A DNA stretch of 54,158 nt from Rickettsiales bacterium. GTDB lineage: Bacteria > Pseudomonadota > Alphaproteobacteria > Rickettsiales > SXRF01. Both the position numbers and the translations under genes were made by a program. Below are positions 1 through 54,158 of this stretch, one piece after another. The notes beneath the pieces were generated by a model that saw only the letters and a list, made by a program, of their open reading frames with translations, had not been told where the DNA came from and made no database searches. How positions within the stretch are numbered: the stretch's first letter is position 1; each line of letters starts with the position of its first letter. The DNA lies in the NCBI GenBank assembly GCA_005792635.1, contig SXRF01000102.1, positions 1 through 54,158 of the forward strand, in the 5' to 3' direction.

Positions 1-738
1 CGCGCCGTCGAACTCTCCTGCGCCTGCATCCCCCATGAAGTGGGCGAGCCATGTGCCACCGGCCAGTCCTCCTTGCAGTTGCATGGGGTTTTTGCCGGTT
101 TCACCTGCCCAATAGGATAACGGAGATCCGCACAGCACGGTCGGGCCGACCAGCCCCTCGCAGTCGGCGGCGAGCAGCGCCAGCATCCAACCGGCCTGAC
201 AGTTTCCGTATAATATGGGCGGCATATCGTCGTGCTGTGCTTTTACATGCTCGGCAAAACGCCTGAGTGCCGCCAGCACATCCTGAATGGTCTGGTGCGG
301 CTCCGGCTTCGGGTAGAAAATCACGAAGTAAACCGGATGTCCCTGGTGCAACGCGATGCCTACCTCTGATTCACGCTTAAAACCGCCAATGCCAGGGCCA
401 TGACCGGCGCGTGGATCAACAATGATTACAGGGGGCTTTGCCGGGTCAAGGCAATCTTCGAGACATGCATCCCCATATTGCGTGATTTTCAGCAGCGCGT
501 AGTTGCACGGCTTCTCGAACGTCCGCGCATCCAAAACCATCTCAGATTCAAAATTGAGTACGGGCGGCAGCCCTTCGCGCTCATGCTCCAGAAAATTATC
601 GGCTCGCTTGCGAATCGCGTCCCAAAACAATATCGAGCGTTGAAAGCTATCAACGGCATGAGCAAACGGCGTATCTGCCAGCGGATGAGCAACGGATTCT
701 GTTGCTTCGGATACCGCTTCCGGCGCAGCAATATTCAT
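1..738 (-). CDS. DUF3141-like alpha/beta-hydrolase-fold (PHA-synthase-like) protein, N-terminal 246 aa; continues beyond the window edge
   Basis: Absent from the ORF track because it is open at the window edge. Hand translation from ATG 738 gives MNIAAPEAVSEATES...VDPRAGHGPGIGGFK...LYGNCQAGWMLALLA... with no stop down to position 1. It has a Cys nucleophile-elbow-like G-N-C-Q-A-G. The family assignment is from memory and is not verified. Confidence 0.5.
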   Translation of the reverse strand, partial: MNIAAPEAVSEATESVAHPLADTPFAHAVDSFQRSILFWDAIRKRADNFLEHEREGLPPVLNFESEMVLDARTFEKPCNYALLKITQYGDACLEDCLDPAKPPVIIVDPRAGHGPGIGGFKRESEVGIALHQGHPVYFVIFYPKPEPHQTIQDVLAALRRFAEHVKAQHDDMPPILYGNCQAGWMLALLAADCEGLVGPTVLCGSPLSYWAGETGKNPMQLQGGLAGGTWLAHFMGDAGAGEFDGA

Positions 739-815
739 AACCTTTACCGCAGAATGCTTGGTTTTATGCAGGGTTGCTTGGGCGCGCTGTTTTGGCTTCG
801 TGGCGTGTTTTGGCA

Positions 816-2627
816 TTAGGCGGCCTCCTTCGTATCAGGGGTTTTAAGGCAACAAGATCGCGTGGGCATTTCGGCAGGCATATGGCAGCGGGTAATGTGC
901 GCCGCGCAGCCCTCCGCCGGAGCATAAATAAGCTCACCGCTGCCACTGTGCTCGATATGGGCGGCATTGGCTTCATCCGTATCGATGTGCATTTCTGTTA
1001 TAACATGCGGGTCAACGCGAATCACAACATGGTGGAACGATAAGTCGCGCTCACCGCCGCGTATCGTTACTTCCACCTCGTCACCGTGCCGAAGGCCTTG
1101 TGCCTCAGCGTCTTTGCTGTTCATATGGATGTGTCGCTTGGCAACAATCACTCCATTCGTTTGAATGCTCCCAGTTGCACCACGCAGAATGACGACAGGC
1201 GTTCTGGCTACATCGCCCGACAAGCGTATCGGCGCATCCACACCGATCTTAAAGGCTTCGGTTTCGGCGATCTCAATCTGATTGGCATCGCGGCAAGGGC
1301 CGAGAACACGCACACCCTTAATTTCACCGCGTGGGCCGATGACATCTACTATTTCCTCCGCTGCCCAAAATCCTGGTTGGCTTAACGCTTTGCGTATCTT
1401 CAGCTGGTGGCCATTGCCAAATAGCTGTTCTACCGCCGCCTGAGTTAAATGGGCATGGTGTGCCGATACCGCAACGGGGATCGACAGCATGGGCTGGGGT
1501 TCTTTTTGTTCAAGCGCCAGTATGCGCGCCGTTTCCTTGGCAATCATCCACTGTTCCCGCGTTTGGGTGACTATCACCTTAACCCGCGAATGATCTGCCT
1601 GAATCTGCGGTGCTTCAGAATCCGTAAGGCGCACGTTGATGTTTTTATCGTCATCAAAATCCAAACCAAGATAGTCCAACCGCTCGCAAATGCGTTTACG
1701 CATCGAGGCGGAATTTTCGCCGATGCCTCCTGTAAAAGCGATGACATCGACTCCACCCATGACTCCTGCGTAGGCGGCAATATATTTGCGCGCGCGGTAG
1801 GCATAAACTTGAATGGCAAGCTGTGCGTCTTTGTGGCCTTCCGCCGCGTTTTTCTCAATATCCCGCATGTCCCGCCCCAAGCCTGAAAGTGCCGTTAATC
1901 CGCTCTCATGGTAAAGCGCCGACTCGATCTGCTCGATGGAAAGGCCAAGCGTCCGGTTGAGATACGCAAACATGCCGGGATCGACATCGCCGGAACGTGT
2001 ACCCATCACCAATCCTTCGAGTGAGGTCATGCCCATCGAATTATCGACCGACACGCCGCGCTCAATGGCGCATACGCTGGCGCCGTTGCCCAGGTGACAG
2101 CTGATAATGCGAAGATCTGATGCTGAAGTCTTCAGTTCTTCTGCCACACGCAGCATGACGTATTTATGCGACGTGCCATGAAAGCCATAACGCCTGAATC
2201 CGGCTTTGCGCCATTTTTCCGGCACGGCATAGGACGTGGCGCGATCCGGCATGGTTTGATGAAACGCGGTATCAAATACCGCCACCTGCGGCAGCTGCGG
2301 CCATAATGTCCCCGCCAAGCGTATGGCTGCCAATGCTGGCGGATTATGGAGCGGCGCCAGTGGAACGCAAGACTCGATATCCTTGATAACCTCGGCATTG
2401 ATGACTTGCGGATCGCGGAATTTAGCGCCGCCATGCGCCACACGATGGCCTATGGCATCAAACGAACGGACGCCTTCATTCTCAAGCACCGCAGGAATAT
2501 GCTTAACGGCTTGCTCCACCGAGTCAGCCCGCTCCATTTCGGACTTGAATAGCTGCTGGTTATTCGCCGTATCGAATACGGCGAACTTTACCGATGAACT
2601 ACCCGCATTGATGGTGAGAACGCGCAT
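816..2627 (-). CDS. Acetate/propionate kinase fused to a PduL-type phosphotransacylase
   Basis: 603-aa ORF. The N-terminal ~385 aa are AckA-like (MRVLTINAGSSSVKFAVFD, HLGNGASV, FTGGIGENS). The C-terminal ~200 aa carry two PduL/PTAC-like repeats (IPVAVSAHHAHLTQAAVEQLFG and VIVAKRHIHMNSKDAEAQGL). Confidence 0.85.
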   Translation of the reverse strand: MRVLTINAGSSSVKFAVFDTANNQQLFKSEMERADSVEQAVKHIPAVLENEGVRSFDAIGHRVAHGGAKFRDPQVINAEVIKDIESCVPLAPLHNPPALAAIRLAGTLWPQLPQVAVFDTAFHQTMPDRATSYAVPEKWRKAGFRRYGFHGTSHKYVMLRVAEELKTSASDLRIISCHLGNGASVCAIERGVSVDNSMGMTSLEGLVMGTRSGDVDPGMFAYLNRTLGLSIEQIESALYHESGLTALSGLGRDMRDIEKNAAEGHKDAQLAIQVYAYRARKYIAAYAGVMGGVDVIAFTGGIGENSASMRKRICERLDYLGLDFDDDKNINVRLTDSEAPQIQADHSRVKVIVTQTREQWMIAKETARILALEQKEPQPMLSIPVAVSAHHAHLTQAAVEQLFGNGHQLKIRKALSQPGFWAAEEIVDVIGPRGEIKGVRVLGPCRDANQIEIAETEAFKIGVDAPIRLSGDVARTPVVILRGATGSIQTNGVIVAKRHIHMNSKDAEAQGLRHGDEVEVTIRGGERDLSFHHVVIRVDPHVITEMHIDTDEANAAHIEHSGSGELIYAPAEGCAAHITRCHMPAEMPTRSCCLKTPDTKEAA

Positions 2628-2628
2628 G

Positions 2629-2904
2629 TCAATCGCCGATGCTGCCGCTGCAATGGTAGTGCGGGCCGTTGCCTTCCATTGTCATTTTGAAGTCATAGGC
2701 ATGTTCGTAATGCCCCATGAAGAAATACTTGGCGGCGTAATAGACGGTGCAGGCAGTGCTTCCGATGCCGAAAACCAGCAGAAGGACGCCAGCAGCCTTG
2801 ACCAATTTTGCCTTATGCTGCGCTGCGTAATGTAGTGCTACCAGTCCGCCCGCAGCGGCCAGAACTGCCAGAATCATTGCAATATGCATCATGAACATAG
2901 CCAT
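2629..2904 (-). CDS. Small hydrophobic membrane protein, unknown function
   Basis: ORF 2629..2934, with the start re-set to ATG 2904 (MAMFMMHIAMILAV...). That ATG is preceded by GGAGG and lies 1 nt after the fabI stop. Two or three hydrophobic segments; the stop is 1 nt before the ackA-pduL ATG. Confidence 0.5.
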   Translation of the reverse strand: MAMFMMHIAMILAVLAAAGGLVALHYAAQHKAKLVKAAGVLLLVFGIGSTACTVYYAAKYFFMGHYEHAYDFKMTMEGNGPHYHCSGSIGD

Positions 2905-2905
2905 A

Positions 2906-3676
2906 TTAACCTCCGATAATGTTGTAGCCTGCATCGACGTAAGCGATGCTGCCGGTAACTAACCGTGCTTCGTCGCTTACTAAAAACCGTGCATACGCCC
3001 CGACGCACTCGATGCAGACCGTTTCATGCTGGGGTGATTTCTGGCGGGCTGCATCCAGCAACTCGTCAAAGTCGTTTATTCCGCTGGCGGCGCGGGTCAT
3101 GATGGGGCCGGGTGACAGCGCATTTACGCGGATGCCTTTGCTGCCGAACTCCGCCGCCAGATAGCGCACTGTGCTCTCAAGTGCTGACTTTACCGGCCCC
3201 ATCAGCCCATAATTCGGCACTACTTTTTCCGCTCCGTAATAGCTGGTAGTAAGCAGACAGCCGCCATGCCGCATTAAGGCCTCGGCGTGGTGCGCCATGC
3301 GGATAAACGAGTAACATGACACGTCCATCGCCTCCAGAAATCCTGCACGCGAAGCATCGGCGATGCGCCCATGCAAATCCTTCCTGGGGGCATAGGCGAT
3401 CGCGTGCAGCAAGAAATCGAACTTTCCCCAATGCTGCCCGATGGCGTAAAATACGGCATCAATCTGCTCGTCATTCCGAACATCGAGCGGCATAATCAGC
3501 GGCGCGTTAATTTGTTCTGCCAGCGGACGTACATGAGGCTCTGCCTTCTCGTTCAGATAAGTCACTGCAAGCTCCGCTCCGGCATCATGAAAGGCTTTAG
3601 CGCAGCCCCATGCAATCGATTGAGCATTGGCAATGCCCACCACCAGTCCCTTTTTGCCGGAGAGTACGCCGCTCAT
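2906..3676 (-). CDS. fabI: Enoyl-ACP reductase (NADH), FabI
   Basis: 256 aa. The N-terminus LSGKKGLVVGIANAQSIAWGCAKA and the overall SDR/FabI pattern are typical of FabI. Confidence 0.9.
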   Translation of the reverse strand: MSGVLSGKKGLVVGIANAQSIAWGCAKAFHDAGAELAVTYLNEKAEPHVRPLAEQINAPLIMPLDVRNDEQIDAVFYAIGQHWGKFDFLLHAIAYAPRKDLHGRIADASRAGFLEAMDVSCYSFIRMAHHAEALMRHGGCLLTTSYYGAEKVVPNYGLMGPVKSALESTVRYLAAEFGSKGIRVNALSPGPIMTRAASGINDFDELLDAARQKSPQHETVCIECVGAYARFLVSDEARLVTGSIAYVDAGYNIIGG

Positions 3677-3894
3677 TGATGACCTCCGTGGTGATCGCTG
3701 TCACAATGATCGAGCCGGTATCCGTTAGCCGTGCATTCAAAATCATGTCCTGCGTCATGCCGCTGGCCGCTGCTCATGTCATGCCCGCGATGCACCTCAT
3801 TGTTCCAGAATTGCTGGTGCGTGTATTTTCCGTCATGAACTTTCTCGGCGCACCCGCTCAACAAAATTGGAATGATGAGGAAAGCGCCGCGCAT
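3673..3894 (-). CDS. Small His-rich lipoprotein, unknown function
   Basis: 73 aa with lipobox LLSGC. The mature part is rich in His, Asp and Cys (HRGHDMSSGQRHDAGHDFEC...DHCDSDHHGGHQ). It overlaps the fabI start by ATGA and starts 1 nt after the copB stop. Confidence 0.55.
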   Translation of the reverse strand: MRGAFLIIPILLSGCAEKVHDGKYTHQQFWNNEVHRGHDMSSGQRHDAGHDFECTANGYRLDHCDSDHHGGHQ

Positions 3895-3895
3895 G

Positions 3896-6022
3896 TCATT
3901 TCCCCAATTTCAGGCTTTTCGCATTCACCGCGCAGATAATGGTGCTGCCCGCCATAAAGATCGCGGCCAGCGCAGGGTTAAGAACAATACCATAGCCGGT
4001 GTACAGCACACCCGCCGCCAACGGGATAGCAACCGTGTTGTAGCCGGTCGCCCATAGCAGATTCTGGATCATCTTGCTGTAGGTGGCGCGGGCAAGACCG
4101 ATGATCGCCACCACATCCAGCGGGTTGCTCTTTACCAACACGATATCGGCGGTTTCGATCGCCACATCCGTGCCTGCACCGATGGCGATGCCGACATCGG
4201 ATTGCGCCAGGGCTGGCGCGTCATTCACGCCGTCTCCCGTCATGGCGACTGTCAGGCCTCGCTGCTGTACTTCCTTAATTTTTGCGGCTTTTTCGTGCGG
4301 CAACACTTCCGCAATAGCTTCATCAAGGCCAATTTCCTTCGCTACCCAATCCGCCACCTGTTTATTGTCGCCGGTGAGCATGATGCAGCGTATACCCATT
4401 TCCTTGAGCCGCTGCATGGCTTCCTTCGATTCCGGCCGGATGATGTCAGCCAGCGCAATGGCACCTTTCAACTGATTATCAATCAGCACGAAAATTACGG
4501 TTTTGCCTTGGCCGGATAGTTCTTTGTAGCGCGGATCGTCCATCGGGATATTTTGTTCGCGTAAGTATCCGGGGCTAACAGCTTTGACGTTCCTGCCATT
4601 CACCGTGCCTTCCGCACCTTTGCCGGGGATCGCCCTGAAGTTCTCCACCTCCCACTTCTCGCTGGAGGATTTCACGATGCCTTTGGCGATCGGATGCTCG
4701 GAATGCGCTTCTACCGAGGCCGCATATGCCACCAGCTCTTCCTGCTTCATGCCGGCATCAAACAGCAGCACATCGGTGATGCCGAATTCGCCCTTTGTCA
4801 GCGTGCCGGTTTTATCGAAAATAATCGCCTGGATATTGCGGGCGGCTTCAAACGCGGTGCGGTCGCGGATCAGCAAGCCGTTCTGCGCGGCAATGGCGGT
4901 GGAAACCGCCACCACCAGCGGCACGGCCAGACCCAGCGCATGGGGACAGGCCACCACCATGACGCTTACCATGCGTTCCAGCGCGAAAGCGAGAGGCTGG
5001 TCGCTGAAAACAAGCCATGCCACCAGCGAGCCGGTGCCGATAAAAATCGCCGCCATTGTCAGCCAGAAGGCGGCACGGTTGGCGAGGTCTTGCGTTTTGG
5101 ATTTGCTTTCCTGCGCCTGTTTGACCAGTTCAATCACCTGCGATAGGAAGGATTCGCCGCCTGTCTTTGTGACCTCGACATAGATAGAGCCTTCGCCGTT
5201 GATCGAACCGCCGATCACGTTTGCGCCCGCACCCTTCGCCACCGGCTTGGATTCGCCCGTCAGCATGGACTCATTAAGTGACGTGCTGCCCTTGATGATT
5301 TTACCATCGGCAGGCACTTTTTCGCCGGGTTTGATCAACACCTGATCGCCAAGATGCAGCTGGTCGAGCGGGACATCCTGCACACTGCCGTCCGGCATGA
5401 CTTTATGCGCTTCCGATGGCATTAGACGCGCCAGCTGCTCCAGCGCTTCGCCCGCCCCCATGACCGACTTCATCTCGATCCAGTGGCCGAACAGCATGAT
5501 ATTGACCAGCGATACCAGCTCCCAGAAGAAATCCATCCCCGGCAGTCCAAGCACGATGGCGACGCTATAGAGATAGGCAGCGGTAATGGCGATGGCGATC
5601 AGCGTCATCATCCCTGGGAGCCTGCCTTTAAGTTCGGCGACCATGCCTTTGAAAAACGGCACTCCGCCGTAAAAGAACACCACGCTGGAAAGACCGGCCA
5701 ATAGATACATATCGCCCTTGAAGCGCCAGGAGTCTCCAAGCCCCAGGAACTCCTGAATCATCGGAGATAGCGCCAGCACGGGGAACATCAGCGCAAAGCA
5801 GATCCAGAATCGCTTCTTGTAATCTTCCACCATATGCGCGTGGTCGGCGTGGCTGCCGCCGTGACAGCCGGCGCTGCTGCCATGTCCTCCCGTAGGTTTA
5901 TCATGTTTCATGGCGGCATGGTCATGATGTGCGTGAGCATTGGCGGCTTTCTGCGCCTGCTTATGCGGGCAGTCATCGCCGTGCTTGGAATGATCCTCGT
6001 GTGCTGCGTGCGAATGCGCCAT
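3896..6022 (-). CDS. copB: Heavy-metal P1B-type ATPase, CopB-like (CPH motif, His-rich N-terminus)
   Basis: Motifs DKTGTLT, TGDN and GDGVNDAP; transmembrane motif VVACPHALGLA (CPH). His-rich N-terminus MAHSHAAHEDHSKHGDD...HAHHDHAAMKHD...GSHADHAH. The start was set to ATG 6022, which overlaps the upstream stop (TAATG), rather than the track start at 6109. Confidence 0.9.
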   Translation of the reverse strand: MAHSHAAHEDHSKHGDDCPHKQAQKAANAHAHHDHAAMKHDKPTGGHGSSAGCHGGSHADHAHMVEDYKKRFWICFALMFPVLALSPMIQEFLGLGDSWRFKGDMYLLAGLSSVVFFYGGVPFFKGMVAELKGRLPGMMTLIAIAITAAYLYSVAIVLGLPGMDFFWELVSLVNIMLFGHWIEMKSVMGAGEALEQLARLMPSEAHKVMPDGSVQDVPLDQLHLGDQVLIKPGEKVPADGKIIKGSTSLNESMLTGESKPVAKGAGANVIGGSINGEGSIYVEVTKTGGESFLSQVIELVKQAQESKSKTQDLANRAAFWLTMAAIFIGTGSLVAWLVFSDQPLAFALERMVSVMVVACPHALGLAVPLVVAVSTAIAAQNGLLIRDRTAFEAARNIQAIIFDKTGTLTKGEFGITDVLLFDAGMKQEELVAYAASVEAHSEHPIAKGIVKSSSEKWEVENFRAIPGKGAEGTVNGRNVKAVSPGYLREQNIPMDDPRYKELSGQGKTVIFVLIDNQLKGAIALADIIRPESKEAMQRLKEMGIRCIMLTGDNKQVADWVAKEIGLDEAIAEVLPHEKAAKIKEVQQRGLTVAMTGDGVNDAPALAQSDVGIAIGAGTDVAIETADIVLVKSNPLDVVAIIGLARATYSKMIQNLLWATGYNTVAIPLAAGVLYTGYGIVLNPALAAIFMAGSTIICAVNAKSLKLGK

Positions 6023-6705
6023 TATGCCGCCCCTTTGTGGTGAGTCTGTTGCGGCACCGCGCCGAGGAGCGGAAAGAAACGCGGCGTTACGGCCGCATAG
6101 CGCCGCCATTCTTCACCGAATTCCTTCTCAGCGATCGCTTCCTCTTTATAGGCAAGCCGCACATACATGAAGACCAGCACAGGGAACATCACCAGCGTCG
6201 GCAGCGTCGGCCATTGCAGCAGAAAACCCAGCATGATGGCGATGAACGCCACATATTGCGGGTGGCGCATACGGGCGTAAATGCCGGTGCAAGCGAGCTT
6301 GCCGCGCCGCTGGGCTTTCCATAGCACATGCCAGCTATAGGAAAGTGCCAGGAAGCCGCCGAAGATGAAGACGTTGCTCAGGATATGGAAAATATCCCAG
6401 TGCGGATCACCTTTCATGCCGAGCAGCGTATGAATCAAATGCCCGTTATTGTGCGACAGGAAGTCCACGCCGGGATACTTACTGGCAAGCCAGCCGGAAA
6501 ACAGGTAAATCGACAGAGGAAAGCCATACATCTCGACAAAAAGCGCGATGACAAAGGCGGAAAACGCGTTAAACGTCCGCCAGTCCGTTTGGGTTCGTGG
6601 CTTATAAAAGCTGTAGGCAAAGCCGATAAAAATGATCGAGTTGAGGATGACGAGTCCCCATAGACCATAAGCCGGTACGTCGCCAGCGTGTTCCATTAGT
6701 GGCAT
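6022..6705 (-). CDS. ICMT/PEMT-family membrane methyltransferase-like protein
   Basis: 227 aa and polytopic. The C-terminal segment GIYARMRHPQYVAFIAIMLGFLL...EE..L...FGEEWRRY is typical of the isoprenylcysteine carboxyl or phospholipid methyltransferase family. An alternative start at ATG 6696 overlaps the upstream stop (TAATG). Confidence 0.75.
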   Translation of the reverse strand: MPLMEHAGDVPAYGLWGLVILNSIIFIGFAYSFYKPRTQTDWRTFNAFSAFVIALFVEMYGFPLSIYLFSGWLASKYPGVDFLSHNNGHLIHTLLGMKGDPHWDIFHILSNVFIFGGFLALSYSWHVLWKAQRRGKLACTGIYARMRHPQYVAFIAIMLGFLLQWPTLPTLVMFPVLVFMYVRLAYKEEAIAEKEFGEEWRRYAAVTPRFFPLLGAVPQQTHHKGAA

Positions 6706-7013
6706 CCTCCCTTTTTATCTTGTTTCTTCTCGGTTTCGCGTTTCTTCTTCTCTTCCGGCGTGAGCGTAGAGGTATCTTCCTCGCTGTGCTGGTGCCCACC
6801 ATGCCCACCATGTCCGCCGTGCATAAAAATGTGCATCAGCGGGCAAAGCAGGATCAGTGCGAACGGCAAATAGCCGAGCAGATGCGCGCCGTGGCCTTGG
6901 TAAATCAAAAAGCCAAGTACGGAGACTGCGACGATGGTGGCAATGCCGGTGCGTGAGAGCAGCCAGCTTTCGCCATTGCTGCCTTTCTCCGAAGGGTGAT
7001 GGGAATGTTGCAT
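6696..7013 (-). CDS. DUF2933-like small membrane protein with a GH-repeat tail
   Basis: 105 aa with two TM segments and LILLCPLMHIFMHGGHGGHGGHQH. The family name is recalled from similar metal-island proteins. Confidence 0.6.
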   Translation of the reverse strand: MQHSHHPSEKGSNGESWLLSRTGIATIVAVSVLGFLIYQGHGAHLLGYLPFALILLCPLMHIFMHGGHGGHGGHQHSEEDTSTLTPEEKKKRETEKKQDKKGGCH

Positions 7014-7034
7014 AAAGATGTTCCTTTCTATTAT

Positions 7035-7373
7035 TTATTGCGCGGGGTGATGCTGCTTATGGTCTTCAGTGCTAACGCCAGAAGGGGCGGCTTTCTTCGC
7101 CGGTGAAGATTGCATCGGCGCGCCGCTTTGCTTCATCATTTTTTGGCACTGCTGCATGTCCATTTTCATGCCGTCTTTCATCATCCCGCCATCCATCATC
7201 TTCTGACAGCATGGGCACTGGCACTGCATTTTCCCTTCTTTCATCATTTCCTGACAATTTTTCATCATATCGCCCTGCATCATCCCGCCTTGCATCATGC
7301 CGTTGCCGGAAGTGTTGGTCTGCGTGCATGCTGCAAGCAGAAGCGCAAAAGTAGTAACAATCAGTTTTTTCAT
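7035..7373 (-). CDS. Met/Cys-rich periplasmic lipoprotein (putative soft-metal binding)
   Basis: The start was set to MKKLIVTTFALLLAAC (lipobox LLAAC). The mature part reads GMMQGGMMQGDMMKNCQEMMKEGKMQCQCPCCQKMMDGGMMKDGMKMDMQQCQKMMKQ. Confidence 0.6.
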   Translation of the reverse strand: MKKLIVTTFALLLAACTQTNTSGNGMMQGGMMQGDMMKNCQEMMKEGKMQCQCPCCQKMMDGGMMKDGMKMDMQQCQKMMKQSGAPMQSSPAKKAAPSGVSTEDHKQHHPAQ

Positions 7374-7410
7374 AATATTCTCCATGTAATGAGGGGTGAA
7401 AGAAATTGTG

Positions 7411-8160
7411 TCATCTCCGCCTGTCGCCAAACAGGTGGAGGAGTTGCAGAAAGAGGTTGATAAAATCGAGGTAAAGAGTCAGCGCGCCCATGATGACGAT
7501 CTTGCCCGCCCATTCGCCTTCGTTTGAAAGCTGATAGTACAGGCTCTTGAGTTTTTGCGTGTCAAAGGCAGTGAGCCCCACGAAGACCAATACGCCGATA
7601 ATAGAAACGGCGAATTGCAGGCCGGAGCTTTTAAGAAATAGATTCACCAGTGAGGCGATAATAATGCCCCACAGCCCCATCATCATAAACGACCCAAGTC
7701 CCGTTAGGTCGCGCTTAGTGGTGTAGCCATAGAGACTCATGCCGCCGAATGTGGCAGCGGTGATAAAGAACACGCGGGTAATGCTTTCACCGGTAAAGGT
7801 TAAGAATATCGTAGAAAGTGACAGCCCCATCAACGCCGCATAAATCCAGTAGCTGATCTGCGCGGCCATTAAGCTCATGCTCCTCAGCCCAAAACTGAGA
7901 TACATAACCAAGCCAAGCGGAGCAAACATCACGATCCATGCCAGCGGCTTCATGCCGGTGATCGCATTGCCCTCGATAGTGTACATGGCACTTAAGACCG
8001 CCTCGGACTGCGAGGAGAACAGCGCGATAATGCCGGTCAGCAACAATCCGCTCGCCATGTAATTATAAATTTTCAGCATGTAAGCGCGCAAACCTGCATC
8101 GAAACCTATGGCGGTCTGGCGAGTTGTACTGCGATGAGTGTGTAGTTCCTGGTAGGCCAT
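7411..8160 (-). CDS. Bax-inhibitor-1/YccA-family membrane protein
   Basis: 249 aa with about 7 TM segments. N-terminus ...GFDAGLRAYMLKIYNYMASGLLLTG and a C-terminal charged tail, typical of the BI-1/YccA family. Confidence 0.85.
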   Translation of the reverse strand: MAYQELHTHRSTTRQTAIGFDAGLRAYMLKIYNYMASGLLLTGIIALFSSQSEAVLSAMYTIEGNAITGMKPLAWIVMFAPLGLVMYLSFGLRSMSLMAAQISYWIYAALMGLSLSTIFLTFTGESITRVFFITAATFGGMSLYGYTTKRDLTGLGSFMMMGLWGIIIASLVNLFLKSSGLQFAVSIIGVLVFVGLTAFDTQKLKSLYYQLSNEGEWAGKIVIMGALTLYLDFINLFLQLLHLFGDRRR

Positions 8161-8161
8161 G

Positions 8162-8659
8162 TTATTCTCCTTTCACTACTGGGGATGGTTTATCCCTTGT
8201 TACGGAGGATTTCGTTTCATCCCTCAAAACTTTTTCTTCGCCGGTTCCGCGTGGCTCGATCTGCCAGATCATGGAGTCCATTCGCTCGCGCATCGCTTTC
8301 ATTTCGCCACTCATCTCCGGCATCGGGCAGTCTTTCTCCTTACCCATGCAATGCTGCATAGTAATCCGCATGTTTTCCATGCGTCTTTCCATATATTCGA
8401 GATCGGCGATGATCTGGCAATGCGCTGTCATATCTGGCATGCAGTGCTGGCTGGCGCGATGCGCCGCCATTTCTTCTTCCATCCGCTTCATTGCTTCGTT
8501 CATGCGACAATGAGCATCCATTCCCTGCATGCAGTGCGGCATGTTACCGCCATGCGTATCTGGCTTGTTCTCTTTGGCAAACGCCGCGTGATAACCAAAC
8601 ACCACGGCGATGATCACAAAAAAGAGGAAAGTATTAAAAAATGGTCGGCTGCTAGTCAT
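8162..8659 (-). CDS. Secreted helical His/Cys/Met-rich protein (repeated HCM..AHC motif)
   Basis: 165 aa. Signal peptide ...VVFGYHAAFA|KE. Motifs MPHCMQGMDAHC, QHCMPDMTAHC and MQHCMGKEKDCPMPEM. Confidence 0.55.
   Translation of the reverse strand: MTSSRPFFNTFLFFVIIAVVFGYHAAFAKENKPDTHGGNMPHCMQGMDAHCRMNEAMKRMEEEMAAHRASQHCMPDMTAHCQIIADLEYMERRMENMRITMQHCMGKEKDCPMPEMSGEMKAMRERMDSMIWQIEPRGTGEEKVLRDETKSSVTRDKPSPVVKGE
8198..8226 (-). promoter_or_regulatory. ECF-type promoter motif TGAGGGAT-N14-CGTAACA, upstream of the BI-1/YccA gene
   Basis: Exact match to the motif found at four other sites, with the same 14-nt spacing. It lies inside the 3' end of CDS 8162..8659, about 40 nt before ATG 8160. Confidence 0.55.
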
Positions 8660-9101
8660 GAGCGGTGCCTATTGCAGATGCTTTGTGTTTGGGGTAGAGG
8701 TGATCAAGAATAGGACACTGGCTAATCGGCGTATCACCGCCTGGGCATATTTTGGAAAGGTGCGTAAGTGCTTTCTCGACGCGCTCTAATTCTTTTACCT
8801 GTTTCTTTGCCTCGATAATTTTCTGGTGCGTCCGTTCCAGCATAGTGGCGCAAGTCGCATCCTTGCTCGATTTCAGGGTAAGCAGCCTTTTAATCTCGGC
8901 GAGGGTAAAACCAAGCTCCTTCGCGTTCTTGATGAACATCACCTGACGTACGCTGTTTGCATCGTATAGTCGGTAGCCAGACTTGGAACGGCGTTCCGCC
9001 TGCACTAGCTTAAAGCGTTCATAGTAGCGGATCGTGTCGATGCGAACACCGCACATTTCCGCCAATTTTCCGATAGTAATCGTGGCATGGTTCTTTGTCA
9101 T
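8652..9101 (-). CDS. MerR-family metal-responsive transcriptional regulator (three-Cys type)
   Basis: 149 aa. HTH IGKLAEMCGVRIDTIRYYER. It has a Cys at the start of the dimerisation helix (KDATCATML) and a C-terminal CPGGDTPISQCPILDHL loop. Confidence 0.85.
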   Translation of the reverse strand: MTKNHATITIGKLAEMCGVRIDTIRYYERFKLVQAERRSKSGYRLYDANSVRQVMFIKNAKELGFTLAEIKRLLTLKSSKDATCATMLERTHQKIIEAKKQVKELERVEKALTHLSKICPGGDTPISQCPILDHLYPKHKASAIGTAHD

Positions 9102-9109
9102 AAGTCTGC

Positions 9110-9141
9110 ACCCTACACCTTGGACTATAGTGAAAGGTCAA
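9110..9141 (-). promoter_or_regulatory. MerR-type promoter/operator (TTGACC-N20-TAGGGT with an internal dyad)
   Basis: Minus strand reads TTGACCTTTCACTATAGTCCAAGGTGTAGGGT. The 20-bp spacer is characteristic of MerR-activated promoters. The -10 lies 8 nt before ATG 9101. Confidence 0.6.
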
Positions 9142-9328
9142 TCACTAATCGCTTGTCGGCGAATAATAATTGACTTCGATCAAATCTTCCTCGGGTTTCT
9201 GTACTTGGGCGACTTGCTTTTGAGGCGGCTTCCTTAAATAATGCTCAACCTCATTCATGGTCGGGACAGAGGGAAGCGATCGCTTGGATGGGCTTTCTTT
9301 TAGAGCAGTCTGTTCCTTCAACATATCG

Positions 9329-9505
9329 CTAACCGCAGCAACATTTGTTCTTGGATTTCTTTTCAACGGGATGCTCGGCAGCCTGCGCTGGTTTTTCCGA
9401 ACAATGCTCTTGCGGCTTAGAGATATCCTTTTGAGTAGCGGCTTGAGGCGATTTCATGTGATCGCAACATTCAGGCTTAGTAGGGTTTGATGAAGTATTT
9501 TGCAT
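9329..9505 (-). CDS. 58-aa Cys-cluster peptide (below the ORF-track cut-off)
   Basis: Hand translation: MQNTSSNPTKPECCDHMKSPQAATQKDISKPQEHCSEKPAQAAEHPVEKKSKNKCCCG*. GGAGGAG lies 6 nt upstream of the ATG, and a MerR-type promoter lies about 35 nt upstream. Confidence 0.45.
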   Translation of the reverse strand: MQNTSSNPTKPECCDHMKSPQAATQKDISKPQEHCSEKPAQAAEHPVEKKSKNKCCCG

Positions 9506-9540
9506 GTGTAACTCCTCCGTTGGTGGTTGAAAACAGGCTG

Positions 9541-9572
9541 ACCCTACACCCTGGACTATAGTACAAGGTCAA
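9541..9572 (-). promoter_or_regulatory. MerR-type promoter/operator (TTGACC-N20-TAGGGT)
   Basis: Minus strand reads TTGACCTTGTACTATAGTCCAGGGTGTAGGGT, nearly identical to the site at 9110..9141. Confidence 0.6.
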
Positions 9573-9590
9573 GCGTTTTCTGATAAGGAC

Positions 9591-9986
9591 TTACATCATG
9601 CCCATAAGCATCATCTTCGGTGCTAGAAAGGCAAAGAAAACGCCTATAAAATAGGCTGATACCGAAATATAAAAAATCCAGCCGCTGATTCTCCGAAGCC
9701 GCGCACAGGCTTTTGCTTGCGCCGGATCAGCGAGGCATGGAGCATTCCGGTTAAGATAGCGCAGTGCTCCAGAAATCGTGAGCATAATCCCTGCGAAAAT
9801 AAACAGCGGGGTCTTGTGTTCGGAAAGCCATACCAATCCTGGCATGGCACTAAACAATCCAATCAGGGCTGCACCAGCACCCAGCGTCACGAGCAGTGCT
9901 GGTAGCGCGCAACACAATAATGTGCTCATTGAAGCAAAGAGCGCGACGGTAGGAACAACTCCGCGGTGCAGCTTTGCCTTATGCAT
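9591..9986 (-). CDS. MerT/MerC-like membrane protein with a CC..P motif
   Basis: About 131 aa with about 4 TM segments. The first TM carries LLCCALPALLVTLG, like mercuric-ion transporters. There is a second Cys pair, CLADPAQAKAC. ATG 9986 overlaps the upstream stop (TGATG). Confidence 0.6.
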   Translation of the reverse strand: MHKAKLHRGVVPTVALFASMSTLLCCALPALLVTLGAGAALIGLFSAMPGLVWLSEHKTPLFIFAGIMLTISGALRYLNRNAPCLADPAQAKACARLRRISGWIFYISVSAYFIGVFFAFLAPKMMLMGMM

Positions 9987-10273
9987 CAATTCACCCGTTC
10001 GATTTTTACCACGTCATAGCCTGCATTTTTTACGAGCGTCGTGAGCGTTGCGTCATCAATCGTTTTGCTCGGCTGAAAATCGATGGTCACCAGCTTGGCA
10101 TCAAGATCAACGATGGTGTCTTTTACGGTATCGAGCTTTCCAAACGTGCGCTTAATACCCTCCGCACAGAAAGCGCACACCAAGCCGTTAACGCTGATTT
10201 TTGCTGTTTCTGCGAATGCCGGAGAGCCGATGGAAGTGGCCAGCATTGCTGTGATAAGAATAAATTTACGCAT
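9986..10273 (-). CDS. Periplasmic heavy-metal-associated (HMA) domain protein, MerP-like
   Basis: 95 aa. Signal peptide ...SPAFA|ET followed by VNGLVCAFCAEGI (CxxC) in a ferredoxin-like HMA pattern. AGGAGG RBS. Confidence 0.8.
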   Translation of the reverse strand: MRKFILITAMLATSIGSPAFAETAKISVNGLVCAFCAEGIKRTFGKLDTVKDTIVDLDAKLVTIDFQPSKTIDDATLTTLVKNAGYDVVKIERVN

Positions 10274-10283
10274 AATTTCCTCC

Positions 10284-11324
10284 TTAAAATGTGAGATTCC
10301 AATTAAACATGACCGTATTATCGCTGCTGTAACCGACCTCGGCCAGAATGTTGCCTTTGAACAGCCGCACGAGCGGCGTAACTACGACTTCATCTTCCAT
10401 TCCAGGCTGGTGCTCCACTTGCAGCATCAACCATGTATGCAAATCATCGTATTTACCGATATAGGGCGCTACCCCGACACGGGCTTTTTGTGAAAATTGC
10501 TTGTCAATGTCCCCCGCATAAAGTGCCTGATTCTCGTAAGAGACAAAAATTCTTCTGGTTTCGTAATCAGCTAAAATTCCTGCCCATGCCGCTGGCTCAG
10601 TGTTGCTGCCTTGTTGTGCCGCTCCTGCGCCGGAGAGAAAAAAGAGGTTTCCCTGTGCATCCGGCATATTCCAGCGATTCACCAGATAGTTAAATTGTAG
10701 GCTGTGTACCCAATACTCCTCTTCGCGCATCCACTCGTTGCTGGTACCTATGGAATAATTGGCGGTTGGTGCATAGACGATATGAAGAAGATTTTCCGAA
10801 CCATTGTTCTCTTGCATAACCATCCAACCGCCCGCGTAAGGAATTGGCTTGGCCTCGGCCACCTGCGGCAAAGAGAAAAAAGCTGCGATGCTGACAATCA
10901 ATGCGGCAATCCCAGCTTTAGCCTTCCGGTTGATATGTTCGAGGATGGGGCAGCAATCAAGCGGACTGTCATCGGCGGGACACTGTTCGGCCAGTTGTTT
11001 TAGCACCTTTCTGATTTCTTTGAGTTCAAGAATGCGAGTTTCAGCTTGCTTTATTTTTGCTTCAGTATGTTTGAGAATCTCAGCGCAGGTTGCTTTATCG
11101 GAACCTTTAAGTGCCAGCAGCTGGCGAATTTCATCCAACGTAAAGTTCAACTCCTTTGCGCCGCGGATGAAACGAACAAGCCTCACCGCTTCAGGGCTAT
11201 AAAGACGGTACCCTGCTGGTGAGCGCGATTCAGCGGAAATCAACTTCAGTCTTTCATAATAACGCAGAGTTTCTGCGCTGACTTCAGTGATTTCCGCCAA
11301 TTTTCCGATGGTGAGCTGTTTCAT
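10284..11324 (-). CDS. MerR-family regulator fused to a TM/signal-like segment and a ~190-aa beta-rich OMP-like domain
   Basis: 346 aa. Residues 1-~135 are MerR (IGKLAEITEVSAETLRYYER, KATCAEIL, CPADDSPLDCCPILEH). Then comes NRKAKAGIAALIVSIAAFFSLPQVAEA|KP. Alternating-hydrophobic strands follow, ending ...VMFNWNLTF. Confidence 0.7.
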   Translation of the reverse strand: MKQLTIGKLAEITEVSAETLRYYERLKLISAESRSPAGYRLYSPEAVRLVRFIRGAKELNFTLDEIRQLLALKGSDKATCAEILKHTEAKIKQAETRILELKEIRKVLKQLAEQCPADDSPLDCCPILEHINRKAKAGIAALIVSIAAFFSLPQVAEAKPIPYAGGWMVMQENNGSENLLHIVYAPTANYSIGTSNEWMREEEYWVHSLQFNYLVNRWNMPDAQGNLFFLSGAGAAQQGSNTEPAAWAGILADYETRRIFVSYENQALYAGDIDKQFSQKARVGVAPYIGKYDDLHTWLMLQVEHQPGMEDEVVVTPLVRLFKGNILAEVGYSSDNTVMFNWNLTF

Positions 11325-11344
11325 ATTTTTCCCTCGATTTTTAC

Positions 11345-11376
11345 AGCATACACCTTTGAGTATACTACAAGGTCAA
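11345..11376 (-). promoter_or_regulatory. MerR-type promoter/operator (TTGACC-N20-TATGCT)
   Basis: Minus strand reads TTGACCTTGTAGTATACTCAAAGGTGTATGCT. It lies about 20 nt upstream of ATG 11324. Confidence 0.6.
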
Positions 11377-11390
11377 GGGATATTTTGTTG

Positions 11391-12308
11391 TTATTTTACA
11401 ATTACCCCTAGTGGCGCGAACAGGTCTTTGCCATCAATGCGTGTTTGCACGAACAGTTTCACAAAACCGGCTTTTTCAGGCTCGATATGGAATTGCAACT
11501 CTGGCCCACCGCGCTCGGATTCCGAAGTGGGTTCCTTGCCCATTGGATGAATGTGAAGGATGGTATTGCCGTCCTCACCAAAGCCTACGATATGCGCGAA
11601 TGCGCCCATCACCGGCTGTAAGTTTGATACGGGCTTTCCTGCCTTATCGGTCACTACCACTTTCCCCATGACGGGTTTCTCGGCTACCAGCGGCTCATCA
11701 AAGCTGAGAGCAAATTGATAGCCACCGGCTTCTGACTTACTGATAAGCGTTTTATCCATCTCGTGAGAGGTAATCGACGACTTGCCGATATCGGTTTTAA
11801 TATATTCCTGCTTTCCGGTGGTCGCAGGGGTTACGTCCGTCCAGATTCGGTAGCTTGAATCTTTCTTTGGCGTGAAATCAAACGCCCATTCACCCGCCTT
11901 GTCGGTGGGTGTGGGGTGGATATGGTGGTAATCGGTAAGCGTAGGATCAATCACCAGCAAATGCACACGCTGCGTATGCACCACGTTGATTGCTTCTGGT
12001 GTTACAGGCTTGCTGTCCTTAGTAGAGGCAATTTGCATGAGCATTTTGGTGGTTTTGCCCGCTTTCAGTTCGCCCTGTGGCAGCACTTTCACCGCAAGCG
12101 TTTTGGCAACTTCACCATGCTCATGAGTGCCTTCTTTTTTGCCATGATCCATACCTTGCATGGAATCGGCTGATTTTTGCATGTGCGGGCAGTCTTTACC
12201 CGGCATGCAATGTTTCATTTCACCGCCCATTTCACCGTGATCGTGGGCAAAGGCGGGCGCGACAATCGCTAGTGAACTTCCGATTAAAAGTGCGTGCAGT
12301 AATTTCAT
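11391..12308 (-). CDS. Secreted protein with a His/Met/Cys-rich N-terminus and two beta-rich domains, unknown function
   Basis: 305 aa. Signal peptide ...APAFA|HDHGEMGGEMKHCMPGKDCPHMQK. It contains HHIHP and ILHIHPMG motifs. Confidence 0.55.
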   Translation of the reverse strand: MKLLHALLIGSSLAIVAPAFAHDHGEMGGEMKHCMPGKDCPHMQKSADSMQGMDHGKKEGTHEHGEVAKTLAVKVLPQGELKAGKTTKMLMQIASTKDSKPVTPEAINVVHTQRVHLLVIDPTLTDYHHIHPTPTDKAGEWAFDFTPKKDSSYRIWTDVTPATTGKQEYIKTDIGKSSITSHEMDKTLISKSEAGGYQFALSFDEPLVAEKPVMGKVVVTDKAGKPVSNLQPVMGAFAHIVGFGEDGNTILHIHPMGKEPTSESERGGPELQFHIEPEKAGFVKLFVQTRIDGKDLFAPLGVIVK

Positions 12309-12336
12309 AAATTCTCCGTTGAGTTTGTTGTTGATT

Positions 12337-12771
12337 TTATATGCGGTTGGTCATTTCTTCGCATATGTGCGAGATGCGATTGGCGTGATCTGCCCAGCCT
12401 TTGCCTTCTTTCTGCTTTTTCTCAGCTACTTTAGCAGCGCAGGTTGCCGCCAGATCTTTTGGTGGCAACTTTTCATCAGCGTCTGCCGTGGTCAGGTCAT
12501 CCATCTGACGGCAGAGCGATTTCATTTCGAGAATTTCAGGTGACCGCTTAAGCCTTTGCCGTTGCTGAATACCGCGACGCCCAGTGGTGTTGATTTTTTG
12601 CAGGCTGGCAGGCCACTCTGCTTCATTCAGGCACGCAAGGCGCAAGGTCTCTTTGCGTTCTGCTTGAGTGGCGGTTTGTGATAATTTCTGATCAAGTGTC
12701 AATGGTGGAGTAAATTGTGCCGCACACGCTGATAACAGCAGTGTTGTGGCTAATAGTACCGTAGTTTTCAT
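12337..12771 (-). CDS. Lipoprotein, unknown function
   Basis: The start was set to MKTTVLLATTLLLSAC (lipobox LLSAC). An ECF-type promoter motif lies upstream. Confidence 0.5.
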   Translation of the reverse strand: MKTTVLLATTLLLSACAAQFTPPLTLDQKLSQTATQAERKETLRLACLNEAEWPASLQKINTTGRRGIQQRQRLKRSPEILEMKSLCRQMDDLTTADADEKLPPKDLAATCAAKVAEKKQKEGKGWADHANRISHICEEMTNRI

Positions 12772-12810
12772 GCCATTCTCCATGCGTACTGTTTATGTTT
12801 TCGCACTTCG

Positions 12811-12839
12811 TAGTACGCAGGAGAATCGGTTATCCCTCA
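12811..12839 (-). promoter_or_regulatory. ECF-type promoter motif TGAGGGAT-N14-CGTACTA
   Basis: Exact motif and spacing. It sits between the stop of 12844..13329 and the lipoprotein gene. Confidence 0.6.
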
Positions 12840-12843
12840 AAAA

Positions 12844-13329
12844 TTATTTTGCTGCACTTTCAACAAGTTTAAGTGCGCCTTGGCTTTTCTTGAGTTCGGA
12901 TAAGGTTTTTTCCAGATTCTTATCATGCGTGCCAATGTGGAAATCCGTGGTGGTTTTTACGAGCTGTTTAAGTGCGCCGAGCAAGCGGACTTTCTTTGCC
13001 GGCTCCATACTTTCCGCTTCTTTTTCAAGAAACTTTGCCGCTTCTCCGATATGGACAGTCACATCGTGCAGCTGATCCATGACTTTGCCATTGGCAAATA
13101 AGTCCGCTTTTTGCTTGTTTACGGCTTCGTCCATAAAGGATACGCCGTCACGCATCACTTTAAGAGCGCCATCTTTGGTGGTTATTTTGGTAGCCTCATC
13201 ATGCACAGCGGAAGGTTCGTGCTGGCCGTGCTGTTCTGTTTTTGAATGATCTTCACCTTCATGCGCCAGCGCAGGTTGCTGCAAGCCAGCGAAGGCCAGT
13301 ATCGCAGTGGTAAGCAGTAGTTTCTTCAT
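12844..13329 (-). CDS. Periplasmic helical protein with a His-rich N-terminus, unknown function
   Basis: 161 aa. Signal peptide ...QQPALA|HEGEDHSKTEQHGQHEPSAVHDE, and the rest is predicted helical. It lies immediately downstream of the RND pump gene. Confidence 0.55.
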   Translation of the reverse strand: MKKLLLTTAILAFAGLQQPALAHEGEDHSKTEQHGQHEPSAVHDEATKITTKDGALKVMRDGVSFMDEAVNKQKADLFANGKVMDQLHDVTVHIGEAAKFLEKEAESMEPAKKVRLLGALKQLVKTTTDFHIGTHDKNLEKTLSELKKSQGALKLVESAAK

Positions 13330-13344
13330 GTCATTCTCCTTGGG

Positions 13345-16300
13345 TTAATGGGTAATTGCCGCTGGTAGCAAAGTAGCGACGGGTTTCTTGCCGAATTTCC
13401 AGAACACCAGCGGGCGCACGGTGAGATCGAGCAGCGTGCTGGAAAATAATCCGCAGAAAATCACCACGGCAACAGGATGCAGGATTTCACGACCCGGCTC
13501 ATCGGCGGCGATAATCAACGGAATCAGTGCAAGGGATGCGGTGAGCGCGGTCATCAATACGGGGATAATCCGCTCGGATGTGCCGCGATAAATCATGGCG
13601 ATGTCGAAGCGTTCGCCCTCATGTTCCATCAGGTGCAGGTAATGCGCGATCATCATGATGCCGTTACGGGCGGCAATGCCGGTGAGCGTGACAAAGCCCA
13701 CCATCGTTGCAATCGAGAACACGCCGCCGGAGAGCCATACGCCAATCACCGCACCGATAAAGGCCAACGGTATTGATACCATCACCTGAAGCGCAAGGTT
13801 TGCACTTTTGAAATGCACGAACAGCACCATGAACATGCCCGCCAGCGAAAACAGGCTTAATACGGCAATCAAGCGCGAGGCACTGGCTTGGCTTTCAAAC
13901 TGTCCGCCATAGGTAATGTAGTAGCCTTGTGGTAGCTGCACTTTGCTATCAATCGCTGCCTGTACTTTCTTCACCACGCCCACCAGATCACGCTCGGCGA
14001 CGTTGGCCTGAATCACAATGCGCCGCTGGGCGTTTTCGCGGTTGATGATGTTCGGCCCTTTGGCATCCTGCACGTTGGCAATCGCTTGCAGCGGCACCAC
14101 ATTACCATCCCTGGTATCGACAGGAATTTGCTTGATGGCTTCAATGTCGCTCCGTGCCGCATCGGAAAGACGCATCACGATGTCATAGGTACGCTGGCCA
14201 TCCAGCACTTGCCCCACGGCCTTGCCCTGCATGGCAAGCTCGGCATATTCCGCCGCTTCGCCGGAAAGGAGGCCGTAGGTAGCAGCTTTCTCACGATCAA
14301 ACAGCACATGCACTTGTGGAATAAGCACCTGCTTTTCCACCGACAGATCCACCACTCCTTCCACTTCGCTCATGGCTTGGCGGATTTCTTCGGCTTTAGC
14401 ACGAAGCACATCCAAATCCGTGCCGAACAGCTTGATGGCGATCTGCGCCCGCACACCGCTCATCATGTGGTCAATGCGGTGCGAAATAGGCTGGCCGATA
14501 TTCACCGCGATTCCGGGAATCTCATCCAAGCGGCTGCGTATATCGGCAAGAATGACAGCGCGAGAACGCTTGGATTCTTTCAACTCCACCTCAATCTCAC
14601 TGGAATGCACGCCTTCTGCGTGGTCATCGCGTTCTGCGCGGCCTGTGCGCCTTCCGGTTTCGGTGGCTTCCGGCACTTGGCGGATAAGGTTTTCCGCAAT
14701 CGTGCCGATACGGTTGGATTCAGCAAGGCTGGTTCCAGGTGGGGTCAGGATGTTTATCGTCACCGAGCCTTCATTGAATTGTGGCAGGAATTCCTTGCCG
14801 AAGAACGGCACCATCGCCAGCACTGCAAATGTCATGACAGCAACCGCTGTCAGCACAGTTTTGCTATGCGGAAAAGCAAAATTCAGGACACGGGTTTGAA
14901 GCGATTTAATTTTCCGTAGCAGCCAGCCATCATGTTCTGCACTCATGCGTTTCATGTTCGGCAATAGATACGAGCAAAGGGCTGGGGTGAGCGTGAGCGA
15001 TACGAACAGCGAAGCAATGATGGACGTAATGTAGGCAATACCCAGCGGTAGGAAGATTTTTCCTTCGATACCATCCATTGCAAAAAGCGGGATGAATACC
15101 AGCACCACAATGATGGTGGCGAATACGATGGAGTTCCGCACCTCGCTGGATGCCTCATAAATCACTTGCAGTGGGTTGCGGGGTTTTTCGGCATGGCGGT
15201 TTTCACGCAAGCGGCGGAAGACGTTTTCCACATCCACAATCGCATCATCCACCAGTTCGCCAATTGCCACGGCCAAACCGCCCAGCGTCATGGTATTGAT
15301 ACTCATGCCAAACATATTGAACACGATAGCCGTCAATACGAATGAAAGCGGAATGGCGGTGAGCGTGATAAAGGTGGTGCGGAAGTTAAGGAGAAACAGG
15401 AACAGCACGATAGCAACCAGTATCGCACCATCGACCAAGGCTTTCTCTACATTTTTGATTGCCCGCTCGATGAATGTGCCTTGCTTGAAGATTTCACCGT
15501 GGATTTTTACGCCTTCGGGCAGGTTTTTTTGAATGCTGGCAAGCTCGGCTTCAATCGCTTTGGTGAGTTTGATGGTGTCTGCGCCGGGTTGTTTCTGAAC
15601 AGAGAAAATCACGGCAGGACTACCATTGACGCTGGCATCGCCGCGCTTTGCCAGAGGGCCACCAAGTTTAATATCCGCTACCTGATCGAGCGTGAGCGGT
15701 GTCGGACTGCCATTTTCTTTCGGCAACGGCGATTTTGCCAGATCATCAAGTGTTTTTACTCTGGCGATATTGCGGATTAAGCCTTCCTGATAATCAGAAA
15801 GCAGAAAGCCGCCTGTAGCATTGATATTGGAACCAGCGATGGTTGCTTCCACATCATGCAGCGTCACGCCATAATTTTTAAGTTTCAGCGGGTCAACCAA
15901 CACCTGATATTGTTTCAGATCGCCGCCAATCACTGATACTTGCGAAATGCCGGAAATGGAAAGCAAGCGGTTACGAATATCCCACTCCGCAATCGTGCGT
16001 AAATCCATGCCACTGATTTCAGGATTTTCGGAAGTTAGCCCCACCAGCATGATTTCCCCCATAATGGAAGAAATCGGCCCCATGACAGGGCGTGCGTCCT
16101 GTGGCAGCGTTTCCTGCGCCTGTTGCAGCTTCTCCGCGACAATCTGGCGTGCCGTGTAAATATCGGTATCCCAGCCGAATTCTACCCATACAATCGAAAG
16201 CCCGATAGCTGATGCCGAGCGCACGCGCTCAACGCCCGTGGAGCCGTTCACCGCCGTTTCAATCGGCCATGTCACCAGTGCTTCCACTTCCTCCGGCGCA

Positions 16301-16467
16301 AGCCCTTCGGCTTCTGTGAAGATGGTTACGGTAGGACGATTCAGATCGGGAAACACATCCACTGGCAGCTTGCTGATGACAAACACGCCGTACACCAGCA
16401 GCATGGCAGAAGCGGCAACCACCAGAAGCCTGTTTTTTAGCGAAAACTGTATGATAGAGTTGAGCAT
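13345..16467 (-). CDS. Heavy-metal-efflux RND permease (CusA/CzcA family)
   Basis: 1040 aa. N-terminus [17 protein letters not shown]...[29 protein letters not shown] and a 12-TM RND architecture. TM4 reads [20 protein letters not shown]. Confidence 0.92.
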   Translation of the reverse strand: [1040 protein letters not shown]

Positions 16468-16469
16468 GG

Positions 16470-17423
16470 CTAATCCTTATGCTCGTCTTTTTTAGGTTCG
16501 GCTGATTTAGCGAATTGCAGCTGATAATTTCCCACCGTCACCACTTCTTCATCAGGGAACACGCCTTCCAAAACTTCACGATCATTGCTGAATTTTGCGC
16601 CGAGCTTCACGCTACGCCGCTCGAAATTATTGCCGCTACGGACAAACACAAACTGTTCGCCGCTTTCACCGAGGATTGCTTTCACCGGCACGGTTAGAAT
16701 GTCGGCGGGCGTGGTGATCTCAATCGACAACACCACCTGCATGTTTGCCAGCAATCGACGGTCAGGATTGTTTACTAGCGCATAGACATTGAACGTGCGG
16801 CTTCCGCGATCATACGCGCCATCCATACGCTGCACCGTTCCCGCAAGAGGTTCACCGCTTATCAAGTTGCTGGATACGCGCACCTTTTGCCCCACCTGAA
16901 TCTTGCCAACTTCCGGTGTTTCATACATGACACCGCGCACCAATATCTCAGACGGATCACCCACTTCCATCAACGCCGCTTCTGGCGTGACGGACTGCCC
17001 CAGCACCACGCTTTGTTTGGTGACAAAGCCGGTCAGCGGCGATGGAATGGCAACTGGCGAACTTCCAACAAAGATCGGCTGTATGGTAAGCAATCTTTGG
17101 CCTTTGGTGACTTTCTCTCCCACCTTGACGTGAATCTCAGATACACGGCCAGCAGCGCGGGAAGTAATGATTGCCTGACGTTCAGGCAGGAATTCAACGA
17201 GGCCATTCACATCTACGGAGGCGGCACGCGGGGCGATCACCGCTTTTACTGTCTGGATTCCGAGGTTGTTGATGGCTGTATCAGAAAGCGTTACCGTACT
17301 AACAACGCCCGAACCTCCCTCGGTACCGGGTGCTTCAGCATGATCTTCTCCCGCATGGGCGAAGGCTTGCCCTGCAAGCCCCATACTTCCCAGCAATGCG
17401 AGTGCGATAAACAGCTTCTTCAT
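16470..17423 (-). CDS. RND periplasmic adaptor (membrane fusion protein)
   Basis: 317 aa. Signal peptide ...GQAFA|HAGEDH. It has a barrel-sandwich/beta-barrel MFP pattern and is sandwiched between the OMF and RND genes with overlapping or adjacent junctions. Confidence 0.85.
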   Translation of the reverse strand: MKKLFIALALLGSMGLAGQAFAHAGEDHAEAPGTEGGSGVVSTVTLSDTAINNLGIQTVKAVIAPRAASVDVNGLVEFLPERQAIITSRAAGRVSEIHVKVGEKVTKGQRLLTIQPIFVGSSPVAIPSPLTGFVTKQSVVLGQSVTPEAALMEVGDPSEILVRGVMYETPEVGKIQVGQKVRVSSNLISGEPLAGTVQRMDGAYDRGSRTFNVYALVNNPDRRLLANMQVVLSIEITTPADILTVPVKAILGESGEQFVFVRSGNNFERRSVKLGAKFSNDREVLEGVFPDEEVVTVGNYQLQFAKSAEPKKDEHKD

Positions 17424-18643
17424 TTAATTTCCTCCAGCTTTCCGCCTAGTTCTAATTCCAGTTGCCCGCGTGCGTTCACGGCTTGCGCCAGCGCATCCAG
17501 TGCCTCATTCTCGCTGGTCAGTAATTTTTCGCGCACCTGCCAGACTTCAAGCGCATCGGCTTGGCCTTGGCGGAACATGCTGCGGGTGAGTTCATACGAT
17601 TTTCGGTATCCGGGCAGGATACTCTCAAAATAACTATCGGCGCGGCCTTGCAGCGCGGCGGCACTTTGTTGTAATTCTCCAATCACCTCTTTTTGGGGCA
17701 GGTTCACGAACAAATCTGCTTCCGATTTCACTTGGCGTAATTCTGCATTGGCACGTTTGCGTTCGGCATCGTTCTGATTCCAGAGGGGAATACGAAGGGC
17801 AATGCCTACGCCATAGGATTTTTCATCCCCATCGGGTGAGCGTGAGTAGATCAGGCGAGGCCCGATTTCCGGTAGGGCGGCATCCTGCTCTGCAACGCTT
17901 AAGCGGCGTTCTGCGGCATTAATACGACTTTTTACCACGTTACGGAGGTTGGATTGCTCTTTAGCGAAGGCCAGCAATTTCTCGGTGTCCTGCGGCACAT
18001 CAACAAAAGACGGGCGTTGCAATTCAGCCAGCTGGTAACTGCGCCCCGTCAGTCGCGCCAGATCGGTACGCACCTGCCGTAGTTCTGCTTCCACAGCGTT
18101 GGAATCAGCGCGAAGTTTTGCAGCATCAGAGGAAAAGAGGTGCGAGGCGGCGGGGCTGGTCTGGCCTTGTCCTGCGGATGTACCCACCAGTTTCTTCATT
18201 TTCTCCGCATCATCGGCATAATTCTCATAGAGCTTTTTACGCTCGGAAAGCAGCCATACCTGTGTGTACAGCACGGTGGTTTCGTTAATCACTTTCAGGA
18301 TTTCATATTTCTGTTCGGTGCTGGCGACATTGGATAATGCTTCGGCATAGCCGTAGCGTGCGCCGGAAAGCTGGGAAAACTTCAAAGGCTGGGTGAGTTC
18401 AACATCTGCGCCTGTGCCGTTCTCACCGCTGGCGCGGGTGGCATCGATATTGAATTCCGGATTATCCAGCAGCTTGGTTTCCGTGGCAGTTGCCAGCTTA
18501 TCTTCATAGTCACGCTGGACACGGAACAGGCTGGTATTTTTCTGCAAGCTCTCTCTAATCACCTGATCGAGCGTGATGGATTCGGCGAAAGCGGCAGCGG
18601 GGAAAGCCGCGCTGATGGCTATGATGGCGATAATTTTCTTCAC
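17420..18643 (-). CDS. TolC-family outer membrane factor of the RND system
   Basis: 407 aa with a signal peptide and two-repeat OEP helices. GTG start with a GGGGAGA RBS. It overlaps the MFP start by 4 nt. Confidence 0.85.
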   Translation of the reverse strand: MKKIIAIIAISAAFPAAAFAESITLDQVIRESLQKNTSLFRVQRDYEDKLATATETKLLDNPEFNIDATRASGENGTGADVELTQPLKFSQLSGARYGYAEALSNVASTEQKYEILKVINETTVLYTQVWLLSERKKLYENYADDAEKMKKLVGTSAGQGQTSPAASHLFSSDAAKLRADSNAVEAELRQVRTDLARLTGRSYQLAELQRPSFVDVPQDTEKLLAFAKEQSNLRNVVKSRINAAERRLSVAEQDAALPEIGPRLIYSRSPDGDEKSYGVGIALRIPLWNQNDAERKRANAELRQVKSEADLFVNLPQKEVIGELQQSAAALQGRADSYFESILPGYRKSYELTRSMFRQGQADALEVWQVREKLLTSENEALDALAQAVNARGQLELELGGKLEEIK

Positions 18644-18663
18644 TCGATTCTCCCCGAATTTGG

Positions 18664-18703
18664 TTAATAAAAGTGGCCTACTCTCTTACGAGATAGGCCA
18701 CTT
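18664..18703 (-). terminator. Stem-loop plus T-tract (intrinsic terminator or attenuator)
   Basis: Perfect 10-bp stem AAGTGGCCTA/TAGGCCACTT (18671-18680 and 18694-18703), followed on the minus strand by TTTTATT. It sits between 18715..19089 and the OMF gene. Confidence 0.45.
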
Positions 18704-18714
18704 ATACTAGCATT

Positions 18715-19089
18715 TTATTTGCAAGCTGCTGAAGAAAATACATAACCTCCACGCTCCGCACTGAGCACGCTGCAACTGAATGGATACTCGGACACGTCCG
18801 TGTAACGATTGAAATGTTTCACTTCGCCGCCTTTGTAGCCAATCTTAGCAAAATACTCTTGACTGCGCTTGGCTGTGCGTTGCTGCGGCGTAACGGCAAA
18901 ATCGTAATCATGATTTTTTGTCACCGCGCTGGTGTTGCTGCTGGTTTTTCCGATCCAGTATGCCTCACGGTCGTGAATCCGTTGGCGCTCCGGACTCATC
19001 GGGTAAGCGTTATCGTAGGCTTGCGCCGCCGAAGAAAGCAGAACCGCAGACAGTCCCGCAATGGTTAATATCCTGCTAATGTTTTTCAT
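18715..19089 (-). CDS. Secreted repeat protein (YP..QR..K...EYF units), unknown function
   Basis: The start was set to MKNISRILTIAGLSAVLLSSAAQA. It is a paralogue of 19825..20169 and shares KNxDYDFAVTPxQRTAKR. Confidence 0.55.
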   Translation of the reverse strand: MKNISRILTIAGLSAVLLSSAAQAYDNAYPMSPERQRIHDREAYWIGKTSSNTSAVTKNHDYDFAVTPQQRTAKRSQEYFAKIGYKGGEVKHFNRYTDVSEYPFSCSVLSAERGGYVFSSAACK

Positions 19090-19143
19090 ATTGTGTCTCC
19101 CAATCCTATGGTTAGTGGTTGGCTTACGGGGGTAAGCACTCAC

Positions 19144-19172
19144 TAATACGAAGAAGAAACGACCATCCCTCA
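19144..19172 (-). promoter_or_regulatory. ECF-type promoter motif TGAGGGAT-N14-CGTATTA
   Basis: Exact motif and spacing. It explains the spurious MRDG... N-terminal extension of track ORF 18715..19173. Confidence 0.6.
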
Positions 19173-19185
19173 AAAAAATTGCAGG

Positions 19186-19755
19186 TTATTTTCGTAAGGA
19201 AAACAGTGAAGAATCGAGCTTCTGGCCGAAATGGGCATTATTGAGAGATACGGAAGTCACTTGATTGGCGGCATCTGTGACGATCAGGTTCCGCAGCACG
19301 AAGGGCGAGTCCGAAAACTCCAAGGTGAGTTTGCCTTCTTCCGGTTTTTTCGCCTGGTGAAGCGTCACGCGCAACACGCCATCAACGTCCGATGCTTCCT
19401 CCACCACCACATTCTCGTCGAAACGGATGGGGTCGTTCATGAGAAATCCGGCTGGAGTGGAATCCATCGGGATGTAGGTTGTTTGCGCCAGCTCCTTATC
19501 AAAATAGATAAGCTGAGATCCGCTGCTCACCATCAGAATAGGTGTTGGCGGCGCGTACTCCCAACGCATCTTGCCTGGGCGTTCAAAATAAAACCTTCCC
19601 TCAGCCAGCAAGCCATCAGGCGACACCTGCGTAAAATCGGCTACGATGGTGCTGAGGCCGTTCAAATAGGCTTCCACACGACGCAGCGCATCGTCACCGG
19701 CACGCGCGGATGCAGAAGACAAAACAAAAATGATAGTAATGAGCAGCGCACGCAT
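19186..19755 (-). CDS. LolA-family (outer-membrane lipoprotein carrier-like) periplasmic protein
   Basis: 189 aa with a signal peptide. ...LSTIVADFTQVSPDG...GRFYFERPGKMRWEY... is typical of LolA-fold proteins. Confidence 0.7.
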   Translation of the reverse strand: MRALLITIIFVLSSASARAGDDALRRVEAYLNGLSTIVADFTQVSPDGLLAEGRFYFERPGKMRWEYAPPTPILMVSSGSQLIYFDKELAQTTYIPMDSTPAGFLMNDPIRFDENVVVEEASDVDGVLRVTLHQAKKPEEGKLTLEFSDSPFVLRNLIVTDAANQVTSVSLNNAHFGQKLDSSLFSLRK

Positions 19756-19824
19756 TCAAACTCTCAGAAATTAACGGGGCTGAAAGCGTTAGCTTCCAAA
19801 CCCCGTGATGAACCGATAGAGAGA

Positions 19825-20169
19825 TTATTTATTGAAGTAATCGTAATTACGCTTTGCAGTGCGTTGTGCAGGCGTAACAGCAAAATCGTAATCAGCATTT
19901 TTAGTAATCGCTGCACCGCTGCCGGTATTGCCCTTAGCCGCGAAATATTCAGCGTTGCTCTTGGCAAGGCGCTGCTGACGCGTCATAGGATAATCATCGT
20001 CCGTATTTTTCTGAACCGATGCACTACTGCCGGTTTTGCCATGCCAATATTCTTGCTGATTATGGGTACGCTGCTGTTTTGAACCCAGCGGATATGCGTT
20101 ATCGTTTGCCTGTGCTGTACTTGCCGAAGCTATCAAGGCGATAACGCTCAGCGTATAAAACATTTTCAT
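19825..20169 (-). CDS. Secreted repeat protein, three tandem ~33-aa units, unknown function
   Basis: The start was set to MKMFYTLSVIALIASASTAQA. Units: NDNAYPLGSKQQRTHNQQEYWHGKTGSSASVQK / NTDDDYPMTRQQRLAKSNAEYFAAKGNTGSGAAITK / NADYDFAVTPAQRTAKRNYDYFNK. Confidence 0.55.
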   Translation of the reverse strand: MKMFYTLSVIALIASASTAQANDNAYPLGSKQQRTHNQQEYWHGKTGSSASVQKNTDDDYPMTRQQRLAKSNAEYFAAKGNTGSGAAITKNADYDFAVTPAQRTAKRNYDYFNK

Positions 20170-20220
20170 AAAACCAACTCCTGTAAGAGTGACGAGACTT
20201 ATCGAAGGATAAGTACCCAC

Positions 20221-20249
20221 TATTACGAAGGGGAATTGGTCATCCCTCA
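20221..20249 (-). promoter_or_regulatory. ECF-type promoter motif TGAGGGAT-N14-CGTAATA
   Basis: Exact motif and spacing. The TGA of the motif is the stop codon of the sigma-factor gene. Confidence 0.6.
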
Positions 20250-20816
20250 CTTTTTCTTTGAGAGCTTTTCCGTTAATATCTTTCGCGCCCTGTAGACGCG
20301 GGTTTCAAGGGTCTTGGGCGTGATGCCGAGTAGTTCGGCACATTCTTCCTGTGATCGTTCTTCCACTGCAAAGGCGATCAGGGCGGATTTGAGTTTATGT
20401 GGCAGGCGGCTGATCTCCGATTCAACCCATGCCAGTTGCCGTTTGGTATCCACCACCTTGTCTGTGGGCGGTGCGTCGGACGCCAACGTGTCGCCCAACA
20501 CCAGATCTTCGCCGATTTCCTCATCCAGCGATACATGATGCTCACGGCCATTCTTGCGCCAGTAATCGCGGCAAAGATTCAGGGCGATTTGAAACAGCCA
20601 TGTCGAGAATTTATACTGAGGATTGAATTTATCGGCAGAGAAATAGAGCTTGGTGAAGGTTTCCTGCACCAAATCATAGGCTGTTTCTTCATTGTGGACA
20701 TAACGCAGCACAAAAGCATAAAGGCGGTGCTTGTACCGCCTCATTATTTCGTTAAGTGCAGGGTTTTCACCCTGTCGCAAACGCGCTATTAGTTCGTTGT
20801 CACTGCATTGTTCCAT
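20247..20816 (-). CDS. ECF-family RNA polymerase sigma factor (CnrH-like position)
   Basis: 189 aa. Sigma-70 region 2 (YDLVQETFTKLY...FSTWLFQIALNLCRDYWRK) and region 4 (ECAELLGITPKTLETRVYRARK). Confidence 0.9.
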   Translation of the reverse strand: MEQCSDNELIARLRQGENPALNEIMRRYKHRLYAFVLRYVHNEETAYDLVQETFTKLYFSADKFNPQYKFSTWLFQIALNLCRDYWRKNGREHHVSLDEEIGEDLVLGDTLASDAPPTDKVVDTKRQLAWVESEISRLPHKLKSALIAFAVEERSQEECAELLGITPKTLETRVYRARKILTEKLSKKK

Positions 20817-20828
20817 GAATCATTGTCA

Positions 20829-21266
20829 TCACTTGTTTTCAAGAAGCGCGCTTGCAGCCAAGTGATGTAGCTGTTTCGTCTGCTCCGGTGTCAGCACCTC
20901 CTGCATTTCGTAGAAATGCTCAATGGTGAGCTTTTGCAATTCTCCCTGAATGTGATGGATTTTTTCTACCCCAGCCTTCACGCGATCTGAATAGGCCATA
21001 TCCTTCAGCATAATTTCACTGAGTTCGCGGTTAGCCGCAGCAATCCGCACCTCGATCTCTTTTTTTCGCTCGGCGAATTTGTGCTCAATAGGGATCAGCC
21101 GCTGATCCTGCTCTGTGGTCAGCCCCAATTCTTTGTGCAGCCACTCATGCTCGGACAGCTGCGTTTGCGAGTGCGGAAATATCCAGCTATTGCTTATCCA
21201 GCAGACCCCGAAAGCAACAACGGCAACTATAAGCGTCAGCCGGAGGTCACGATAAAATGATTTCAT
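20829..21266 (-). CDS. Membrane-anchored periplasmic metal sensor, CnrX-like
   Basis: 145 aa with an N-terminal TM and then a helical domain. HEWLH...IPIEHKF...EIEVRIAAANREL...LQKLTIEHFYEM...LTPEQ aligns, from memory, with the CnrX ligand positions. Confidence 0.7.
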   Translation of the reverse strand: MKSFYRDLRLTLIVAVVAFGVCWISNSWIFPHSQTQLSEHEWLHKELGLTTEQDQRLIPIEHKFAERKKEIEVRIAAANRELSEIMLKDMAYSDRVKAGVEKIHHIQGELQKLTIEHFYEMQEVLTPEQTKQLHHLAASALLENK

Positions 21267-21613
21267 GTGTTCCTGTTTTTTGTGTTGATATTAGAGAAAA
21301 GAAGATAGCCTGGTTTTGAAGAAAAAACCTCAAAATTCAGCGCATCAGAAGCAGCAACCGGTCTATCAGGCAACGGATTGAAACTGGTCATCTGCCCCAT
21401 CGACAAACCGATGACAACCGCCAACGCAACGGGCGCAAGACGGTACTGCGGCTGGAATATCACCGACAGCAGCTGCTCGAACCAACCCACCGGTTGCTCC
21501 TGCTTGCGCGCTACGATCCGACTCCACACATCGCTTTCGAGATGCTTAAGTCCTGACGTATCTATCGGGCGCTCGAAATAGCGCCGCAGCAATTCATTGA
21601 TATTGAAGCTCAT
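21263..21613 (-). CDS. Small single-TM anti-sigma factor candidate (CnrY-like position)
   Basis: 116 aa: a short cytoplasmic N-terminus, the TM segment LAPVALAVVIGLSMG and a short periplasmic tail. ATGA overlap with the CnrX-like gene. First gene of a three-gene unit that ends in the ECF sigma gene. Confidence 0.55.
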   Translation of the reverse strand: MSFNINELLRRYFERPIDTSGLKHLESDVWSRIVARKQEQPVGWFEQLLSVIFQPQYRLAPVALAVVIGLSMGQMTSFNPLPDRPVAASDALNFEVFSSKPGYLLFSNINTKNRNT

Positions 21614-21644
21614 AAAACACTCCTTTTTGGTCGATCTACGCTTC

Positions 21645-21673
21645 TTATACGCAGAAAGTCCAGCGATCCCTCA
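21645..21673 (-). promoter_or_regulatory. ECF-type promoter motif TGAGGGAT-N14-CGTATAA (probably autoregulatory)
   Basis: Exact motif and spacing, about 30 nt upstream of ATG 21613, with an AAGGAG RBS in between. Confidence 0.6.
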
Positions 21674-21746
21674 GATTATTTTAGTGCAAGGGTTTTGTCT
21701 TAACCTTTTGACAATTCATCCCTCTTAGGGCTATCCTGCAATTCGA

Positions 21747-21895
21747 GGGGGCTGAAAATCCCCGTAAACTGCGATTATTTTAAGTAGGCTCGTATCAGAA
21801 AGCCCTGCCTCCGCACGCATGCGTCGGGAGGGGGCCTAATACAATACCCGCAAGGGGAATAAGCCTGCGCCCGTTTACGGCGATTTTCAGCTCCC
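21747..21895. repeat. ~150-bp imperfect long inverted repeat (structured RNA or MITE-like element candidate)
   Basis: Outer arms 21747-21769 and 21873-21895 pair over 23 positions with 1 mismatch and 1 G:T. The apex CCTCCGCACGCATGCGTCGGGAGG is palindromic. Internal bubbles lie between the arms and the apex. Confidence 0.5.
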
Positions 21896-21938
21896 GGCAC
21901 CATCCGGTGTCAATCCAGATAGCGATGGTACGAACCTA

Positions 21939-21967
21939 TAAGGGATAACCCTCATAGATTCGTACCA
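21939..21967 (+). promoter_or_regulatory. Near-consensus ECF-type motif TAAGGGAT-N14-CGTACCA on the plus strand
   Basis: One mismatch to the -35 consensus and identical 14-nt spacing. It lies immediately upstream of the XRE gene and is embedded in the 8-bp inverted repeat GGTACGAA/TTCGTACC. Confidence 0.35.
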
Positions 21968-21973
21968 CGCATT

Positions 21974-22354
21974 ATGCGCGGGAGCAACGTGAAGCAGGAA
22001 GCGATAGATTTTTACCAAGCTCTAGGAGTGGAATTACGCCAACAGCGGATCATCTGCGGCCTGTCGCAGAAACAGATAGGCGATGCGGTAGGCGTTACTT
22101 TCCAGCAGTGGCAAAAATACGAGCGCGGCACCAATCAGATCAGCCTCTACCTGCTAATGAAAGCAGCGCGCGAATTGCGCGTGCCGGTTACGCATTTTAT
22201 CTATCCCGAAACTACAGCCATAGAGCCTGACGCAAGCGTGGCGACGCAGCGCATGCGTGGCGCGCTGCTGAAGCATTTTCTCAAGATCAAACGACCGCAT
22301 GTCATCAAATGCGTGTTCGAGATGGTCAAAGTGATTGCGGAGAACGAGCCATGA
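21974..22354 (+). CDS. XRE-family helix-turn-helix transcriptional regulator
   Basis: The HTH LSQKQIGDAVGVTFQQWQKYERGTN is typical of the Cro/C1 class. An alternative start at GTG 21989 is preceded by GGGAG. Confidence 0.7.
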   Translation: MRGSNVKQEAIDFYQALGVELRQQRIICGLSQKQIGDAVGVTFQQWQKYERGTNQISLYLLMKAARELRVPVTHFIYPETTAIEPDASVATQRMRGALLKHFLKIKRPHVIKCVFEMVKVIAENEP

Positions 22355-22551
22355 AATCATGGAAGCACCAAGACCCGCCACGACCACGCTGGCTCGAATT
22401 CATTGACTGGTTTGTGCCGCTGCTACTGTGGTTTCCCAGCTGCATCGGCGGGTGGCTGGTGTATTTTGGAATGCCGGTGGTATGGATGATCGCACTGAGC
22501 ATAGTAGCCGCCACTGTAGGCGCATTGCACTTTGCCTCGCAGTCTGGGTGA
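22351..22551 (+). CDS. Small two-TM membrane protein, unknown function
   Basis: ATG 22351 overlaps the XRE stop (ATGA). MKSWKHQDPPRPRWLEFIDWFVPLLLWFPSCIGGWLVYFGMPVVWMIALSIVAATVGALHFASQSG. Confidence 0.45.
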   Translation: MKSWKHQDPPRPRWLEFIDWFVPLLLWFPSCIGGWLVYFGMPVVWMIALSIVAATVGALHFASQSG

Positions 22552-22868
22552 TTAAGCAAGAGACTTGCACAACACACAGTAATCATTGCAAAATACCGAA
22601 AAACGCCTTAAGCATCTGACGGCGAAGAAATGGAGAGTTCGTACCGAGTTCCGTTTGCTCCGCCAAATTTTTCTACAGAACTTTTTCTCTGTATTTTTAG
22701 CCCCACGCTGTAGCCCAGTGTGTGGGCGGTTTTAAGGAAAAAGCTGTTGACTTCCACTTTTTCAAGAACCCCATTTTTTGCTCATTTTTACCACAGAGAG
22801 GCGTTTCTCTCTAAAAGCTGTTGACTTTTTCAAACTAGTGCGGAATTTAACCTAATCTACTACAGCCC

Positions 22869-23990
22869 CTAAATTTTTTTATAAATCTCAATATGCTTTG
22901 TTACAACGCTCCTAACATCAAACTCTCTTTCTGCTAAATTTCGTCCTGCATTTCCCATTTTCTGACAAAGTTCCTTATTAATTAGTAATCTTTCAATTGC
23001 ATCTGCAAGTGCTATAGAATTTTTTACAGGCACTAAAACACCTGTTACATTTTCCTCTATTGCATCACGGCAACCAGAAACATCTGTGGTAACAACCGCC
23101 CGCCCGCAAGCTGCTGCCTCAATTAATACTTTTGGTAAACCTTCACTATACGACGGCAAAACCACCATATACGCACCTGCAAAAACTTGAGGAATATCCG
23201 CCCTATAGCCCCAAACTTCAACATTCGCTTCCGCTTGCCACGCCAATAATTCCGCTTGTGTAATACTAGAAGGATTTTGTAAGTCAGGCTCCCCTACCAA
23301 ACAAAATCTAGCGTTATATCCTTTCTTTTTCAGCCTTCCTGCAGCTTCAACAAATTCCACCACACCTTTATCTTTAAGCAACCGCGCTGCTAAAACTACT
23401 ATTGGTACTCCGTCAGGTAATGGCTTATTTTCATACTGCGATAAATCCACTCCCGAACCACTAATCATTATGGTTTTACTTTCAGGCAAACCAGTAATAG
23501 CCATAATATGTTTTTTATCATCAGGATTTTGGAAAATAACTTTTATATTTTTTTGCCTTAGTGCAAGGCGATATAAAACTGCTACAATTGACTTACGAAT
23601 TTGTGCTTTTATGCCTTTTGCAATAAACACAAAGCCAAGCCCAGGAACAGCAGCAACGATTGATTTAACCGCAGTAAAGCGTGCAGCAATTCCGCCATAG
23701 ATAACGGGTTTTATCGTCACTAAATGAGCAATATCAGGGCGAACTTGGTTAAATAATTTCCAAATGGCAAAAAAAGTTTTCAATTCTACCAGAGGATTCA
23801 TGCTGCCACGATTTAATGGTAGCGAATGAACAACTAAACCATGCGCCTCCATAAACTCTCGCTTATCGGTAATCGCTGTCGCAATATGCACCTCATAGCC
23901 TTGTTTTATAGCCTCAACGGCAATCGGCAGACGATGAGAAACAAAACTCCAATCTACGCCGACTACAAATAATAATTTCTGCTTGCTCAT
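22869..23990 (-). CDS. Glycosyltransferase, GT4 family
   Basis: 373 aa. GT-B fold with the C-terminal EGLPKVLIEAAACGRAVVTTDVSG motif. Confidence 0.85.
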   Translation of the reverse strand: MSKQKLLFVVGVDWSFVSHRLPIAVEAIKQGYEVHIATAITDKREFMEAHGLVVHSLPLNRGSMNPLVELKTFFAIWKLFNQVRPDIAHLVTIKPVIYGGIAARFTAVKSIVAAVPGLGFVFIAKGIKAQIRKSIVAVLYRLALRQKNIKVIFQNPDDKKHIMAITGLPESKTIMISGSGVDLSQYENKPLPDGVPIVVLAARLLKDKGVVEFVEAAGRLKKKGYNARFCLVGEPDLQNPSSITQAELLAWQAEANVEVWGYRADIPQVFAGAYMVVLPSYSEGLPKVLIEAAACGRAVVTTDVSGCRDAIEENVTGVLVPVKNSIALADAIERLLINKELCQKMGNAGRNLAEREFDVRSVVTKHIEIYKKI

Positions 23991-25870
23991 TTTTTCTGCT
24001 CCTTAAGCCAAGCCTGAAACATCAGAACATTCCATAATTGATGCTGCCAGTTGCGTCTCCCTGATAAATGTTCCGCCCATTTTTTGCGGATTGCTGCTGG
24101 ATTTAGATAACCTTCACGCGTGAGGCGTTCTTCGCTTAATAAATCCTCCGCCCAATCGCGTAATTCACTTCGCAACCAATTAGCAATTGGCACACCAAAG
24201 CCCATTTTTGGGCGTTCAATCAATTCTTTTGGCACATGGCGATATAAAACTTCCCGCAAAGCCCACTTGGTTTTGCCTTCCCGAAGCTTATATTCCATTG
24301 GTAATTGCCAAGCAAATTCTACCACGCGGTGGTCAAGAAACGGAACGCGAGTTTCCAACGAAACACCCATCGCAGCTCTATCAACTTTTGCTAAAATATC
24401 ATCGGGCATATAGGTAAGCATATCCAACGCCATCATTTTTTCTATATCATTCAACCCAGCTAAATCTGGCATATTTCCTGTAAGCAAGGTTGCTGGTTCT
24501 TGCCCACCAATTACCAATTCTTCTGGTTCATTCCACTGCGACACAAACTTCATGTATAAATCATTTATATCATTGCTATGCAGAGTATTCGCGCCTTTAT
24601 GTATTTTATCGCCTAAATTTTTGCTTACTTTATTCCAATAGTCTGGTGGTATTTGCGTGATTAACCCTGCTAGAATTTTACGCATAGGCAGTGGCAATAT
24701 TGAAATTTTATTCCATAACGAAGCTGTTAGTTTATAGCGATTATAGCCACAGAAAAGCTCATCACCAGCATCACCAGACAGCGAAACTGTTACATGTTGT
24801 TTTGCTAGCTGCGCTACCAAAAAAGTTGGAATTTGTGAAGAATCCGCAAATGGTTCGTCATATAATGTTGGAAGTTTTGGAATAACCGCCATTGCTTGCT
24901 GAGGAGTTATATATAACTCCGTATGCTGCGTACCGAGATGTTTTGCCACAGCTTTGGCGTGGGTGGCTTCGTTATAGGCTTCCTCATTAAAACCAATGGT
25001 AAAAGTTTTTATTGGGCGAGCAGATTGCGCCTGCATAAGCGCTACCACTGTTGAGGAATCTATTCCGCCAGAAAGAAAAGCGCCAAGCGGCACATCTGCC
25101 AGCATTTGCTGCTTTATAGCATCTTTTAACAAAATTTCCAGAGCATCTACTGATTGCTCTGAAGTTCCTTTGAATGAATTTTTAATACCATTTAGAGCAA
25201 CTTCCGCACCTGACCAATAGGTTTTTATTATTGATTTTTTATTTTGCAATGAAACACTTAGCAAGCTGGCTGGCGGTAATTTATAAATGTTTTGATAAAT
25301 TGAATATGGAGCAGGAACATAAGCATGGCGCATAAAAAGAGTTAGCGAATTACGATCAATTTCTGCACTAAAGGCGGGATGCGCTTTTAGTGCTTTTAAT
25401 TCTGAACCGAATAAAAAACTTTCACCTTGCCAACCGTAATATAGTGGTTTTTCACCGAGCCTATCCCTTCCAATGGTTAAGGTTTTTTCTTGCGTATCCC
25501 AAACCGCAAAGGCGAACATACCAATGTTTTTTTTGATGGTTGCTTCTATCCCCCAAACATCAAAACCAGCCAGCAATGTTTCAGTATCAGAATGACCACG
25601 CCAAGATTTCCCCAATTCTTTGCGTAATTCCAGATGGTTATAAATCTCACCATTAAAAACAATGACATAACGACCGCTGGGAGAAAGCATTGGTTGATGA
25701 CCTGCCTGCGATAAATCCAAGATAGACAGGCGACGATGCGCTAATGAGATTTGCGCTTGCTCATCTACCCAAACTCCGCTGGAATCAGGCCCGCGATGGA
25801 TAATCGCATCTGCCATGCGAACGAGTGCTGCGTTATCTATTTCACCTAAAAAACCAGCAAATCCACACAT
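23987..25870 (-). CDS. Asparagine synthase (glutamine-hydrolysing)-family amidotransferase, WbpS-like
   Basis: 627 aa. N-terminal MCGFAGFLG (Ntn Cys2) and the SGGIDSS PP-loop motif. Confidence 0.88.
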   Translation of the reverse strand: MCGFAGFLGEIDNAALVRMADAIIHRGPDSSGVWVDEQAQISLAHRRLSILDLSQAGHQPMLSPSGRYVIVFNGEIYNHLELRKELGKSWRGHSDTETLLAGFDVWGIEATIKKNIGMFAFAVWDTQEKTLTIGRDRLGEKPLYYGWQGESFLFGSELKALKAHPAFSAEIDRNSLTLFMRHAYVPAPYSIYQNIYKLPPASLLSVSLQNKKSIIKTYWSGAEVALNGIKNSFKGTSEQSVDALEILLKDAIKQQMLADVPLGAFLSGGIDSSTVVALMQAQSARPIKTFTIGFNEEAYNEATHAKAVAKHLGTQHTELYITPQQAMAVIPKLPTLYDEPFADSSQIPTFLVAQLAKQHVTVSLSGDAGDELFCGYNRYKLTASLWNKISILPLPMRKILAGLITQIPPDYWNKVSKNLGDKIHKGANTLHSNDINDLYMKFVSQWNEPEELVIGGQEPATLLTGNMPDLAGLNDIEKMMALDMLTYMPDDILAKVDRAAMGVSLETRVPFLDHRVVEFAWQLPMEYKLREGKTKWALREVLYRHVPKELIERPKMGFGVPIANWLRSELRDWAEDLLSEERLTREGYLNPAAIRKKWAEHLSGRRNWQHQLWNVLMFQAWLKEQKK

Positions 25871-25876
25871 TTTTTG

Positions 25877-26707
25877 CTATTCCTTTTTATACCCAACCGC
25901 ACACCAAAATGGCACGCTATCAGAAAACACTATGTCCTTAAGTCCAGATTTTTCCATCATATTTTGAATTTGTGCTTTGCTAAAGCGTTGCTCCAACCTT
26001 GTTCCAAACCTATCTAGAGCATCTGTGCGCATGGTATAAAAACTGGCAGTTCTATACGCGGAAAGTGGAATATTACTTACATTTACGCCAATTTTTTCTA
26101 AAAAACAAGCTGTGCGAGCTAGTGGAAAATATACTACACCAGCGATAATTTGGCTAACTAGGTAACGCATTTTATGTGGCAACCTAGAAATTGCAAAACG
26201 CAAAACCTCACTGCATTTCCATATCGCACGAAACCAGATAGGGCGATTATCAAAAGCATAATAAAGATAAACTAAAAACGGCGCACCAACTTTAAGTTTC
26301 TGCACACATGCGTTCATGGCTTCCTGAGTATCAGGAATGTGGTGCAATACACCAAGAGAATAACCAAAATCCATACTTCCATCAGCAAGGGGAATATTAT
26401 CAACGCCCGCATGGTGGAAAGTGCAGTTTGCATTAGAAGATAGATTGCGCTTTGCAACTTCAATTGCAGAACTAGGGTCAATGCAGTGTAAATGCCCAAC
26501 TCGCTTTGCAACTAATTTTGCCCACCGCCCACTGCCACAACCAAGGTCAAAACCAACCGCATTTTCAGACAATTTTTGCCACGGAAAAACTGAAAAATAC
26601 TCGTCAAAAAGCTTTTGTTGCTCTTCTTCTGGTAATTTTGATTGGTCAAATCTTTCCCACTCATCACCAAAACCTGCAACAGTTGCCGTATCTATATTGG
26701 AGGTCAT
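25877..26707 (-). CDS. Class I SAM-dependent methyltransferase
   Basis: 276 aa. Motif I is VGFDLGCGSGRWAKLV. Confidence 0.75.
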   Translation of the reverse strand: MTSNIDTATVAGFGDEWERFDQSKLPEEEQQKLFDEYFSVFPWQKLSENAVGFDLGCGSGRWAKLVAKRVGHLHCIDPSSAIEVAKRNLSSNANCTFHHAGVDNIPLADGSMDFGYSLGVLHHIPDTQEAMNACVQKLKVGAPFLVYLYYAFDNRPIWFRAIWKCSEVLRFAISRLPHKMRYLVSQIIAGVVYFPLARTACFLEKIGVNVSNIPLSAYRTASFYTMRTDALDRFGTRLEQRFSKAQIQNMMEKSGLKDIVFSDSVPFWCAVGYKKE

Positions 26708-28980
26708 AGCTTTAACCCTTCTTTATATAATGATGCATATTTACGAACCGCGACTTCCAACGAATAATTTTCTATTATAAATTTGCGTGATTTTTTACCA
26801 ATTGCCAAGCGTTCTTCTGTACTAAGATTTATAAATTTCTGCAAACCACGCGCCAATTCTTCTGGGTTTTCAGCTGGAACAACTATACCATTTTCGCCTG
26901 CCATCAAAGTGCAATCACCAACATTTGTTACAACGCAAGGAACACCAGAACACATAGCCTCGGCAATTACATTAGGCAGAGCTTCACTCCTAGAGTGCAA
27001 ACAAAAAATATCCATCAAATTAAAGCATGAATTAATATCACAGCGTTCGCCAAGAAGAATAAAATTGTCTCGCAAGCCCTTATCATTTATCCAGCGTATA
27101 AGCTGCTCGTTTTCGTAGTTTATATCCCTGCCAATCAGCAAAAAAATAAGATTTTTATTATCTTTTATAAGTTTTGCAGCCGCCAGTATTAAATTTAAGT
27201 GGTCTTTATATTCGTTAAATCTACCAACACTACCTATCACTAATGCTTGTTCTGGAATGGACAATTTTCTACGCATTTCTGCGCCAGATACAAGATTTAT
27301 ATTGTAAGCTAAAACATTACACCCATTAGGAATAACACGCATTTTTTTTATAGAATATCCAAACTTTCTGTGAGTTGCCATAGATGCCTGTGCCACGCAC
27401 ACAATATATCGCGGTATAAAATAAGAAAACAAAGTGCAAAACTTCATAACCATATAAGTGCTGCGAGCAGTACCTTTGCCAGCGAGGATATTAGTGCTGT
27501 GAACTCCCCAATATATATTTTTTATACCAGCCAAGCGAGACGCAATACCACCAAGAAAATCAGCATGATAAAGCCAAGTTTGCACAATTTTGGGAGGGTG
27601 TTTTTTCAGAGAATTTGTTAATTGCCAGATCACTCGTGGCACATCAAAAAAACCTCGCATATTAAGCGCGGTCACTTCAATGCCTAATTCTTGTAGTTTT
27701 TCTCCAACCGCTCCAACATTGGTAAGTGAAATCACCCTATTTTGAAAAATTCCATTTTCTTCACTATATTGCACAAGATTTTTTAACGATAACTCAGCCC
27801 CTCCAACATCAAGACTGGTTATTATATGGGTTACACTTATTTGTGTTGATTGAACTTCATTATCATCTTTATACAATGCTTCATATTTATTCACTGCTGA
27901 TTCTAATGAATAATTTTCTAATACATTATGGCGCAATTTTGCACCAAGTTTCATCCGTTCTTCTGATGATAAATTTATAGTTTTCTGTAAGCCATCCGCC
28001 AATTTTCCAGCATCTTCCGCAGGAACAATAACACCTAATTCTCCCACAATATATGCACTATCGCCTACATTGGTAACCACACAAGGGACACCAGAACACA
28101 TAGCCTCAACAACAACATTGGGAAACGCCTCACTTTTAGAATGAAGGCAAAAAATATCCATCGCGCAGTAGCACAAATTTATATCACTGCGCTCTCCGAG
28201 CAGAAAAAAACGTTCCTTAAATCCAGTTTCGTTTATCCACCCTACAAGCTGAGTGTTTTGTATGTTTATATCTCTACCAATGAGTAAAAAAACAAGGTTT
28301 TTATTATGTTCCGCAAGTTTTGCAGCCGCATTTATGAAATTGTGATGGTCTTTATATTCATTAAATCTTCCTACACTTCCAACCACAATTGCATCTTGTG
28401 GAATTGATAAATTTTGCCTTGCAACTGATTTTGGAATTAAATCATATTTATCAGTATAAAAGCCATTGGAAATAACTTGTAATTTTCTTGGGCAGTATCC
28501 AAATCGCAAATGAGTTATTTTGGCAGATCGTGCAACACAAATAATTTTGTTTGGTATAAAATACGAAAACAGGGCGCATATCTTCATTATAAAATATGTG
28601 CTATGTGCTACACCTTTGCCAGCCATAATATCGGTGCTGCGAATTCCCCAATATATTTTTTTTATCCCAGCAAATCGCGCAGAAATCCCACCTAGTAAAT
28701 CCGCATGATACAGCCAAGTTTGAACTATTTCTGGTTTTTGTTTTTTTAATAATTTTGTTAATTTCCAAACAACTCGTGGCACATCATAAAACCCACGCAT
28801 ATTAAGCGCGATAACTTCAATTCCTAATTCTTGTAATTTTGCACCAACTGTTCCAACTCTGGTTAGAGATATGACTTTATTCTGAAAAACCCCCTGTTTT
28901 TCGCTATATTCAACAATGTTTTTGAGAGCCAGCTCCGCACCTCCAACATCAAGACTTGTGATGATATGGGTTACTTTCAT
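26704..28980 (-). CDS. Double-domain glycosyltransferase (two tandem GT4 modules in one ORF)
   Basis: 758 aa. Residues 3-~371 and 383-758 are clear paralogues (VTHIITSLDVGGAEL..., GSVGRFNEYKDH..., EAMCSGVPCVVTNVGD...). Confidence 0.85.
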   Translation of the reverse strand: MKVTHIITSLDVGGAELALKNIVEYSEKQGVFQNKVISLTRVGTVGAKLQELGIEVIALNMRGFYDVPRVVWKLTKLLKKQKPEIVQTWLYHADLLGGISARFAGIKKIYWGIRSTDIMAGKGVAHSTYFIMKICALFSYFIPNKIICVARSAKITHLRFGYCPRKLQVISNGFYTDKYDLIPKSVARQNLSIPQDAIVVGSVGRFNEYKDHHNFINAAAKLAEHNKNLVFLLIGRDINIQNTQLVGWINETGFKERFFLLGERSDINLCYCAMDIFCLHSKSEAFPNVVVEAMCSGVPCVVTNVGDSAYIVGELGVIVPAEDAGKLADGLQKTINLSSEERMKLGAKLRHNVLENYSLESAVNKYEALYKDDNEVQSTQISVTHIITSLDVGGAELSLKNLVQYSEENGIFQNRVISLTNVGAVGEKLQELGIEVTALNMRGFFDVPRVIWQLTNSLKKHPPKIVQTWLYHADFLGGIASRLAGIKNIYWGVHSTNILAGKGTARSTYMVMKFCTLFSYFIPRYIVCVAQASMATHRKFGYSIKKMRVIPNGCNVLAYNINLVSGAEMRRKLSIPEQALVIGSVGRFNEYKDHLNLILAAAKLIKDNKNLIFLLIGRDINYENEQLIRWINDKGLRDNFILLGERCDINSCFNLMDIFCLHSRSEALPNVIAEAMCSGVPCVVTNVGDCTLMAGENGIVVPAENPEELARGLQKFINLSTEERLAIGKKSRKFIIENYSLEVAVRKYASLYKEGLKL

Positions 28981-29558
28981 TGATGGGATTTTCCTAAAAT
29001 AAATTGAGCTGCGGCTGGCAGATTATCCACCACTATTATAGATGGGGAAAGTATTTTTTCCTCTTCCTTGCCATAACCAGTTCTGACTAAAATAGGCAAA
29101 ACACCTGCTGCAATCCCAGCATCAATATCAATTTGTTTGTCACCTATCATCCACGACTCGTTGAGAGCTATATTTAAGTCTTCAGCTGCTTGTAAAATCA
29201 TATTTGGCGAGGGCTTTCTGCAATCGCAAGCAACTGTGATTTCAGGATGATGCTGGCAGAAATAAAAAGCATCAATTTTTGCATCAATTTTTGCTAGTTC
29301 TGAATTCACAAATTCATGCAATAAATTAACATCATCCGCACCATACATTACTCGCGCTATTCCAGCTTGATTACTTACCACCACCACTAAATAACCAGCA
29401 TCTTTTAATTTTTTAATAGCATTTTCTGCACCGTATACCCATTGCCAATCAGCTATTTTGTGCAGATAGTTCTTTTCAACATTAACCGTTCCATCTCTAT
29501 CCAAAAACACCGCAGGAGTAGGGTTTTTTGCGCGAGGGCTATGCTTAGTAGAAATCAT
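28977..29558 (-). CDS. gmhB: D,D-heptose 1,7-bisphosphate phosphatase (HAD-IIIA), GmhB-like
   Basis: 193 aa with FLDRDGTVN, VVVSNQAGIA and GDKQIDIDAG. Confidence 0.8.
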   Translation of the reverse strand: MISTKHSPRAKNPTPAVFLDRDGTVNVEKNYLHKIADWQWVYGAENAIKKLKDAGYLVVVVSNQAGIARVMYGADDVNLLHEFVNSELAKIDAKIDAFYFCQHHPEITVACDCRKPSPNMILQAAEDLNIALNESWMIGDKQIDIDAGIAAGVLPILVRTGYGKEEEKILSPSIIVVDNLPAAAQFILGKSHQ

Positions 29559-30769
29559 AAATTCGCTTTATCAACAATAAGTTCAGCAAAGGCAAAAGAG
29601 CTGGTAAATGCAGGAGATATAGCATTAAGGACATGCAGAGAATTATCGGTGCGTTCAAAAATATAATCCATCTCTAGCTTGCGGGTTTTTGTGTTCACAA
29701 GCTGCGGGCGAATTCCTGCTTTATCCGTTGGAATCATGTCCTCGCCCTTAAGACTTGGCATAAGTTTTTGCGCTACAGCAAGGAAATTTTCTTTGCTATA
29801 TTTTGCCATTTCTAAATGTGCTAATTTCCTAAAATTATTATCATTCCGAATATACATTTCCGCAATTTTTAGCAAAATTTCACTAGCTTCACCCAGTTTA
29901 ATACCTTCTAATTTTCCATAATTCTCACGCCCGAATGCAGGAATTGCCGTTGGCCCGATATATACATCACCGCTAATAACACGAGTTAAATGCACCCCCA
30001 AAAATGGCAAGGAAATATCAGGTACGGGATATATATTAGCCCGAACTTTTTGGTTTGCTTCAGCACTTAATTTCCAATAAATTCCCTTAAACGGCACGAG
30101 TGTATACTCACTTGCCAAGCCAAAATTTTTAGCTACCATATCCGCATATGCACCAGCGCAATTATATAAAAAACCATAAGAAAAATTATTAGTGGTGGTT
30201 TTTATTTGACTCGCACCTGTTTTCCCTAAAAATTTGCAATTAAAGTGGAAAACCACTCCCTTCGCTTCCAGTTGCTTTTGCAGACGCTTTAACACCGCTA
30301 CACCATCTATAACCGCAGTGGTGGGGCAGTAAATAGCCGCAGGAACATCTGCTGTATAAGGCTCTATTTCGTGCAGTTCTTTATTGTCAATTTTACGAGC
30401 TTGAATGTTGTTGTCAGCGGCATTTTTAAGCAATCTTTCAACAGTCGGCAGTTGCTCATCAGAAGTTGCAATTATGATTTTTCCACATTGATTAACAGCG
30501 ATATTTTCAGCTTTCGCAAATTCTACCATTCGCGACGCGCCGCTTGAGCAAACTTTGGCTTTTAGCGTGTCGCTGCCGTAATAAATGCCACAGTGCATAA
30601 CGCCACTATTGCGCCCACTGGCGTGCATTCCTGCTTGCTCTTCTTTTTCTAAAATCGCAATTCTAGCAGTCGGGTGGCGTTTGTTAAGTTCGGTTGCCAC
30701 CGTAAGCCCAACAATGCCCGCCCCAACCACTATAAAATCATATTGTGATGGAATACTAGACATTGCCAT
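29555..30769 (-). CDS. FAD-dependent oxidoreductase (L-2-hydroxyglutarate-oxidase-like)
   Basis: 404 aa with DFIVVGAGIVGLTVA...ILEKE...ASGRNSGVMHCGIYY. Confidence 0.7.
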   Translation of the reverse strand: MAMSSIPSQYDFIVVGAGIVGLTVATELNKRHPTARIAILEKEEQAGMHASGRNSGVMHCGIYYGSDTLKAKVCSSGASRMVEFAKAENIAVNQCGKIIIATSDEQLPTVERLLKNAADNNIQARKIDNKELHEIEPYTADVPAAIYCPTTAVIDGVAVLKRLQKQLEAKGVVFHFNCKFLGKTGASQIKTTTNNFSYGFLYNCAGAYADMVAKNFGLASEYTLVPFKGIYWKLSAEANQKVRANIYPVPDISLPFLGVHLTRVISGDVYIGPTAIPAFGRENYGKLEGIKLGEASEILLKIAEMYIRNDNNFRKLAHLEMAKYSKENFLAVAQKLMPSLKGEDMIPTDKAGIRPQLVNTKTRKLEMDYIFERTDNSLHVLNAISPAFTSSFAFAELIVDKANL

Positions 30770-31700
30770 ATAACGAATTTTTAATCATGGTATAGCCCTT
30801 AATCAACTCGCCAATTCCACGCTCTAAAGAAAATTCTGTTTTATAGCCAGTTGCCTCTAATTTTTCATTAGAAACAATATAATTACGCTGGTCTGGGTCC
30901 TTGCCAAGCTGCGCTTCCATAACCGTAAAATCAGGGATTTGTTTTTTGATTATTTGGCAAAGTTCCATTTTTGAAACATTAGCTTCTGACAAACCAACAT
31001 TATAAATTTGCCCCTTCATTTTATCAAAATTATTAAGCCCATGCTGGAAAGCACGCGAAACATCGCGAACATGAACATAATTACGCTTAAAATGCCCCTC
31101 AAATAACACCACAAAACGATCATGCACCGCGCGATAAGTAAAGTCATTAACTAGCAAATCAATCCGCATCCGTGGCGACATACCAAACACAGTGGCAAGG
31201 CGAAAACTAATAGCATTCGGGTGTTGCATAAGTTTTTTCTCAACTGCTACTTTTTCAATAGCATATTGCGAAATCGGACGCAGTGGCGATTCCTCGGTAC
31301 AGAAATTATTTTCATCACCCGTTCCATACGCACTATTGGTGGTCGGCATCAAAACAATTTGCTCTTTTGATAGCAATTTCAACATCATGGCAATTGCATC
31401 ATGATTTATAGTGGTCGCCCCAATCGGGTCTATATTACAAAGAGGCGCACCAACAAGAGCAGCCAACGGAATAATTACATCCGCTTTCGCAATAAGTGGA
31501 GCCATCGTTTTTTCTGAGCGAATATCGCCCTTTATCACCGAAAAATTATCATGATGACAACAGTGGTTTAATGTTGCTTGCTTAAACATAAAATTGTCAA
31601 CAACAGTCACTTTATGCCCAGCAGCTAGCAAATCAGGCACCATGGTAGAACCCAAATAACCAGCCCCACCTGTTACTAATATATTATATTTTTGTGTCAT
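30756..31700 (-). CDS. NAD-dependent sugar epimerase/dehydratase (extended SDR)
   Basis: 314 aa with ILVTGGAGYLGS and YAIEK (YxxxK). Confidence 0.8.
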   Translation of the reverse strand: MTQKYNILVTGGAGYLGSTMVPDLLAAGHKVTVVDNFMFKQATLNHCCHHDNFSVIKGDIRSEKTMAPLIAKADVIIPLAALVGAPLCNIDPIGATTINHDAIAMMLKLLSKEQIVLMPTTNSAYGTGDENNFCTEESPLRPISQYAIEKVAVEKKLMQHPNAISFRLATVFGMSPRMRIDLLVNDFTYRAVHDRFVVLFEGHFKRNYVHVRDVSRAFQHGLNNFDKMKGQIYNVGLSEANVSKMELCQIIKKQIPDFTVMEAQLGKDPDQRNYIVSNEKLEATGYKTEFSLERGIGELIKGYTMIKNSLYGNV

Positions 31701-31723
31701 TTATTATTTCCTTATTGATTACA

Positions 31724-32308
31724 TTAACTAAAAATCGCTCGTTCTACACATTCACAAAGCGTATGTGCGAGGACAATGTGGATTTCCTGAATTGTGCTGG
31801 TCATTTCACCGCTGGCGATGATGCAATAATCGGCTTTTTCTTTTGCCATCCCGCCATTATGTCCTGTAAAAACAATGGTGGGAATTCCCATTGCACGGCA
31901 AGTACCCAGAGCTTTAAGAATGTTTGGAGATTTGCCAGAAGTGGTGATGCCAAGGAAAATATCGTTTTTGGTCATTTTTCCTTGAATTTGGCGAGAGAAA
32001 ACTTGCTCATAACCATAATCATTGCCAATAGCAGTAAGGATTGAGGTGTCAACAGTGAGTGCTTCCGCAGCAAGTGGAGCGCGGTCGCGAGCCAGCTTAC
32101 TTACAAACTCTGCCGCTAAATGTTGGGCATCCGCCGCCGAGCCGCCATTGCCAGCAATATAAATCCGCCCCCCGCTTTTATAACGAGCCACAACTTCGGC
32201 AACTGCTTTTTCAAAAATCGCAATTTGTTCTTGTTCTGACAAAAATCTTTGTTTAGCGACAATTGAGGCATTAAGGTTTTTTATTAGAATTTCTGTGGAA
32301 CTTGTCAT
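31724..32308 (-). CDS. gmhA: Sedoheptulose-7-phosphate isomerase (SIS domain), GmhA
   Basis: 194 aa with IYIAGNGGSAADAQHLAAEF and ITTSGKSPN. Confidence 0.85.
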   Translation of the reverse strand: MTSSTEILIKNLNASIVAKQRFLSEQEQIAIFEKAVAEVVARYKSGGRIYIAGNGGSAADAQHLAAEFVSKLARDRAPLAAEALTVDTSILTAIGNDYGYEQVFSRQIQGKMTKNDIFLGITTSGKSPNILKALGTCRAMGIPTIVFTGHNGGMAKEKADYCIIASGEMTSTIQEIHIVLAHTLCECVERAIFS

Positions 32309-32319
32309 AATTCATTCTT

Positions 32320-33024
32320 TCAATTCGGCAAAATTTTACCAGCACGAAAATAATCATCGGGAACACCAATATCTATGAAATTTCCTGTGAATTCAAGCCC
32401 ATAAATTTTCGCATTGCTACCCATAAGGCGTGGAAAAATATCATCTTCTAGCGAACATTTGTTGCCGATTTCTTGCACAAACTGCCTTAATACATCAGGA
32501 TTAACCAAATATGCCCCAGAGTTTATCAACCTTCCGATTTGCGCTGTGCCAGATTTTAAGGAAATAATTTTTCCATCCTCCGCTACATCCATCCCCATAT
32601 ATCGCCCAACCTCATTTGAACGAGTGAGGGCAAATGTCCAATCTGATTTTTTCTGCAAGTGAAAATCTATGAATTCTGGTAATTTTGCTTCAAAAAAAGT
32701 GTCCCCATTTAATACTAAAAATGGTGCATTACAGGTGAGTTTTTGCGTAGCCAACAAAAAGCCACCACCCGTTCCCAAAGGTATTTCCTCTATAGCATAA
32801 TCAACTGATACGCCTTTATAATTATCGCCAAAATGGTTGATGATAATATCGCGCTGATAGCCAACAGAAATTATAAACTTGGAAACTCCCTGCGCTAGCC
32901 AATAATCCATTTGATGTTCTAAAAACGGGCGATTATGAATTTTTGCCATAGGCTTCGGCACATCAGGAACAACTCCACGCAAACGCGTTCCTAGCCCTCC
33001 TGCAAGTATTATGGCTGTTGTCAT
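32320..33024 (-). CDS. hddC: Sugar-1-phosphate nucleotidyltransferase (heptose-1-P guanylyltransferase-like, HddC)
   Basis: 234 aa with an N-terminal AIILAGGLGTRLR. Its context among the gmhA, gmhB and GHMP-kinase genes supports the call. Confidence 0.7.
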   Translation of the reverse strand: MTTAIILAGGLGTRLRGVVPDVPKPMAKIHNRPFLEHQMDYWLAQGVSKFIISVGYQRDIIINHFGDNYKGVSVDYAIEEIPLGTGGGFLLATQKLTCNAPFLVLNGDTFFEAKLPEFIDFHLQKKSDWTFALTRSNEVGRYMGMDVAEDGKIISLKSGTAQIGRLINSGAYLVNPDVLRQFVQEIGNKCSLEDDIFPRLMGSNAKIYGLEFTGNFIDIGVPDDYFRAGKILPN

Positions 33025-34196
33025 TATTCCACCGAGTTCAAAATCGCACAGATTTCATCAATTTCATGTTCTTTCATATCGGGGAAATTACCGATATAAA
33101 AACCATAAAAATGAATATGTTCAACCTCTGGAAACTGTTTATAATATCCATCTGGTACAATTCCTTTTAAGTATGGTTGACGAAGTTGATTGCCACCACC
33201 TGCACTGCCACGGCGGAATTCAACGCCCTCCGCACGCATTTTTGCCATTAAACGCTCAGCAAAATCCGCATCTGGTTTTTGCAAAATAAGATTAAAAGCA
33301 TAGTTGCTAGAACCCTCCATTTTGAAATCAGTGCGATATTTTCTCGGATCAATTTTAGAAAGGAAACGAACCAGATTTTTGGTGCGGATTTCTACATTTT
33401 TATCCAAGCGTTTTAGCTGGCTGCGCCCCATGATCCCGCCGATTTCGGTATTACGCATGTTATAAGCAGCATATGCAAAAATAAAATCAGGGTTTAATTC
33501 AGGATTTTTTTGTTGATAGTCGCTACGAAGATTTTGGTCATTAGCTTCCCGAACCATGCCGTGTGAACGCAGCATCCGCACTTGCTGATAAATTTCTGGG
33601 TCATTGGTGCAAACCATTCCGCCTTCTATGGTGCTCATATGATGAGCATAGTAAAATGAAAAATTGGAAACCAAACCAAAAGAACCAACTTTCTGTCCAT
33701 TGTGAGTTGCGCCGTGTGATTCGCAAACATCTTCAATAAGTGGTATTTTGCGTTTTTCCAGCTCGCTAATTAACTCATCGGTAAGCCCATCAAAACCCTG
33801 AACATGGGTAAGGAAAACGGCACGAGTTTTGGGTGTGATTTTTTCTATAATTTGCTTCGAATTCATCGCCAGCGACTGCGGGTCAACATCCACAAACACA
33901 GGCGTAAAACCATTTTGCAACACCGATGCAATATCAGAAATCCAAGTAAGGGTTGGTACTAATACCTCCCCCCCCTCTGGATGGCGAATTTTAAGAATCG
34001 CCATAGTAAGCAAATTCGCCGATGCCCCAGAATTAACAAAAACGCTATATTTAACGCCTAGCCATTTTGACCATTCTTCCTCAAAAGCACGAACATTTGC
34101 ACCATGCGTAAGAATAGGATCATCTTGCTTCAAATGCTCAATCACAGCGTCTAAATCTTCGCGCAAAATATTGTTACGCATCAAAGGGTATTTCAT
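33024..34196 (-). CDS. DegT/AAT-fold PLP/PMP enzyme with His in place of the catalytic Lys (ColD/E1-like sugar 3-dehydratase)
   Basis: 390 aa. NFSFYYAHHMSTIEGG stands where aminotransferases have SF.x.K...GEGG. Confidence 0.65.
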   Translation of the reverse strand: MKYPLMRNNILREDLDAVIEHLKQDDPILTHGANVRAFEEEWSKWLGVKYSVFVNSGASANLLTMAILKIRHPEGGEVLVPTLTWISDIASVLQNGFTPVFVDVDPQSLAMNSKQIIEKITPKTRAVFLTHVQGFDGLTDELISELEKRKIPLIEDVCESHGATHNGQKVGSFGLVSNFSFYYAHHMSTIEGGMVCTNDPEIYQQVRMLRSHGMVREANDQNLRSDYQQKNPELNPDFIFAYAAYNMRNTEIGGIMGRSQLKRLDKNVEIRTKNLVRFLSKIDPRKYRTDFKMEGSSNYAFNLILQKPDADFAERLMAKMRAEGVEFRRGSAGGGNQLRQPYLKGIVPDGYYKQFPEVEHIHFYGFYIGNFPDMKEHEIDEICAILNSVE

Positions 34197-34210
34197 TATT
34201 TTCTCCGTAT

Positions 34211-35185
34211 TTAGTCCAAATTATTCAAAAAATCTTTTACTTGTGAAAGCACAATATTTTCGCCAATGCCAACTTGTTCGTGTAGTTCTTGGCGCGTTCC
34301 AAGCTCAAAACGATAACCGCCTTCTACTCCGATATTTAACATTTTAGGAGATAGATTATTACGAGCGATAAACTCAAAAAGCATAGAATCCATTCCGCCA
34401 CGCCCGCGAAATCCTTCTTCTAGGCTCACTATACCGCTATATTTTGCAAGTTCATTTTGTAAATCATCTGGCGCAAAACCAGCAATATCAAATAAATCTA
34501 TTACCCCAACACTTATACCTAAATCTGCCAATCTGGCAGCGGTTTTCAGCGCAGTATGCAACATATAGCCAGTAGCGATTAAACAAAGCTTATCACCAGT
34601 TTGATGAATGTGAAAACCTAGCTTTATATCTGGTGTTTTATCCTCATAAATTACTGGTAAAAGCTGGGCATCAAAGCGGAAATAGCGCAGACCATTTTCA
34701 CCAAGACAATTATCAAATAAAGAGGCTGCGGTAATATGATCAGAAGGCGAATATACCTTGAAATTTGGCAAGGCACGCATTAAAGTTATATCTTCATAGC
34801 ATTGATGAGTTGGCCCAGACACCACATAACTATAGCCAGCACCAACACCGATTAAATTAACATTCATAGGGCGAACTTCCGAAAGCAGCGCAAGGCTCAC
34901 GCGAATTTGCTCATAGCAGCGCATAGTAATAAACGGAGCAATCGCATAAGCAAAAACTTTATAGCCCTCCAGTGCAAGACCAGCAGTGATATTGATTAGG
35001 TTCTGCTCGGCAATTCCAACATTTATAAATCTATCAGGAAAATCAGCGCGAATTTTATCTAAAACAGGAGAGCCAAAATCCGCCGAAACAAAGAATATTT
35101 TTTTATCAACACTCATATTTTGCCAAATGCGTTCCAAAAACACATCGCGCATTGCCCGAGGCTTAGTTATCGTTGCTATATTCAT
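34211..35185 (-). CDS. Transketolase, C-terminal (Pyr plus C-terminal domain) subunit
   Basis: 324 aa with FFVSADFGSP...NVGIAEQNLI... It overlaps the start of the partner gene's stop by 4 nt. Confidence 0.8.
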   Translation of the reverse strand: MNIATITKPRAMRDVFLERIWQNMSVDKKIFFVSADFGSPVLDKIRADFPDRFINVGIAEQNLINITAGLALEGYKVFAYAIAPFITMRCYEQIRVSLALLSEVRPMNVNLIGVGAGYSYVVSGPTHQCYEDITLMRALPNFKVYSPSDHITAASLFDNCLGENGLRYFRFDAQLLPVIYEDKTPDIKLGFHIHQTGDKLCLIATGYMLHTALKTAARLADLGISVGVIDLFDIAGFAPDDLQNELAKYSGIVSLEEGFRGRGGMDSMLFEFIARNNLSPKMLNIGVEGGYRFELGTRQELHEQVGIGENIVLSQVKDFLNNLD

Positions 35186-36045
35186 AATTTCCCGCTTTCC
35201 GCATCCGCAAGCAAAGTATCAAGCAATTCTGGTTTTGGGTTCATAATATGCGAAAGTGGTGCATTTTCCAAATTCGGAACACCGCGCCCTTTTAATGTTT
35301 TGGCAATAAGAGCCTTAGGTCTACCATTTTTTATGGATTTCATTTTTATGAGAGCAGATTGCACCGCTACAACATCATGCCCGTCCACGCTTGCACATTC
35401 CCAGCCGAAAGCCATTAATCGCGCAGTCAAATCACCATGCGAAATAATATCGTCCGTATAGCCAAGCATACTAATTTGGTTATTATCAACTATCAGGTGT
35501 AAATTGTCCAATTTATGCTGGGCGGCAAACATAATTGCTTCCCAGTTTGCTCCTTCATGTAGCTCGCCATCACCCGTAACCACAAAAACATTTTTATCAC
35601 TGCCTTTGCGGTTTAAGCCCAGCGCCATACCTGTGCCCACACCCAATCCATGCCCGAGAGATCCATTGAGAGTTTCATATCCTGGAATAATAGGATCAGG
35701 AATTCCTCCTAAAAAACCACCTGTTTCACAAACTTTTTGTAACTCTGCTATGTCAAAAAAACCCAGATCCGCAAGAATTGGATACATAGATATTGAACCA
35801 TGCCCCTTGCTAAAAATACAGCGGTCGCGCCCTTCCCATTTTGGGTTTTTAGGGTCAAAATCAAGCACTCCACCATAATAAAGTGCCGTGTAAATCTCCA
35901 CCGCTGACAGTGAAGAAGCAAGGCGAGTTTCTGGCGAACGGCGATGAATTGCCAGCGTTTCCCTCCACACCCAGTGCGCTTTTTCTTTTAGATTGATATT
36001 AGGCACTATTTTTTCTCCGAATTTGCGATATTTTGTAAATACCAC
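35182..36045 (-). CDS. Transketolase, N-terminal (ThDP-binding) subunit
   Basis: 287 aa with SKGHGS..YP, GSLGHGLGVGTGMAL and VVTGDGELHEGANWEA. Confidence 0.8.
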   Translation of the reverse strand: MVFTKYRKFGEKIVPNINLKEKAHWVWRETLAIHRRSPETRLASSLSAVEIYTALYYGGVLDFDPKNPKWEGRDRCIFSKGHGSISMYPILADLGFFDIAELQKVCETGGFLGGIPDPIIPGYETLNGSLGHGLGVGTGMALGLNRKGSDKNVFVVTGDGELHEGANWEAIMFAAQHKLDNLHLIVDNNQISMLGYTDDIISHGDLTARLMAFGWECASVDGHDVVAVQSALIKMKSIKNGRPKALIAKTLKGRGVPNLENAPLSHIMNPKPELLDTLLADAESGKL

Positions 36046-36959
36046 TCATAAGTGCTTTTTAACCCTGTGTCAAAGTCCACCTTCGGTTTCCAGCCAAAAT
36101 TATGAATACGCGAGCTATCTAATAGCTTCCGCGGTGCGCCGTCTGGCTTGCTGGTATCGCAACCAATTTCGCCAGTAAATCCAACCACATTTGCAATTTT
36201 TTCTGCAAGTTCACGGATAGAAAAATCATCCCCCGAGCCAAGATTAAGCGGAAAATCAAGATTTGAGGTGTCCCCACCAAGCAAAGCTATACAAGCATCC
36301 GCTATATCTTCAGAATAAATAAATTCACGCCGCGGAGTACCACTTCCCCATAAAACCACTTCTTTTGCGTTTGCTTTTTTTGCGTCATCAAAACGACGGA
36401 TAAGCGCGGAAAGCACATGCCCACCCTGCGGATCAAAATTATCATTTGCACCAAAAGCACTATTAGGAATTACAGGAATAAAACGCTTTTCACCATATTG
36501 CTGATTATAAGCAAGGCACATCTGCAAACCCGCCATTTTTGAAACGGCATAAGCCATGCTGGTCGGCTCTGGATATCCAGAAAATAATGCTTCTTCTTTC
36601 ATAGGTTGCGGACATTCACGCGGATACATACATGACGACGCAAAGAAAATCAGTTTTTTAACACCCGCATTATGCGCTGCCTTCATCACATTTAACTGTA
36701 TTGCTAGGTTAGCATTAATAAAATCAGCAGGATAGGTTTTGTTTTCAATTATTCCGCCAACCTTACCAGCAGAAAGCACCACATATTCAGGGCGGTTTTT
36801 TTCAAAAAAATCAGCCGTAGCAACGGCATCGGTTAATTCTAATTCGTTATGCCGAGCAAGTAACAAATTATTAAAACCAGCTGATTTTAATTGCTTTACC
36901 ACTGCCGAACCAATTAGCCCTGTATGCCCCGCCACATATATCAAGCTATCTTTTTGCAT
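36006..36959 (-). CDS. GDP-L-fucose synthase-family (GMER/ColC-like) epimerase-reductase
   Basis: 317 aa with IYVAGHTGLIGSA, SSCMYP and YAVSKMAG. Confidence 0.8.
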   Translation of the reverse strand: MQKDSLIYVAGHTGLIGSAVVKQLKSAGFNNLLLARHNELELTDAVATADFFEKNRPEYVVLSAGKVGGIIENKTYPADFINANLAIQLNVMKAAHNAGVKKLIFFASSCMYPRECPQPMKEEALFSGYPEPTSMAYAVSKMAGLQMCLAYNQQYGEKRFIPVIPNSAFGANDNFDPQGGHVLSALIRRFDDAKKANAKEVVLWGSGTPRREFIYSEDIADACIALLGGDTSNLDFPLNLGSGDDFSIRELAEKIANVVGFTGEIGCDTSKPDGAPRKLLDSSRIHNFGWKPKVDFDTGLKSTYEWYLQNIANSEKK

Positions 36960-36976
36960 CTTCTACCTTTTTATTT

Positions 36977-37972
36977 TTATAATCCATCAGGCTGATATAG
37001 AACAACCTTGCTGCCTGAATCATCAAATTTGAAAGGAACATGTATCAGATTATTCAGTTTAGCGCGGATTGCTGCTTGTTTTTCTGGTTTAGCAAATAGC
37101 AATAAAAAACCACCACCACCAGCACCCAAAATTTTTCCGCCTATTGCCCCTGCTTGCATTGCCGTTTCATACATCTCATCAATTTCAGGGTTGGAAATCT
37201 TATCAGATAGGCTACGCTTAAACATCCAACCTTCATGCAGCAATTTACCAAAATCATCAATTGACTGATTAGAATTTTGCAAAATAGAAATAGCCTCCTC
37301 TACCATAGCACCGATAGCTTTCATCTCTTTTTCGCGAGTTTTGAAATTATCAATTTGTGATTTTGCGACCTCGGAAGCAAAACGAGAAAGCCCAGTAAAA
37401 CAAAGCATGAGATGGCTAGACAGCTCATTTTGCCTGTTTGTTGAGATTATAAGTGGTGATACATCAAAACTATCATTACGATGAAAATCAATACGGTTAA
37501 ACCCACCATACACTGCCGAAATTTGATCCTGTGAACCAACATTTTCAGCGAGTATATTTTGCTCCATATTTATTGCTTCTTTGGCAAGTGCCTCTTTGCT
37601 TACCATCCGACCATTTAACGCGTGAATCGCATGAATAAGCCCAGCGGTAAAAGATGAGCTGGAGCCAAGCCCAGAGCGAGCTGGCAAATCTCCATCATGA
37701 TGAATTTCCAAGCCATCCGTAACTTTTGCCCAATTCAAAACACCCCGCACAGCAGGATGCTGTATTTCATCAATTTTATTAACATTTTCAATTTTAGAAT
37801 AAACAATACGATGCTTATGTTCAAAAAATTGTGGCAAACGACGACAAGTTATATAGCAGTATTTATCAATAGATGTAGCAATCACCGCCCCACCATGCTC
37901 ACGATACCAAGTTGGATAGTCCGTGCCACCGCCAAAAAACGAGATACGAAATGGAGTGCGTGTAATAATCAT
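36977..37972 (-). CDS. hddA: GHMP-family sugar kinase (heptose-7-phosphate kinase-like, HddA/WcbL-like)
   Basis: 331 aa with TRTPFRISFFGGGTDYP and PARSGLGSSSSF. Confidence 0.7.
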   Translation of the reverse strand: MIITRTPFRISFFGGGTDYPTWYREHGGAVIATSIDKYCYITCRRLPQFFEHKHRIVYSKIENVNKIDEIQHPAVRGVLNWAKVTDGLEIHHDGDLPARSGLGSSSSFTAGLIHAIHALNGRMVSKEALAKEAINMEQNILAENVGSQDQISAVYGGFNRIDFHRNDSFDVSPLIISTNRQNELSSHLMLCFTGLSRFASEVAKSQIDNFKTREKEMKAIGAMVEEAISILQNSNQSIDDFGKLLHEGWMFKRSLSDKISNPEIDEMYETAMQAGAIGGKILGAGGGGFLLLFAKPEKQAAIRAKLNNLIHVPFKFDDSGSKVVLYQPDGL

Positions 37973-39222
37973 TAGTATTTCACTTTCATACCGATTATGT
38001 TCTTAACCCTCTTCAGTTTTACATATAATTCTGGCTTTTCAAGCAAAGCAAACACCACCCCTTTTACTGCAAAAAAATATGCCATAGAGAGGCTAATTTT
38101 ACGATATTTTATAATAACACCGAACTCTTCCAACATAAGAGAAAAACGCCCAGTTATTATATGGCGAGCTATATAGAAAAACCTTGAAGAAACATAGCTA
38201 CGCATAAAAATATCGTCAATATATAATGGGAAGTTTTGTTTGGCTGGCAAAGTTTTTAATTTATCAAATATAATTTTGAAGCCAGCCTTTACTTCATATT
38301 GTTTTAACGCCCTTTGGTAAGACTTTGCTTCCATTGCCATTCGTTTTTCATCATTTGCCAAATAAAATCTGATTTTTTCTAACATTTCTTCCTTGCTATG
38401 AAATACATCAAACTCTTCACCAATTTTGAACATTTCTTCAATTCCAGCTGCATATTGAGATAATATGAAACCACCACAAAGAGCTATTTCCAAAGGACGA
38501 CCTTTAGATTGACGAATGCGCTGGTTTATAGTTGGAAGTGGCACTATATAGTTTTCGCTGGTTGCAAGAGTTGTAAAATTCAGATTGATTTTGCTGCGAT
38601 TAAAAATAGAAACCATTTCTTCAAAACTGGCAAAACCATTATCCGAACCAGTTCCGTAAGTTTGGATGTTTATACCATTTTCTTTCAGATAATTTACATA
38701 TTCTGCGCGATCGGCATTTTTAAGATTGCCTATAAAAGAAACATCAATATCTTTATTTTCCAAATTGTTGTTTGTATAATATCCACCATCATATAATGCA
38801 AAACTGGTATGAGCATTTATATTGAGATGCTCATAACGATAACGAGCTAAACTATCTGGTAAAATTACCAAATCAGCAATTTGAGCATAATATCTATCTA
38901 CAGCTTCAAAATAATACTCTGTATCAAAAAAATTCATGACCAAAGCTGTTTTTTTAGATAAACGCTCAAGAAAATATATATCAAATGTTAAATCACACGA
39001 CCACCATATGAAAAATATCGCGTCTATTTTATGTTCAGAAACATAATTTTCTATATGACGCTCAAAACCTCGCTTACCTTTTTCCAGATATAGTTTTGTA
39101 TAGTCAATATAGGAATAATTCTCGCAATTAGCTTTTATACCATTGCAATAATCCTCAAAAACCCTATTTATTTCTGCGTTATAGCTGGAGAAAACAAGTA
39201 TATTGGAAAAATTATTTTTCAC
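37972..39222 (-). CDS. CgeB-like glycosyltransferase-domain protein
   Basis: 416 aa. The C-terminal GRPLEIALCGGFILSQ...FDVFHSKEEMLEKIRFYL pattern resembles the CgeB/Glyco_trans_1_2 family. This is recollection only. Confidence 0.5.
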   Translation of the reverse strand: MKNNFSNILVFSSYNAEINRVFEDYCNGIKANCENYSYIDYTKLYLEKGKRGFERHIENYVSEHKIDAIFFIWWSCDLTFDIYFLERLSKKTALVMNFFDTEYYFEAVDRYYAQIADLVILPDSLARYRYEHLNINAHTSFALYDGGYYTNNNLENKDIDVSFIGNLKNADRAEYVNYLKENGINIQTYGTGSDNGFASFEEMVSIFNRSKINLNFTTLATSENYIVPLPTINQRIRQSKGRPLEIALCGGFILSQYAAGIEEMFKIGEEFDVFHSKEEMLEKIRFYLANDEKRMAMEAKSYQRALKQYEVKAGFKIIFDKLKTLPAKQNFPLYIDDIFMRSYVSSRFFYIARHIITGRFSLMLEEFGVIIKYRKISLSMAYFFAVKGVVFALLEKPELYVKLKRVKNIIGMKVKY

Positions 39223-40574
39223 TTGGTTACCATATTTTCTTTTGTGGTAACAAACGCAGGAAGCAAAGGTACCCAGAAATATCTAAGATACGCATGCGGC
39301 AAGAATAAACCGAACAATGCAAGTGATAAAACAGCCGTTCCAATTGCAACGGCTTCTGCAGGGTGCGTTTTTGCTAAGTTAACGCAATTTCTTAATAATA
39401 ACAAAAGATACCACCCGAATGTTGCAGCAAGTATAAATCCTCCTTCTGCCCATAATAATAAATATAGCAAATGAACATCTAAGCCATTACCTCCAAAATT
39501 AAATTCTGGAAGAGAAGATGTTTGCCTTAAGCCATGCCCATAAAACAATCCGCCACTTCGCTCTTTTATTTTATCTAGAGCACGATAATTCAATTCCATC
39601 CTCGTATTAACAGTTTGCTCTAAAACTGTTGGTTCTAACGCTGCTGGTTTTAATGTTGCTGGTTTTAACCTTGCTGGCTCTAACGCTGCTGGTATTATTC
39701 TCTCTAGAATTTTTCCAACCACATATGGTGCGTAATATGAAAGAGCAACATACGAACAAGCAAACATAAAAAAAATCAATAACGATTGTTGTAATATTTT
39801 TTTCATATGCGCCCGCAACGGATGTTTTTTCCACATGGCAAGCAGCACAAAATTAGCAATTGCAATCACGACAAGAGCGATAAAACCACTAAAAGACCCA
39901 GACAAGAAAAGACAATCCAGAACTGCTATCAAACCGATATAACCAACTTTTTGCCAAAATCCTTTTTCGGTAGCGATTAAATAAATATAAAATGGAAGCG
40001 TAATAAGCAATACCTCAGCAAGAGAATTAGCATTTCCATAAGTACCCATCGCGCGATTAGCAGAAAAAAACATTTCGCGTAAATTTGGAAAAGCTGCCTC
40101 TGGAGCAAGCAAAATATTAATTATCATTGGTGGAATATAACCAAGCGCGATGTAACGAATTGCTGTTTTTACATTACTAGAAGAAATAAAAAATGCTACA
40201 AGAAGCGGGAAGGCAATAAATATGAAGCTATATTGCATAGCTCCACTAATTAGAGTACGCCAATTAACATGATCATTTGCAGCAAACATTGGCGCAGTTA
40301 TTCCTGACAGCAAACATAAAGCTGTGAACATACTGCCAATTATCAGCATATTGCGAAGATGTTTGTTAAAATCAAACGAAAATCTTTTCGTAAAAAAATT
40401 ATACGCAACCACAAAAATTGAGGTGAGCAAGAAAAAATCAACCAAAGAAAAACTGCTTCCCTTTGAAAAGTCAAATCCACTTTGTCTAATATAAAAATAT
40501 GGAGCTGTTAGAAAAACAAGCAGCATGGCGATGTGAACTGGTTGTTTGTTTAACTTCCGAAAGTTATCTAACAT
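39219..40574 (-). CDS. Wzy_C/O-antigen-ligase-family polytopic membrane protein (polymerase candidate)
   Basis: 451 aa with about 10-12 TM segments. A large loop contains the PA.L(E/K) pentapeptide repeats. Confidence 0.65.
   Translation of the reverse strand: MLDNFRKLNKQPVHIAMLLVFLTAPYFYIRQSGFDFSKGSSFSLVDFFLLTSIFVVAYNFFTKRFSFDFNKHLRNMLIIGSMFTALCLLSGITAPMFAANDHVNWRTLISGAMQYSFIFIAFPLLVAFFISSSNVKTAIRYIALGYIPPMIINILLAPEAAFPNLREMFFSANRAMGTYGNANSLAEVLLITLPFYIYLIATEKGFWQKVGYIGLIAVLDCLFLSGSFSGFIALVVIAIANFVLLAMWKKHPLRAHMKKILQQSLLIFFMFACSYVALSYYAPYVVGKILERIIPAALEPARLKPATLKPAALEPTVLEQTVNTRMELNYRALDKIKERSGGLFYGHGLRQTSSLPEFNFGGNGLDVHLLYLLLWAEGGFILAATFGWYLLLLLRNCVNLAKTHPAEAVAIGTAVLSLALFGLFLPHAYLRYFWVPLLPAFVTTKENMVTK
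39618..39692 (-). repeat. Five in-frame 15-bp tandem repeats inside the Wzy-like gene
   Basis: CCAGCAGCGTTAGAG / CCAGCAAGGTTAAAA / CCAGCAACATTAAAA / CCAGCAGCGTTAGAA / CCAACAGTTTTAGAG, encoding PAALE PARLK PATLK PAALE PTVLE. Confidence 0.8.
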
Positions 40575-40594
40575 TACATGCCCTATTTTTTAAA

Positions 40595-41365
40595 TTATTT
40601 TGCCGCTGATATAACAGTATCTTTCAATTCTTTCAAGTAGGGAATTTTTCTGAGAAAAGCACGAACATAATCACAAAAAGTTACAGGAACTTCACAATTG
40701 ATTTGCCACCAAATTCTTTTTTTGCCACCACCTAATTTATCATGCCATCTATCAAAAAATGTTTCTGTATCATGCTCAAAACAGGAATTTAGATTGCTTG
40801 ATTTAACTTCATCGTTAATCTGCCCTATTTTTATTTTTGCATTATTACAAATTTTCACTTGCCCACCTTTTTCCCAAACCCGCAAACAAAAATCAGGATC
40901 TCCCCAATAATTTTTATAAACTAAATCAAAAACTCCACCCACAGCTTCTATAGTTTTTTTGGAAGCGCACAGCCAGCCAACATATAATTTACCATAAACT
41001 TGCCATTGTCCAAATCCTTCTCCACGAGGAGATTCCTTTTCAAACCCAGCAACGAATGGAATTTCTGAATTTTGTGATTTCACAAATTCTAAAATGTTTT
41101 GCAGACAATTATCACACGGGCTGGCATCGTCCGACCAAGGAATTATATAAGCACCCCGTACGACTTTATAAGCCTCGTTCATAGCAAAAAGAACACCTTT
41201 TTTCTCTGTCTCTAAAAGATGCACAACTTTTTTACCTGTCACCACAAACGGAGATACGATTATAAGTTCATAATCAACATCAGGATTTGTGACTGCAAAT
41301 TCAGCAATACGCTTTTCAACTTCTAATGGGCGCAAACTCGGCAATAATATACTTAATTCTGGCAT
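40595..41365 (-). CDS. Glycosyltransferase, GT2-like
   Basis: 256 aa with an N-terminal [10 protein letters not shown]... and an IIVSP-type GT-A pattern. This is a moderate match made by eye. Confidence 0.6.
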   Translation of the reverse strand: MPELSILLPSLRPLEVEKRIAEFAVTNPDVDYELIIVSPFVVTGKKVVHLLETEKKGVLFAMNEAYKVVRGAYIIPWSDDASPCDNCLQNILEFVKSQNSEIPFVAGFEKESPRGEGFGQWQVYGKLYVGWLCASKKTIEAVGGVFDLVYKNYWGDPDFCLRVWEKGGQVKICNNAKIKIGQINDEVKSSNLNSCFEHDTETFFDRWHDKLGGGKKRIWWQINCEVPVTFCDYVRAFLRKIPYLKELKDTVISAAK

Positions 41366-43107
41366 ATTTCCCCATTTTTTAAGTTCACAATAAAGTCACA
41401 TTTTCTAAGGGTGGAAAGCCTGTGAGCGACAATAATAATGGTTAAATCATCCTGTAAATTTTCAATTGCACTCATAACTGACTCTTCAGTTTCGTTATCA
41501 AGCGCGCTAGTTGCCTCATCCAAAACTAATAGTTTTGCATTTTTATAAAGCGCACGAGCTATTCCAACTCTTTGCCTCTGTCCGCCTGAAATGCGAATTC
41601 CCCGTTCACCAACCATAGAGTTATAATTATTCGGAGTAGATTCTATAAATTCAGCTATTTGAGCTTTACTAGCAGCTTTTTTTACTCGTTCTATATCAAT
41701 TTCATTAAGCGGAACACCAAGGGCAATATTTTCTGCAAAAGATCCATCACTTAAATAAATACTTTGTGGAACATGGGTTATATGACGCTGCCAAGCAACC
41801 GCATTTGCAGGATTAATAGTTTTCCCATCTACTGAAAAAACACCACTGGTTGGGAAAAGCAGCCCCATAACAATATCTAGCAAAGTACTCTTTCCACTGC
41901 CTGTTGTTCCTGTAATCCCTACTCTTGCTCCTTTTGGAATTTCAAGGTCTTTAATATTCAAAATCATAGGCATATTATGAGCATATTGGAACTGCACATT
42001 TTCTAATTTTATTTGTTTAGAAAACTCAATTTCTGGTAAAGATTTTATACTAACATGTTCTGGTATTGATTGATCCAGCAAAACCAATATATCAGTAAGA
42101 GTTGCTTGATTGCCAATTATCAATGACCAAGCGTTATAGGCTTGCTGTAATGCAGGTAGCAAACGTTGTACACCGAGGGCTAGTGCACCAAGTGTCGGCA
42201 AAGCAGAAGCAATACCACCATAATAACTAAGTATAAATGATATAATCGCCACTACAACTATACCGACAGATTCCATAGCAAATCTAGGACATCCATTTAT
42301 AAACAAATTAACCCCTTGCGAGCGTCGCAAATTCAAATCTGACTTACGATAAGTTTCACAATAAATAGGCTGCGTATTATCTAACAAAACATCACGAATT
42401 CCGCCAAGTCCTTCTTGCAGAATTTTTACACTTCTAGTCTGCTCATCAGAAATAATTTTACCATTCTTTACAAGCCTACCGTGCATAAGTTTGGCTAGTA
42501 ATATATAGCATCCGCCAAATCCACCACCTGCACCAATCGCCACCAGAGGATTTACATAAAGTAATGCCGAGCAAATAAAAACCAACAAAATACCAGAGTT
42601 AACGATTGTAAGTGCTGGCAATAAAATATGAAACATAAGAGCATGAGTTTTATTGGTGATTCCACTTATAATCTCGCTGCTATTGCGGGCAATATGTACG
42701 CTATAAGGCTGGTAAAGTGTTCTTCTATATATTTCGGTGCTTAAATCAGATCCTACAGTAAACGTAAACCAAGTGCTTACCCATAAGAGCAATAAACGGA
42801 TTAAACCAGCGATAATTGCAGCGATTACAAAAAATATGGTAAGAGGTTTTAGTAATTGCCCAGCACTTTCAATCCCAAAATTTTTAGCTATTTCCTGAAC
42901 TAAAGGCTGAGCGAAAACCTGCTCAGGTGCGGCAAGTGCGCTTAAAAAAGGTAGCAATGCACCAATGCTCATAACTTCGGCAAAAGCACTGGAAAGCATT
43001 AAGCCAATCAGTAAAAAGCACTGAAAACGCCTAACCTTGCTTAAATATGACCATAGTCGACGCAATTGCCTAATAGAAACACTTTTACATATTAGTGATG
43101 TAATCAT
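41353..43107 (-). CDS. Fused TMD-NBD ABC exporter (MsbA/PglK-like flippase candidate)
   Basis: Walker [10 protein letters not shown], signature ISGGQRQR and Walker [10 protein letters not shown]. The start was set to ATG 43107, which overlaps the upstream stop (ATGA). Confidence 0.85.
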
Positions 43108-44150
43108 TGTTTCTTCGCATTGATTATTGCATTTTTCACATACCAATCCATGGCTATTTTTAACCCTTCTTTTACACGGCAATCAGGAATATACCCTAGC
43201 AAACTTCGTGCTTTAGAAACATCTGCCAGAGAATGACGGACATCACCAGATCGAAAATCACGATAAATTGCAGAAACACTGGCTAAATGCGGATATTTTG
43301 GAAGCAGATTCTCATGCAAATATTTGTATAAATCATTCAGTGTAGTACGATCTCCAACCGCAATGTTATAAACTTGGTTAACTGCATCTTTATTTTCTGA
43401 TAAGGCGGATAAAATATTGGCTTGTACCACATTATCTATATAACAAAAATCCCTACTAGTCTCACCATCTCCATTAATATAAACAGGTTCGTTTTTTATT
43501 ATGCTCGCAATCCATTTTGGAATCACCGCAGCATATGCTCCATTAGGATCCTGACGCTTGCCAAATACATTGAAATAGCGCAGCCCGATTGATTCTAAAC
43601 CATAACATCTAGCAAATACATCCGCATATAGTTCATTCACATATTTAGCAACAGCATATGGAGAAAGTGGCTTGCCAATTTTATCCTCTATCTTAGGAAG
43701 ACCTGCATGATCACCATAAGTAGAACTGGAAGCCGCATAAACAAAACGCTTCACCCCTGCATCACGACTTGCCACCAGCATATTTAAAAAGCCAGTAATA
43801 TTATTTTCATTAGTAAAAATTGGATTTTCTATAGAGCGAGGGACACTACCAATTGCCGCTTGATGCAAAACAAAATCAATATTTCTAGCTGCTTTTTTGC
43901 AAGCTTCTAAATCGCAAATATCACCATTTATAAATTCAAAATTTTCCCATTGCTCTGGTGTAACAATATTTTTGACTTCATCTAAATTATGTTGATAACC
44001 TGTTGCTAAATTATCCAGTCCTACCACTTTCTGATTGGCATTGAGTAAACTTTCCAACAAATTACTTCCTATAAAGCCAGCACATCCAGTTACCAGCCAC
44101 CGTTTAGGAGCTTCTGATAAATCTTTTAAGACTTCTGCATACTTATTCAT
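43104..44150 (-). CDS. wbpP: UDP-GlcNAc(A) C4-epimerase, WbpP/TviC-like
   Basis: 348 aa. The N-terminus ...[42 protein letters not shown] closely resembles WbpP as recalled. Confidence 0.8.
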
Positions 44151-45427
44151 AATCTTAAATCCGCATCTTCACTCGATAAAATATATTTTAAATCATAGAC
44201 TATGGATCTTGTCTTACCAAAAGAACGTATAATAGCACTGCCCATATCTCTAAATTGCTTATGAGCAACTGCTATAATAATTGCGTCATATGTTTCCTTT
44301 TCAGGATTCTTTGTCAGTTGTAATCCATATTCTTTTTTTGCCTCATCCGCATTTGCCCATGGGTCAAAAATATCAATATGACAGTTATAGTCTTTTAGCT
44401 CCGTTACAATATCCACCACCCGTGTATTGCGTAAATCAGGGCAGTTTTCCTTAAACGCTAGCCCCATTAGCAAAATTTTTGCACCAGCTACTTGCAAGCC
44501 TTTTTTGGTCATGGCTTTTACCAATTGCGAAACAACATAAGCTCCCATGCCATCATTAAGCCTGCGCCCTGCAAGGATGATTTCGGGATGATAGCCAATC
44601 GCCTGTGCTTTATGCGTCAAATAATATGGATCAACCCCAATGCAATGCCCACCGACTAAACCCGGCCTAAATGGCAAGAAATTCCATTTACTACCCGCAG
44701 CTTGCAAAACCGCTTCGGTATCAATGCCCATTTTATTAAAAATAATCGCAAGCTCATTGATAAGCGCAATGTTCAAATCACGCTGGGTGTTTTCAATAAC
44801 TTTTGCTGCTTCTGCTACCCGAATTGATTGAGCTTTATGTGTTCCAGCAGTTACAATTTCGTTATATAGATCATCAACTAAATCAGCAATTTGCGGATTA
44901 GAACCCGAAGTGACTTTTTTAATGGTGGTTACTCTATGCTCTTTATCCCCCGGATTAATGCGTTCAGGCGAATATCCGCAATAAAAGCCACCATCCACAT
45001 TATATTTAAGCCCTGATAACTTCTCCAGAATCGGCACGCAATCTTCTTCCGTCACACCGGGATAAACTGTTGATTCATATATCACAATATCACCAGCCTT
45101 AAGCACTTTGCCAATGGTTTCACTGGCTTTGATAAGTGGTGTTAAATCAGGGCGTTTATACTCATCAATGGGCGTTGGCACTGTTACGATAAAACAATTG
45201 CACTCGCGCAAATCCTCTATATTCATGGTGTATGTTAGTAATTTAGCTTCTTTAAGCTCGTTTTGTGAAGTTTCCAGCGTATGATCATGCCCAGATTTTA
45301 GCTCAGTAATACGCACACTACTAATATCAAAACCAATGACTGAACGCTTCTTGCCGAACTCCACAGCCAGTGGCAAACCGACATATCCTAACCCTATAAT
45401 GGCAAGTTTTATTTCTGAAAGTTTCAT
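44147..45427 (-). CDS. wbpO: UDP-GlcNAc 6-dehydrogenase, WbpO/TviB-like
   Basis: 426 aa with [18 protein letters not shown] and a nucleotide-sugar dehydrogenase pattern containing the catalytic [11 protein letters not shown]. Confidence 0.85.
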
Positions 45428-45449
45428 TCTGTATTATCTGAAAGTTATA

Positions 45450-46763
45450 TTATTTTCTTTTATTTTCTTTTTCACTTATCACATTCATTGATGCCATAGC
45501 AACACTTATTGAATACCATAAAAGAATTGCTGACCAGTTGGAAAAAATACTTTGTGTAGGCATGAAAGGAAAGAAATTTACTATTAGTGTTGAGATGGCA
45601 AATATGGGAAGCAATCGTTCTATTCCTTTGCTTGCTAAGAATGCCTTAAATGTTTTATAAAAAAGGCAAAAAACTAGACTTGTAAACAACAAAAACCCTA
45701 TAATACCTGTTTCTGCAAACCATTCTATATATAAATTATGCGGATGCAAATTTTCTGTGGTTATCACGCCAGAAACAAATAATTGATGGCAAAGTTCACG
45801 AAATCCTTTTAGTCCTGCGCCAGTTTGCAAGTGTTCCCAGCCTATAATAATTCCTGCTTTTTGCAATTGTCCATATTCCGAAGCTAAATAGTTGGAAATC
45901 ACATCAAAAAATTGATGTGAACGCCCTTGCACATGGCTTTGAGTTTTAAGCAGAAATATAGATTCAATAATTATTATGAAAACAACCATAGATATGGTTT
46001 TAGTTAGCTTTCTTTCAGTAATAGCAAGCAAAAAAGCTCCTGCAAGTAGAGATATCATTGTGCTGGCAAAGGCGGTGCGTTCGCCAGTTAGAAGAATTGT
46101 TGATATTGACATAATCAACAAAAAAATACCGCCTATGATTTCTATTTTATTTTCTTTAACAGAAGCAAAAAACAAATATATGCCAATAATAGGAAACAGC
46201 ATTTTTGCCATAAAAATTCCTACTTTTACATTATCAAGTGGTCCTGTAAGTCGTCCGCTAATATCTCGCAAATTCCCAGTTATAGACACACCAAAAATAT
46301 ATTGCCATAGAGTATCAACAATCACAAAAAGTAATATAATTGCTAAGATTTTACCAAGATTACAAATAGCATCCGAACGAGTTAAAATCCAATTCTTAAG
46401 TGAGGCATAAATCAAAAGATAACGTATCCATGTTATCGAAACGCCAAAAGATTCTGAAATATTTTGTGCAAAAATTGAGACAAACAACAGCCAAACCCAT
46501 GCTAGCAACCCAATTTTTGTGACTGGATCACATAGCCAGTTCCATTTGTTGTCGCGAATAGAGGTTGCTAAAAACGTTACGCCAACTATGGCAACACAAG
46601 CTTCTGCAACTCCGCGATTAAAAATCAAACCAAATGGCAAGACAATGGTTGCAATGTAGCCTGTAAACCACAGTTTATCTTGGATTTTTAGCCATTTTTT
46701 TAGTTGGGTTATGCTCACCAAAACACCTTGATGTAAATCATATTTTATTCTTCCGATAATCAT
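45450..46763 (-). CDS. O-antigen-ligase/Wzy_C-family membrane protein (WaaL or O-oligosaccharyltransferase candidate)
   Basis: 437 aa and polytopic. ...TGERTAF... and the HPHNLYIEWFAETG motif are typical of the Wzy_C domain. Confidence 0.7.
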   Translation of the reverse strand: MIIGRIKYDLHQGVLVSITQLKKWLKIQDKLWFTGYIATIVLPFGLIFNRGVAEACVAIVGVTFLATSIRDNKWNWLCDPVTKIGLLAWVWLLFVSIFAQNISESFGVSITWIRYLLIYASLKNWILTRSDAICNLGKILAIILLFVIVDTLWQYIFGVSITGNLRDISGRLTGPLDNVKVGIFMAKMLFPIIGIYLFFASVKENKIEIIGGIFLLIMSISTILLTGERTAFASTMISLLAGAFLLAITERKLTKTISMVVFIIIIESIFLLKTQSHVQGRSHQFFDVISNYLASEYGQLQKAGIIIGWEHLQTGAGLKGFRELCHQLFVSGVITTENLHPHNLYIEWFAETGIIGFLLFTSLVFCLFYKTFKAFLASKGIERLLPIFAISTLIVNFFPFMPTQSIFSNWSAILLWYSISVAMASMNVISEKENKRK

Positions 46764-47358
46764 CTAGCCGTAAAAATGTTGCATGACCATCAGTTTTTAC
46801 GCCATCACGCTTTAAAACCACTAGAACAGTTTTCAGAATGATTTTTATATCCAGCCAGATGCTCCAATGATCCACATATTCTATGTCCATTTGTAGGCGT
46901 TCGTCCCAATTGAGATTGTTACGTCCGTTGACTTGTGCTAACCCCGTAACTCCAGGCTTAACCTCATGTCTTCTCATTTCAATTTCACTATAATATGGAA
47001 AAAAATCAAAGAGTAAAGGGCGCGGACCAACGATGCTCATATCGCCTTTTAATATATTGATAAGTTGAGGCAATTCATCAAGGCTAAGTCCGCGCATTAT
47101 TTCGCCAAATTTTGTTAGTCGCTCAGTATCACTTAGTGGTTTTCCGCTATCATCCATTGCATTTTTCATGCTACGAAATTTCATTATTTTGAATGGTTTT
47201 TGGTTTAATCCCGGGCGGATTTGGGTAAAAATTATAGGGCTGCCCATAGTCAGGCGCACTATAATAGCCACTGCCAGCAAAACAGGGCTTAGAATTATTA
47301 GCCCCACCACTGCACCGCAAATATCTATAATTCGTTTAACAATTTGTTTATTTAGCAT
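46738..47358 (-). CDS. Small initiating phosphoglycosyl transferase (PglC/WbaP C-domain type)
   Basis: 206 aa with FKIMKFRSM, DELPQLINILKGDMSIVGPRP and a single N-terminal re-entrant helix. Confidence 0.88.
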   Translation of the reverse strand: MLNKQIVKRIIDICGAVVGLIILSPVLLAVAIIVRLTMGSPIIFTQIRPGLNQKPFKIMKFRSMKNAMDDSGKPLSDTERLTKFGEIMRGLSLDELPQLINILKGDMSIVGPRPLLFDFFPYYSEIEMRRHEVKPGVTGLAQVNGRNNLNWDERLQMDIEYVDHWSIWLDIKIILKTVLVVLKRDGVKTDGHATFLRLDDYRKNKI

Positions 47359-47799
47359 TTTTTATTATTTTCTTGGCAGCAGGTTTCTTTATATTTTTCT
47401 TTTTTACGCAGTTTTTATATCAGTTGTTTTTCCTGTTCCTTTTTTTAGTAACAGAAATGTAATCTTAATATCCCACACCCACGCCATATTTTTGTTCCCT
47501 TATGCCACTTTATAATTGCGCTATTTATATCTAGCGAAAGCAGCTTTAGCAAGTCATCATCTTTTAGGACCGTAAGGTTGATTTATTTGATCGTTTTTGA
47601 GTAGATCTCTTGTTTGGTTTTTTTTGCTTCAATTGTATCTTATCACACGAATTTATGCACCAGCACATTTTTCTTTTGCCTGATGCGAAGCAGCGGTTAG
47701 ATTTAAATTCTGCCCAGAAATTCGCTATGGCGCAAGCGACCCGAAGGGCGGCGAAGCCAATATGGTGGTTTCCGAGAACCGTAGCGGAGTGTATGTAAC

Positions 47800-47852
47800 A
47801 AATCCACAAGTGGGATTTGTTCCTTAAAAAACAAAATCCCACTTGTGGATTT
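47800..47852. repeat. Perfect 19-bp inverted repeat with a 15-nt spacer
   Basis: AAATCCACAAGTGGGATTT (47800-47818) and its exact reverse complement (47834-47852). It lies in the 640-bp divergent region between the glycan cluster and hisZ. Confidence 0.85.
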
Positions 47853-48001
47853 TGTGTACATGAGCTTTGGCACGCGCATGAAACTGCGATTTGCAGCAAG
47901 CTATTAGTAGAATTACTCAACATAACCTAAGAGAATGCTTGTTTAATAAGTATTTTTTGGCTATTAGTTGGCTGGAATAGCTTAAAATTGAAAGATGTTG
48001 T

Positions 48002-49153
48002 ATGGTTAAGCCGCTTTTGCCTTCTGGTTGTTATGATGTTTTGCCGCCATATGCGCGGCAGGAGTCGGAGTTGTCACACGCTTTGCTCAGTGTTTTTGAG
48101 AGCTATGGCTATGAGCAAGTTTCGCCGCCATTGCTGGAATATAGCGACAATTTACTGGCGGGCAGGGGCAGCAGCCTTAGCAGCCAGATTTTCCGCGTTA
48201 TGGATTCTAGTAGCCACAAGGTTATGGGCATTCGCGCTGATATAACGCTACAGATTGCCCGCATTGCCATTTCTCGGCTTTCTCATGCGCCGCGCCCGCT
48301 TCGTGTTTGCTATAGCGGGCTGATTATGCGGATGAATGGCGAGCAGCTAAAAAACAACCGCCAACTTCATCAGGCAGGCATTGAGCTGATTGGCGCAAGC
48401 AGTGCGGAGGCGGACGGCGAGGTGATTATCGTTGCAGCGACAGCGTTGCATAAGGCTGGTATTGCTAAAATTTCCATTGATCTTAATCTGCCTAGTCTTG
48501 TTGGTTCGTTGCTGGCGGCGGAAAGGTTGGAGGAAGGGCAACTGCGTGATTTACTGAGCGCGATTGCGCATAAGGATGTTTCCAGCATTCGTGCTATGAA
48601 GTTTTCATACCGCGATACGCTGATTGGTTTGTTGCAATGCGCGGGAGCGGCGGAAGTCGCGCTGGCGGCGATTGAACGGCTGGATTTGCCAGATAGTGCG
48701 CGCAGGGAATGTGCGGATTTACGCCAAGTTGTTGATATTCTGAAAACACGGGGCAGCGCGGATTGGGCAATCACCATTGATGCAACGGAAAATCGTGGGG
48801 CTGGCTATCATTCTGGTATTGGTTTTTCGATATTTGTTGATGGCGTATCCTCAGAAGTTGGGCGCGGTGGTCGCTATAAAATTCAAGGTGCAAGCGCGAG
48901 CGAGGACACGGAAGCAACAGGTTTTACCCTATATGTCGAAAACCTCATTGATATTTTGCCACAGCCACAACGCGCAAAACGCATTTTTGTTAGCGACGGA
49001 ATATATGCGCGGGAAACAGAGAAATTACAGGCGCAGGGATTTGTCATAATTCATGCTCTAAGCGAATATGGTCGCGGTGATGACGAAGCGAAAAGGCTTG
49101 GCTGTGGCTGGGCTTATCGTGATGGGCATATTGTGGAATTGCCACTCACTTAA
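48002..49153 (+). CDS. hisZ: ATP phosphoribosyltransferase regulatory subunit HisZ
   Basis: 383 aa. HisRS-like catalytic core without an anticodon domain: LPSGCYDVLPP...YGYEQVSPPLLEY...FRVMD...MGIRADITLQIARI. Confidence 0.85.
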   Translation: MVKPLLPSGCYDVLPPYARQESELSHALLSVFESYGYEQVSPPLLEYSDNLLAGRGSSLSSQIFRVMDSSSHKVMGIRADITLQIARIAISRLSHAPRPLRVCYSGLIMRMNGEQLKNNRQLHQAGIELIGASSAEADGEVIIVAATALHKAGIAKISIDLNLPSLVGSLLAAERLEEGQLRDLLSAIAHKDVSSIRAMKFSYRDTLIGLLQCAGAAEVALAAIERLDLPDSARRECADLRQVVDILKTRGSADWAITIDATENRGAGYHSGIGFSIFVDGVSSEVGRGGRYKIQGASASEDTEATGFTLYVENLIDILPQPQRAKRIFVSDGIYARETEKLQAQGFVIIHALSEYGRGDDEAKRLGCGWAYRDGHIVELPLT

Positions 49154-49525
49154 TTTTTTTTCGCATATAAATAATCTCCTTGAAAATATTCGTTGTTCAC
49201 ATTCCGATGGTATATCCAGTTGAATTGGTCGGGAAGTGGGAAAATGCAAAAAAATTAAGGCATAATAAAAATGCAAAAAATACCGAAAATAATTTTTGTG
49301 AATTCAGAAATATCAAACGCTTATTTCAATAACTTAAAGTAAAAAGCGGTACTTTTAGGGACAAAAAACGCCGATTTTAGGGCTGTATGTCGGGTTTATT
49401 CAGGCAAAATATTTTCCGCGTAGGCGGTGTCTACAGTGAACTAGCGGCTCAATTTTGTGTCCATATACAGCTATCAGCGGGCTGATAACGGTCACTTTTG
49501 GGCTATCACCAGACACATTATTGTC

Positions 49526-49607
49526 ATGCCGCACTTGTTGCGGCATCTGGGAAGAAAAGTATAGCTTTTCTCTTATTTTTAACCAGACCCCGCAATAAAT
49601 GCGGGGT
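49526..49607. repeat. Two related GC-rich 8-bp-stem hairpins in inverted orientation (REP-like)
   Basis: TGTC-ATGCCGCA-cttgt-TGCGGCAT-CTGG (plus strand, 49526-49546 core) and TGTC-ACCCCGCA-tttat-TGCGGGGT-CTGG (minus strand, 49587-49607 core). Confidence 0.6.
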
Positions 49608-49637
49608 GACAAGCCATAGGATTTTTATAAATATTTT

Positions 49638-52313
49638 CTAATCGTCCAAGCTGATCATCTTCTGCCACCAGCCGCGTTTTGGCGGGGATGCTGGCTCTGA
49701 TTTTGCAGGCTCAGTGGACTGCGCCACTGTTTCTGGCTTATGGTCATGAAACGGTTTATAGGTTGGCGGCGCAGGAATCGCCGCAGGGCGAGCATCCGTC
49801 GCAAAGGCGGGCAGAACCGCTCCATCAACCATCGCCGCCGCACCACCATCCCAGCGGGTTGGCGCATCGTCAGCCTTCGTTTCCGCAGTTGCCGCATCGC
49901 CACGATCACGCCATTTGCGACGACCTCTATCGGTTCTTTCCTGCGCTCTTTCCCGCGGTTGGCGGTTTTCTTCTTGTGGTTTTGCCTCAGAAGTTTCGGG
50001 ATTTTCTTGTGGAAAATCAATAACATTATCGCTGTTTTGATTTTCAACAGTGCCATTATTATTCGGGCGAGCATCACGACCGCGCCCGCCACGACGCCGC
50101 GGACGACGGTTTCTGCGTGCGCCTTCACCTTCGCTCGCTTCTGTCGCAACCGCTTCACCACCTGCTATTTCTGGCTCGGAAGCTGTTGTTTCTACATTGC
50201 GCTGACGGTCTTGTCGTTCGGCTCGCTCTTGTCTCTCTGGGCGTTCACGACGCGGCGGACGGCGGTCATTGTCGTTGCGCTCTGGTCTGTCCGCCCGTTC
50301 TGTGCGCTCACCACCCTGTGATTTACGGATTTTCTCAATGTTGAATTCGGAAGCGGTTAGCTCGGTATTAATCAGAATCTGGATGGTAACGCTGTAACGA
50401 TTTTCCAGTTCGCGCAGGGCGTCGCGCTTACTATTGAGCATATAGAGTGCGATGGTTTGTGGCGCAATTACGCGAATGGTAACGGCATTGCCGCTGCCCG
50501 CTTCTTTTTCAATGGCGCGGATAACCTGAATTGCCATGGATTCATTAGAACGAATTATCCCGCGACCAAGGCAATGTGGGCATTCACTCATGCTGGTTTC
50601 GGAAATGCTCGGGCGCAAGCGTTGGCGCGACATTTCCAGCAAACCAAACGGGCTGATGCGCCCAAGCTGAATTTTTGCGCGGTCATTTTTCAGGGAATCT
50701 TTGAGCATTTTTTCCACAGCGCGGCGATTGCGCGATTCCATCATGTCGATAAAATCGATCACCACCAAACCAGCAAGATCGCGTAGGCGCAGCTGGCGAG
50801 CCACTTCGGCGGCGGCGTCCAGATTGGTGCGTAGTGCGGTTTCTTCAATATTGCGCTCACCCGTTGCCTTGCCCGAATTAACATCAATGGAAATAAGAGC
50901 TTCGGTAGGGTTTATCACCAAATACGCGCCTGATTTCATTTTTACCACTGGCTCATGCATAGAAAGCAGTTGTTCTTCAATGCCATAGGTGTAGAAAAGC
51001 GGGGTAGGGGAGGTGTGTTGCTTGATTTTTGCGACATGGCTCGGCGAGAGCAATTTCATAAATTCGCGGGCAGATTTGAAACCTGTTTCACCCTCAACGA
51101 TTACCTCGTCAATGTCGTTGCTATATTGGTCGCGGATGGCGCGTTTGATGATGTCGCCTTCCTCGTAAATAAGGGCGGGAGCGTTGGATTTTAAGGTGTC
51201 TTCACGGATGGCATTCCACAAATTCACCAGATAATCAAAGTCGCGCTTGATTTCGGCGCGGGTTCTGTCCATGCCAGCTGTGCGGATGATGACGCTCATA
51301 CCCTCGGCGAGGCGGAACTCGGTGGAGATGGCTTTAAGGCGTTTGCGGTCTTCCGCGCTGGCGATTTTACGAGAAATTCCACCGTCTTTCGGTGAGTTGG
51401 GCATCAGCACGCAATAGCGACCAGCCAGCGACAAATAGGTGGTAACCGACACGCCTTTATTGCCGCGCTCTTCCTTGATAACCTGAATGAGGACGATTTG
51501 CCCGCGGCGGATAACCTCTTGAATTTTATAGCGACGCATGAATAGATTGCGCTTGTGGCGGTTTTCGCGTTCCTCATCATTTGGGGCAATATCGCTGTCA
51601 TTGCTAGCAATTGCAGCAGTTTCAACCGTTTCAACATTTTCCACAGCTTCATCAGCCGCTTCGACATTATTGACAGCGGCATCGCCAGAGGTTTCGTTAG
51701 AATTCAAGGCTGAATTATCACTCGAATTGTCGGAAATATTTTCTGATTGCTCAGCGGTTTGAGTTGGAATTTCAATGGTTTCAATTGCTGGGGCTAGCTC
51801 GTTGCTTAACTCAACAAAAGGAAGGGTTTCGCTGATTGAAATATCAATTGCGCCTTGGGTTAGATAGGCTGGGCGTTCGGCTTCTTCTCCCGCCTTGATT
51901 TCTTCACTGGTGGTTTGATTTTCCGTTGTAAAATCAGCTTCTTGCGTTTCAGCAGCATGTTCAGTTTCACTGACGCTAGTCGCCACAGCGTCAATTGCAT
52001 CATCAATTGAACTGGCATTTTCAATTTCCCGCGCCATCTCTTCCATAAGTTTAATACGGTCAGAAATGGGGATTTGGTAATAGTCAGAGTGAATCTCAGC
52101 GAAGGGCAAAAACCCTTGTTTTCCCCCACCATATTCAACAAATGCCGCTTGCAAAGACGGCTCAACCCGCGTGATTTTCGCGAGGTAAATATTGCCTTTG
52201 AGTTGTTTTTTGGCGGTACTTACGAAATCAAAATCGTAAATCTGGGATTCATCAGCAATAGCAACGCGGGTTTCTTCGGCGTGCAAAGCATCTATCAGCA
52301 TTCTTTTAGCCAT
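49638..52313 (-). CDS. rne: Ribonuclease E
   Basis: 891 aa. N-terminus MAKRMLIDALHAEETRVAI..., an S1 domain split by a long acidic insert, the catalytic core (GLVVIDFIDM, CPHCLGRG) and an Arg/Pro/Glu-rich C-terminal scaffold. Confidence 0.92.
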   Translation of the reverse strand: MAKRMLIDALHAEETRVAIADESQIYDFDFVSTAKKQLKGNIYLAKITRVEPSLQAAFVEYGGGKQGFLPFAEIHSDYYQIPISDRIKLMEEMAREIENASSIDDAIDAVATSVSETEHAAETQEADFTTENQTTSEEIKAGEEAERPAYLTQGAIDISISETLPFVELSNELAPAIETIEIPTQTAEQSENISDNSSDNSALNSNETSGDAAVNNVEAADEAVENVETVETAAIASNDSDIAPNDEERENRHKRNLFMRRYKIQEVIRRGQIVLIQVIKEERGNKGVSVTTYLSLAGRYCVLMPNSPKDGGISRKIASAEDRKRLKAISTEFRLAEGMSVIIRTAGMDRTRAEIKRDFDYLVNLWNAIREDTLKSNAPALIYEEGDIIKRAIRDQYSNDIDEVIVEGETGFKSAREFMKLLSPSHVAKIKQHTSPTPLFYTYGIEEQLLSMHEPVVKMKSGAYLVINPTEALISIDVNSGKATGERNIEETALRTNLDAAAEVARQLRLRDLAGLVVIDFIDMMESRNRRAVEKMLKDSLKNDRAKIQLGRISPFGLLEMSRQRLRPSISETSMSECPHCLGRGIIRSNESMAIQVIRAIEKEAGSGNAVTIRVIAPQTIALYMLNSKRDALRELENRYSVTIQILINTELTASEFNIEKIRKSQGGERTERADRPERNDNDRRPPRRERPERQERAERQDRQRNVETTASEPEIAGGEAVATEASEGEGARRNRRPRRRGGRGRDARPNNNGTVENQNSDNVIDFPQENPETSEAKPQEENRQPRERAQERTDRGRRKWRDRGDAATAETKADDAPTRWDGGAAAMVDGAVLPAFATDARPAAIPAPPTYKPFHDHKPETVAQSTEPAKSEPASPPKRGWWQKMISLDD

Positions 52314-52315
52314 GT

Positions 52316-52337
52316 GGCGACTCCTTTTTTGGTCGCC
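52316..52337 (-). promoter_or_regulatory. Hairpin abutting the rne start codon, overlapping the SD
   Basis: mRNA sense reads GGCGAC-CAAAAAAGGA-GUCGCC-AC-AUG. It has a 6-bp GC-rich stem, and the AAGGAG SD is partly in the loop and 3' arm. Confidence 0.4.
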
Positions 52338-52748
52338 TCACAGAATTCTAGCAGCGTTTAAGTTTCAGATAGGCAGCATTCAAACGAACAAGCATCAGCA
52401 CCTCCGCGCCCATGAAAAAACAAGGGGTGCGAAATAGTATGTGGTGAAAAACTTATAAAAAACAAACCCATAAGATGTATAACTAGCTTTAGAACCGTGA
52501 GGTCACAATTTATAAAATTAATAAAAAACTTGCGAGAACAACAGCATTTTTAGCTCCACCATCGCGCTTTCTAACAAATTACTGAAGCGCGACAGGACAA
52601 ATACCATCACCCCGTATTCCTTAAGAGGCAATATAACCTGCCTAGAAAAAAACACAATGCTATTTTTGCTATTTTTATGCTAGATTTTTTTTCTGCCCGC
52701 GTTATACAGATTATCATGTTTTTTATTATTTGATGGGAACTTATAATT

Positions 52749-53144
52749 ATGTCCAGCTCTCCCCGCCCGCTATCTCCGCATCTTACCATTTATCGCCCGC
52801 AAATTAGCTCGGTTCTGTCCATTCTACACCGTATAACTGGCTGTATGCTGTATTTTGGGACGCTGCTCCTGATTGCTTTCATCTGCGTTGTCGCGTATTT
52901 TCCAGAGCATTATCAAGTGCTACGCGATTTTTTATCTGGCGTTGAAGGGCGGCTCGCGCTTTTTGGCTGGGCTTTTGGGTTTTTCCTTCATTTATTCAAT
53001 GGAATTCGCCATCTTTTCTGGGATATGGGCAAGGGGTTTGATATTCCAACCGTCAATAAAACTGGGGTTTTATCGGTAATTTGTGCAATTATTTCTAGTC
53101 TAGCAGTTTTCGCTATCGCCTATCATAATGCGGGGATTTTATAA
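52749..53144 (+). CDS. sdhC: Succinate dehydrogenase cytochrome b556 subunit SdhC
   Basis: 131 aa with RPLSPHLTIYRPQISSVLSILHRITG and three TM segments. Confidence 0.88.
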   Translation: MSSSPRPLSPHLTIYRPQISSVLSILHRITGCMLYFGTLLLIAFICVVAYFPEHYQVLRDFLSGVEGRLALFGWAFGFFLHLFNGIRHLFWDMGKGFDIPTVNKTGVLSVICAIISSLAVFAIAYHNAGIL

Positions 53145-53146
53145 TT

Positions 53147-53557
53147 ATGAAGAATAGTAATGTATTGAATTTTCGTAGTAAATTGAGCGTAGCTCGCGGG
53201 CTTGGCTCGGCAAAAACTGGTGTTTCGCATTGGTGGTTTCAGCGGGTAACGGCGGTGGCACTTATTCCTTTGCTGCTGTGGTTTTTAAGCGCGGTGGTTT
53301 CGGTTATGTTGTCGCCCAATGTTTTTGTGGTGGCGCATTGGTTTTCCTCGCCAGTGAACGCTTTGCTAATGGTGCTTATGTTGTTCGCGCTGTTTTTCCA
53401 TGCCAAGCTTGGTTTGCAAGTGGTGGTTGAGGATTATATACACAGCCCGTATCTTAAATATTTCGCGTTACTTTTCAATAGCTTTTTCTGCTTTGCGGCG
53501 GCGGCATTTTGCATAATTGCCGTTCTAAAACTTCATTTTCTGGATGTAGCAATATGA
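53147..53557 (+). CDS. sdhD: Succinate dehydrogenase membrane anchor SdhD
   Basis: 136 aa with [18 protein letters not shown]. It lies between sdhC and sdhA. Confidence 0.85.
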
Positions 53558-54158
53558 CAACAAACAATAAATTGGCTTATAAAATTATTGATCATTATCA
53601 CGATGTTGTTGTTGTTGGTGCTGGTGGCGCGGGCCTTCGCGCTACATTTGGCATGGCGGCGGCGGGCTTAAACACCGCCTGTGTCACCAAGGTTTTCCCA
53701 ACCCGCAGCCACACAGTGGCGGCGCAAGGCGGCATCTCCGCAGCTCTGGGCAATATGGGCGAGGATGACTGGCGTTGGCACATGTATGACCCCATCAAGG
53801 GGTCGGATTGGCTTGGCGATCAAGACGCGATTGAGTATATGTGTAAAAATGCGGCGGCGGCGGTGATTGAGCTGGAGCATTATGGCGTTCCATTTTCGCG
53901 CACAAAAGAAGGCAAAATCTATCAACGCCCCTTTGGCGGCATGACCACCGATTACGGCAAAGGCACAGCGCAGCGCACCTGCGCGGCAGCGGACAGAACT
54001 GGTCACGCGATTTTGCACACGCTATATACGCAGGCTCTGCGCCATAAAGCGCAGTTTTTTATTGAATATTTCGCCACTGATTTGCTGATGGATGAGGACG
54101 GAACTTGCCGCGGGGTAATCGCGTGGAATTTGGACGACGGCACAATCCACCGCTTCAA
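53554..54158 (+). CDS. sdhA: Succinate dehydrogenase flavoprotein SdhA, N-terminal ~201 aa; runs off the window
   Basis: ATG 53554 overlaps the sdhD stop (ATGA). [26 protein letters not shown] (the FAD-linking His) and [14 protein letters not shown]. Not in the ORF track because it is open-ended. Confidence 0.9.

Follow-up and report, generated by a model that had tools for sequence, protein, structure and literature searches.

A putative ECF sigma factor promoter occurs five times in a metal-resistance region with a CnrYXH-like gene order in a Rickettsiales bacterium

The DNA analyzed here (contig SXRF01000102.1, 54,158 nt, referred to as the window) comes from a Rickettsiales bacterium that is apparently known only from metagenomic assemblies. 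It contains a metal-resistance region headed by a three-gene operon for a small membrane protein (Y), a CnrX homologue (X) and an ECF sigma factor (Table 1). Y matched no Pfam or NCBIfam model. Because no similarity to CnrY was detectable by BLASTP or hhalign, its putative anti-sigma role is deduced from position, size and topology only. Y homologues were present in 47 of the loci described below, always as the first gene of the operon, and share a conserved LESDVW motif and a hydrophobic stretch. The best PDB matches of X were CnrX and NccX (E 2e-14). Residues H40, H44, E61, H117 and M121 align with the metal ligands H42, H46, E63, H119 and M123 of CnrX, and none of them varied among the five homologues aligned. 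Since homologues adjoining copper genes invariably have the CnrX ligand set too, it does not identify the metal. The sigma factor scored above the NCBIfam cut-off for the sigma70-ECF superfamily. It is 30% identical to CnrH (71.6 bits), and by sequence it is no nearer to CnrH than to SigW (87 bits) or RpoE (81 bits).

The genes following this operon encode envelope and efflux proteins, and two MerR-family genes lie inside the region. Repeat protein A had no Pfam or NCBIfam match and only 20 clusters of relatives, all unnamed, among 5.8 billion proteins. Its repeats are visible in the alignment, and the AF2 model displayed three helices at low confidence. The LolA-like protein scored below the NCBIfam LolA equivalog cut-off. 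For the hairpin between the repeat protein B and outer-membrane factor (OMF) genes, none of 200 shuffled sequences was as stable. CusA was the best PDB match of the pump, followed by ZneA. The 305-aa protein belongs to a family of >500 members, all unnamed, with invariant DYHHIHP and HIHPMG motifs. Its AF2 model consists of two beta-sandwich domains (pLDDT 75), for which Foldseek returned generic Ig-like folds, including the DUF4198 zinc-capture protein Zcp.

Table 1. Genes, hairpins and predicted promoters of the metal-resistance region (positions refer to the window).
Feature	Position	Strand	Details
Palindrome holding the near-site	21926..21967		arms 21926-21944 and 21949-21967, 19 nt each
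Promoter P1 (site 5)	21645..21673	-	TGAGGGAT-CGCTGGACTTTCTG-CGTATAA, exact match, 27.0 bits; upstream of Y-X-sigma operon
Y, putative anti-sigma factor, 116 aa	21263..21613	-	one hydrophobic segment; position -2 relative to sigma gene
X, membrane-anchored periplasmic metal sensor, CnrX homologue	20829..21266	-	Pfam Metal_resist PF13801, E 1.2e-11
ECF sigma factor, 189 aa	20247..20816	-	Pfam Sigma70_r2 and Sigma70_r4_2
Promoter P2 (site 4)	20221..20249	-	exact match, 31.3 bits; upstream of repeat protein A
Repeat protein A, 114 aa	19825..20169	-	signal peptide, three ~30-aa repeats, QRxAK...(E/D)YF core
Terminator-like hairpin, repeat protein A/LolA-like gap	19774..19806	-	-25.9 kcal/mol, z -4.2, then UUAAUUUCU
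LolA-like periplasmic carrier protein	19186..19755	-	Pfam LolA PF03548, E 4.9e-28
Promoter P3 (site 3)	19144..19172	-	exact match, 42.1 bits; upstream of repeat protein B
Repeat protein B, 124 aa	18715..19089	-	paralogue of repeat protein A, 38% identity
Intrinsic-terminator-like hairpin, repeat protein B/OMF gap	18660..18709	-	-26.8 kcal/mol, z -5.1, UUUUAUU tail
Heavy-metal RND efflux operon	12844..18643	-	Pfam OEP, HlyD_D23, ACR_tran
Outer-membrane factor (OMF)	18643-17420	-	RND operon
Adaptor	17423-16470	-	RND operon
CusA/CzcA-family pump	16467-13345	-	TIGR00914, 826.6 bits (cut-off 701)
161-aa secreted protein	13329-12844	-	last in RND operon
Promoter P4 (site 2)	12811..12839	-	exact match, 38.6 bits; upstream of lipoprotein and 305-aa protein
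Lipoprotein, 148 aa	12783-12337	-	no Pfam match
305-aa secreted His-motif protein	12308-11391	-	no Pfam match
Promoter P5 (site 1)	8198..8226	-	exact match, 25.2 bits; upstream of Bax1-I/YccA-like gene
Bax1-I family membrane protein (YccA-like)	7411..8160	-	Pfam PF01027, E 2.6e-61

An exact search of the 54 kb for TGAGGGAT-N14-CGTA returned exactly five matches, all on the minus strand (8226-8201, 12839-12814, 19172-19147, 20249-20224 and 21673-21648), while 100 dinucleotide-preserving shuffles of the window contained none. An earlier note on this DNA had listed these five sites, and their coordinates, spacers and the three bases after CGTA were all reproduced. A weight matrix trained on the loci of other genomes only, without the sites of the window, assigned them 25-42 bits, with P3 at the top, and the remainder of the 54 kb stayed <8 bits except for the near-site palindrome. 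The sole other match with one mismatch (46401-46426, plus strand) lies inside ORFs and also scored <8 bits. Exact search and weight matrix revealed no further copies in the rest of the window, including the 25-kb glycan cluster, which had been reported to lack the motif. The distances from the end of CGTA to the start codon are 34, 54, 57, 30 and 40 nt for P1 to P5. The range of 25-45 nt given previously thus fits three of the five sites and is exceeded at P2 and P3. The -35 box of P2 opens with the sigma gene's TGA stop codon (20249-20247), whereas P5 is located within the 3′ end of a 165-aa ORF (8162..8659), its distance being counted to the ATG at 8160. The 5′UTR of P3 is paralogous to that of P2. 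As the earlier note had recognized, TTG/GTG-AGG-GAT within the motif gives rise to the spurious MRD... starts of ORFs 18715..19173 and 19825..20250.

Sequence comparison was extended to 80 loci from different phyla that encode homologues of the sigma factor. GAGGGA-N15-CGT[AT] occurred 127 times in these loci, nearly always co-directional with the sigma gene. It was found ≤120 nt upstream of the Y homologue in 39 of the 48 testable loci. In 41 of 79, it was placed at the stop codon of the sigma gene, with efflux genes following, and in 26 loci the -35 box includes this stop codon. Genes downstream of the sites encode Y (40), OMF (24) and repeat protein A (6), the OMF gene being directly preceded by the motif in 24 loci other than the window. 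The sites are located 24-57 nt before start codons and have an A/T-rich upstream flank. Among 71 unique alphaproteobacterial sites, conservation extended to positions outside the search pattern: a T before GAGGGA (71/71), a T after GGGA (66/71) and an A three bases after CGTA (70/71). The spacer was nearly free of information. Judged from these alignments, two conserved blocks and an uninformative spacer are the signature of a two-block promoter and not of a repeat. Unbiased 6-mer enrichment upstream of Y homologues returned TGAGGG in 33 of 45 regions (1.2 expected) and likewise CGTATA/GTATTA. Further predicted targets of the window recur behind the motif: a 90% identical homologue of the 305-aa protein is preceded at 32 nt by an exact site of its own (L004), and in L051 a TGAGGGAT-N14-CGTC site is followed by a LolA-like and repeat-protein pair.

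Upstream of P1, the earlier note had counted a plus-strand near-copy as a regulon promoter in front of the XRE gene, which is divergent to the operon here and in nine other loci. The sequence exists as described (TAAGGGAT-N14-CGTA, 21939-21964). It is accompanied by a previously missed mirror copy on the minus strand (TGAGGGTT-N14-CGTA, 21954-21929), and the near-site is one half of a palindrome, whose arms are 89% complementary around a 4-nt center and which folds as RNA with -28.1 kcal/mol (z -8.7). In another locus (L046), the XRE homologue is preceded by a palindrome that matches this one in geometry and position. It differs in sequence and contains neither GAGGGAT nor CGTA; therefore, a hairpin or operator seems to be conserved at this place rather than a promoter. 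An sRNA-Xcc1-like element precedes the palindrome in both loci. The near-site is thus probably not an ECF promoter or a member of the regulon but belongs with the XRE gene. It is unlikely, though worth considering, that the palindrome is a weak bidirectional ECF promoter, which would place XRE and a second, upstream start of the sigma operon under the same sigma factor. Its halves scored 14-16 bits, a little more than the maximum of 20 shuffles (12.1), each is one base off the exact pattern, and the GGGAG/GTG start of XRE would still fit behind a transcription start 3′ of the plus-strand CGTA. However, the changed bases (G of TGAGGG, A of GGGAT) occupy invariant or near-invariant positions of the 71 sites. 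The 89% symmetry, the 4-nt center and the very stable fold also argue against a bidirectional promoter, as do the motif-free counterpart in L046 and the shared sRNA-Xcc1-like element.

For the five exact sites, the data strongly suggest that the ECF sigma factor encoded at 20816-20247 recognizes TGAGGGAT-N14-CGTA(W)(T)A as its cognate promoter. Sigma domain 4 would recognize TGAGGGAT as the -35 element, and domain 2 the -10 element, of which CGTA would form the core. An ECF-type promoter and autoregulation of the sigma operon had both been proposed in advance. Both are supported by the 80 homologous loci and by the mapped CnrH promoters of pMOL28. Recognition mainly by another ECF sigma factor encoded elsewhere, with the adjacent one having a different or overlapping specificity (cross-talk), is improbable. 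A CGT-containing -10 is common to many ECF groups (PMC13492112 Table 4), and the equal distance of the adjacent sigma to SigW, RpoE and CnrH would be compatible with such cross-talk. Yet the motif travels with the family of the adjacent sigma across the 80 loci, its location ahead of the sigma's own operon is what typically distinguishes a cognate, autoregulated ECF promoter, and PMC13492112 lists no other -35 consensus like TGAGGGAT.

We consider it still less probable that the motif is not a promoter but an operator for XRE or one of the two MerR-family proteins. The divergent XRE gene, the motif-like halves of the palindrome in front of it and the presence of the MerR genes would fit an operator. 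Helix-turn-helix dimers, however, normally bind palindromes, whereas the motif is asymmetric, has a fixed spacing and is oriented strictly with the downstream gene, at the distances and with the A/T-rich flank described above. Moreover, most motif-bearing loci have no XRE or MerR homologue nearby, and the XRE-side palindrome of L046 lacks the motif. Duplicated or mobile sequence copies or a chance pattern devoid of regulatory meaning can practically be dismissed: sites 3 and 4 precede paralogous genes with similar 5′UTRs and therefore share ancestry, but the pattern was absent from the shuffles, spacers differ at all five sites with the two blocks alone conserved in the 71 unique sites, and site placement relative to genes is stereotyped.

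With the motif read as the cognate promoter, a mechanism can be modeled on CnrYXH. Y would sequester the sigma factor, metal binding to X would lead to its release, and sigma-RNA polymerase would start transcription ~8-10 nt downstream of each CGTA. Five promoters would thereby be spread over a 14-kb metal-resistance region. P1 would drive Y-X-sigma in positive autoregulation, P2 repeat protein A, P3 repeat protein B, P4 the lipoprotein and the His-motif secreted protein, and P5 the Bax1-I/YccA-like membrane protein. The LolA-like gene and the RND pump had been assigned to P2 and P3 as well. While the assignment of both repeat proteins holds, a hairpin precedes the LolA-like gene and a strong one the pump genes. 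These hairpins could block expression from P2 and P3; the LolA-like gene and the pump would therefore depend on partial read-through. The multi-promoter metal-stress regulon envisaged earlier is supported by comparative genomics and by the mapped CnrH promoters; its dependence on the sigma factor and on metal is inferred.

Among generic autoregulated ECF promoters, those of SigW and RpoE likewise have two blocks at fixed spacing with CGT in the -10, and precede their own sigma operons. The -35 consensus of SigW is of the AAC type. TGAGGGAT differs from it as well as from the AAC-type -35 of RpoE (PMC13492112). The ECF291 (CnrH) consensus quoted from ECF Hub is -35 XATACGC and -10 XXCCCTCA (PMC13492112 Table 4). 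Its reverse complement, TGAGGG...GCGTAT, equals the motif of the window; the printed orientation is opposite to the downstream genes at all 71 sites and at the mapped cnr promoters. On pMOL28, cnrYp reads CAAGGGGGAG...CCGTATAAG before cnrY and cnrCp reads CCGAGGGGAAG...CCGTATAGA directly after the cnrH stop. CCGTATA was mapped by primer extension and run-off transcription (PMC13492112), and both promoters carry a G-tract 17-19 nt before CGTA, as in the window.

Y-X-sigma operons as in the window are also present on the plasmids Novosphingobium sp. ES2-1 p3 and Asticcacaulis excentricus CB48 pASTEX02. There, TGAGGGAT-N14-CGTA, exact or with one mismatch, precedes Y and neighboring metal genes and is also placed at the sigma stop. 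Both carriers are cultured Alphaproteobacteria, and no experimental work on these modules was found in the literature searched. The modules have copper genes (multicopper oxidase, CopB, CopC/D) as targets, and their sigma factors are 40-46% identical to CnrH but only 32-33% to that of the window.

The closest described counterpart is cnrYXH-cnrCBAT of Cupriavidus metallidurans CH34 pMOL28 (CnrH, ECF291), to which nccYXH is related. [quoted passage not shown] The designation cnrYXH-like made in the earlier note therefore applies to gene order, X sensor and promoter type, but not to Y, which lacks detectable similarity to CnrY, nor closely to the sigma factor with its low identity to CnrH. The -35 also deviates (TGAGGGAT versus (C/A)AGGGG(G/A)AG), the pump resembles CusA more closely than the Czc-type pump ZneA, and five promoters in the available 54 kb face two in cnr. 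The two orphan repeat proteins, the LolA-like protein, the lipoprotein, the 305-aa His-motif protein and the Bax1-I/YccA-like protein are extras of the window. Nevertheless, both systems consist of a small membrane protein, a CnrX-type sensor with the five metal ligands, an ECF sigma factor and efflux genes including a downstream heavy-metal RND pump, in the same order. Both have one promoter before Y and another right after the sigma stop, P2 being analogous to cnrCp, with a G-tract -35 and a CGTATA-like -10. The region of the window is thus no system of a new kind but an uncharacterized relative of the well-studied nickel/cobalt CnrYXH switch.

An exact search of the 54-kb window for TGAGGGAT-N14-CGTA, a -35 block followed by a -10 block, returned five matches, all on the minus strand, and no match was obtained in 100 dinucleotide-preserving shuffles of the window. 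The five sites, here called P1 to P5, are listed with the genes of the metal-resistance region below; their sequences read back as reported in an earlier note. A position weight matrix trained solely on sites of other genomes assigned 25-42 bits to the five sites. Apart from the two halves of a palindrome discussed below, no other position in the 54 kb exceeded 8 bits, the best of 20 shuffles reaching 12.1. A mismatch-tolerant search added a near-site at 21939-21964 (+), which overlaps a mirror copy at 21954-21929 (-), one intragenic match with one mismatch at 46401, and two matches with two mismatches. The match at 46401 in the glycan cluster was rejected as a site because it lies within open reading frames and scores below 8 bits. 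Exact search, shuffles and weight matrix together confirmed the five-site pattern described in the earlier note.

Motif sites (exact matches) and genes of the metal-resistance region on the minus strand, from 21.7 kb downward
Feature	Coordinates	Strand	Description
P1	21673-21648	-	CGTA to start codon 34 nt
Y	21613-21263	-	116 aa, one hydrophobic segment, no family match
X	21266-20829	-	Metal_resist/CnrX-like protein
ECF sigma factor	20816-20247	-	
P2	20249-20224	-	CGTA to start codon 54 nt
Repeat protein A	20169-19825	-	secreted
LolA-like protein	19755-19186	-	
P3	19172-19147	-	CGTA to start codon 57 nt
Repeat protein B	19089-18715	-	
Efflux operon	18643-13345	-	outer-membrane factor (OMF), adaptor (MFP), CusA/CzcA-family RND pump
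161-aa protein	13329-12844	-	secreted
P4	12839-12814	-	CGTA to start codon 30 nt
Lipoprotein	12783-12337	-	
305-aa protein	12308-11391	-	secreted
P5	8226-8201	-	CGTA to start codon 40 nt
Motif-free block	11324-8162	-	MerR fusion, HMA, MerT-like, MerR, Cys/Met/His-rich 165-aa ORF
Bax1-I/YccA-like protein	8160-7411	-	

Every window site has the N14 spacing and a CGTA -10 element, and fixed two-block spacing with CGT in the -10 region is a feature of ECF (group 4 sigma-70) promoters. P1 (21673-21645) lies upstream of the operon of the sigma factor itself, a feature of autoregulation. The proposed distance of 25-45 nt to a start codon held for three of the five sites and failed for P2 and P3, which lie further away. 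P2 starts on the TGA stop of the sigma gene, and P5 sits within the 165-aa ORF, at its 3' end. The earlier note correctly traced the false MRD... starts in the ORF track to the motif, in which TTG or GTG-AGG-GAT is read in frame. The sigma factor comprises 189 aa with PF04542 and PF08281, that is, sigma2 and sigma4 domains only, and X carries PF13801.

Two further observations concern the region as a whole. Its G+C content (window 1-24000) is 46-57% compared with 36-41% in the adjoining glycan cluster (24000-48000). Within the motif-free block, a 346-aa protein (10284-11324, -) joins a MerR DNA-binding domain to about 200 C-terminal residues without assigned function; a stand-alone homologue of this C-terminal part (43% identity) is encoded in a comparison locus (L030, 5603-6232) directly behind an exact ECF motif.

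Homologues of the sigma factor number in the hundreds, mainly in alphaproteobacterial metagenome-assembled genomes, and the best non-self match is 68% identical. An alignment of 36 homologues was used to scan 185,579 species genomes, which yielded 80 loci with 40-66% identity. In these loci and the window (81 sequences, 1.2 Mb) the exact 12-base pattern occurred 79 times in 46 sequences, and the relaxed core GAGGGA-N15-CGT[AT] 127 times, almost always on the strand of the sigma gene. Y homologues were the first gene 3' of a site in 40 cases, OMF genes in 24 and homologues of repeat protein A in six. Sites lay 30-57 nt from the next gene in the window and, at most other loci, 7-57 nt, almost all of them on the strand of that gene. 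The motif with at most one mismatch was present within 120 nt upstream of Y in 39 of the 48 loci for which this region was available, and at the sigma stop in 41 of 79 loci with a readable stop. In 26 of these 41 (among L011-L054) the -35 box encloses the stop codon, either the TGA of TGAGGGAT or the TAG in GGGATAG. At these 26 loci the sigma gene terminus and a target promoter are physically fused.

An alignment of 71 unique alphaproteobacterial sites displayed invariant blocks separated by a 14-nt spacer carrying about 0.1-0.5 bits per position, behind an A/T-rich upstream flank. At positions left unfixed by the search, a T precedes GAGGGA in all 71 sites, a T follows GGGA in 66, and the third position after CGTA is an A in 70. 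In an unbiased 6-mer count over the 130 nt upstream of Y homologues, TGAGGG was the top real signal (33 of 45 regions, 1.2 expected), followed in rank by CGTATA and GTATTA. Since unfixed flanking positions are conserved, the spacer is nearly uninformative and TGAGGG is enriched upstream of Y, the conservation pattern fits a two-block promoter under selection and not a repeat or a dimeric operator. The -10 core is CGTA in the alphaproteobacterial relatives and CGTT in Verrucomicrobia. Distant sigma homologues of Verrucomicrobia and relatives (L049-L080) keep TGAGGGAT-N14 and carry CGTT in place of CGTA. At L056-L059, L062, L067 and L068 an opposite-strand copy of the motif lies just 3' of the sigma gene, ahead of a 216-231-aa ORF with weak N-terminal similarity to Y.

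Sequence comparison shows a conserved, oriented two-block motif that goes together with this sigma family and agrees with the CnrH promoters mapped by experiment. Both the motif conservation with the sigma family and this match support the previously proposed reading as ECF promoters of an autoregulated metal-stress regulon. According to this model, Y and X would sequester the sigma factor, metal would induce the system, and the adjacent sigma factor would then recognise the motif.

The near-site, a one-mismatch copy ahead of the divergent XRE gene, had been added to the five sites as a near-copy. It forms part of a palindrome (21926-21967) in which two 19-nt arms, 89% complementary, flank a 4-nt centre; as RNA, a folding energy of -28.1 kcal/mol (z -8.7) was calculated for it. 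Its two halves score 14-16 bits in the weight matrix, and its deviations from the motif fall at positions invariant or nearly invariant in the 71-site alignment. In comparison locus L046, a palindrome of equal geometry, GGTGAATCTGCGAAGC-GAAA-GCCTCGCAGATTCACC, stands just as far ahead of a homologous XRE gene and contains neither GAGGGAT nor CGTA. The geometry is kept between the window and L046 but the sequence is not, which points to compensatory change. Upstream of both palindromes, matches to sRNA-Xcc1 (RF02221) were located within a nearly invariant 64-nt block (window 21823-21906, +, 55 bits; L046 6542-6625, -, 54.5 bits; gathering score 53). sRNA-Xcc1 is linked to integron cassettes carrying symE; to our knowledge, no link to XRE genes is described in the literature. 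We conclude that the palindrome is part of an XRE/sRNA-Xcc1 unit and that its resemblance to an ECF promoter is probably incidental. That the two scoring halves constitute a weak bidirectional ECF promoter appears quite improbable, and the palindromic structure together with the motif-free counterpart in L046 makes a sixth promoter at this position unlikely. For the XRE gene (21974-22354) itself, the probable start codon is GTG 21989 and not ATG 21974; a Shine-Dalgarno sequence, GGGAG at 21980-21984, precedes this GTG and is kept in L046.

In the four closest loci (L002, L004, L005 and L007) the motif separates Y-X-sigma from repeat protein A, followed by OMF-MFP-RND and the 161-aa and 305-aa proteins; the window shares with them the order Y-X-sigma-(repeat protein)-OMF-MFP-RND. 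A strong hairpin with a UUUUAUU tail lies between repeat protein B and the OMF gene (18709-18660, -; calculated energy -26.8 kcal/mol, z -5.1), and another between repeat protein A and the LolA-like gene (19806-19774, -; -25.9 kcal/mol, z -4.2). These terminator-like structures suggest graded expression within the operons. The small repeat proteins would be the promoter-proximal products because the hairpins follow them and precede the OMF and LolA-like genes, and expression of the pump and the LolA-like gene probably depends on read-through. In L004, too, repeat protein A and the OMF gene are separated by a hairpin, at about 10998-11032. The 5' leaders downstream of P3 and P2 (19146-19090 and 20223-20170, -) are paralogous, and each opens with a short hairpin whose stems differ by paired changes (GCUUAC-CCCC-GUAAGC and ACUUAUC-CUUC-GAUAAGU); the P2 leader is nearly identical in L004. 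Compared with L002-L009, the RND operon (13262-18586) is 82-90% and the sigma region 72-77% identical in DNA, and at the protein level the pump reaches 96-97.5% and the sigma factor 57-60%. This gap is suggestive of horizontal transfer, with exchange of the efflux module, but may simply stem from stronger constraint on the pump.

Several of the candidate targets have no known function. Repeat protein A consists of three repeats of about 30 residues; its relatives form 20 clusters among 5.8 billion proteins, all unnamed, and an AF2 model displayed three helices at low confidence (pLDDT 54). The secreted three-repeat family to which both window members belong (19825-20169 and 18715-19089, -), about 20 clusters in size, occurs only in Rickettsiales-like metagenomic bins, and its member is invariably the first gene after the ECF promoter. 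The 305-aa protein belongs to a family with more than 500 unnamed members and no Pfam model, in which the motifs DYHHIHP and HIHPMG are invariant; members of this family follow RND pumps in 16 of the loci compared. In the model of the window protein (pLDDT 75), two beta-sandwich domains come after a disordered N-terminus rich in His and Met. Searches against the PDB with the single sequence or a profile gave no match. Foldseek returned generic Ig-like folds, including the DUF4198 zinc-capture protein Zcp, a resemblance that can serve only as a lead because TM-scores were low.

CnrH, the sigma factor of the CnrYXH system of Cupriavidus pMOL28, is 30% identical to the window sigma factor. In PDB searches with the latter (phmmer and profile), CnrH ranked behind SigW, RpoE and RpoE/AlgU-like sigma factors, and by this ranking and pairwise identity the window protein does not group with CnrH over other ECF groups. 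The Y family is conserved in 47 loci, with an LESDVW motif, a hydrophobic segment and a position at -2 to the sigma gene. Similarity of Y to CnrY was detected neither by BLASTP nor by profile-versus-sequence hhalign with 24 Y homologues (probability 0.5%); Pfam gave only noise over 24 family members, and a PDB sequence search with Y no match. Homology of Y to CnrY was thus not demonstrated by any of these searches. The window pump is somewhat nearer to CusA than to ZneA. A literature search on the motif or on alphaproteobacterial CnrX-type ECF systems returned nothing specific.

With chances that we place a little short of even, the sigma factor and Y represent a distinct, uncharacterised ECF lineage that keeps CnrH-type promoter recognition and a CnrX sensor and directly controls a regulon beyond efflux. 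Such a lineage, with a sigma factor about 30% identical to CnrH and an anti-sigma family without detectable relation to CnrY, would be common in uncultured Rickettsiales-like and Micavibrio-like Alphaproteobacteria and reach Verrucomicrobia. Its regulon would include members without an established metal role, namely the orphan three-repeat secreted protein as promoter-proximal product, the LolA-like carrier, the Bax1-I/YccA-like membrane protein and the tandem beta-sandwich family, which exceeds 500 members, carries invariant HxH motifs and has no model in Pfam. Where the -35 box overlaps the sigma stop, regulatory and effector modules would then meet at a conserved junction. The general understanding of ECF signalling is unchanged by these findings. 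For a little-studied group of Alphaproteobacteria they provide a testable map, at the sequence level, of an ECF sigma regulon, and they put forward several uncharacterised secreted proteins as candidate direct members of the response to metal stress.

X is a homologue of CnrX; CnrX and NccX were its sole PDB sequence matches (E 2e-14, full length). Residues H40, H44, E61, H117 and M121 of X align with the CnrX ligands H42, H46, E63, H119 and M123, numbered by counting on the 3zg1 sequence. Homologues encoded beside copper genes have the same residues without variation, so that the ligand set gives no metal identity, and neither induction by nickel or cobalt nor any other metal specificity can be read from it. 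The CnrH-type promoter TGAGGGAT-N14-CGTAWTA is shared far beyond Cupriavidus, including copper gene upstream regions on plasmids of cultured Novosphingobium and Asticcacaulis. The sigma factors of these plasmids share 40-46% identity with CnrH but only 32-33% with the window protein, yet use the same motif. In their Y-X-sigma modules, motif sites (L082, Novosphingobium sp. ES2-1 p3, 4627-4680 and 5984; L083, Asticcacaulis pASTEX02, 2245, 4601, 4644 and 7390) stand before genes for a multicopper oxidase, CopC/D, a copper-binding protein and an RND system.

The cnr promoters were read directly off the fetched pMOL28 sequence. cnrYp, before cnrY, contains ...CAAGGGGGAGTCCTTCGCGCAGCCGTATAAG..., and cnrCp, ...CCGAGGGGAAGCATCGACCTGGTCCGTATAGA..., begins 13 nt past the cnrH stop. 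Both have in common with the window sites a G-tract 17-19 nt before CGTA, and their positions are those of P1 and P2. According to a 2026 study of C. metallidurans transcription starts, primer extension and run-off transcription had established the -10 element CCGTATA, and the main cnrY start lies 23 bp upstream of cnrY (PMC13492112), therefore about 10 nt after CGTA. For ECF291 (CnrH) the same study gives the ECF Hub consensus as -35 XATACGC and -10 XXCCCTCA (PMC13492112, Table 4), and it scored Cupriavidus start sites with the consensus in this orientation. The reverse complement is TGAGGG...GCGTAT, the window motif, and the printed orientation is opposite to that of the 71 sites, cnrYp and cnrCp. 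This indicates that the consensus was probably printed on the wrong strand, a useful correction that could account for the failure of that study to recognise an ECF291-type promoter at cnrYp. [quoted passage not shown] We therefore file the system as a putative analogue of CnrYXH, which would work in the same manner and from the same type of promoter.

Follow-up and report, generated by a model that had tools for sequence, protein, structure and literature searches.

The open reading frame at 10284..11324 on the minus strand encodes 346 residues from an ATG start without interruption, within a window (the whole stretch of DNA analysed) of 54,158 nucleotides from a Rickettsiales bacterium. Its product consists of three consecutive parts, namely a MerR-type metal sensor (residues 1-135), a signal-peptide-like segment (133-158) and a predicted outer-membrane (OM) beta-barrel (159-346), with the frame running on past the MerR through CCPILEHINRKAKAGIAALIVSIAAFFSLPQVAEA into KPIPY. 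An earlier note, made from the letters alone, had proposed that these three elements share one frame, and was right in each detail that could be checked; the stop and start codons at the junction that would have refuted it are absent, the frame being uninterrupted and the n-region lacking any ATG or GTG. AlphaFold2 (AF2), run on the full chain with a 48-sequence alignment, predicted a MerR fold (pLDDT ~90), a helix at 126-149 with low confidence, and 12 beta strands over residues 166-345 (pLDDT >90). The features of the locus are as follows.

11345..11376, minus strand: MerR-type promoter/operator of the fused operon, with the -35 element TTGACC at 11371-11376 and the -10 element TATGCT at 11345-11350
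11352-11373, minus strand: dyad ACCTTGTAGTATACTCAAAGGT of the fused-operon promoter, inside the 20-nt spacer promoter
11331-11335, minus strand: Shine-Dalgarno (SD) sequence GAGGG of the fused gene
10920..11324, minus strand: MerR-type metal-sensor domain (residues 1-135), with winged helix-turn-helix (HTH), dimerisation helix, and Cys80, Cys115 and Cys124-Cys125 in the metal-binding loop
10851..10928, minus strand: putative internal Sec-type signal peptide (residues 133-158), with n-region RKAK, h-region AGIAALIVSIAAFF and c-region SLPQVAEA
10287..10850, minus strand: predicted mature 12-stranded OM beta-barrel domain (residues 159-346; AF2 and Foldseek), followed by the stop codon at 10284-10286
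9986..10273, minus strand: MerP-like periplasmic HMA protein of 95 aa, operon gene 2, with a signal peptide and CAFC motif
9591..9989, minus strand: MerT-like inner-membrane protein of 132 aa, operon gene 3, with a CC pair in TM1 and a second Cys pair after TM2
9541..9572, minus strand: second MerR-type promoter copy (TTGACC-20-TAGGGT, dyad 9548-9569), preceding a 58-aa Cys-rich ORF at 9329-9505
9110..9141, minus strand: third MerR-type promoter copy (TTGACC-20-TAGGGT, dyad 9117-9138)
8652-9101: soluble MerR paralogue of 149 aa, with the third promoter copy 8 nt upstream of its ATG

The fused gene was expected to have its own MerR-type promoter and to lead MerP- and MerT-like genes, and both expectations were borne out. 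The promoter consists of TTGACC, a 20-nt spacer containing the dyad, and TATGCT, and ends 20 nt before the ATG, thereby meeting the MerR-family criterion of a dyad operator within an over-long spacer of 19-20 bp, the dyad here being 22 bp long, albeit without binding data. The dyad occurs at three sites in the window, against none expected by chance, and the same promoter and dyad (consensus CTTGACCTTGGAGTATACTCCAAGGTGTAGnnT) were present at all 19 fused loci checked, the majority of which retain the operator with no second merR within 4 kb. The operator was not seen at stand-alone barrel loci, just 4/55 of which matched even a loose pattern. In one fused locus (L003), which has no other merR within 4 kb, the gene sits in a housekeeping neighbourhood.

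Downstream, the MerP-like gene matched Pfam HMA (7.7e-08) and scored 38 bits with TIGR02052 (MerP), below the cut-off, while the MerT-like gene, the start of which overlaps the MerP-like stop, scored 22.4 bits with Pfam MerT (cut-off 32.9) and 22 bits with NF010314 (MerT). Across 85 loci, a MerP-like gene follows the barrel gene in essentially every case, and a MerT-like gene lies downstream in most. The arrangement resembles the merR-merT-merP core of mer operons in its 20-bp-spacer dyad promoter and its MerP- and MerT-like genes. The criterion for a mer operon was nevertheless not met, with no MerA-like ORF among the scanned ORFs of the window or the called genes of three further loci (L001, L003 and L005), a search confined to local gene neighbourhoods rather than whole genomes. 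A megablast of positions 8000-13400 against plasmids returned no match, nor did a Verrucomicrobiota leader match Rfam at gathering thresholds.

Over its first 135 residues the protein shows the complete fold of MerR, ZntR, CadR, PbrR and CueR, together with their three Cys ligand positions. Pfam identified MerR_1 (1.2e-15), MerR-DNA-bind (4.2e-14) and MerR (4.5e-13) within residues 5-136, and Foldseek matched CadR, CueR and PbrR, satisfying the family criterion of an N-terminal winged HTH of MerR type; the second criterion, a long dimerisation helix and a C-terminal Cys metal loop, was met by the AF2 helix at 80-113 and the MerR-DNA-bind match. The closest solved relative by HMMER alignment is the Bacillus Hg(II)-MerR 4ua1 (E 1.5e-25), with Cys residues (C79, C114 and C123 by our count) to which C80, C115 and C125 of the query align. 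These three cysteines are invariant in 48 homologues, as are the HTH residues. The metal recognised by the fused MerR is nevertheless not assignable, because every NCBIfam equivalog model scored below its cut-off (ZntR PRK09514, 111.8 vs 143; MerR TIGR02051, 109 vs 150.85; CueR, 98.7 vs 147.4; CadR-PbrR, 89.5 vs 151.45). The Cys at position 80, in place of Ser, points to a divalent ion, on the pattern that separates CueR from ZntR and MerR. Known MerR sensors are soluble proteins of ~130-150 aa, whereas here the chain runs on into a signal peptide and a barrel.

That the C-terminal part is a barrel of about 12 strands with an aromatic end had also been suggested from the letters, with a soluble non-barrel fold named as the outcome that would overturn the suggestion. 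Modelled alone, the barrel gave 12 strands (pLDDT 93.6, pTM 0.84), and the top 50 Foldseek matches in the PDB were all OM barrels, the best being KdgM 4pr7 (TMq 0.54, TMt 0.58), followed by NanC 2wjq. The C-terminus VMFNWNLTF resembles a beta-signal, and its last residue, F346, is shared by at least 90% of homologues. On the model, the criterion for a BAM-dependent OM barrel is therefore met, in that the predicted structure is closed, has an even strand count and ends in an aromatic beta-signal. Amphipathicity provides only weak support, since the odd and even faces of the predicted strands separate clearly by hydrophobicity in strands 5-12, but not in strands 1-4. No Pfam or NCBIfam family was found for residues 137-346, and searching PDB sequences with a profile of the barrel alignment likewise gave no match. 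Membership of the KdgM/NanC family cannot be demonstrated, because identity is only ~11% and there is no Pfam KdgM match; what is shared is the fold (TM ~0.5-0.58), including 12 strands, small size and short loops. KdgM and NanC conduct acidic sugars, whereas the present family, fused or stand-alone, sits in metal operons; the copper OM channel PcoB also matches the fold, though only at rank 50. Neither Cys nor His is conserved in the barrel lumen. M170 is the sole Met invariant across the aligned fused and stand-alone barrels, and M168 is invariant among the 48 fused homologues only.

Between these domains lies what had been recognised as a signal peptide with n-, h- and c-regions and an AxA site (RKAK, AGIAALIVSIAAFF and SLPQVAEA, followed by KP). 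It satisfies the sequence criterion for a Sec signal peptide, having a basic n-region, a hydrophobic h-region of signal-peptide length, small residues at -3 and -1 and no Pro at +1, with the predicted signal peptidase I site falling between A156-E-A158 and K159-P160. It does not satisfy the criterion of an N-terminal position and demonstrated cleavage, because a complete MerR precedes it and its first residue is 133. The K/R-rich n-region, uncharged core and A-x-A recur in all 48 aligned homologues; across them K159 and P160 are invariant, and A156 and A158 are conserved in at least 90%. At the fused loci, the -1 position is Ala in 20/20 and the -3 position in 19/20 (Ser in the other), with -2 variable, a pattern at least as strict as that in the stand-alone precursors. 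As far as conservation can reveal, selection acts on the A-x-A site of the fused proteins. Nor has the hydrophobic core lengthened into a typical anchor: its median length is 17 residues in fused proteins vs 18 in stand-alone signal peptides, and some fused cores have just 13-14 uncharged residues.

The stand-alone members explain where this segment originated. The barrel family comprises 635 representative clusters. Of the best 150, nearly all are stand-alone proteins with an N-terminal signal peptide, each an exported protein of ~210 aa nearly always followed by MerP-like and MerT-like genes. Both stand-alone and split homologues begin with Met and a signal peptide, and have the same junction as the fused proteins. 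In a survey of contigs representing one genome per species, merR was fused to the barrel gene at 16 loci and adjacent but split at 4, so the orthologues are not always split, as the fusion's refutation would have required. In two of the split loci (L062 and L080), the TGA of merR overlaps the ATG of the barrel gene as ATGA, and the split MerR tail (HISKKAKP, then stop) matches the fused HINRKAKA. This overlap in 2 of 4 split loci therefore shows the route of fusion. One metagenome-assembled genome (MAG) carries both states, with L047 fused alongside these two split loci.

The very small difference between split and fused junctions, and the derivation of most homologues from metagenome assemblies, might suggest a frameshift error joining two genes, or a pseudogene. 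Yet the full architecture is common to >110 distinct protein clusters, with 41-72% identity over 100% of the query, which come from NCBI, JGI, ENA and Logan, and several of which are found on 11-22 independent contigs. Furthermore, fused linkers differ in both length and sequence while always keeping the frame, and both halves are under purifying selection. Such an artefact is effectively refuted. Of the third reading in the earlier note, a recent fusion or assembly artefact of merR and an OMP gene, the fusion itself survives as the origin, given the ATGA split precursors, whereas "recent or artefact" is wrong, because >110 diverged clusters keep the fusion. Hence the alignments identify the gene as a conserved natural fusion of formerly adjacent, translationally coupled merR and putative OM barrel genes, and the design is, by the same comparisons, conserved in many uncultured bacteria.

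Were the chain never cleaved, the protein would be a one-component regulator tethered to the membrane in the manner of ToxR or CadC, with a permanent transmembrane anchor and the beta domain as an attached periplasmic sensor. Its topology, with an N-in DNA-binding domain, one hydrophobic segment and an extracytoplasmic domain, is like that of known transmembrane regulators, a census of which counts MerR and MerR_1 domains (386 and 350 of 50,302), and AF2 models the hydrophobic segment as a helix over 126-149. However, multiple observations make this very unlikely. Firstly, the C-terminal domain matches only OM barrels, and its terminal Phe is conserved; no beta-barrel is known to insert into the inner membrane. 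Secondly, the homologues of this domain include stand-alone proteins that are exported by way of cleavable signal peptides. Thirdly, the A-x-A motif is selectively maintained, and the shortest cores, at 13-14 uncharged residues, are slight for an anchor. Fourthly, only ~16 residues separate the helix from strand 1, too short to span the periplasm. As the first strand begins 7 residues after the A-x-A site in the AF2 model, an uncleaved chain could not reach the OM. The criteria for the ToxR/CadC type are likewise not met, the protein having a MerR-type DNA-binding domain, a signal-peptide-like segment with A-x-A and an OM barrel. ToxR, CadC and TcpP combine an OmpR-type winged HTH with true transmembrane anchors and soluble periplasmic sensors, whereas here the sensor site is the cytoplasmic Cys loop of MerR, and the extracytoplasmic barrel is expected to be cut off. 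The likeness, if MerR stays anchored, is that of an N-terminal DNA-binding domain held at the inner membrane.

The barrel precursor might instead be made separately, from a start within the junction, leaving the full-length chain as a minor product. An SD-like GGAAGG (within AACCGGAAGGCT) lies upstream of an in-frame ATT (I139) and TTG (L142), a scan of the junctions flagged a TTG at -17 with a weak SD in the window, and in one fused locus (L006) translation from an in-frame ATG, 28 codons ahead of the site, would produce a good signal peptide. Against this, no start codon is conserved at the n-region, and four fused loci have no in-frame ATG, GTG or TTG anywhere in the junction, such that internal initiation was rejected as a general mechanism. 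Most candidates fall within the h-region and have no SD, and starting there would leave the signal peptide truncated and devoid of its basic n-region. The window's only in-frame TTG and GTG candidates, at L142 and V155, could not start a functional signal peptide because they are inside the h/c-region. Even if such starts were used, ribosomes translating MerR must continue into the barrel in the absence of a stop codon. Separate initiation is likewise very unlikely.

The chain may be cleaved and yet the MerR half be a dispensable passenger, degraded or inactive, with soluble paralogues regulating the operon and the fusion a neutral accident at the ATGA overlap, where a small deletion or indel is enough to join the genes. 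The window's soluble MerR paralogue shares 52% identity with the fused MerR domain and has the same operator type at its own promoter; hence the fused MerR need not be the sole regulator here. Split and fused states coexist in one MAG, and they interleave in neighbour-joining (NJ) trees. The bootstrap values at the key nodes of these trees are only moderate, at 57-78%, leaving repeated independent fusions unproven. Selection may have been indifferent to the fusion instead of favouring it. Nevertheless, the MerR domain is the best-conserved part of the fused protein, with 84-88% identity where the barrels have 49-51% (87% and 51%, respectively, between the window and locus L038), and its HTH and Cys residues are invariant. 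Most fused loci, L003 among them, also keep a near-perfect operator although no other merR lies within 4 kb. The idea of a passenger is hence unlikely, if less so than either a tether or separate initiation, and the same features, which mark the MerR half as putatively functional, support the preferred explanation. The barrel's divergence is not shared by its neighbour: a co-swap of the MerP-like gene with the barrel, suspected from E-values, was ruled out by direct identities, the MerP-like proteins being 51-54% identical to all comparators and the barrel alone discordant.

The probable explanation is that the observed, conserved architecture encodes a precursor of two products, cut by signal peptidase I, with the barrel exported to the OM, MerR anchored or released, and the operon autoregulated. 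This corresponds to the second reading of the earlier note, a pro-protein yielding an anchored regulator and a released barrel, and is the best supported of the three it offered, given the retained A-x-A and the core that has not lengthened; its first, the uncleaved ToxR-like sensor, is unlikely for the reasons given above. Cleavage itself is inferred, with no experimental evidence of processing for any member. The MerR domain would be translated and fold in the cytoplasm, after which the barrel's former N-terminal signal peptide, now internal and behind MerR's basic tail, would insert N-in/C-out at the Sec translocon. The barrel segment would be translocated, signal peptidase I would cut after A156-E-A158, and the freed 188-residue domain would pass to BAM and form a 12-stranded OM barrel. 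Together with the periplasmic MerP-like and inner-membrane MerT-like proteins, it may constitute an envelope-spanning route for a thiophilic divalent metal, although which metal passes, and in which direction, is inferred. The fate of MerR is similarly conjectural: it would keep the signal peptide as a C-terminal membrane anchor, placing the metal-binding loop ~8 residues from the membrane, and, whether anchored or freed by a site-2 protease or signal-peptide peptidase, would bind the conserved dyad upstream of its own gene, with metal-loaded MerR activating the operon. Beyond the lack of processing data, the possible neutrality of the fusion, the soluble paralogue, the partly resolved amphipathicity and a lumen without conserved Cys or His, two further points count against this explanation. 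Sec/SRP would have to deal with an unusual substrate, in which the signal peptide is internal and follows a folded domain of 135 residues, and, with no merA found nearby, inducible uptake makes no obvious physiological sense.

It is possible, though doubtful, that the fusion is adaptive and introduced a new regulatory logic, in which MerR at the membrane senses metal handed on by MerT, or its release couples transcription to barrel export. In the first variant, the cleaved MerR dimer would be tail-anchored at the translocon or MerT, its Cys loop ~8 residues from the membrane, and would receive metal through a thiol relay from the barrel to MerP, then to the cytoplasmic Cys pair of MerT and finally to MerR. 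Were such a direct hand-off to occur, MerR would sense envelope metal rather than that of the bulk cytoplasm. In the second variant, release of MerR by a site-2 protease would couple transcription to successful export of the barrel. Both would require a MerR-type activator that acts, from the membrane, on its own transertion-tethered promoter, of which we know of no example in the MerR family.

Cleavage followed by clearance of a membrane stub has precedents in other regulators. RsiV is a type-II membrane regulator cut by signal peptidase and then by the site-2 protease RasP (PMC4183432), and RseP removes remnant signal peptides (PMC8144685). The fused protein resembles the RsiV/sigma-V system in having a cytoplasmic regulatory domain, a transmembrane segment, an A-x-A site for signal peptidase and a stub that a site-2 protease could clear. 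However, RsiV is an anti-sigma factor with a soluble extracytoplasmic receptor and lysozyme-gated cleavage, whereas the part predicted to be released here is an OM protein, and its inferred cleavage is probably constitutive. Another parallel is the FbcH ORF of the alphaproteobacterium Bradyrhizobium japonicum, which Thony-Meyer, James and Hennecke reportedly found in 1991 to yield cytochrome b and cytochrome c1 through an internal signal-peptide-like sequence. The sequence evidence is consistent with a polyprotein of the FbcH pattern, although two products have not been observed. The products of FbcH join one inner-membrane complex, whereas those proposed here, a cytoplasmic DNA-binding regulator and an OM barrel, would occupy the compartments most distant in the cell.

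A literature search for a MerR-OMP fusion, or an OM component of a mer operon, found none, and the census of transmembrane regulators includes MerR-type entries without discussing the fused architecture. We know of no OM component in any described mer operon. That MerP/MerT-like operons begin with the barrel gene suggests that a dedicated OM component can belong to mer-like metal relays. If the proposed processing is true, a cytoplasmic DNA-binding regulator and an OM protein both come from one polypeptide and are parted by the general secretion machinery. Few bacterial polyproteins are known to be cut at an internal signal peptide, and this would be a further one, in which the handling by Sec/SRP of a signal peptide that follows a folded domain could be studied in its natural setting. 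The fused MerR would also be the first membrane-coupled member of its family with a defined origin, with split, fused and stand-alone states directly comparable. The 635 representative clusters reveal a widespread OM barrel family that has gone unannotated; the one stand-alone cluster for which source names were checked is labelled "hypothetical protein", while the database label "heavy metal-responsive transcriptional regulator" on the fused proteins hides half of the protein.

The fused gene, an uninterrupted minus-strand frame of 346 codons, leads an operon whose genes follow one another with nearly no spacing:

10284-11324, minus strand, fused merR-barrel gene
9986-10273, minus strand, MerP-like HMA protein with its own signal peptide, directly downstream
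9591-9989, minus strand, MerT-like membrane protein

Residues 5-136 of the protein matched three Pfam MerR models, and the NCBIfam ZntR, MerR, CueR and CadR equivalogs scored 89-112 bits, every one under its curated cut-off; residues 137-346 matched no family in Pfam or NCBIfam. The junction reads ...C124-C125-PILEHIN-RKAK-AGIAALIVSIAAFF-SLPQVAEA↓KPIPYAGG (arrow, cleavage site), with the only in-frame alternative starts being a TTG at L142 and a GTG at V155, both within the hydrophobic or c-region. The 66-nt intergenic stretch upstream holds TTGACC, a 20-nt spacer containing the dyad ACCTTGTAGTATACTCAAAGGT, TATGCT, a Shine-Dalgarno sequence (SD) and the ATG. Hence rechecking the frame, MerR matches, junction, promoter and downstream genes bore out all sequence-level statements of the earlier note, which had described a frame continuing without an ATG or GTG to start the n-region, a MerR-type promoter, and a lead position before the MerP/MerT-like genes.

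The search for fused orthologues that the earlier note had proposed was run against 5.8 billion clustered proteins, and yielded 114 clusters that cover at least 93% of the query at 41-72% identity. Their lengths are nearly all 328-370 aa (one reaches 403 aa); the clusters originated from NCBI, JGI, ENA and Logan, and several were present on 11-22 independent contigs. In a 48-sequence alignment, the HTH residues, C80, C115, C125, A156, A158 and K159-P160 were invariant or nearly so, as were about 35 barrel positions. Judged by these comparisons, the fusion is real and old, and the proposal that it is an artefact is scarcely credible, being excluded by this breadth of occurrence. The architecture is unrecognised in databases: fused proteins are annotated as 'heavy metal-responsive transcriptional regulator' or 'MerR family transcriptional regulator', and the single stand-alone barrel cluster checked as 'hypothetical protein'. 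In searching the literature we met no published account of either a MerR-OMP fusion or an outer-membrane component of mer-like operons. A census of TM-containing transcription regulators counts 386 MerR and 350 MerR_1 domains among 50,302 proteins but does not discuss them, so MerR proteins with a hydrophobic segment were already known statistically. The signal-peptide/outer-membrane-barrel polyprotein appears undescribed; the mechanistic parts of the proposed system are all of known kinds.

Structure prediction, also proposed in the earlier note, assigned the C-domain to a twelve-stranded fold matching only outer-membrane barrels, rather than to a soluble non-barrel fold. With the 48-sequence alignment as input, the AlphaFold2 model of the full chain comprised a MerR fold (pLDDT about 90), a helix of low confidence (residues 126-149) and a run of twelve long beta strands (166-345, pLDDT above 90); the mature C-domain modelled alone (pLDDT 93.6, pTM 0.84) retained the same strands, with very short turns. 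In Foldseek comparisons with the PDB, the N-half matched CadR, CueR and PbrR. The C-half's best matches were KdgM (4pr7: TMq 0.54, TMt 0.58) and NanC, followed by intimin/invasin, OmpG, autotransporter beta-domains and LpxR, with the copper channel PcoB at rank 50. The models thus establish the predicted fold class as outer-membrane beta-barrel. Although KdgM and NanC are the closest folds in the PDB, sequence identity to the matched barrels is about 11%, and a barrel profile search of PDB sequences found no match; KdgM-family membership is not established. The chain ends ...FNWNLTF, with F346 kept in at least 90% of homologues; a terminus of this form, with a conserved final Phe, fits the expectation for a BAM beta-signal.

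The mature barrel was used in an exhaustive HMMER scan (E up to 1e-3), which found 635 representative clusters. Among the best 150, every full-length match except two was a protein of 200-260 aa (mostly 205-220), and only two representatives were fused; in the stand-alone barrels among them, the match starts at residue ~16-45, directly after the signal peptide. Stand-alone examples begin Met-(K/R)-hydrophobic core-A-x-A↓(K/R)P(V/I)SY. We sampled 80 loci on contigs from one genome per species, mostly from uncultured Alphaproteobacteria (some of the MAGs bear the labels Rickettsiales, Micavibrio or Azospirillaceae), but also from Verrucomicrobiota/Chthoniobacterales, Bdellovibrionales, a few Gammaproteobacteria, and isolated bins with other labels, among these Planctomycetia, Thermodesulfobacteriota and, for one bin, Patescibacteria. 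Sixteen were fused, four had merR as an ORF of its own immediately 5' of the barrel ORF, and ~60 had no merR inside 4 kb. The order barrel, MerP-like, MerT-like was nearly universal, being kept in locus L005 and in L003, where the three genes form an operon among housekeeping genes. At locus L043 (3875-4579), an in-frame stop breaks the barrel gene into two adjacent ORFs matching hit residues 43-167 and 1-67, likely a pseudogene or assembly error.

The four split loci are, as comparative sequence evidence, decisive on the fusion's origin. In L062 and L080, the stop codon of merR and the start codon of the barrel gene overlap (ccATGAaa); in L066, they are separated by 3 nt. The split MerR ends ...CCPILEHISKKAKP before its stop, and the split precursor begins MKSIAIAAFASFFWIAAADA↓KPISY; the corresponding stretch of the window protein is ...CCPILEHINRKAKAGIAAL...AEA↓KPIPY. 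Therefore the fusion represents a coupled merR-barrel pair minus the stop and start, with the basic tail of MerR now serving as the n-region of the signal peptide. The MAG JANYBV01 offers a natural comparison of both states, as it carries three paralogous merR-barrel-merP-merT operons, one fused (L047) and two split with the ATGA overlap (L062 and L080).

The two halves have mosaic histories. The window MerR domain groups with those of fused loci L035, L047 and L038 (93% bootstrap), whereas its barrel is nearest that of fused locus L006 (63%), then stand-alone barrels (56-58%); the MerR domains of L006 and the window protein share just 41-42% identity. L005 and L006 have MerR domains of one type (76% identity, 100% bootstrap) and barrels of two (43%). 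Therefore all four combinations of MerR and barrel type exist, which requires either that recombination took place at the junction or that the genes fused more than once. In the trees, split forms fall among the fused lineages, at moderate support (57-78%). The fused state has persisted, whether adaptively or near-neutrally being undecided, over long divergence, during which it has probably been re-created or shuffled.

Four lines of evidence indicate that the internal signal peptide is still used as one. Firstly, in 20 fused loci, position -1 is always Ala and -3 is Ala in 19 and Ser in one, with -2 variable (E, Q, I, D); stand-alone precursors with a recognisable junction have Ala at -1 in 53 and at -3 in 34. 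Small -3/-1 residues with a free -2 constitute the signal peptidase I rule, and were cleavage irrelevant this motif should have decayed, rather than being kept. Secondly, the median uncharged core is 17 residues in fused and 18 in stand-alone signal peptides (only 13-14 in one subgroup); the fused h-region has not grown into a typical ~20-residue anchor. Thirdly, the first strand starts 7 residues past the cleavage site in the AlphaFold2 models, and about 16 residues are too few between the inner and outer membranes, from which we infer that the chain can form an outer-membrane barrel only if cut free. An uncleaved, ToxR-like sensor is therefore very unlikely, being contradicted by the barrel nature, short tether and selected A-x-A. 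Fourthly, no in-frame start codon is conserved across fused junctions: four loci have none, and the remainder only within the h-region, mostly without an SD. With no separate start codon, the barrel must come from the full-length chain, making its production by internal initiation highly improbable. As a separate observation, the L006 junction, unlike other fused genes, has an in-frame ATG 28 codons ahead of the cleavage site; a start there would give a good signal peptide (MSKPNKKQNFKKSLILAFLFLMPLSAQA), and this lineage may be capable of internal initiation.

Several features mark the MerR half as a working regulator. MerR is the best conserved portion of the fused protein, with 84-88% identity between the window protein and those of L038, L047 and L035, compared to only 49-51% for their barrels. 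Its closest solved relative is the Bacillus Hg(II)-MerR 4ua1 (E 1.5e-25), in which C80, C115 and C125 align with cysteines that are by count C79, C114 and C123, which we take to be its three Hg ligands. Cys rather than Ser at position 80 presumably indicates a divalent thiophilic ion, by the distinction of CueR from ZntR/MerR; the metal cannot be named because the equivalog scores are sub-threshold. The operator CTTGACCTTGGAGTATACTCCAAGGTGTAGnnT lies directly 5' of the gene in every one of the 19 fused loci whose upstream region could be read, and is not present upstream of stand-alone barrel loci. As most fused loci also lack a second merR within 4 kb, autoregulation of the operon by the fused protein is strongly implied, in the absence of binding data. 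Further elements of this kind follow the window operon:

9541-9572, minus strand, second MerR-type promoter copy (TTGACC-20 nt-TAGGGT, dyad 9548-9569)
9329-9505, minus strand, 58-aa Cys-rich ORF behind that promoter and a good SD
9110-9141, minus strand, third promoter/operator copy, only 8 nt ahead of the MerR paralogue's ATG
8652-9101, minus strand, soluble MerR paralogue of 149 aa, 52% identical to the fused MerR domain

The Cys-rich ORF (MQNTSSNPTKPECCDHMKSP...KNKCCCG) may encode a small metal-sequestering peptide of the same regulon. The promoter's proximity to the ATG implies that the soluble paralogue is a near-leaderless, autoregulated second sensor, which may cross-talk with the fused one. 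That cleavage occurs but leaves MerR a dispensable passenger gains some support from this paralogue's use of the same operator type, yet is unlikely given the conservation of MerR and the operator.

Architecture, conservation, origin, preserved peptidase motif, barrel fold and operator are demonstrated; a route by which both halves would function is inferred. The internal signal peptide would be targeted to Sec, co- or post-translationally, in an N-in/C-out orientation consistent with the basic n-region. Bradyrhizobium FbcH, which Thony-Meyer et al. 1991 reportedly described, is likewise said to be a bacterial polyprotein that is divided at a signal sequence within the chain. Signal peptidase I would then cut after A158, releasing a 188-residue barrel for insertion by BAM, and leaving MerR anchored to the membrane at its C-terminus, with the metal loop about 8 residues away from the anchor. 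The anchored MerR might act on its own promoter at the membrane, or a site-2 protease or signal-peptide peptidase might release it. Experimental precedents exist for both proteolytic steps, in the type-II regulator RsiV, cut by signal peptidase at an A-x-A site and then by RasP (PMC4183432), and in the removal of remnant signal peptides by RseP (PMC8144685).

A plausible role for the barrel, MerP-like and MerT-like proteins is as a relay through outer membrane, periplasm and inner membrane, of unknown direction and metal. No merA was seen nearby among the window ORFs scanned or the called genes of three barrel loci (L001, L003 and L005). A metal-handling island surrounds the fused operon:

3896-8659 and 11391-18643, minus strand throughout, metal-handling island
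3896-6109, minus strand, P-type ATPase
within the island, minus strand, ICMT-like, DUF2933 and Bax1-I proteins
8162-8659, minus strand, Met/His/Cys-rich 165-aa protein
11391-12308, minus strand, His-rich protein of 305 aa, one of three family-less minus-strand proteins
13345-18643, minus strand, RND-MFP-OMF efflux system

Past 22.8 kb, the window contains a polysaccharide/O-antigen-type cluster, then RNase E.

Other control elements accompany stand-alone barrels. In Verrucomicrobiota/Chthoniobacterales operons without merR, a conserved ~80-nt leader lies directly 5' of the barrel ATG (L022, L034, L040, L042, L046, L048, L049, L054-L056, L060, L065, L067, L069, L071, L074 and L076; for example, L042 3850-3935). 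Its outer helix GATCCAAAGAGC...GCTCTTGGATC, the 3' arm of which stops 1-3 nt ahead of the ATG, encloses an inner hairpin, GGTGTGCC...GGCAYGCC. Of the 19 predicted pairs, five show compensatory changes, and L049 and L055 have variable insertions within the hairpin loop. The leader had no Rfam match; it is a cis-regulatory RNA candidate that might act as a metal riboswitch. A palindrome of another kind, TATACCC(c)tataGGGGTATA, occupies a promoter-like position 5' of the stand-alone barrel genes of L010, L015, L063 and L078; it resembles CsoR-type operators, a likeness that would suggest that some stand-alone operons are controlled by copper.
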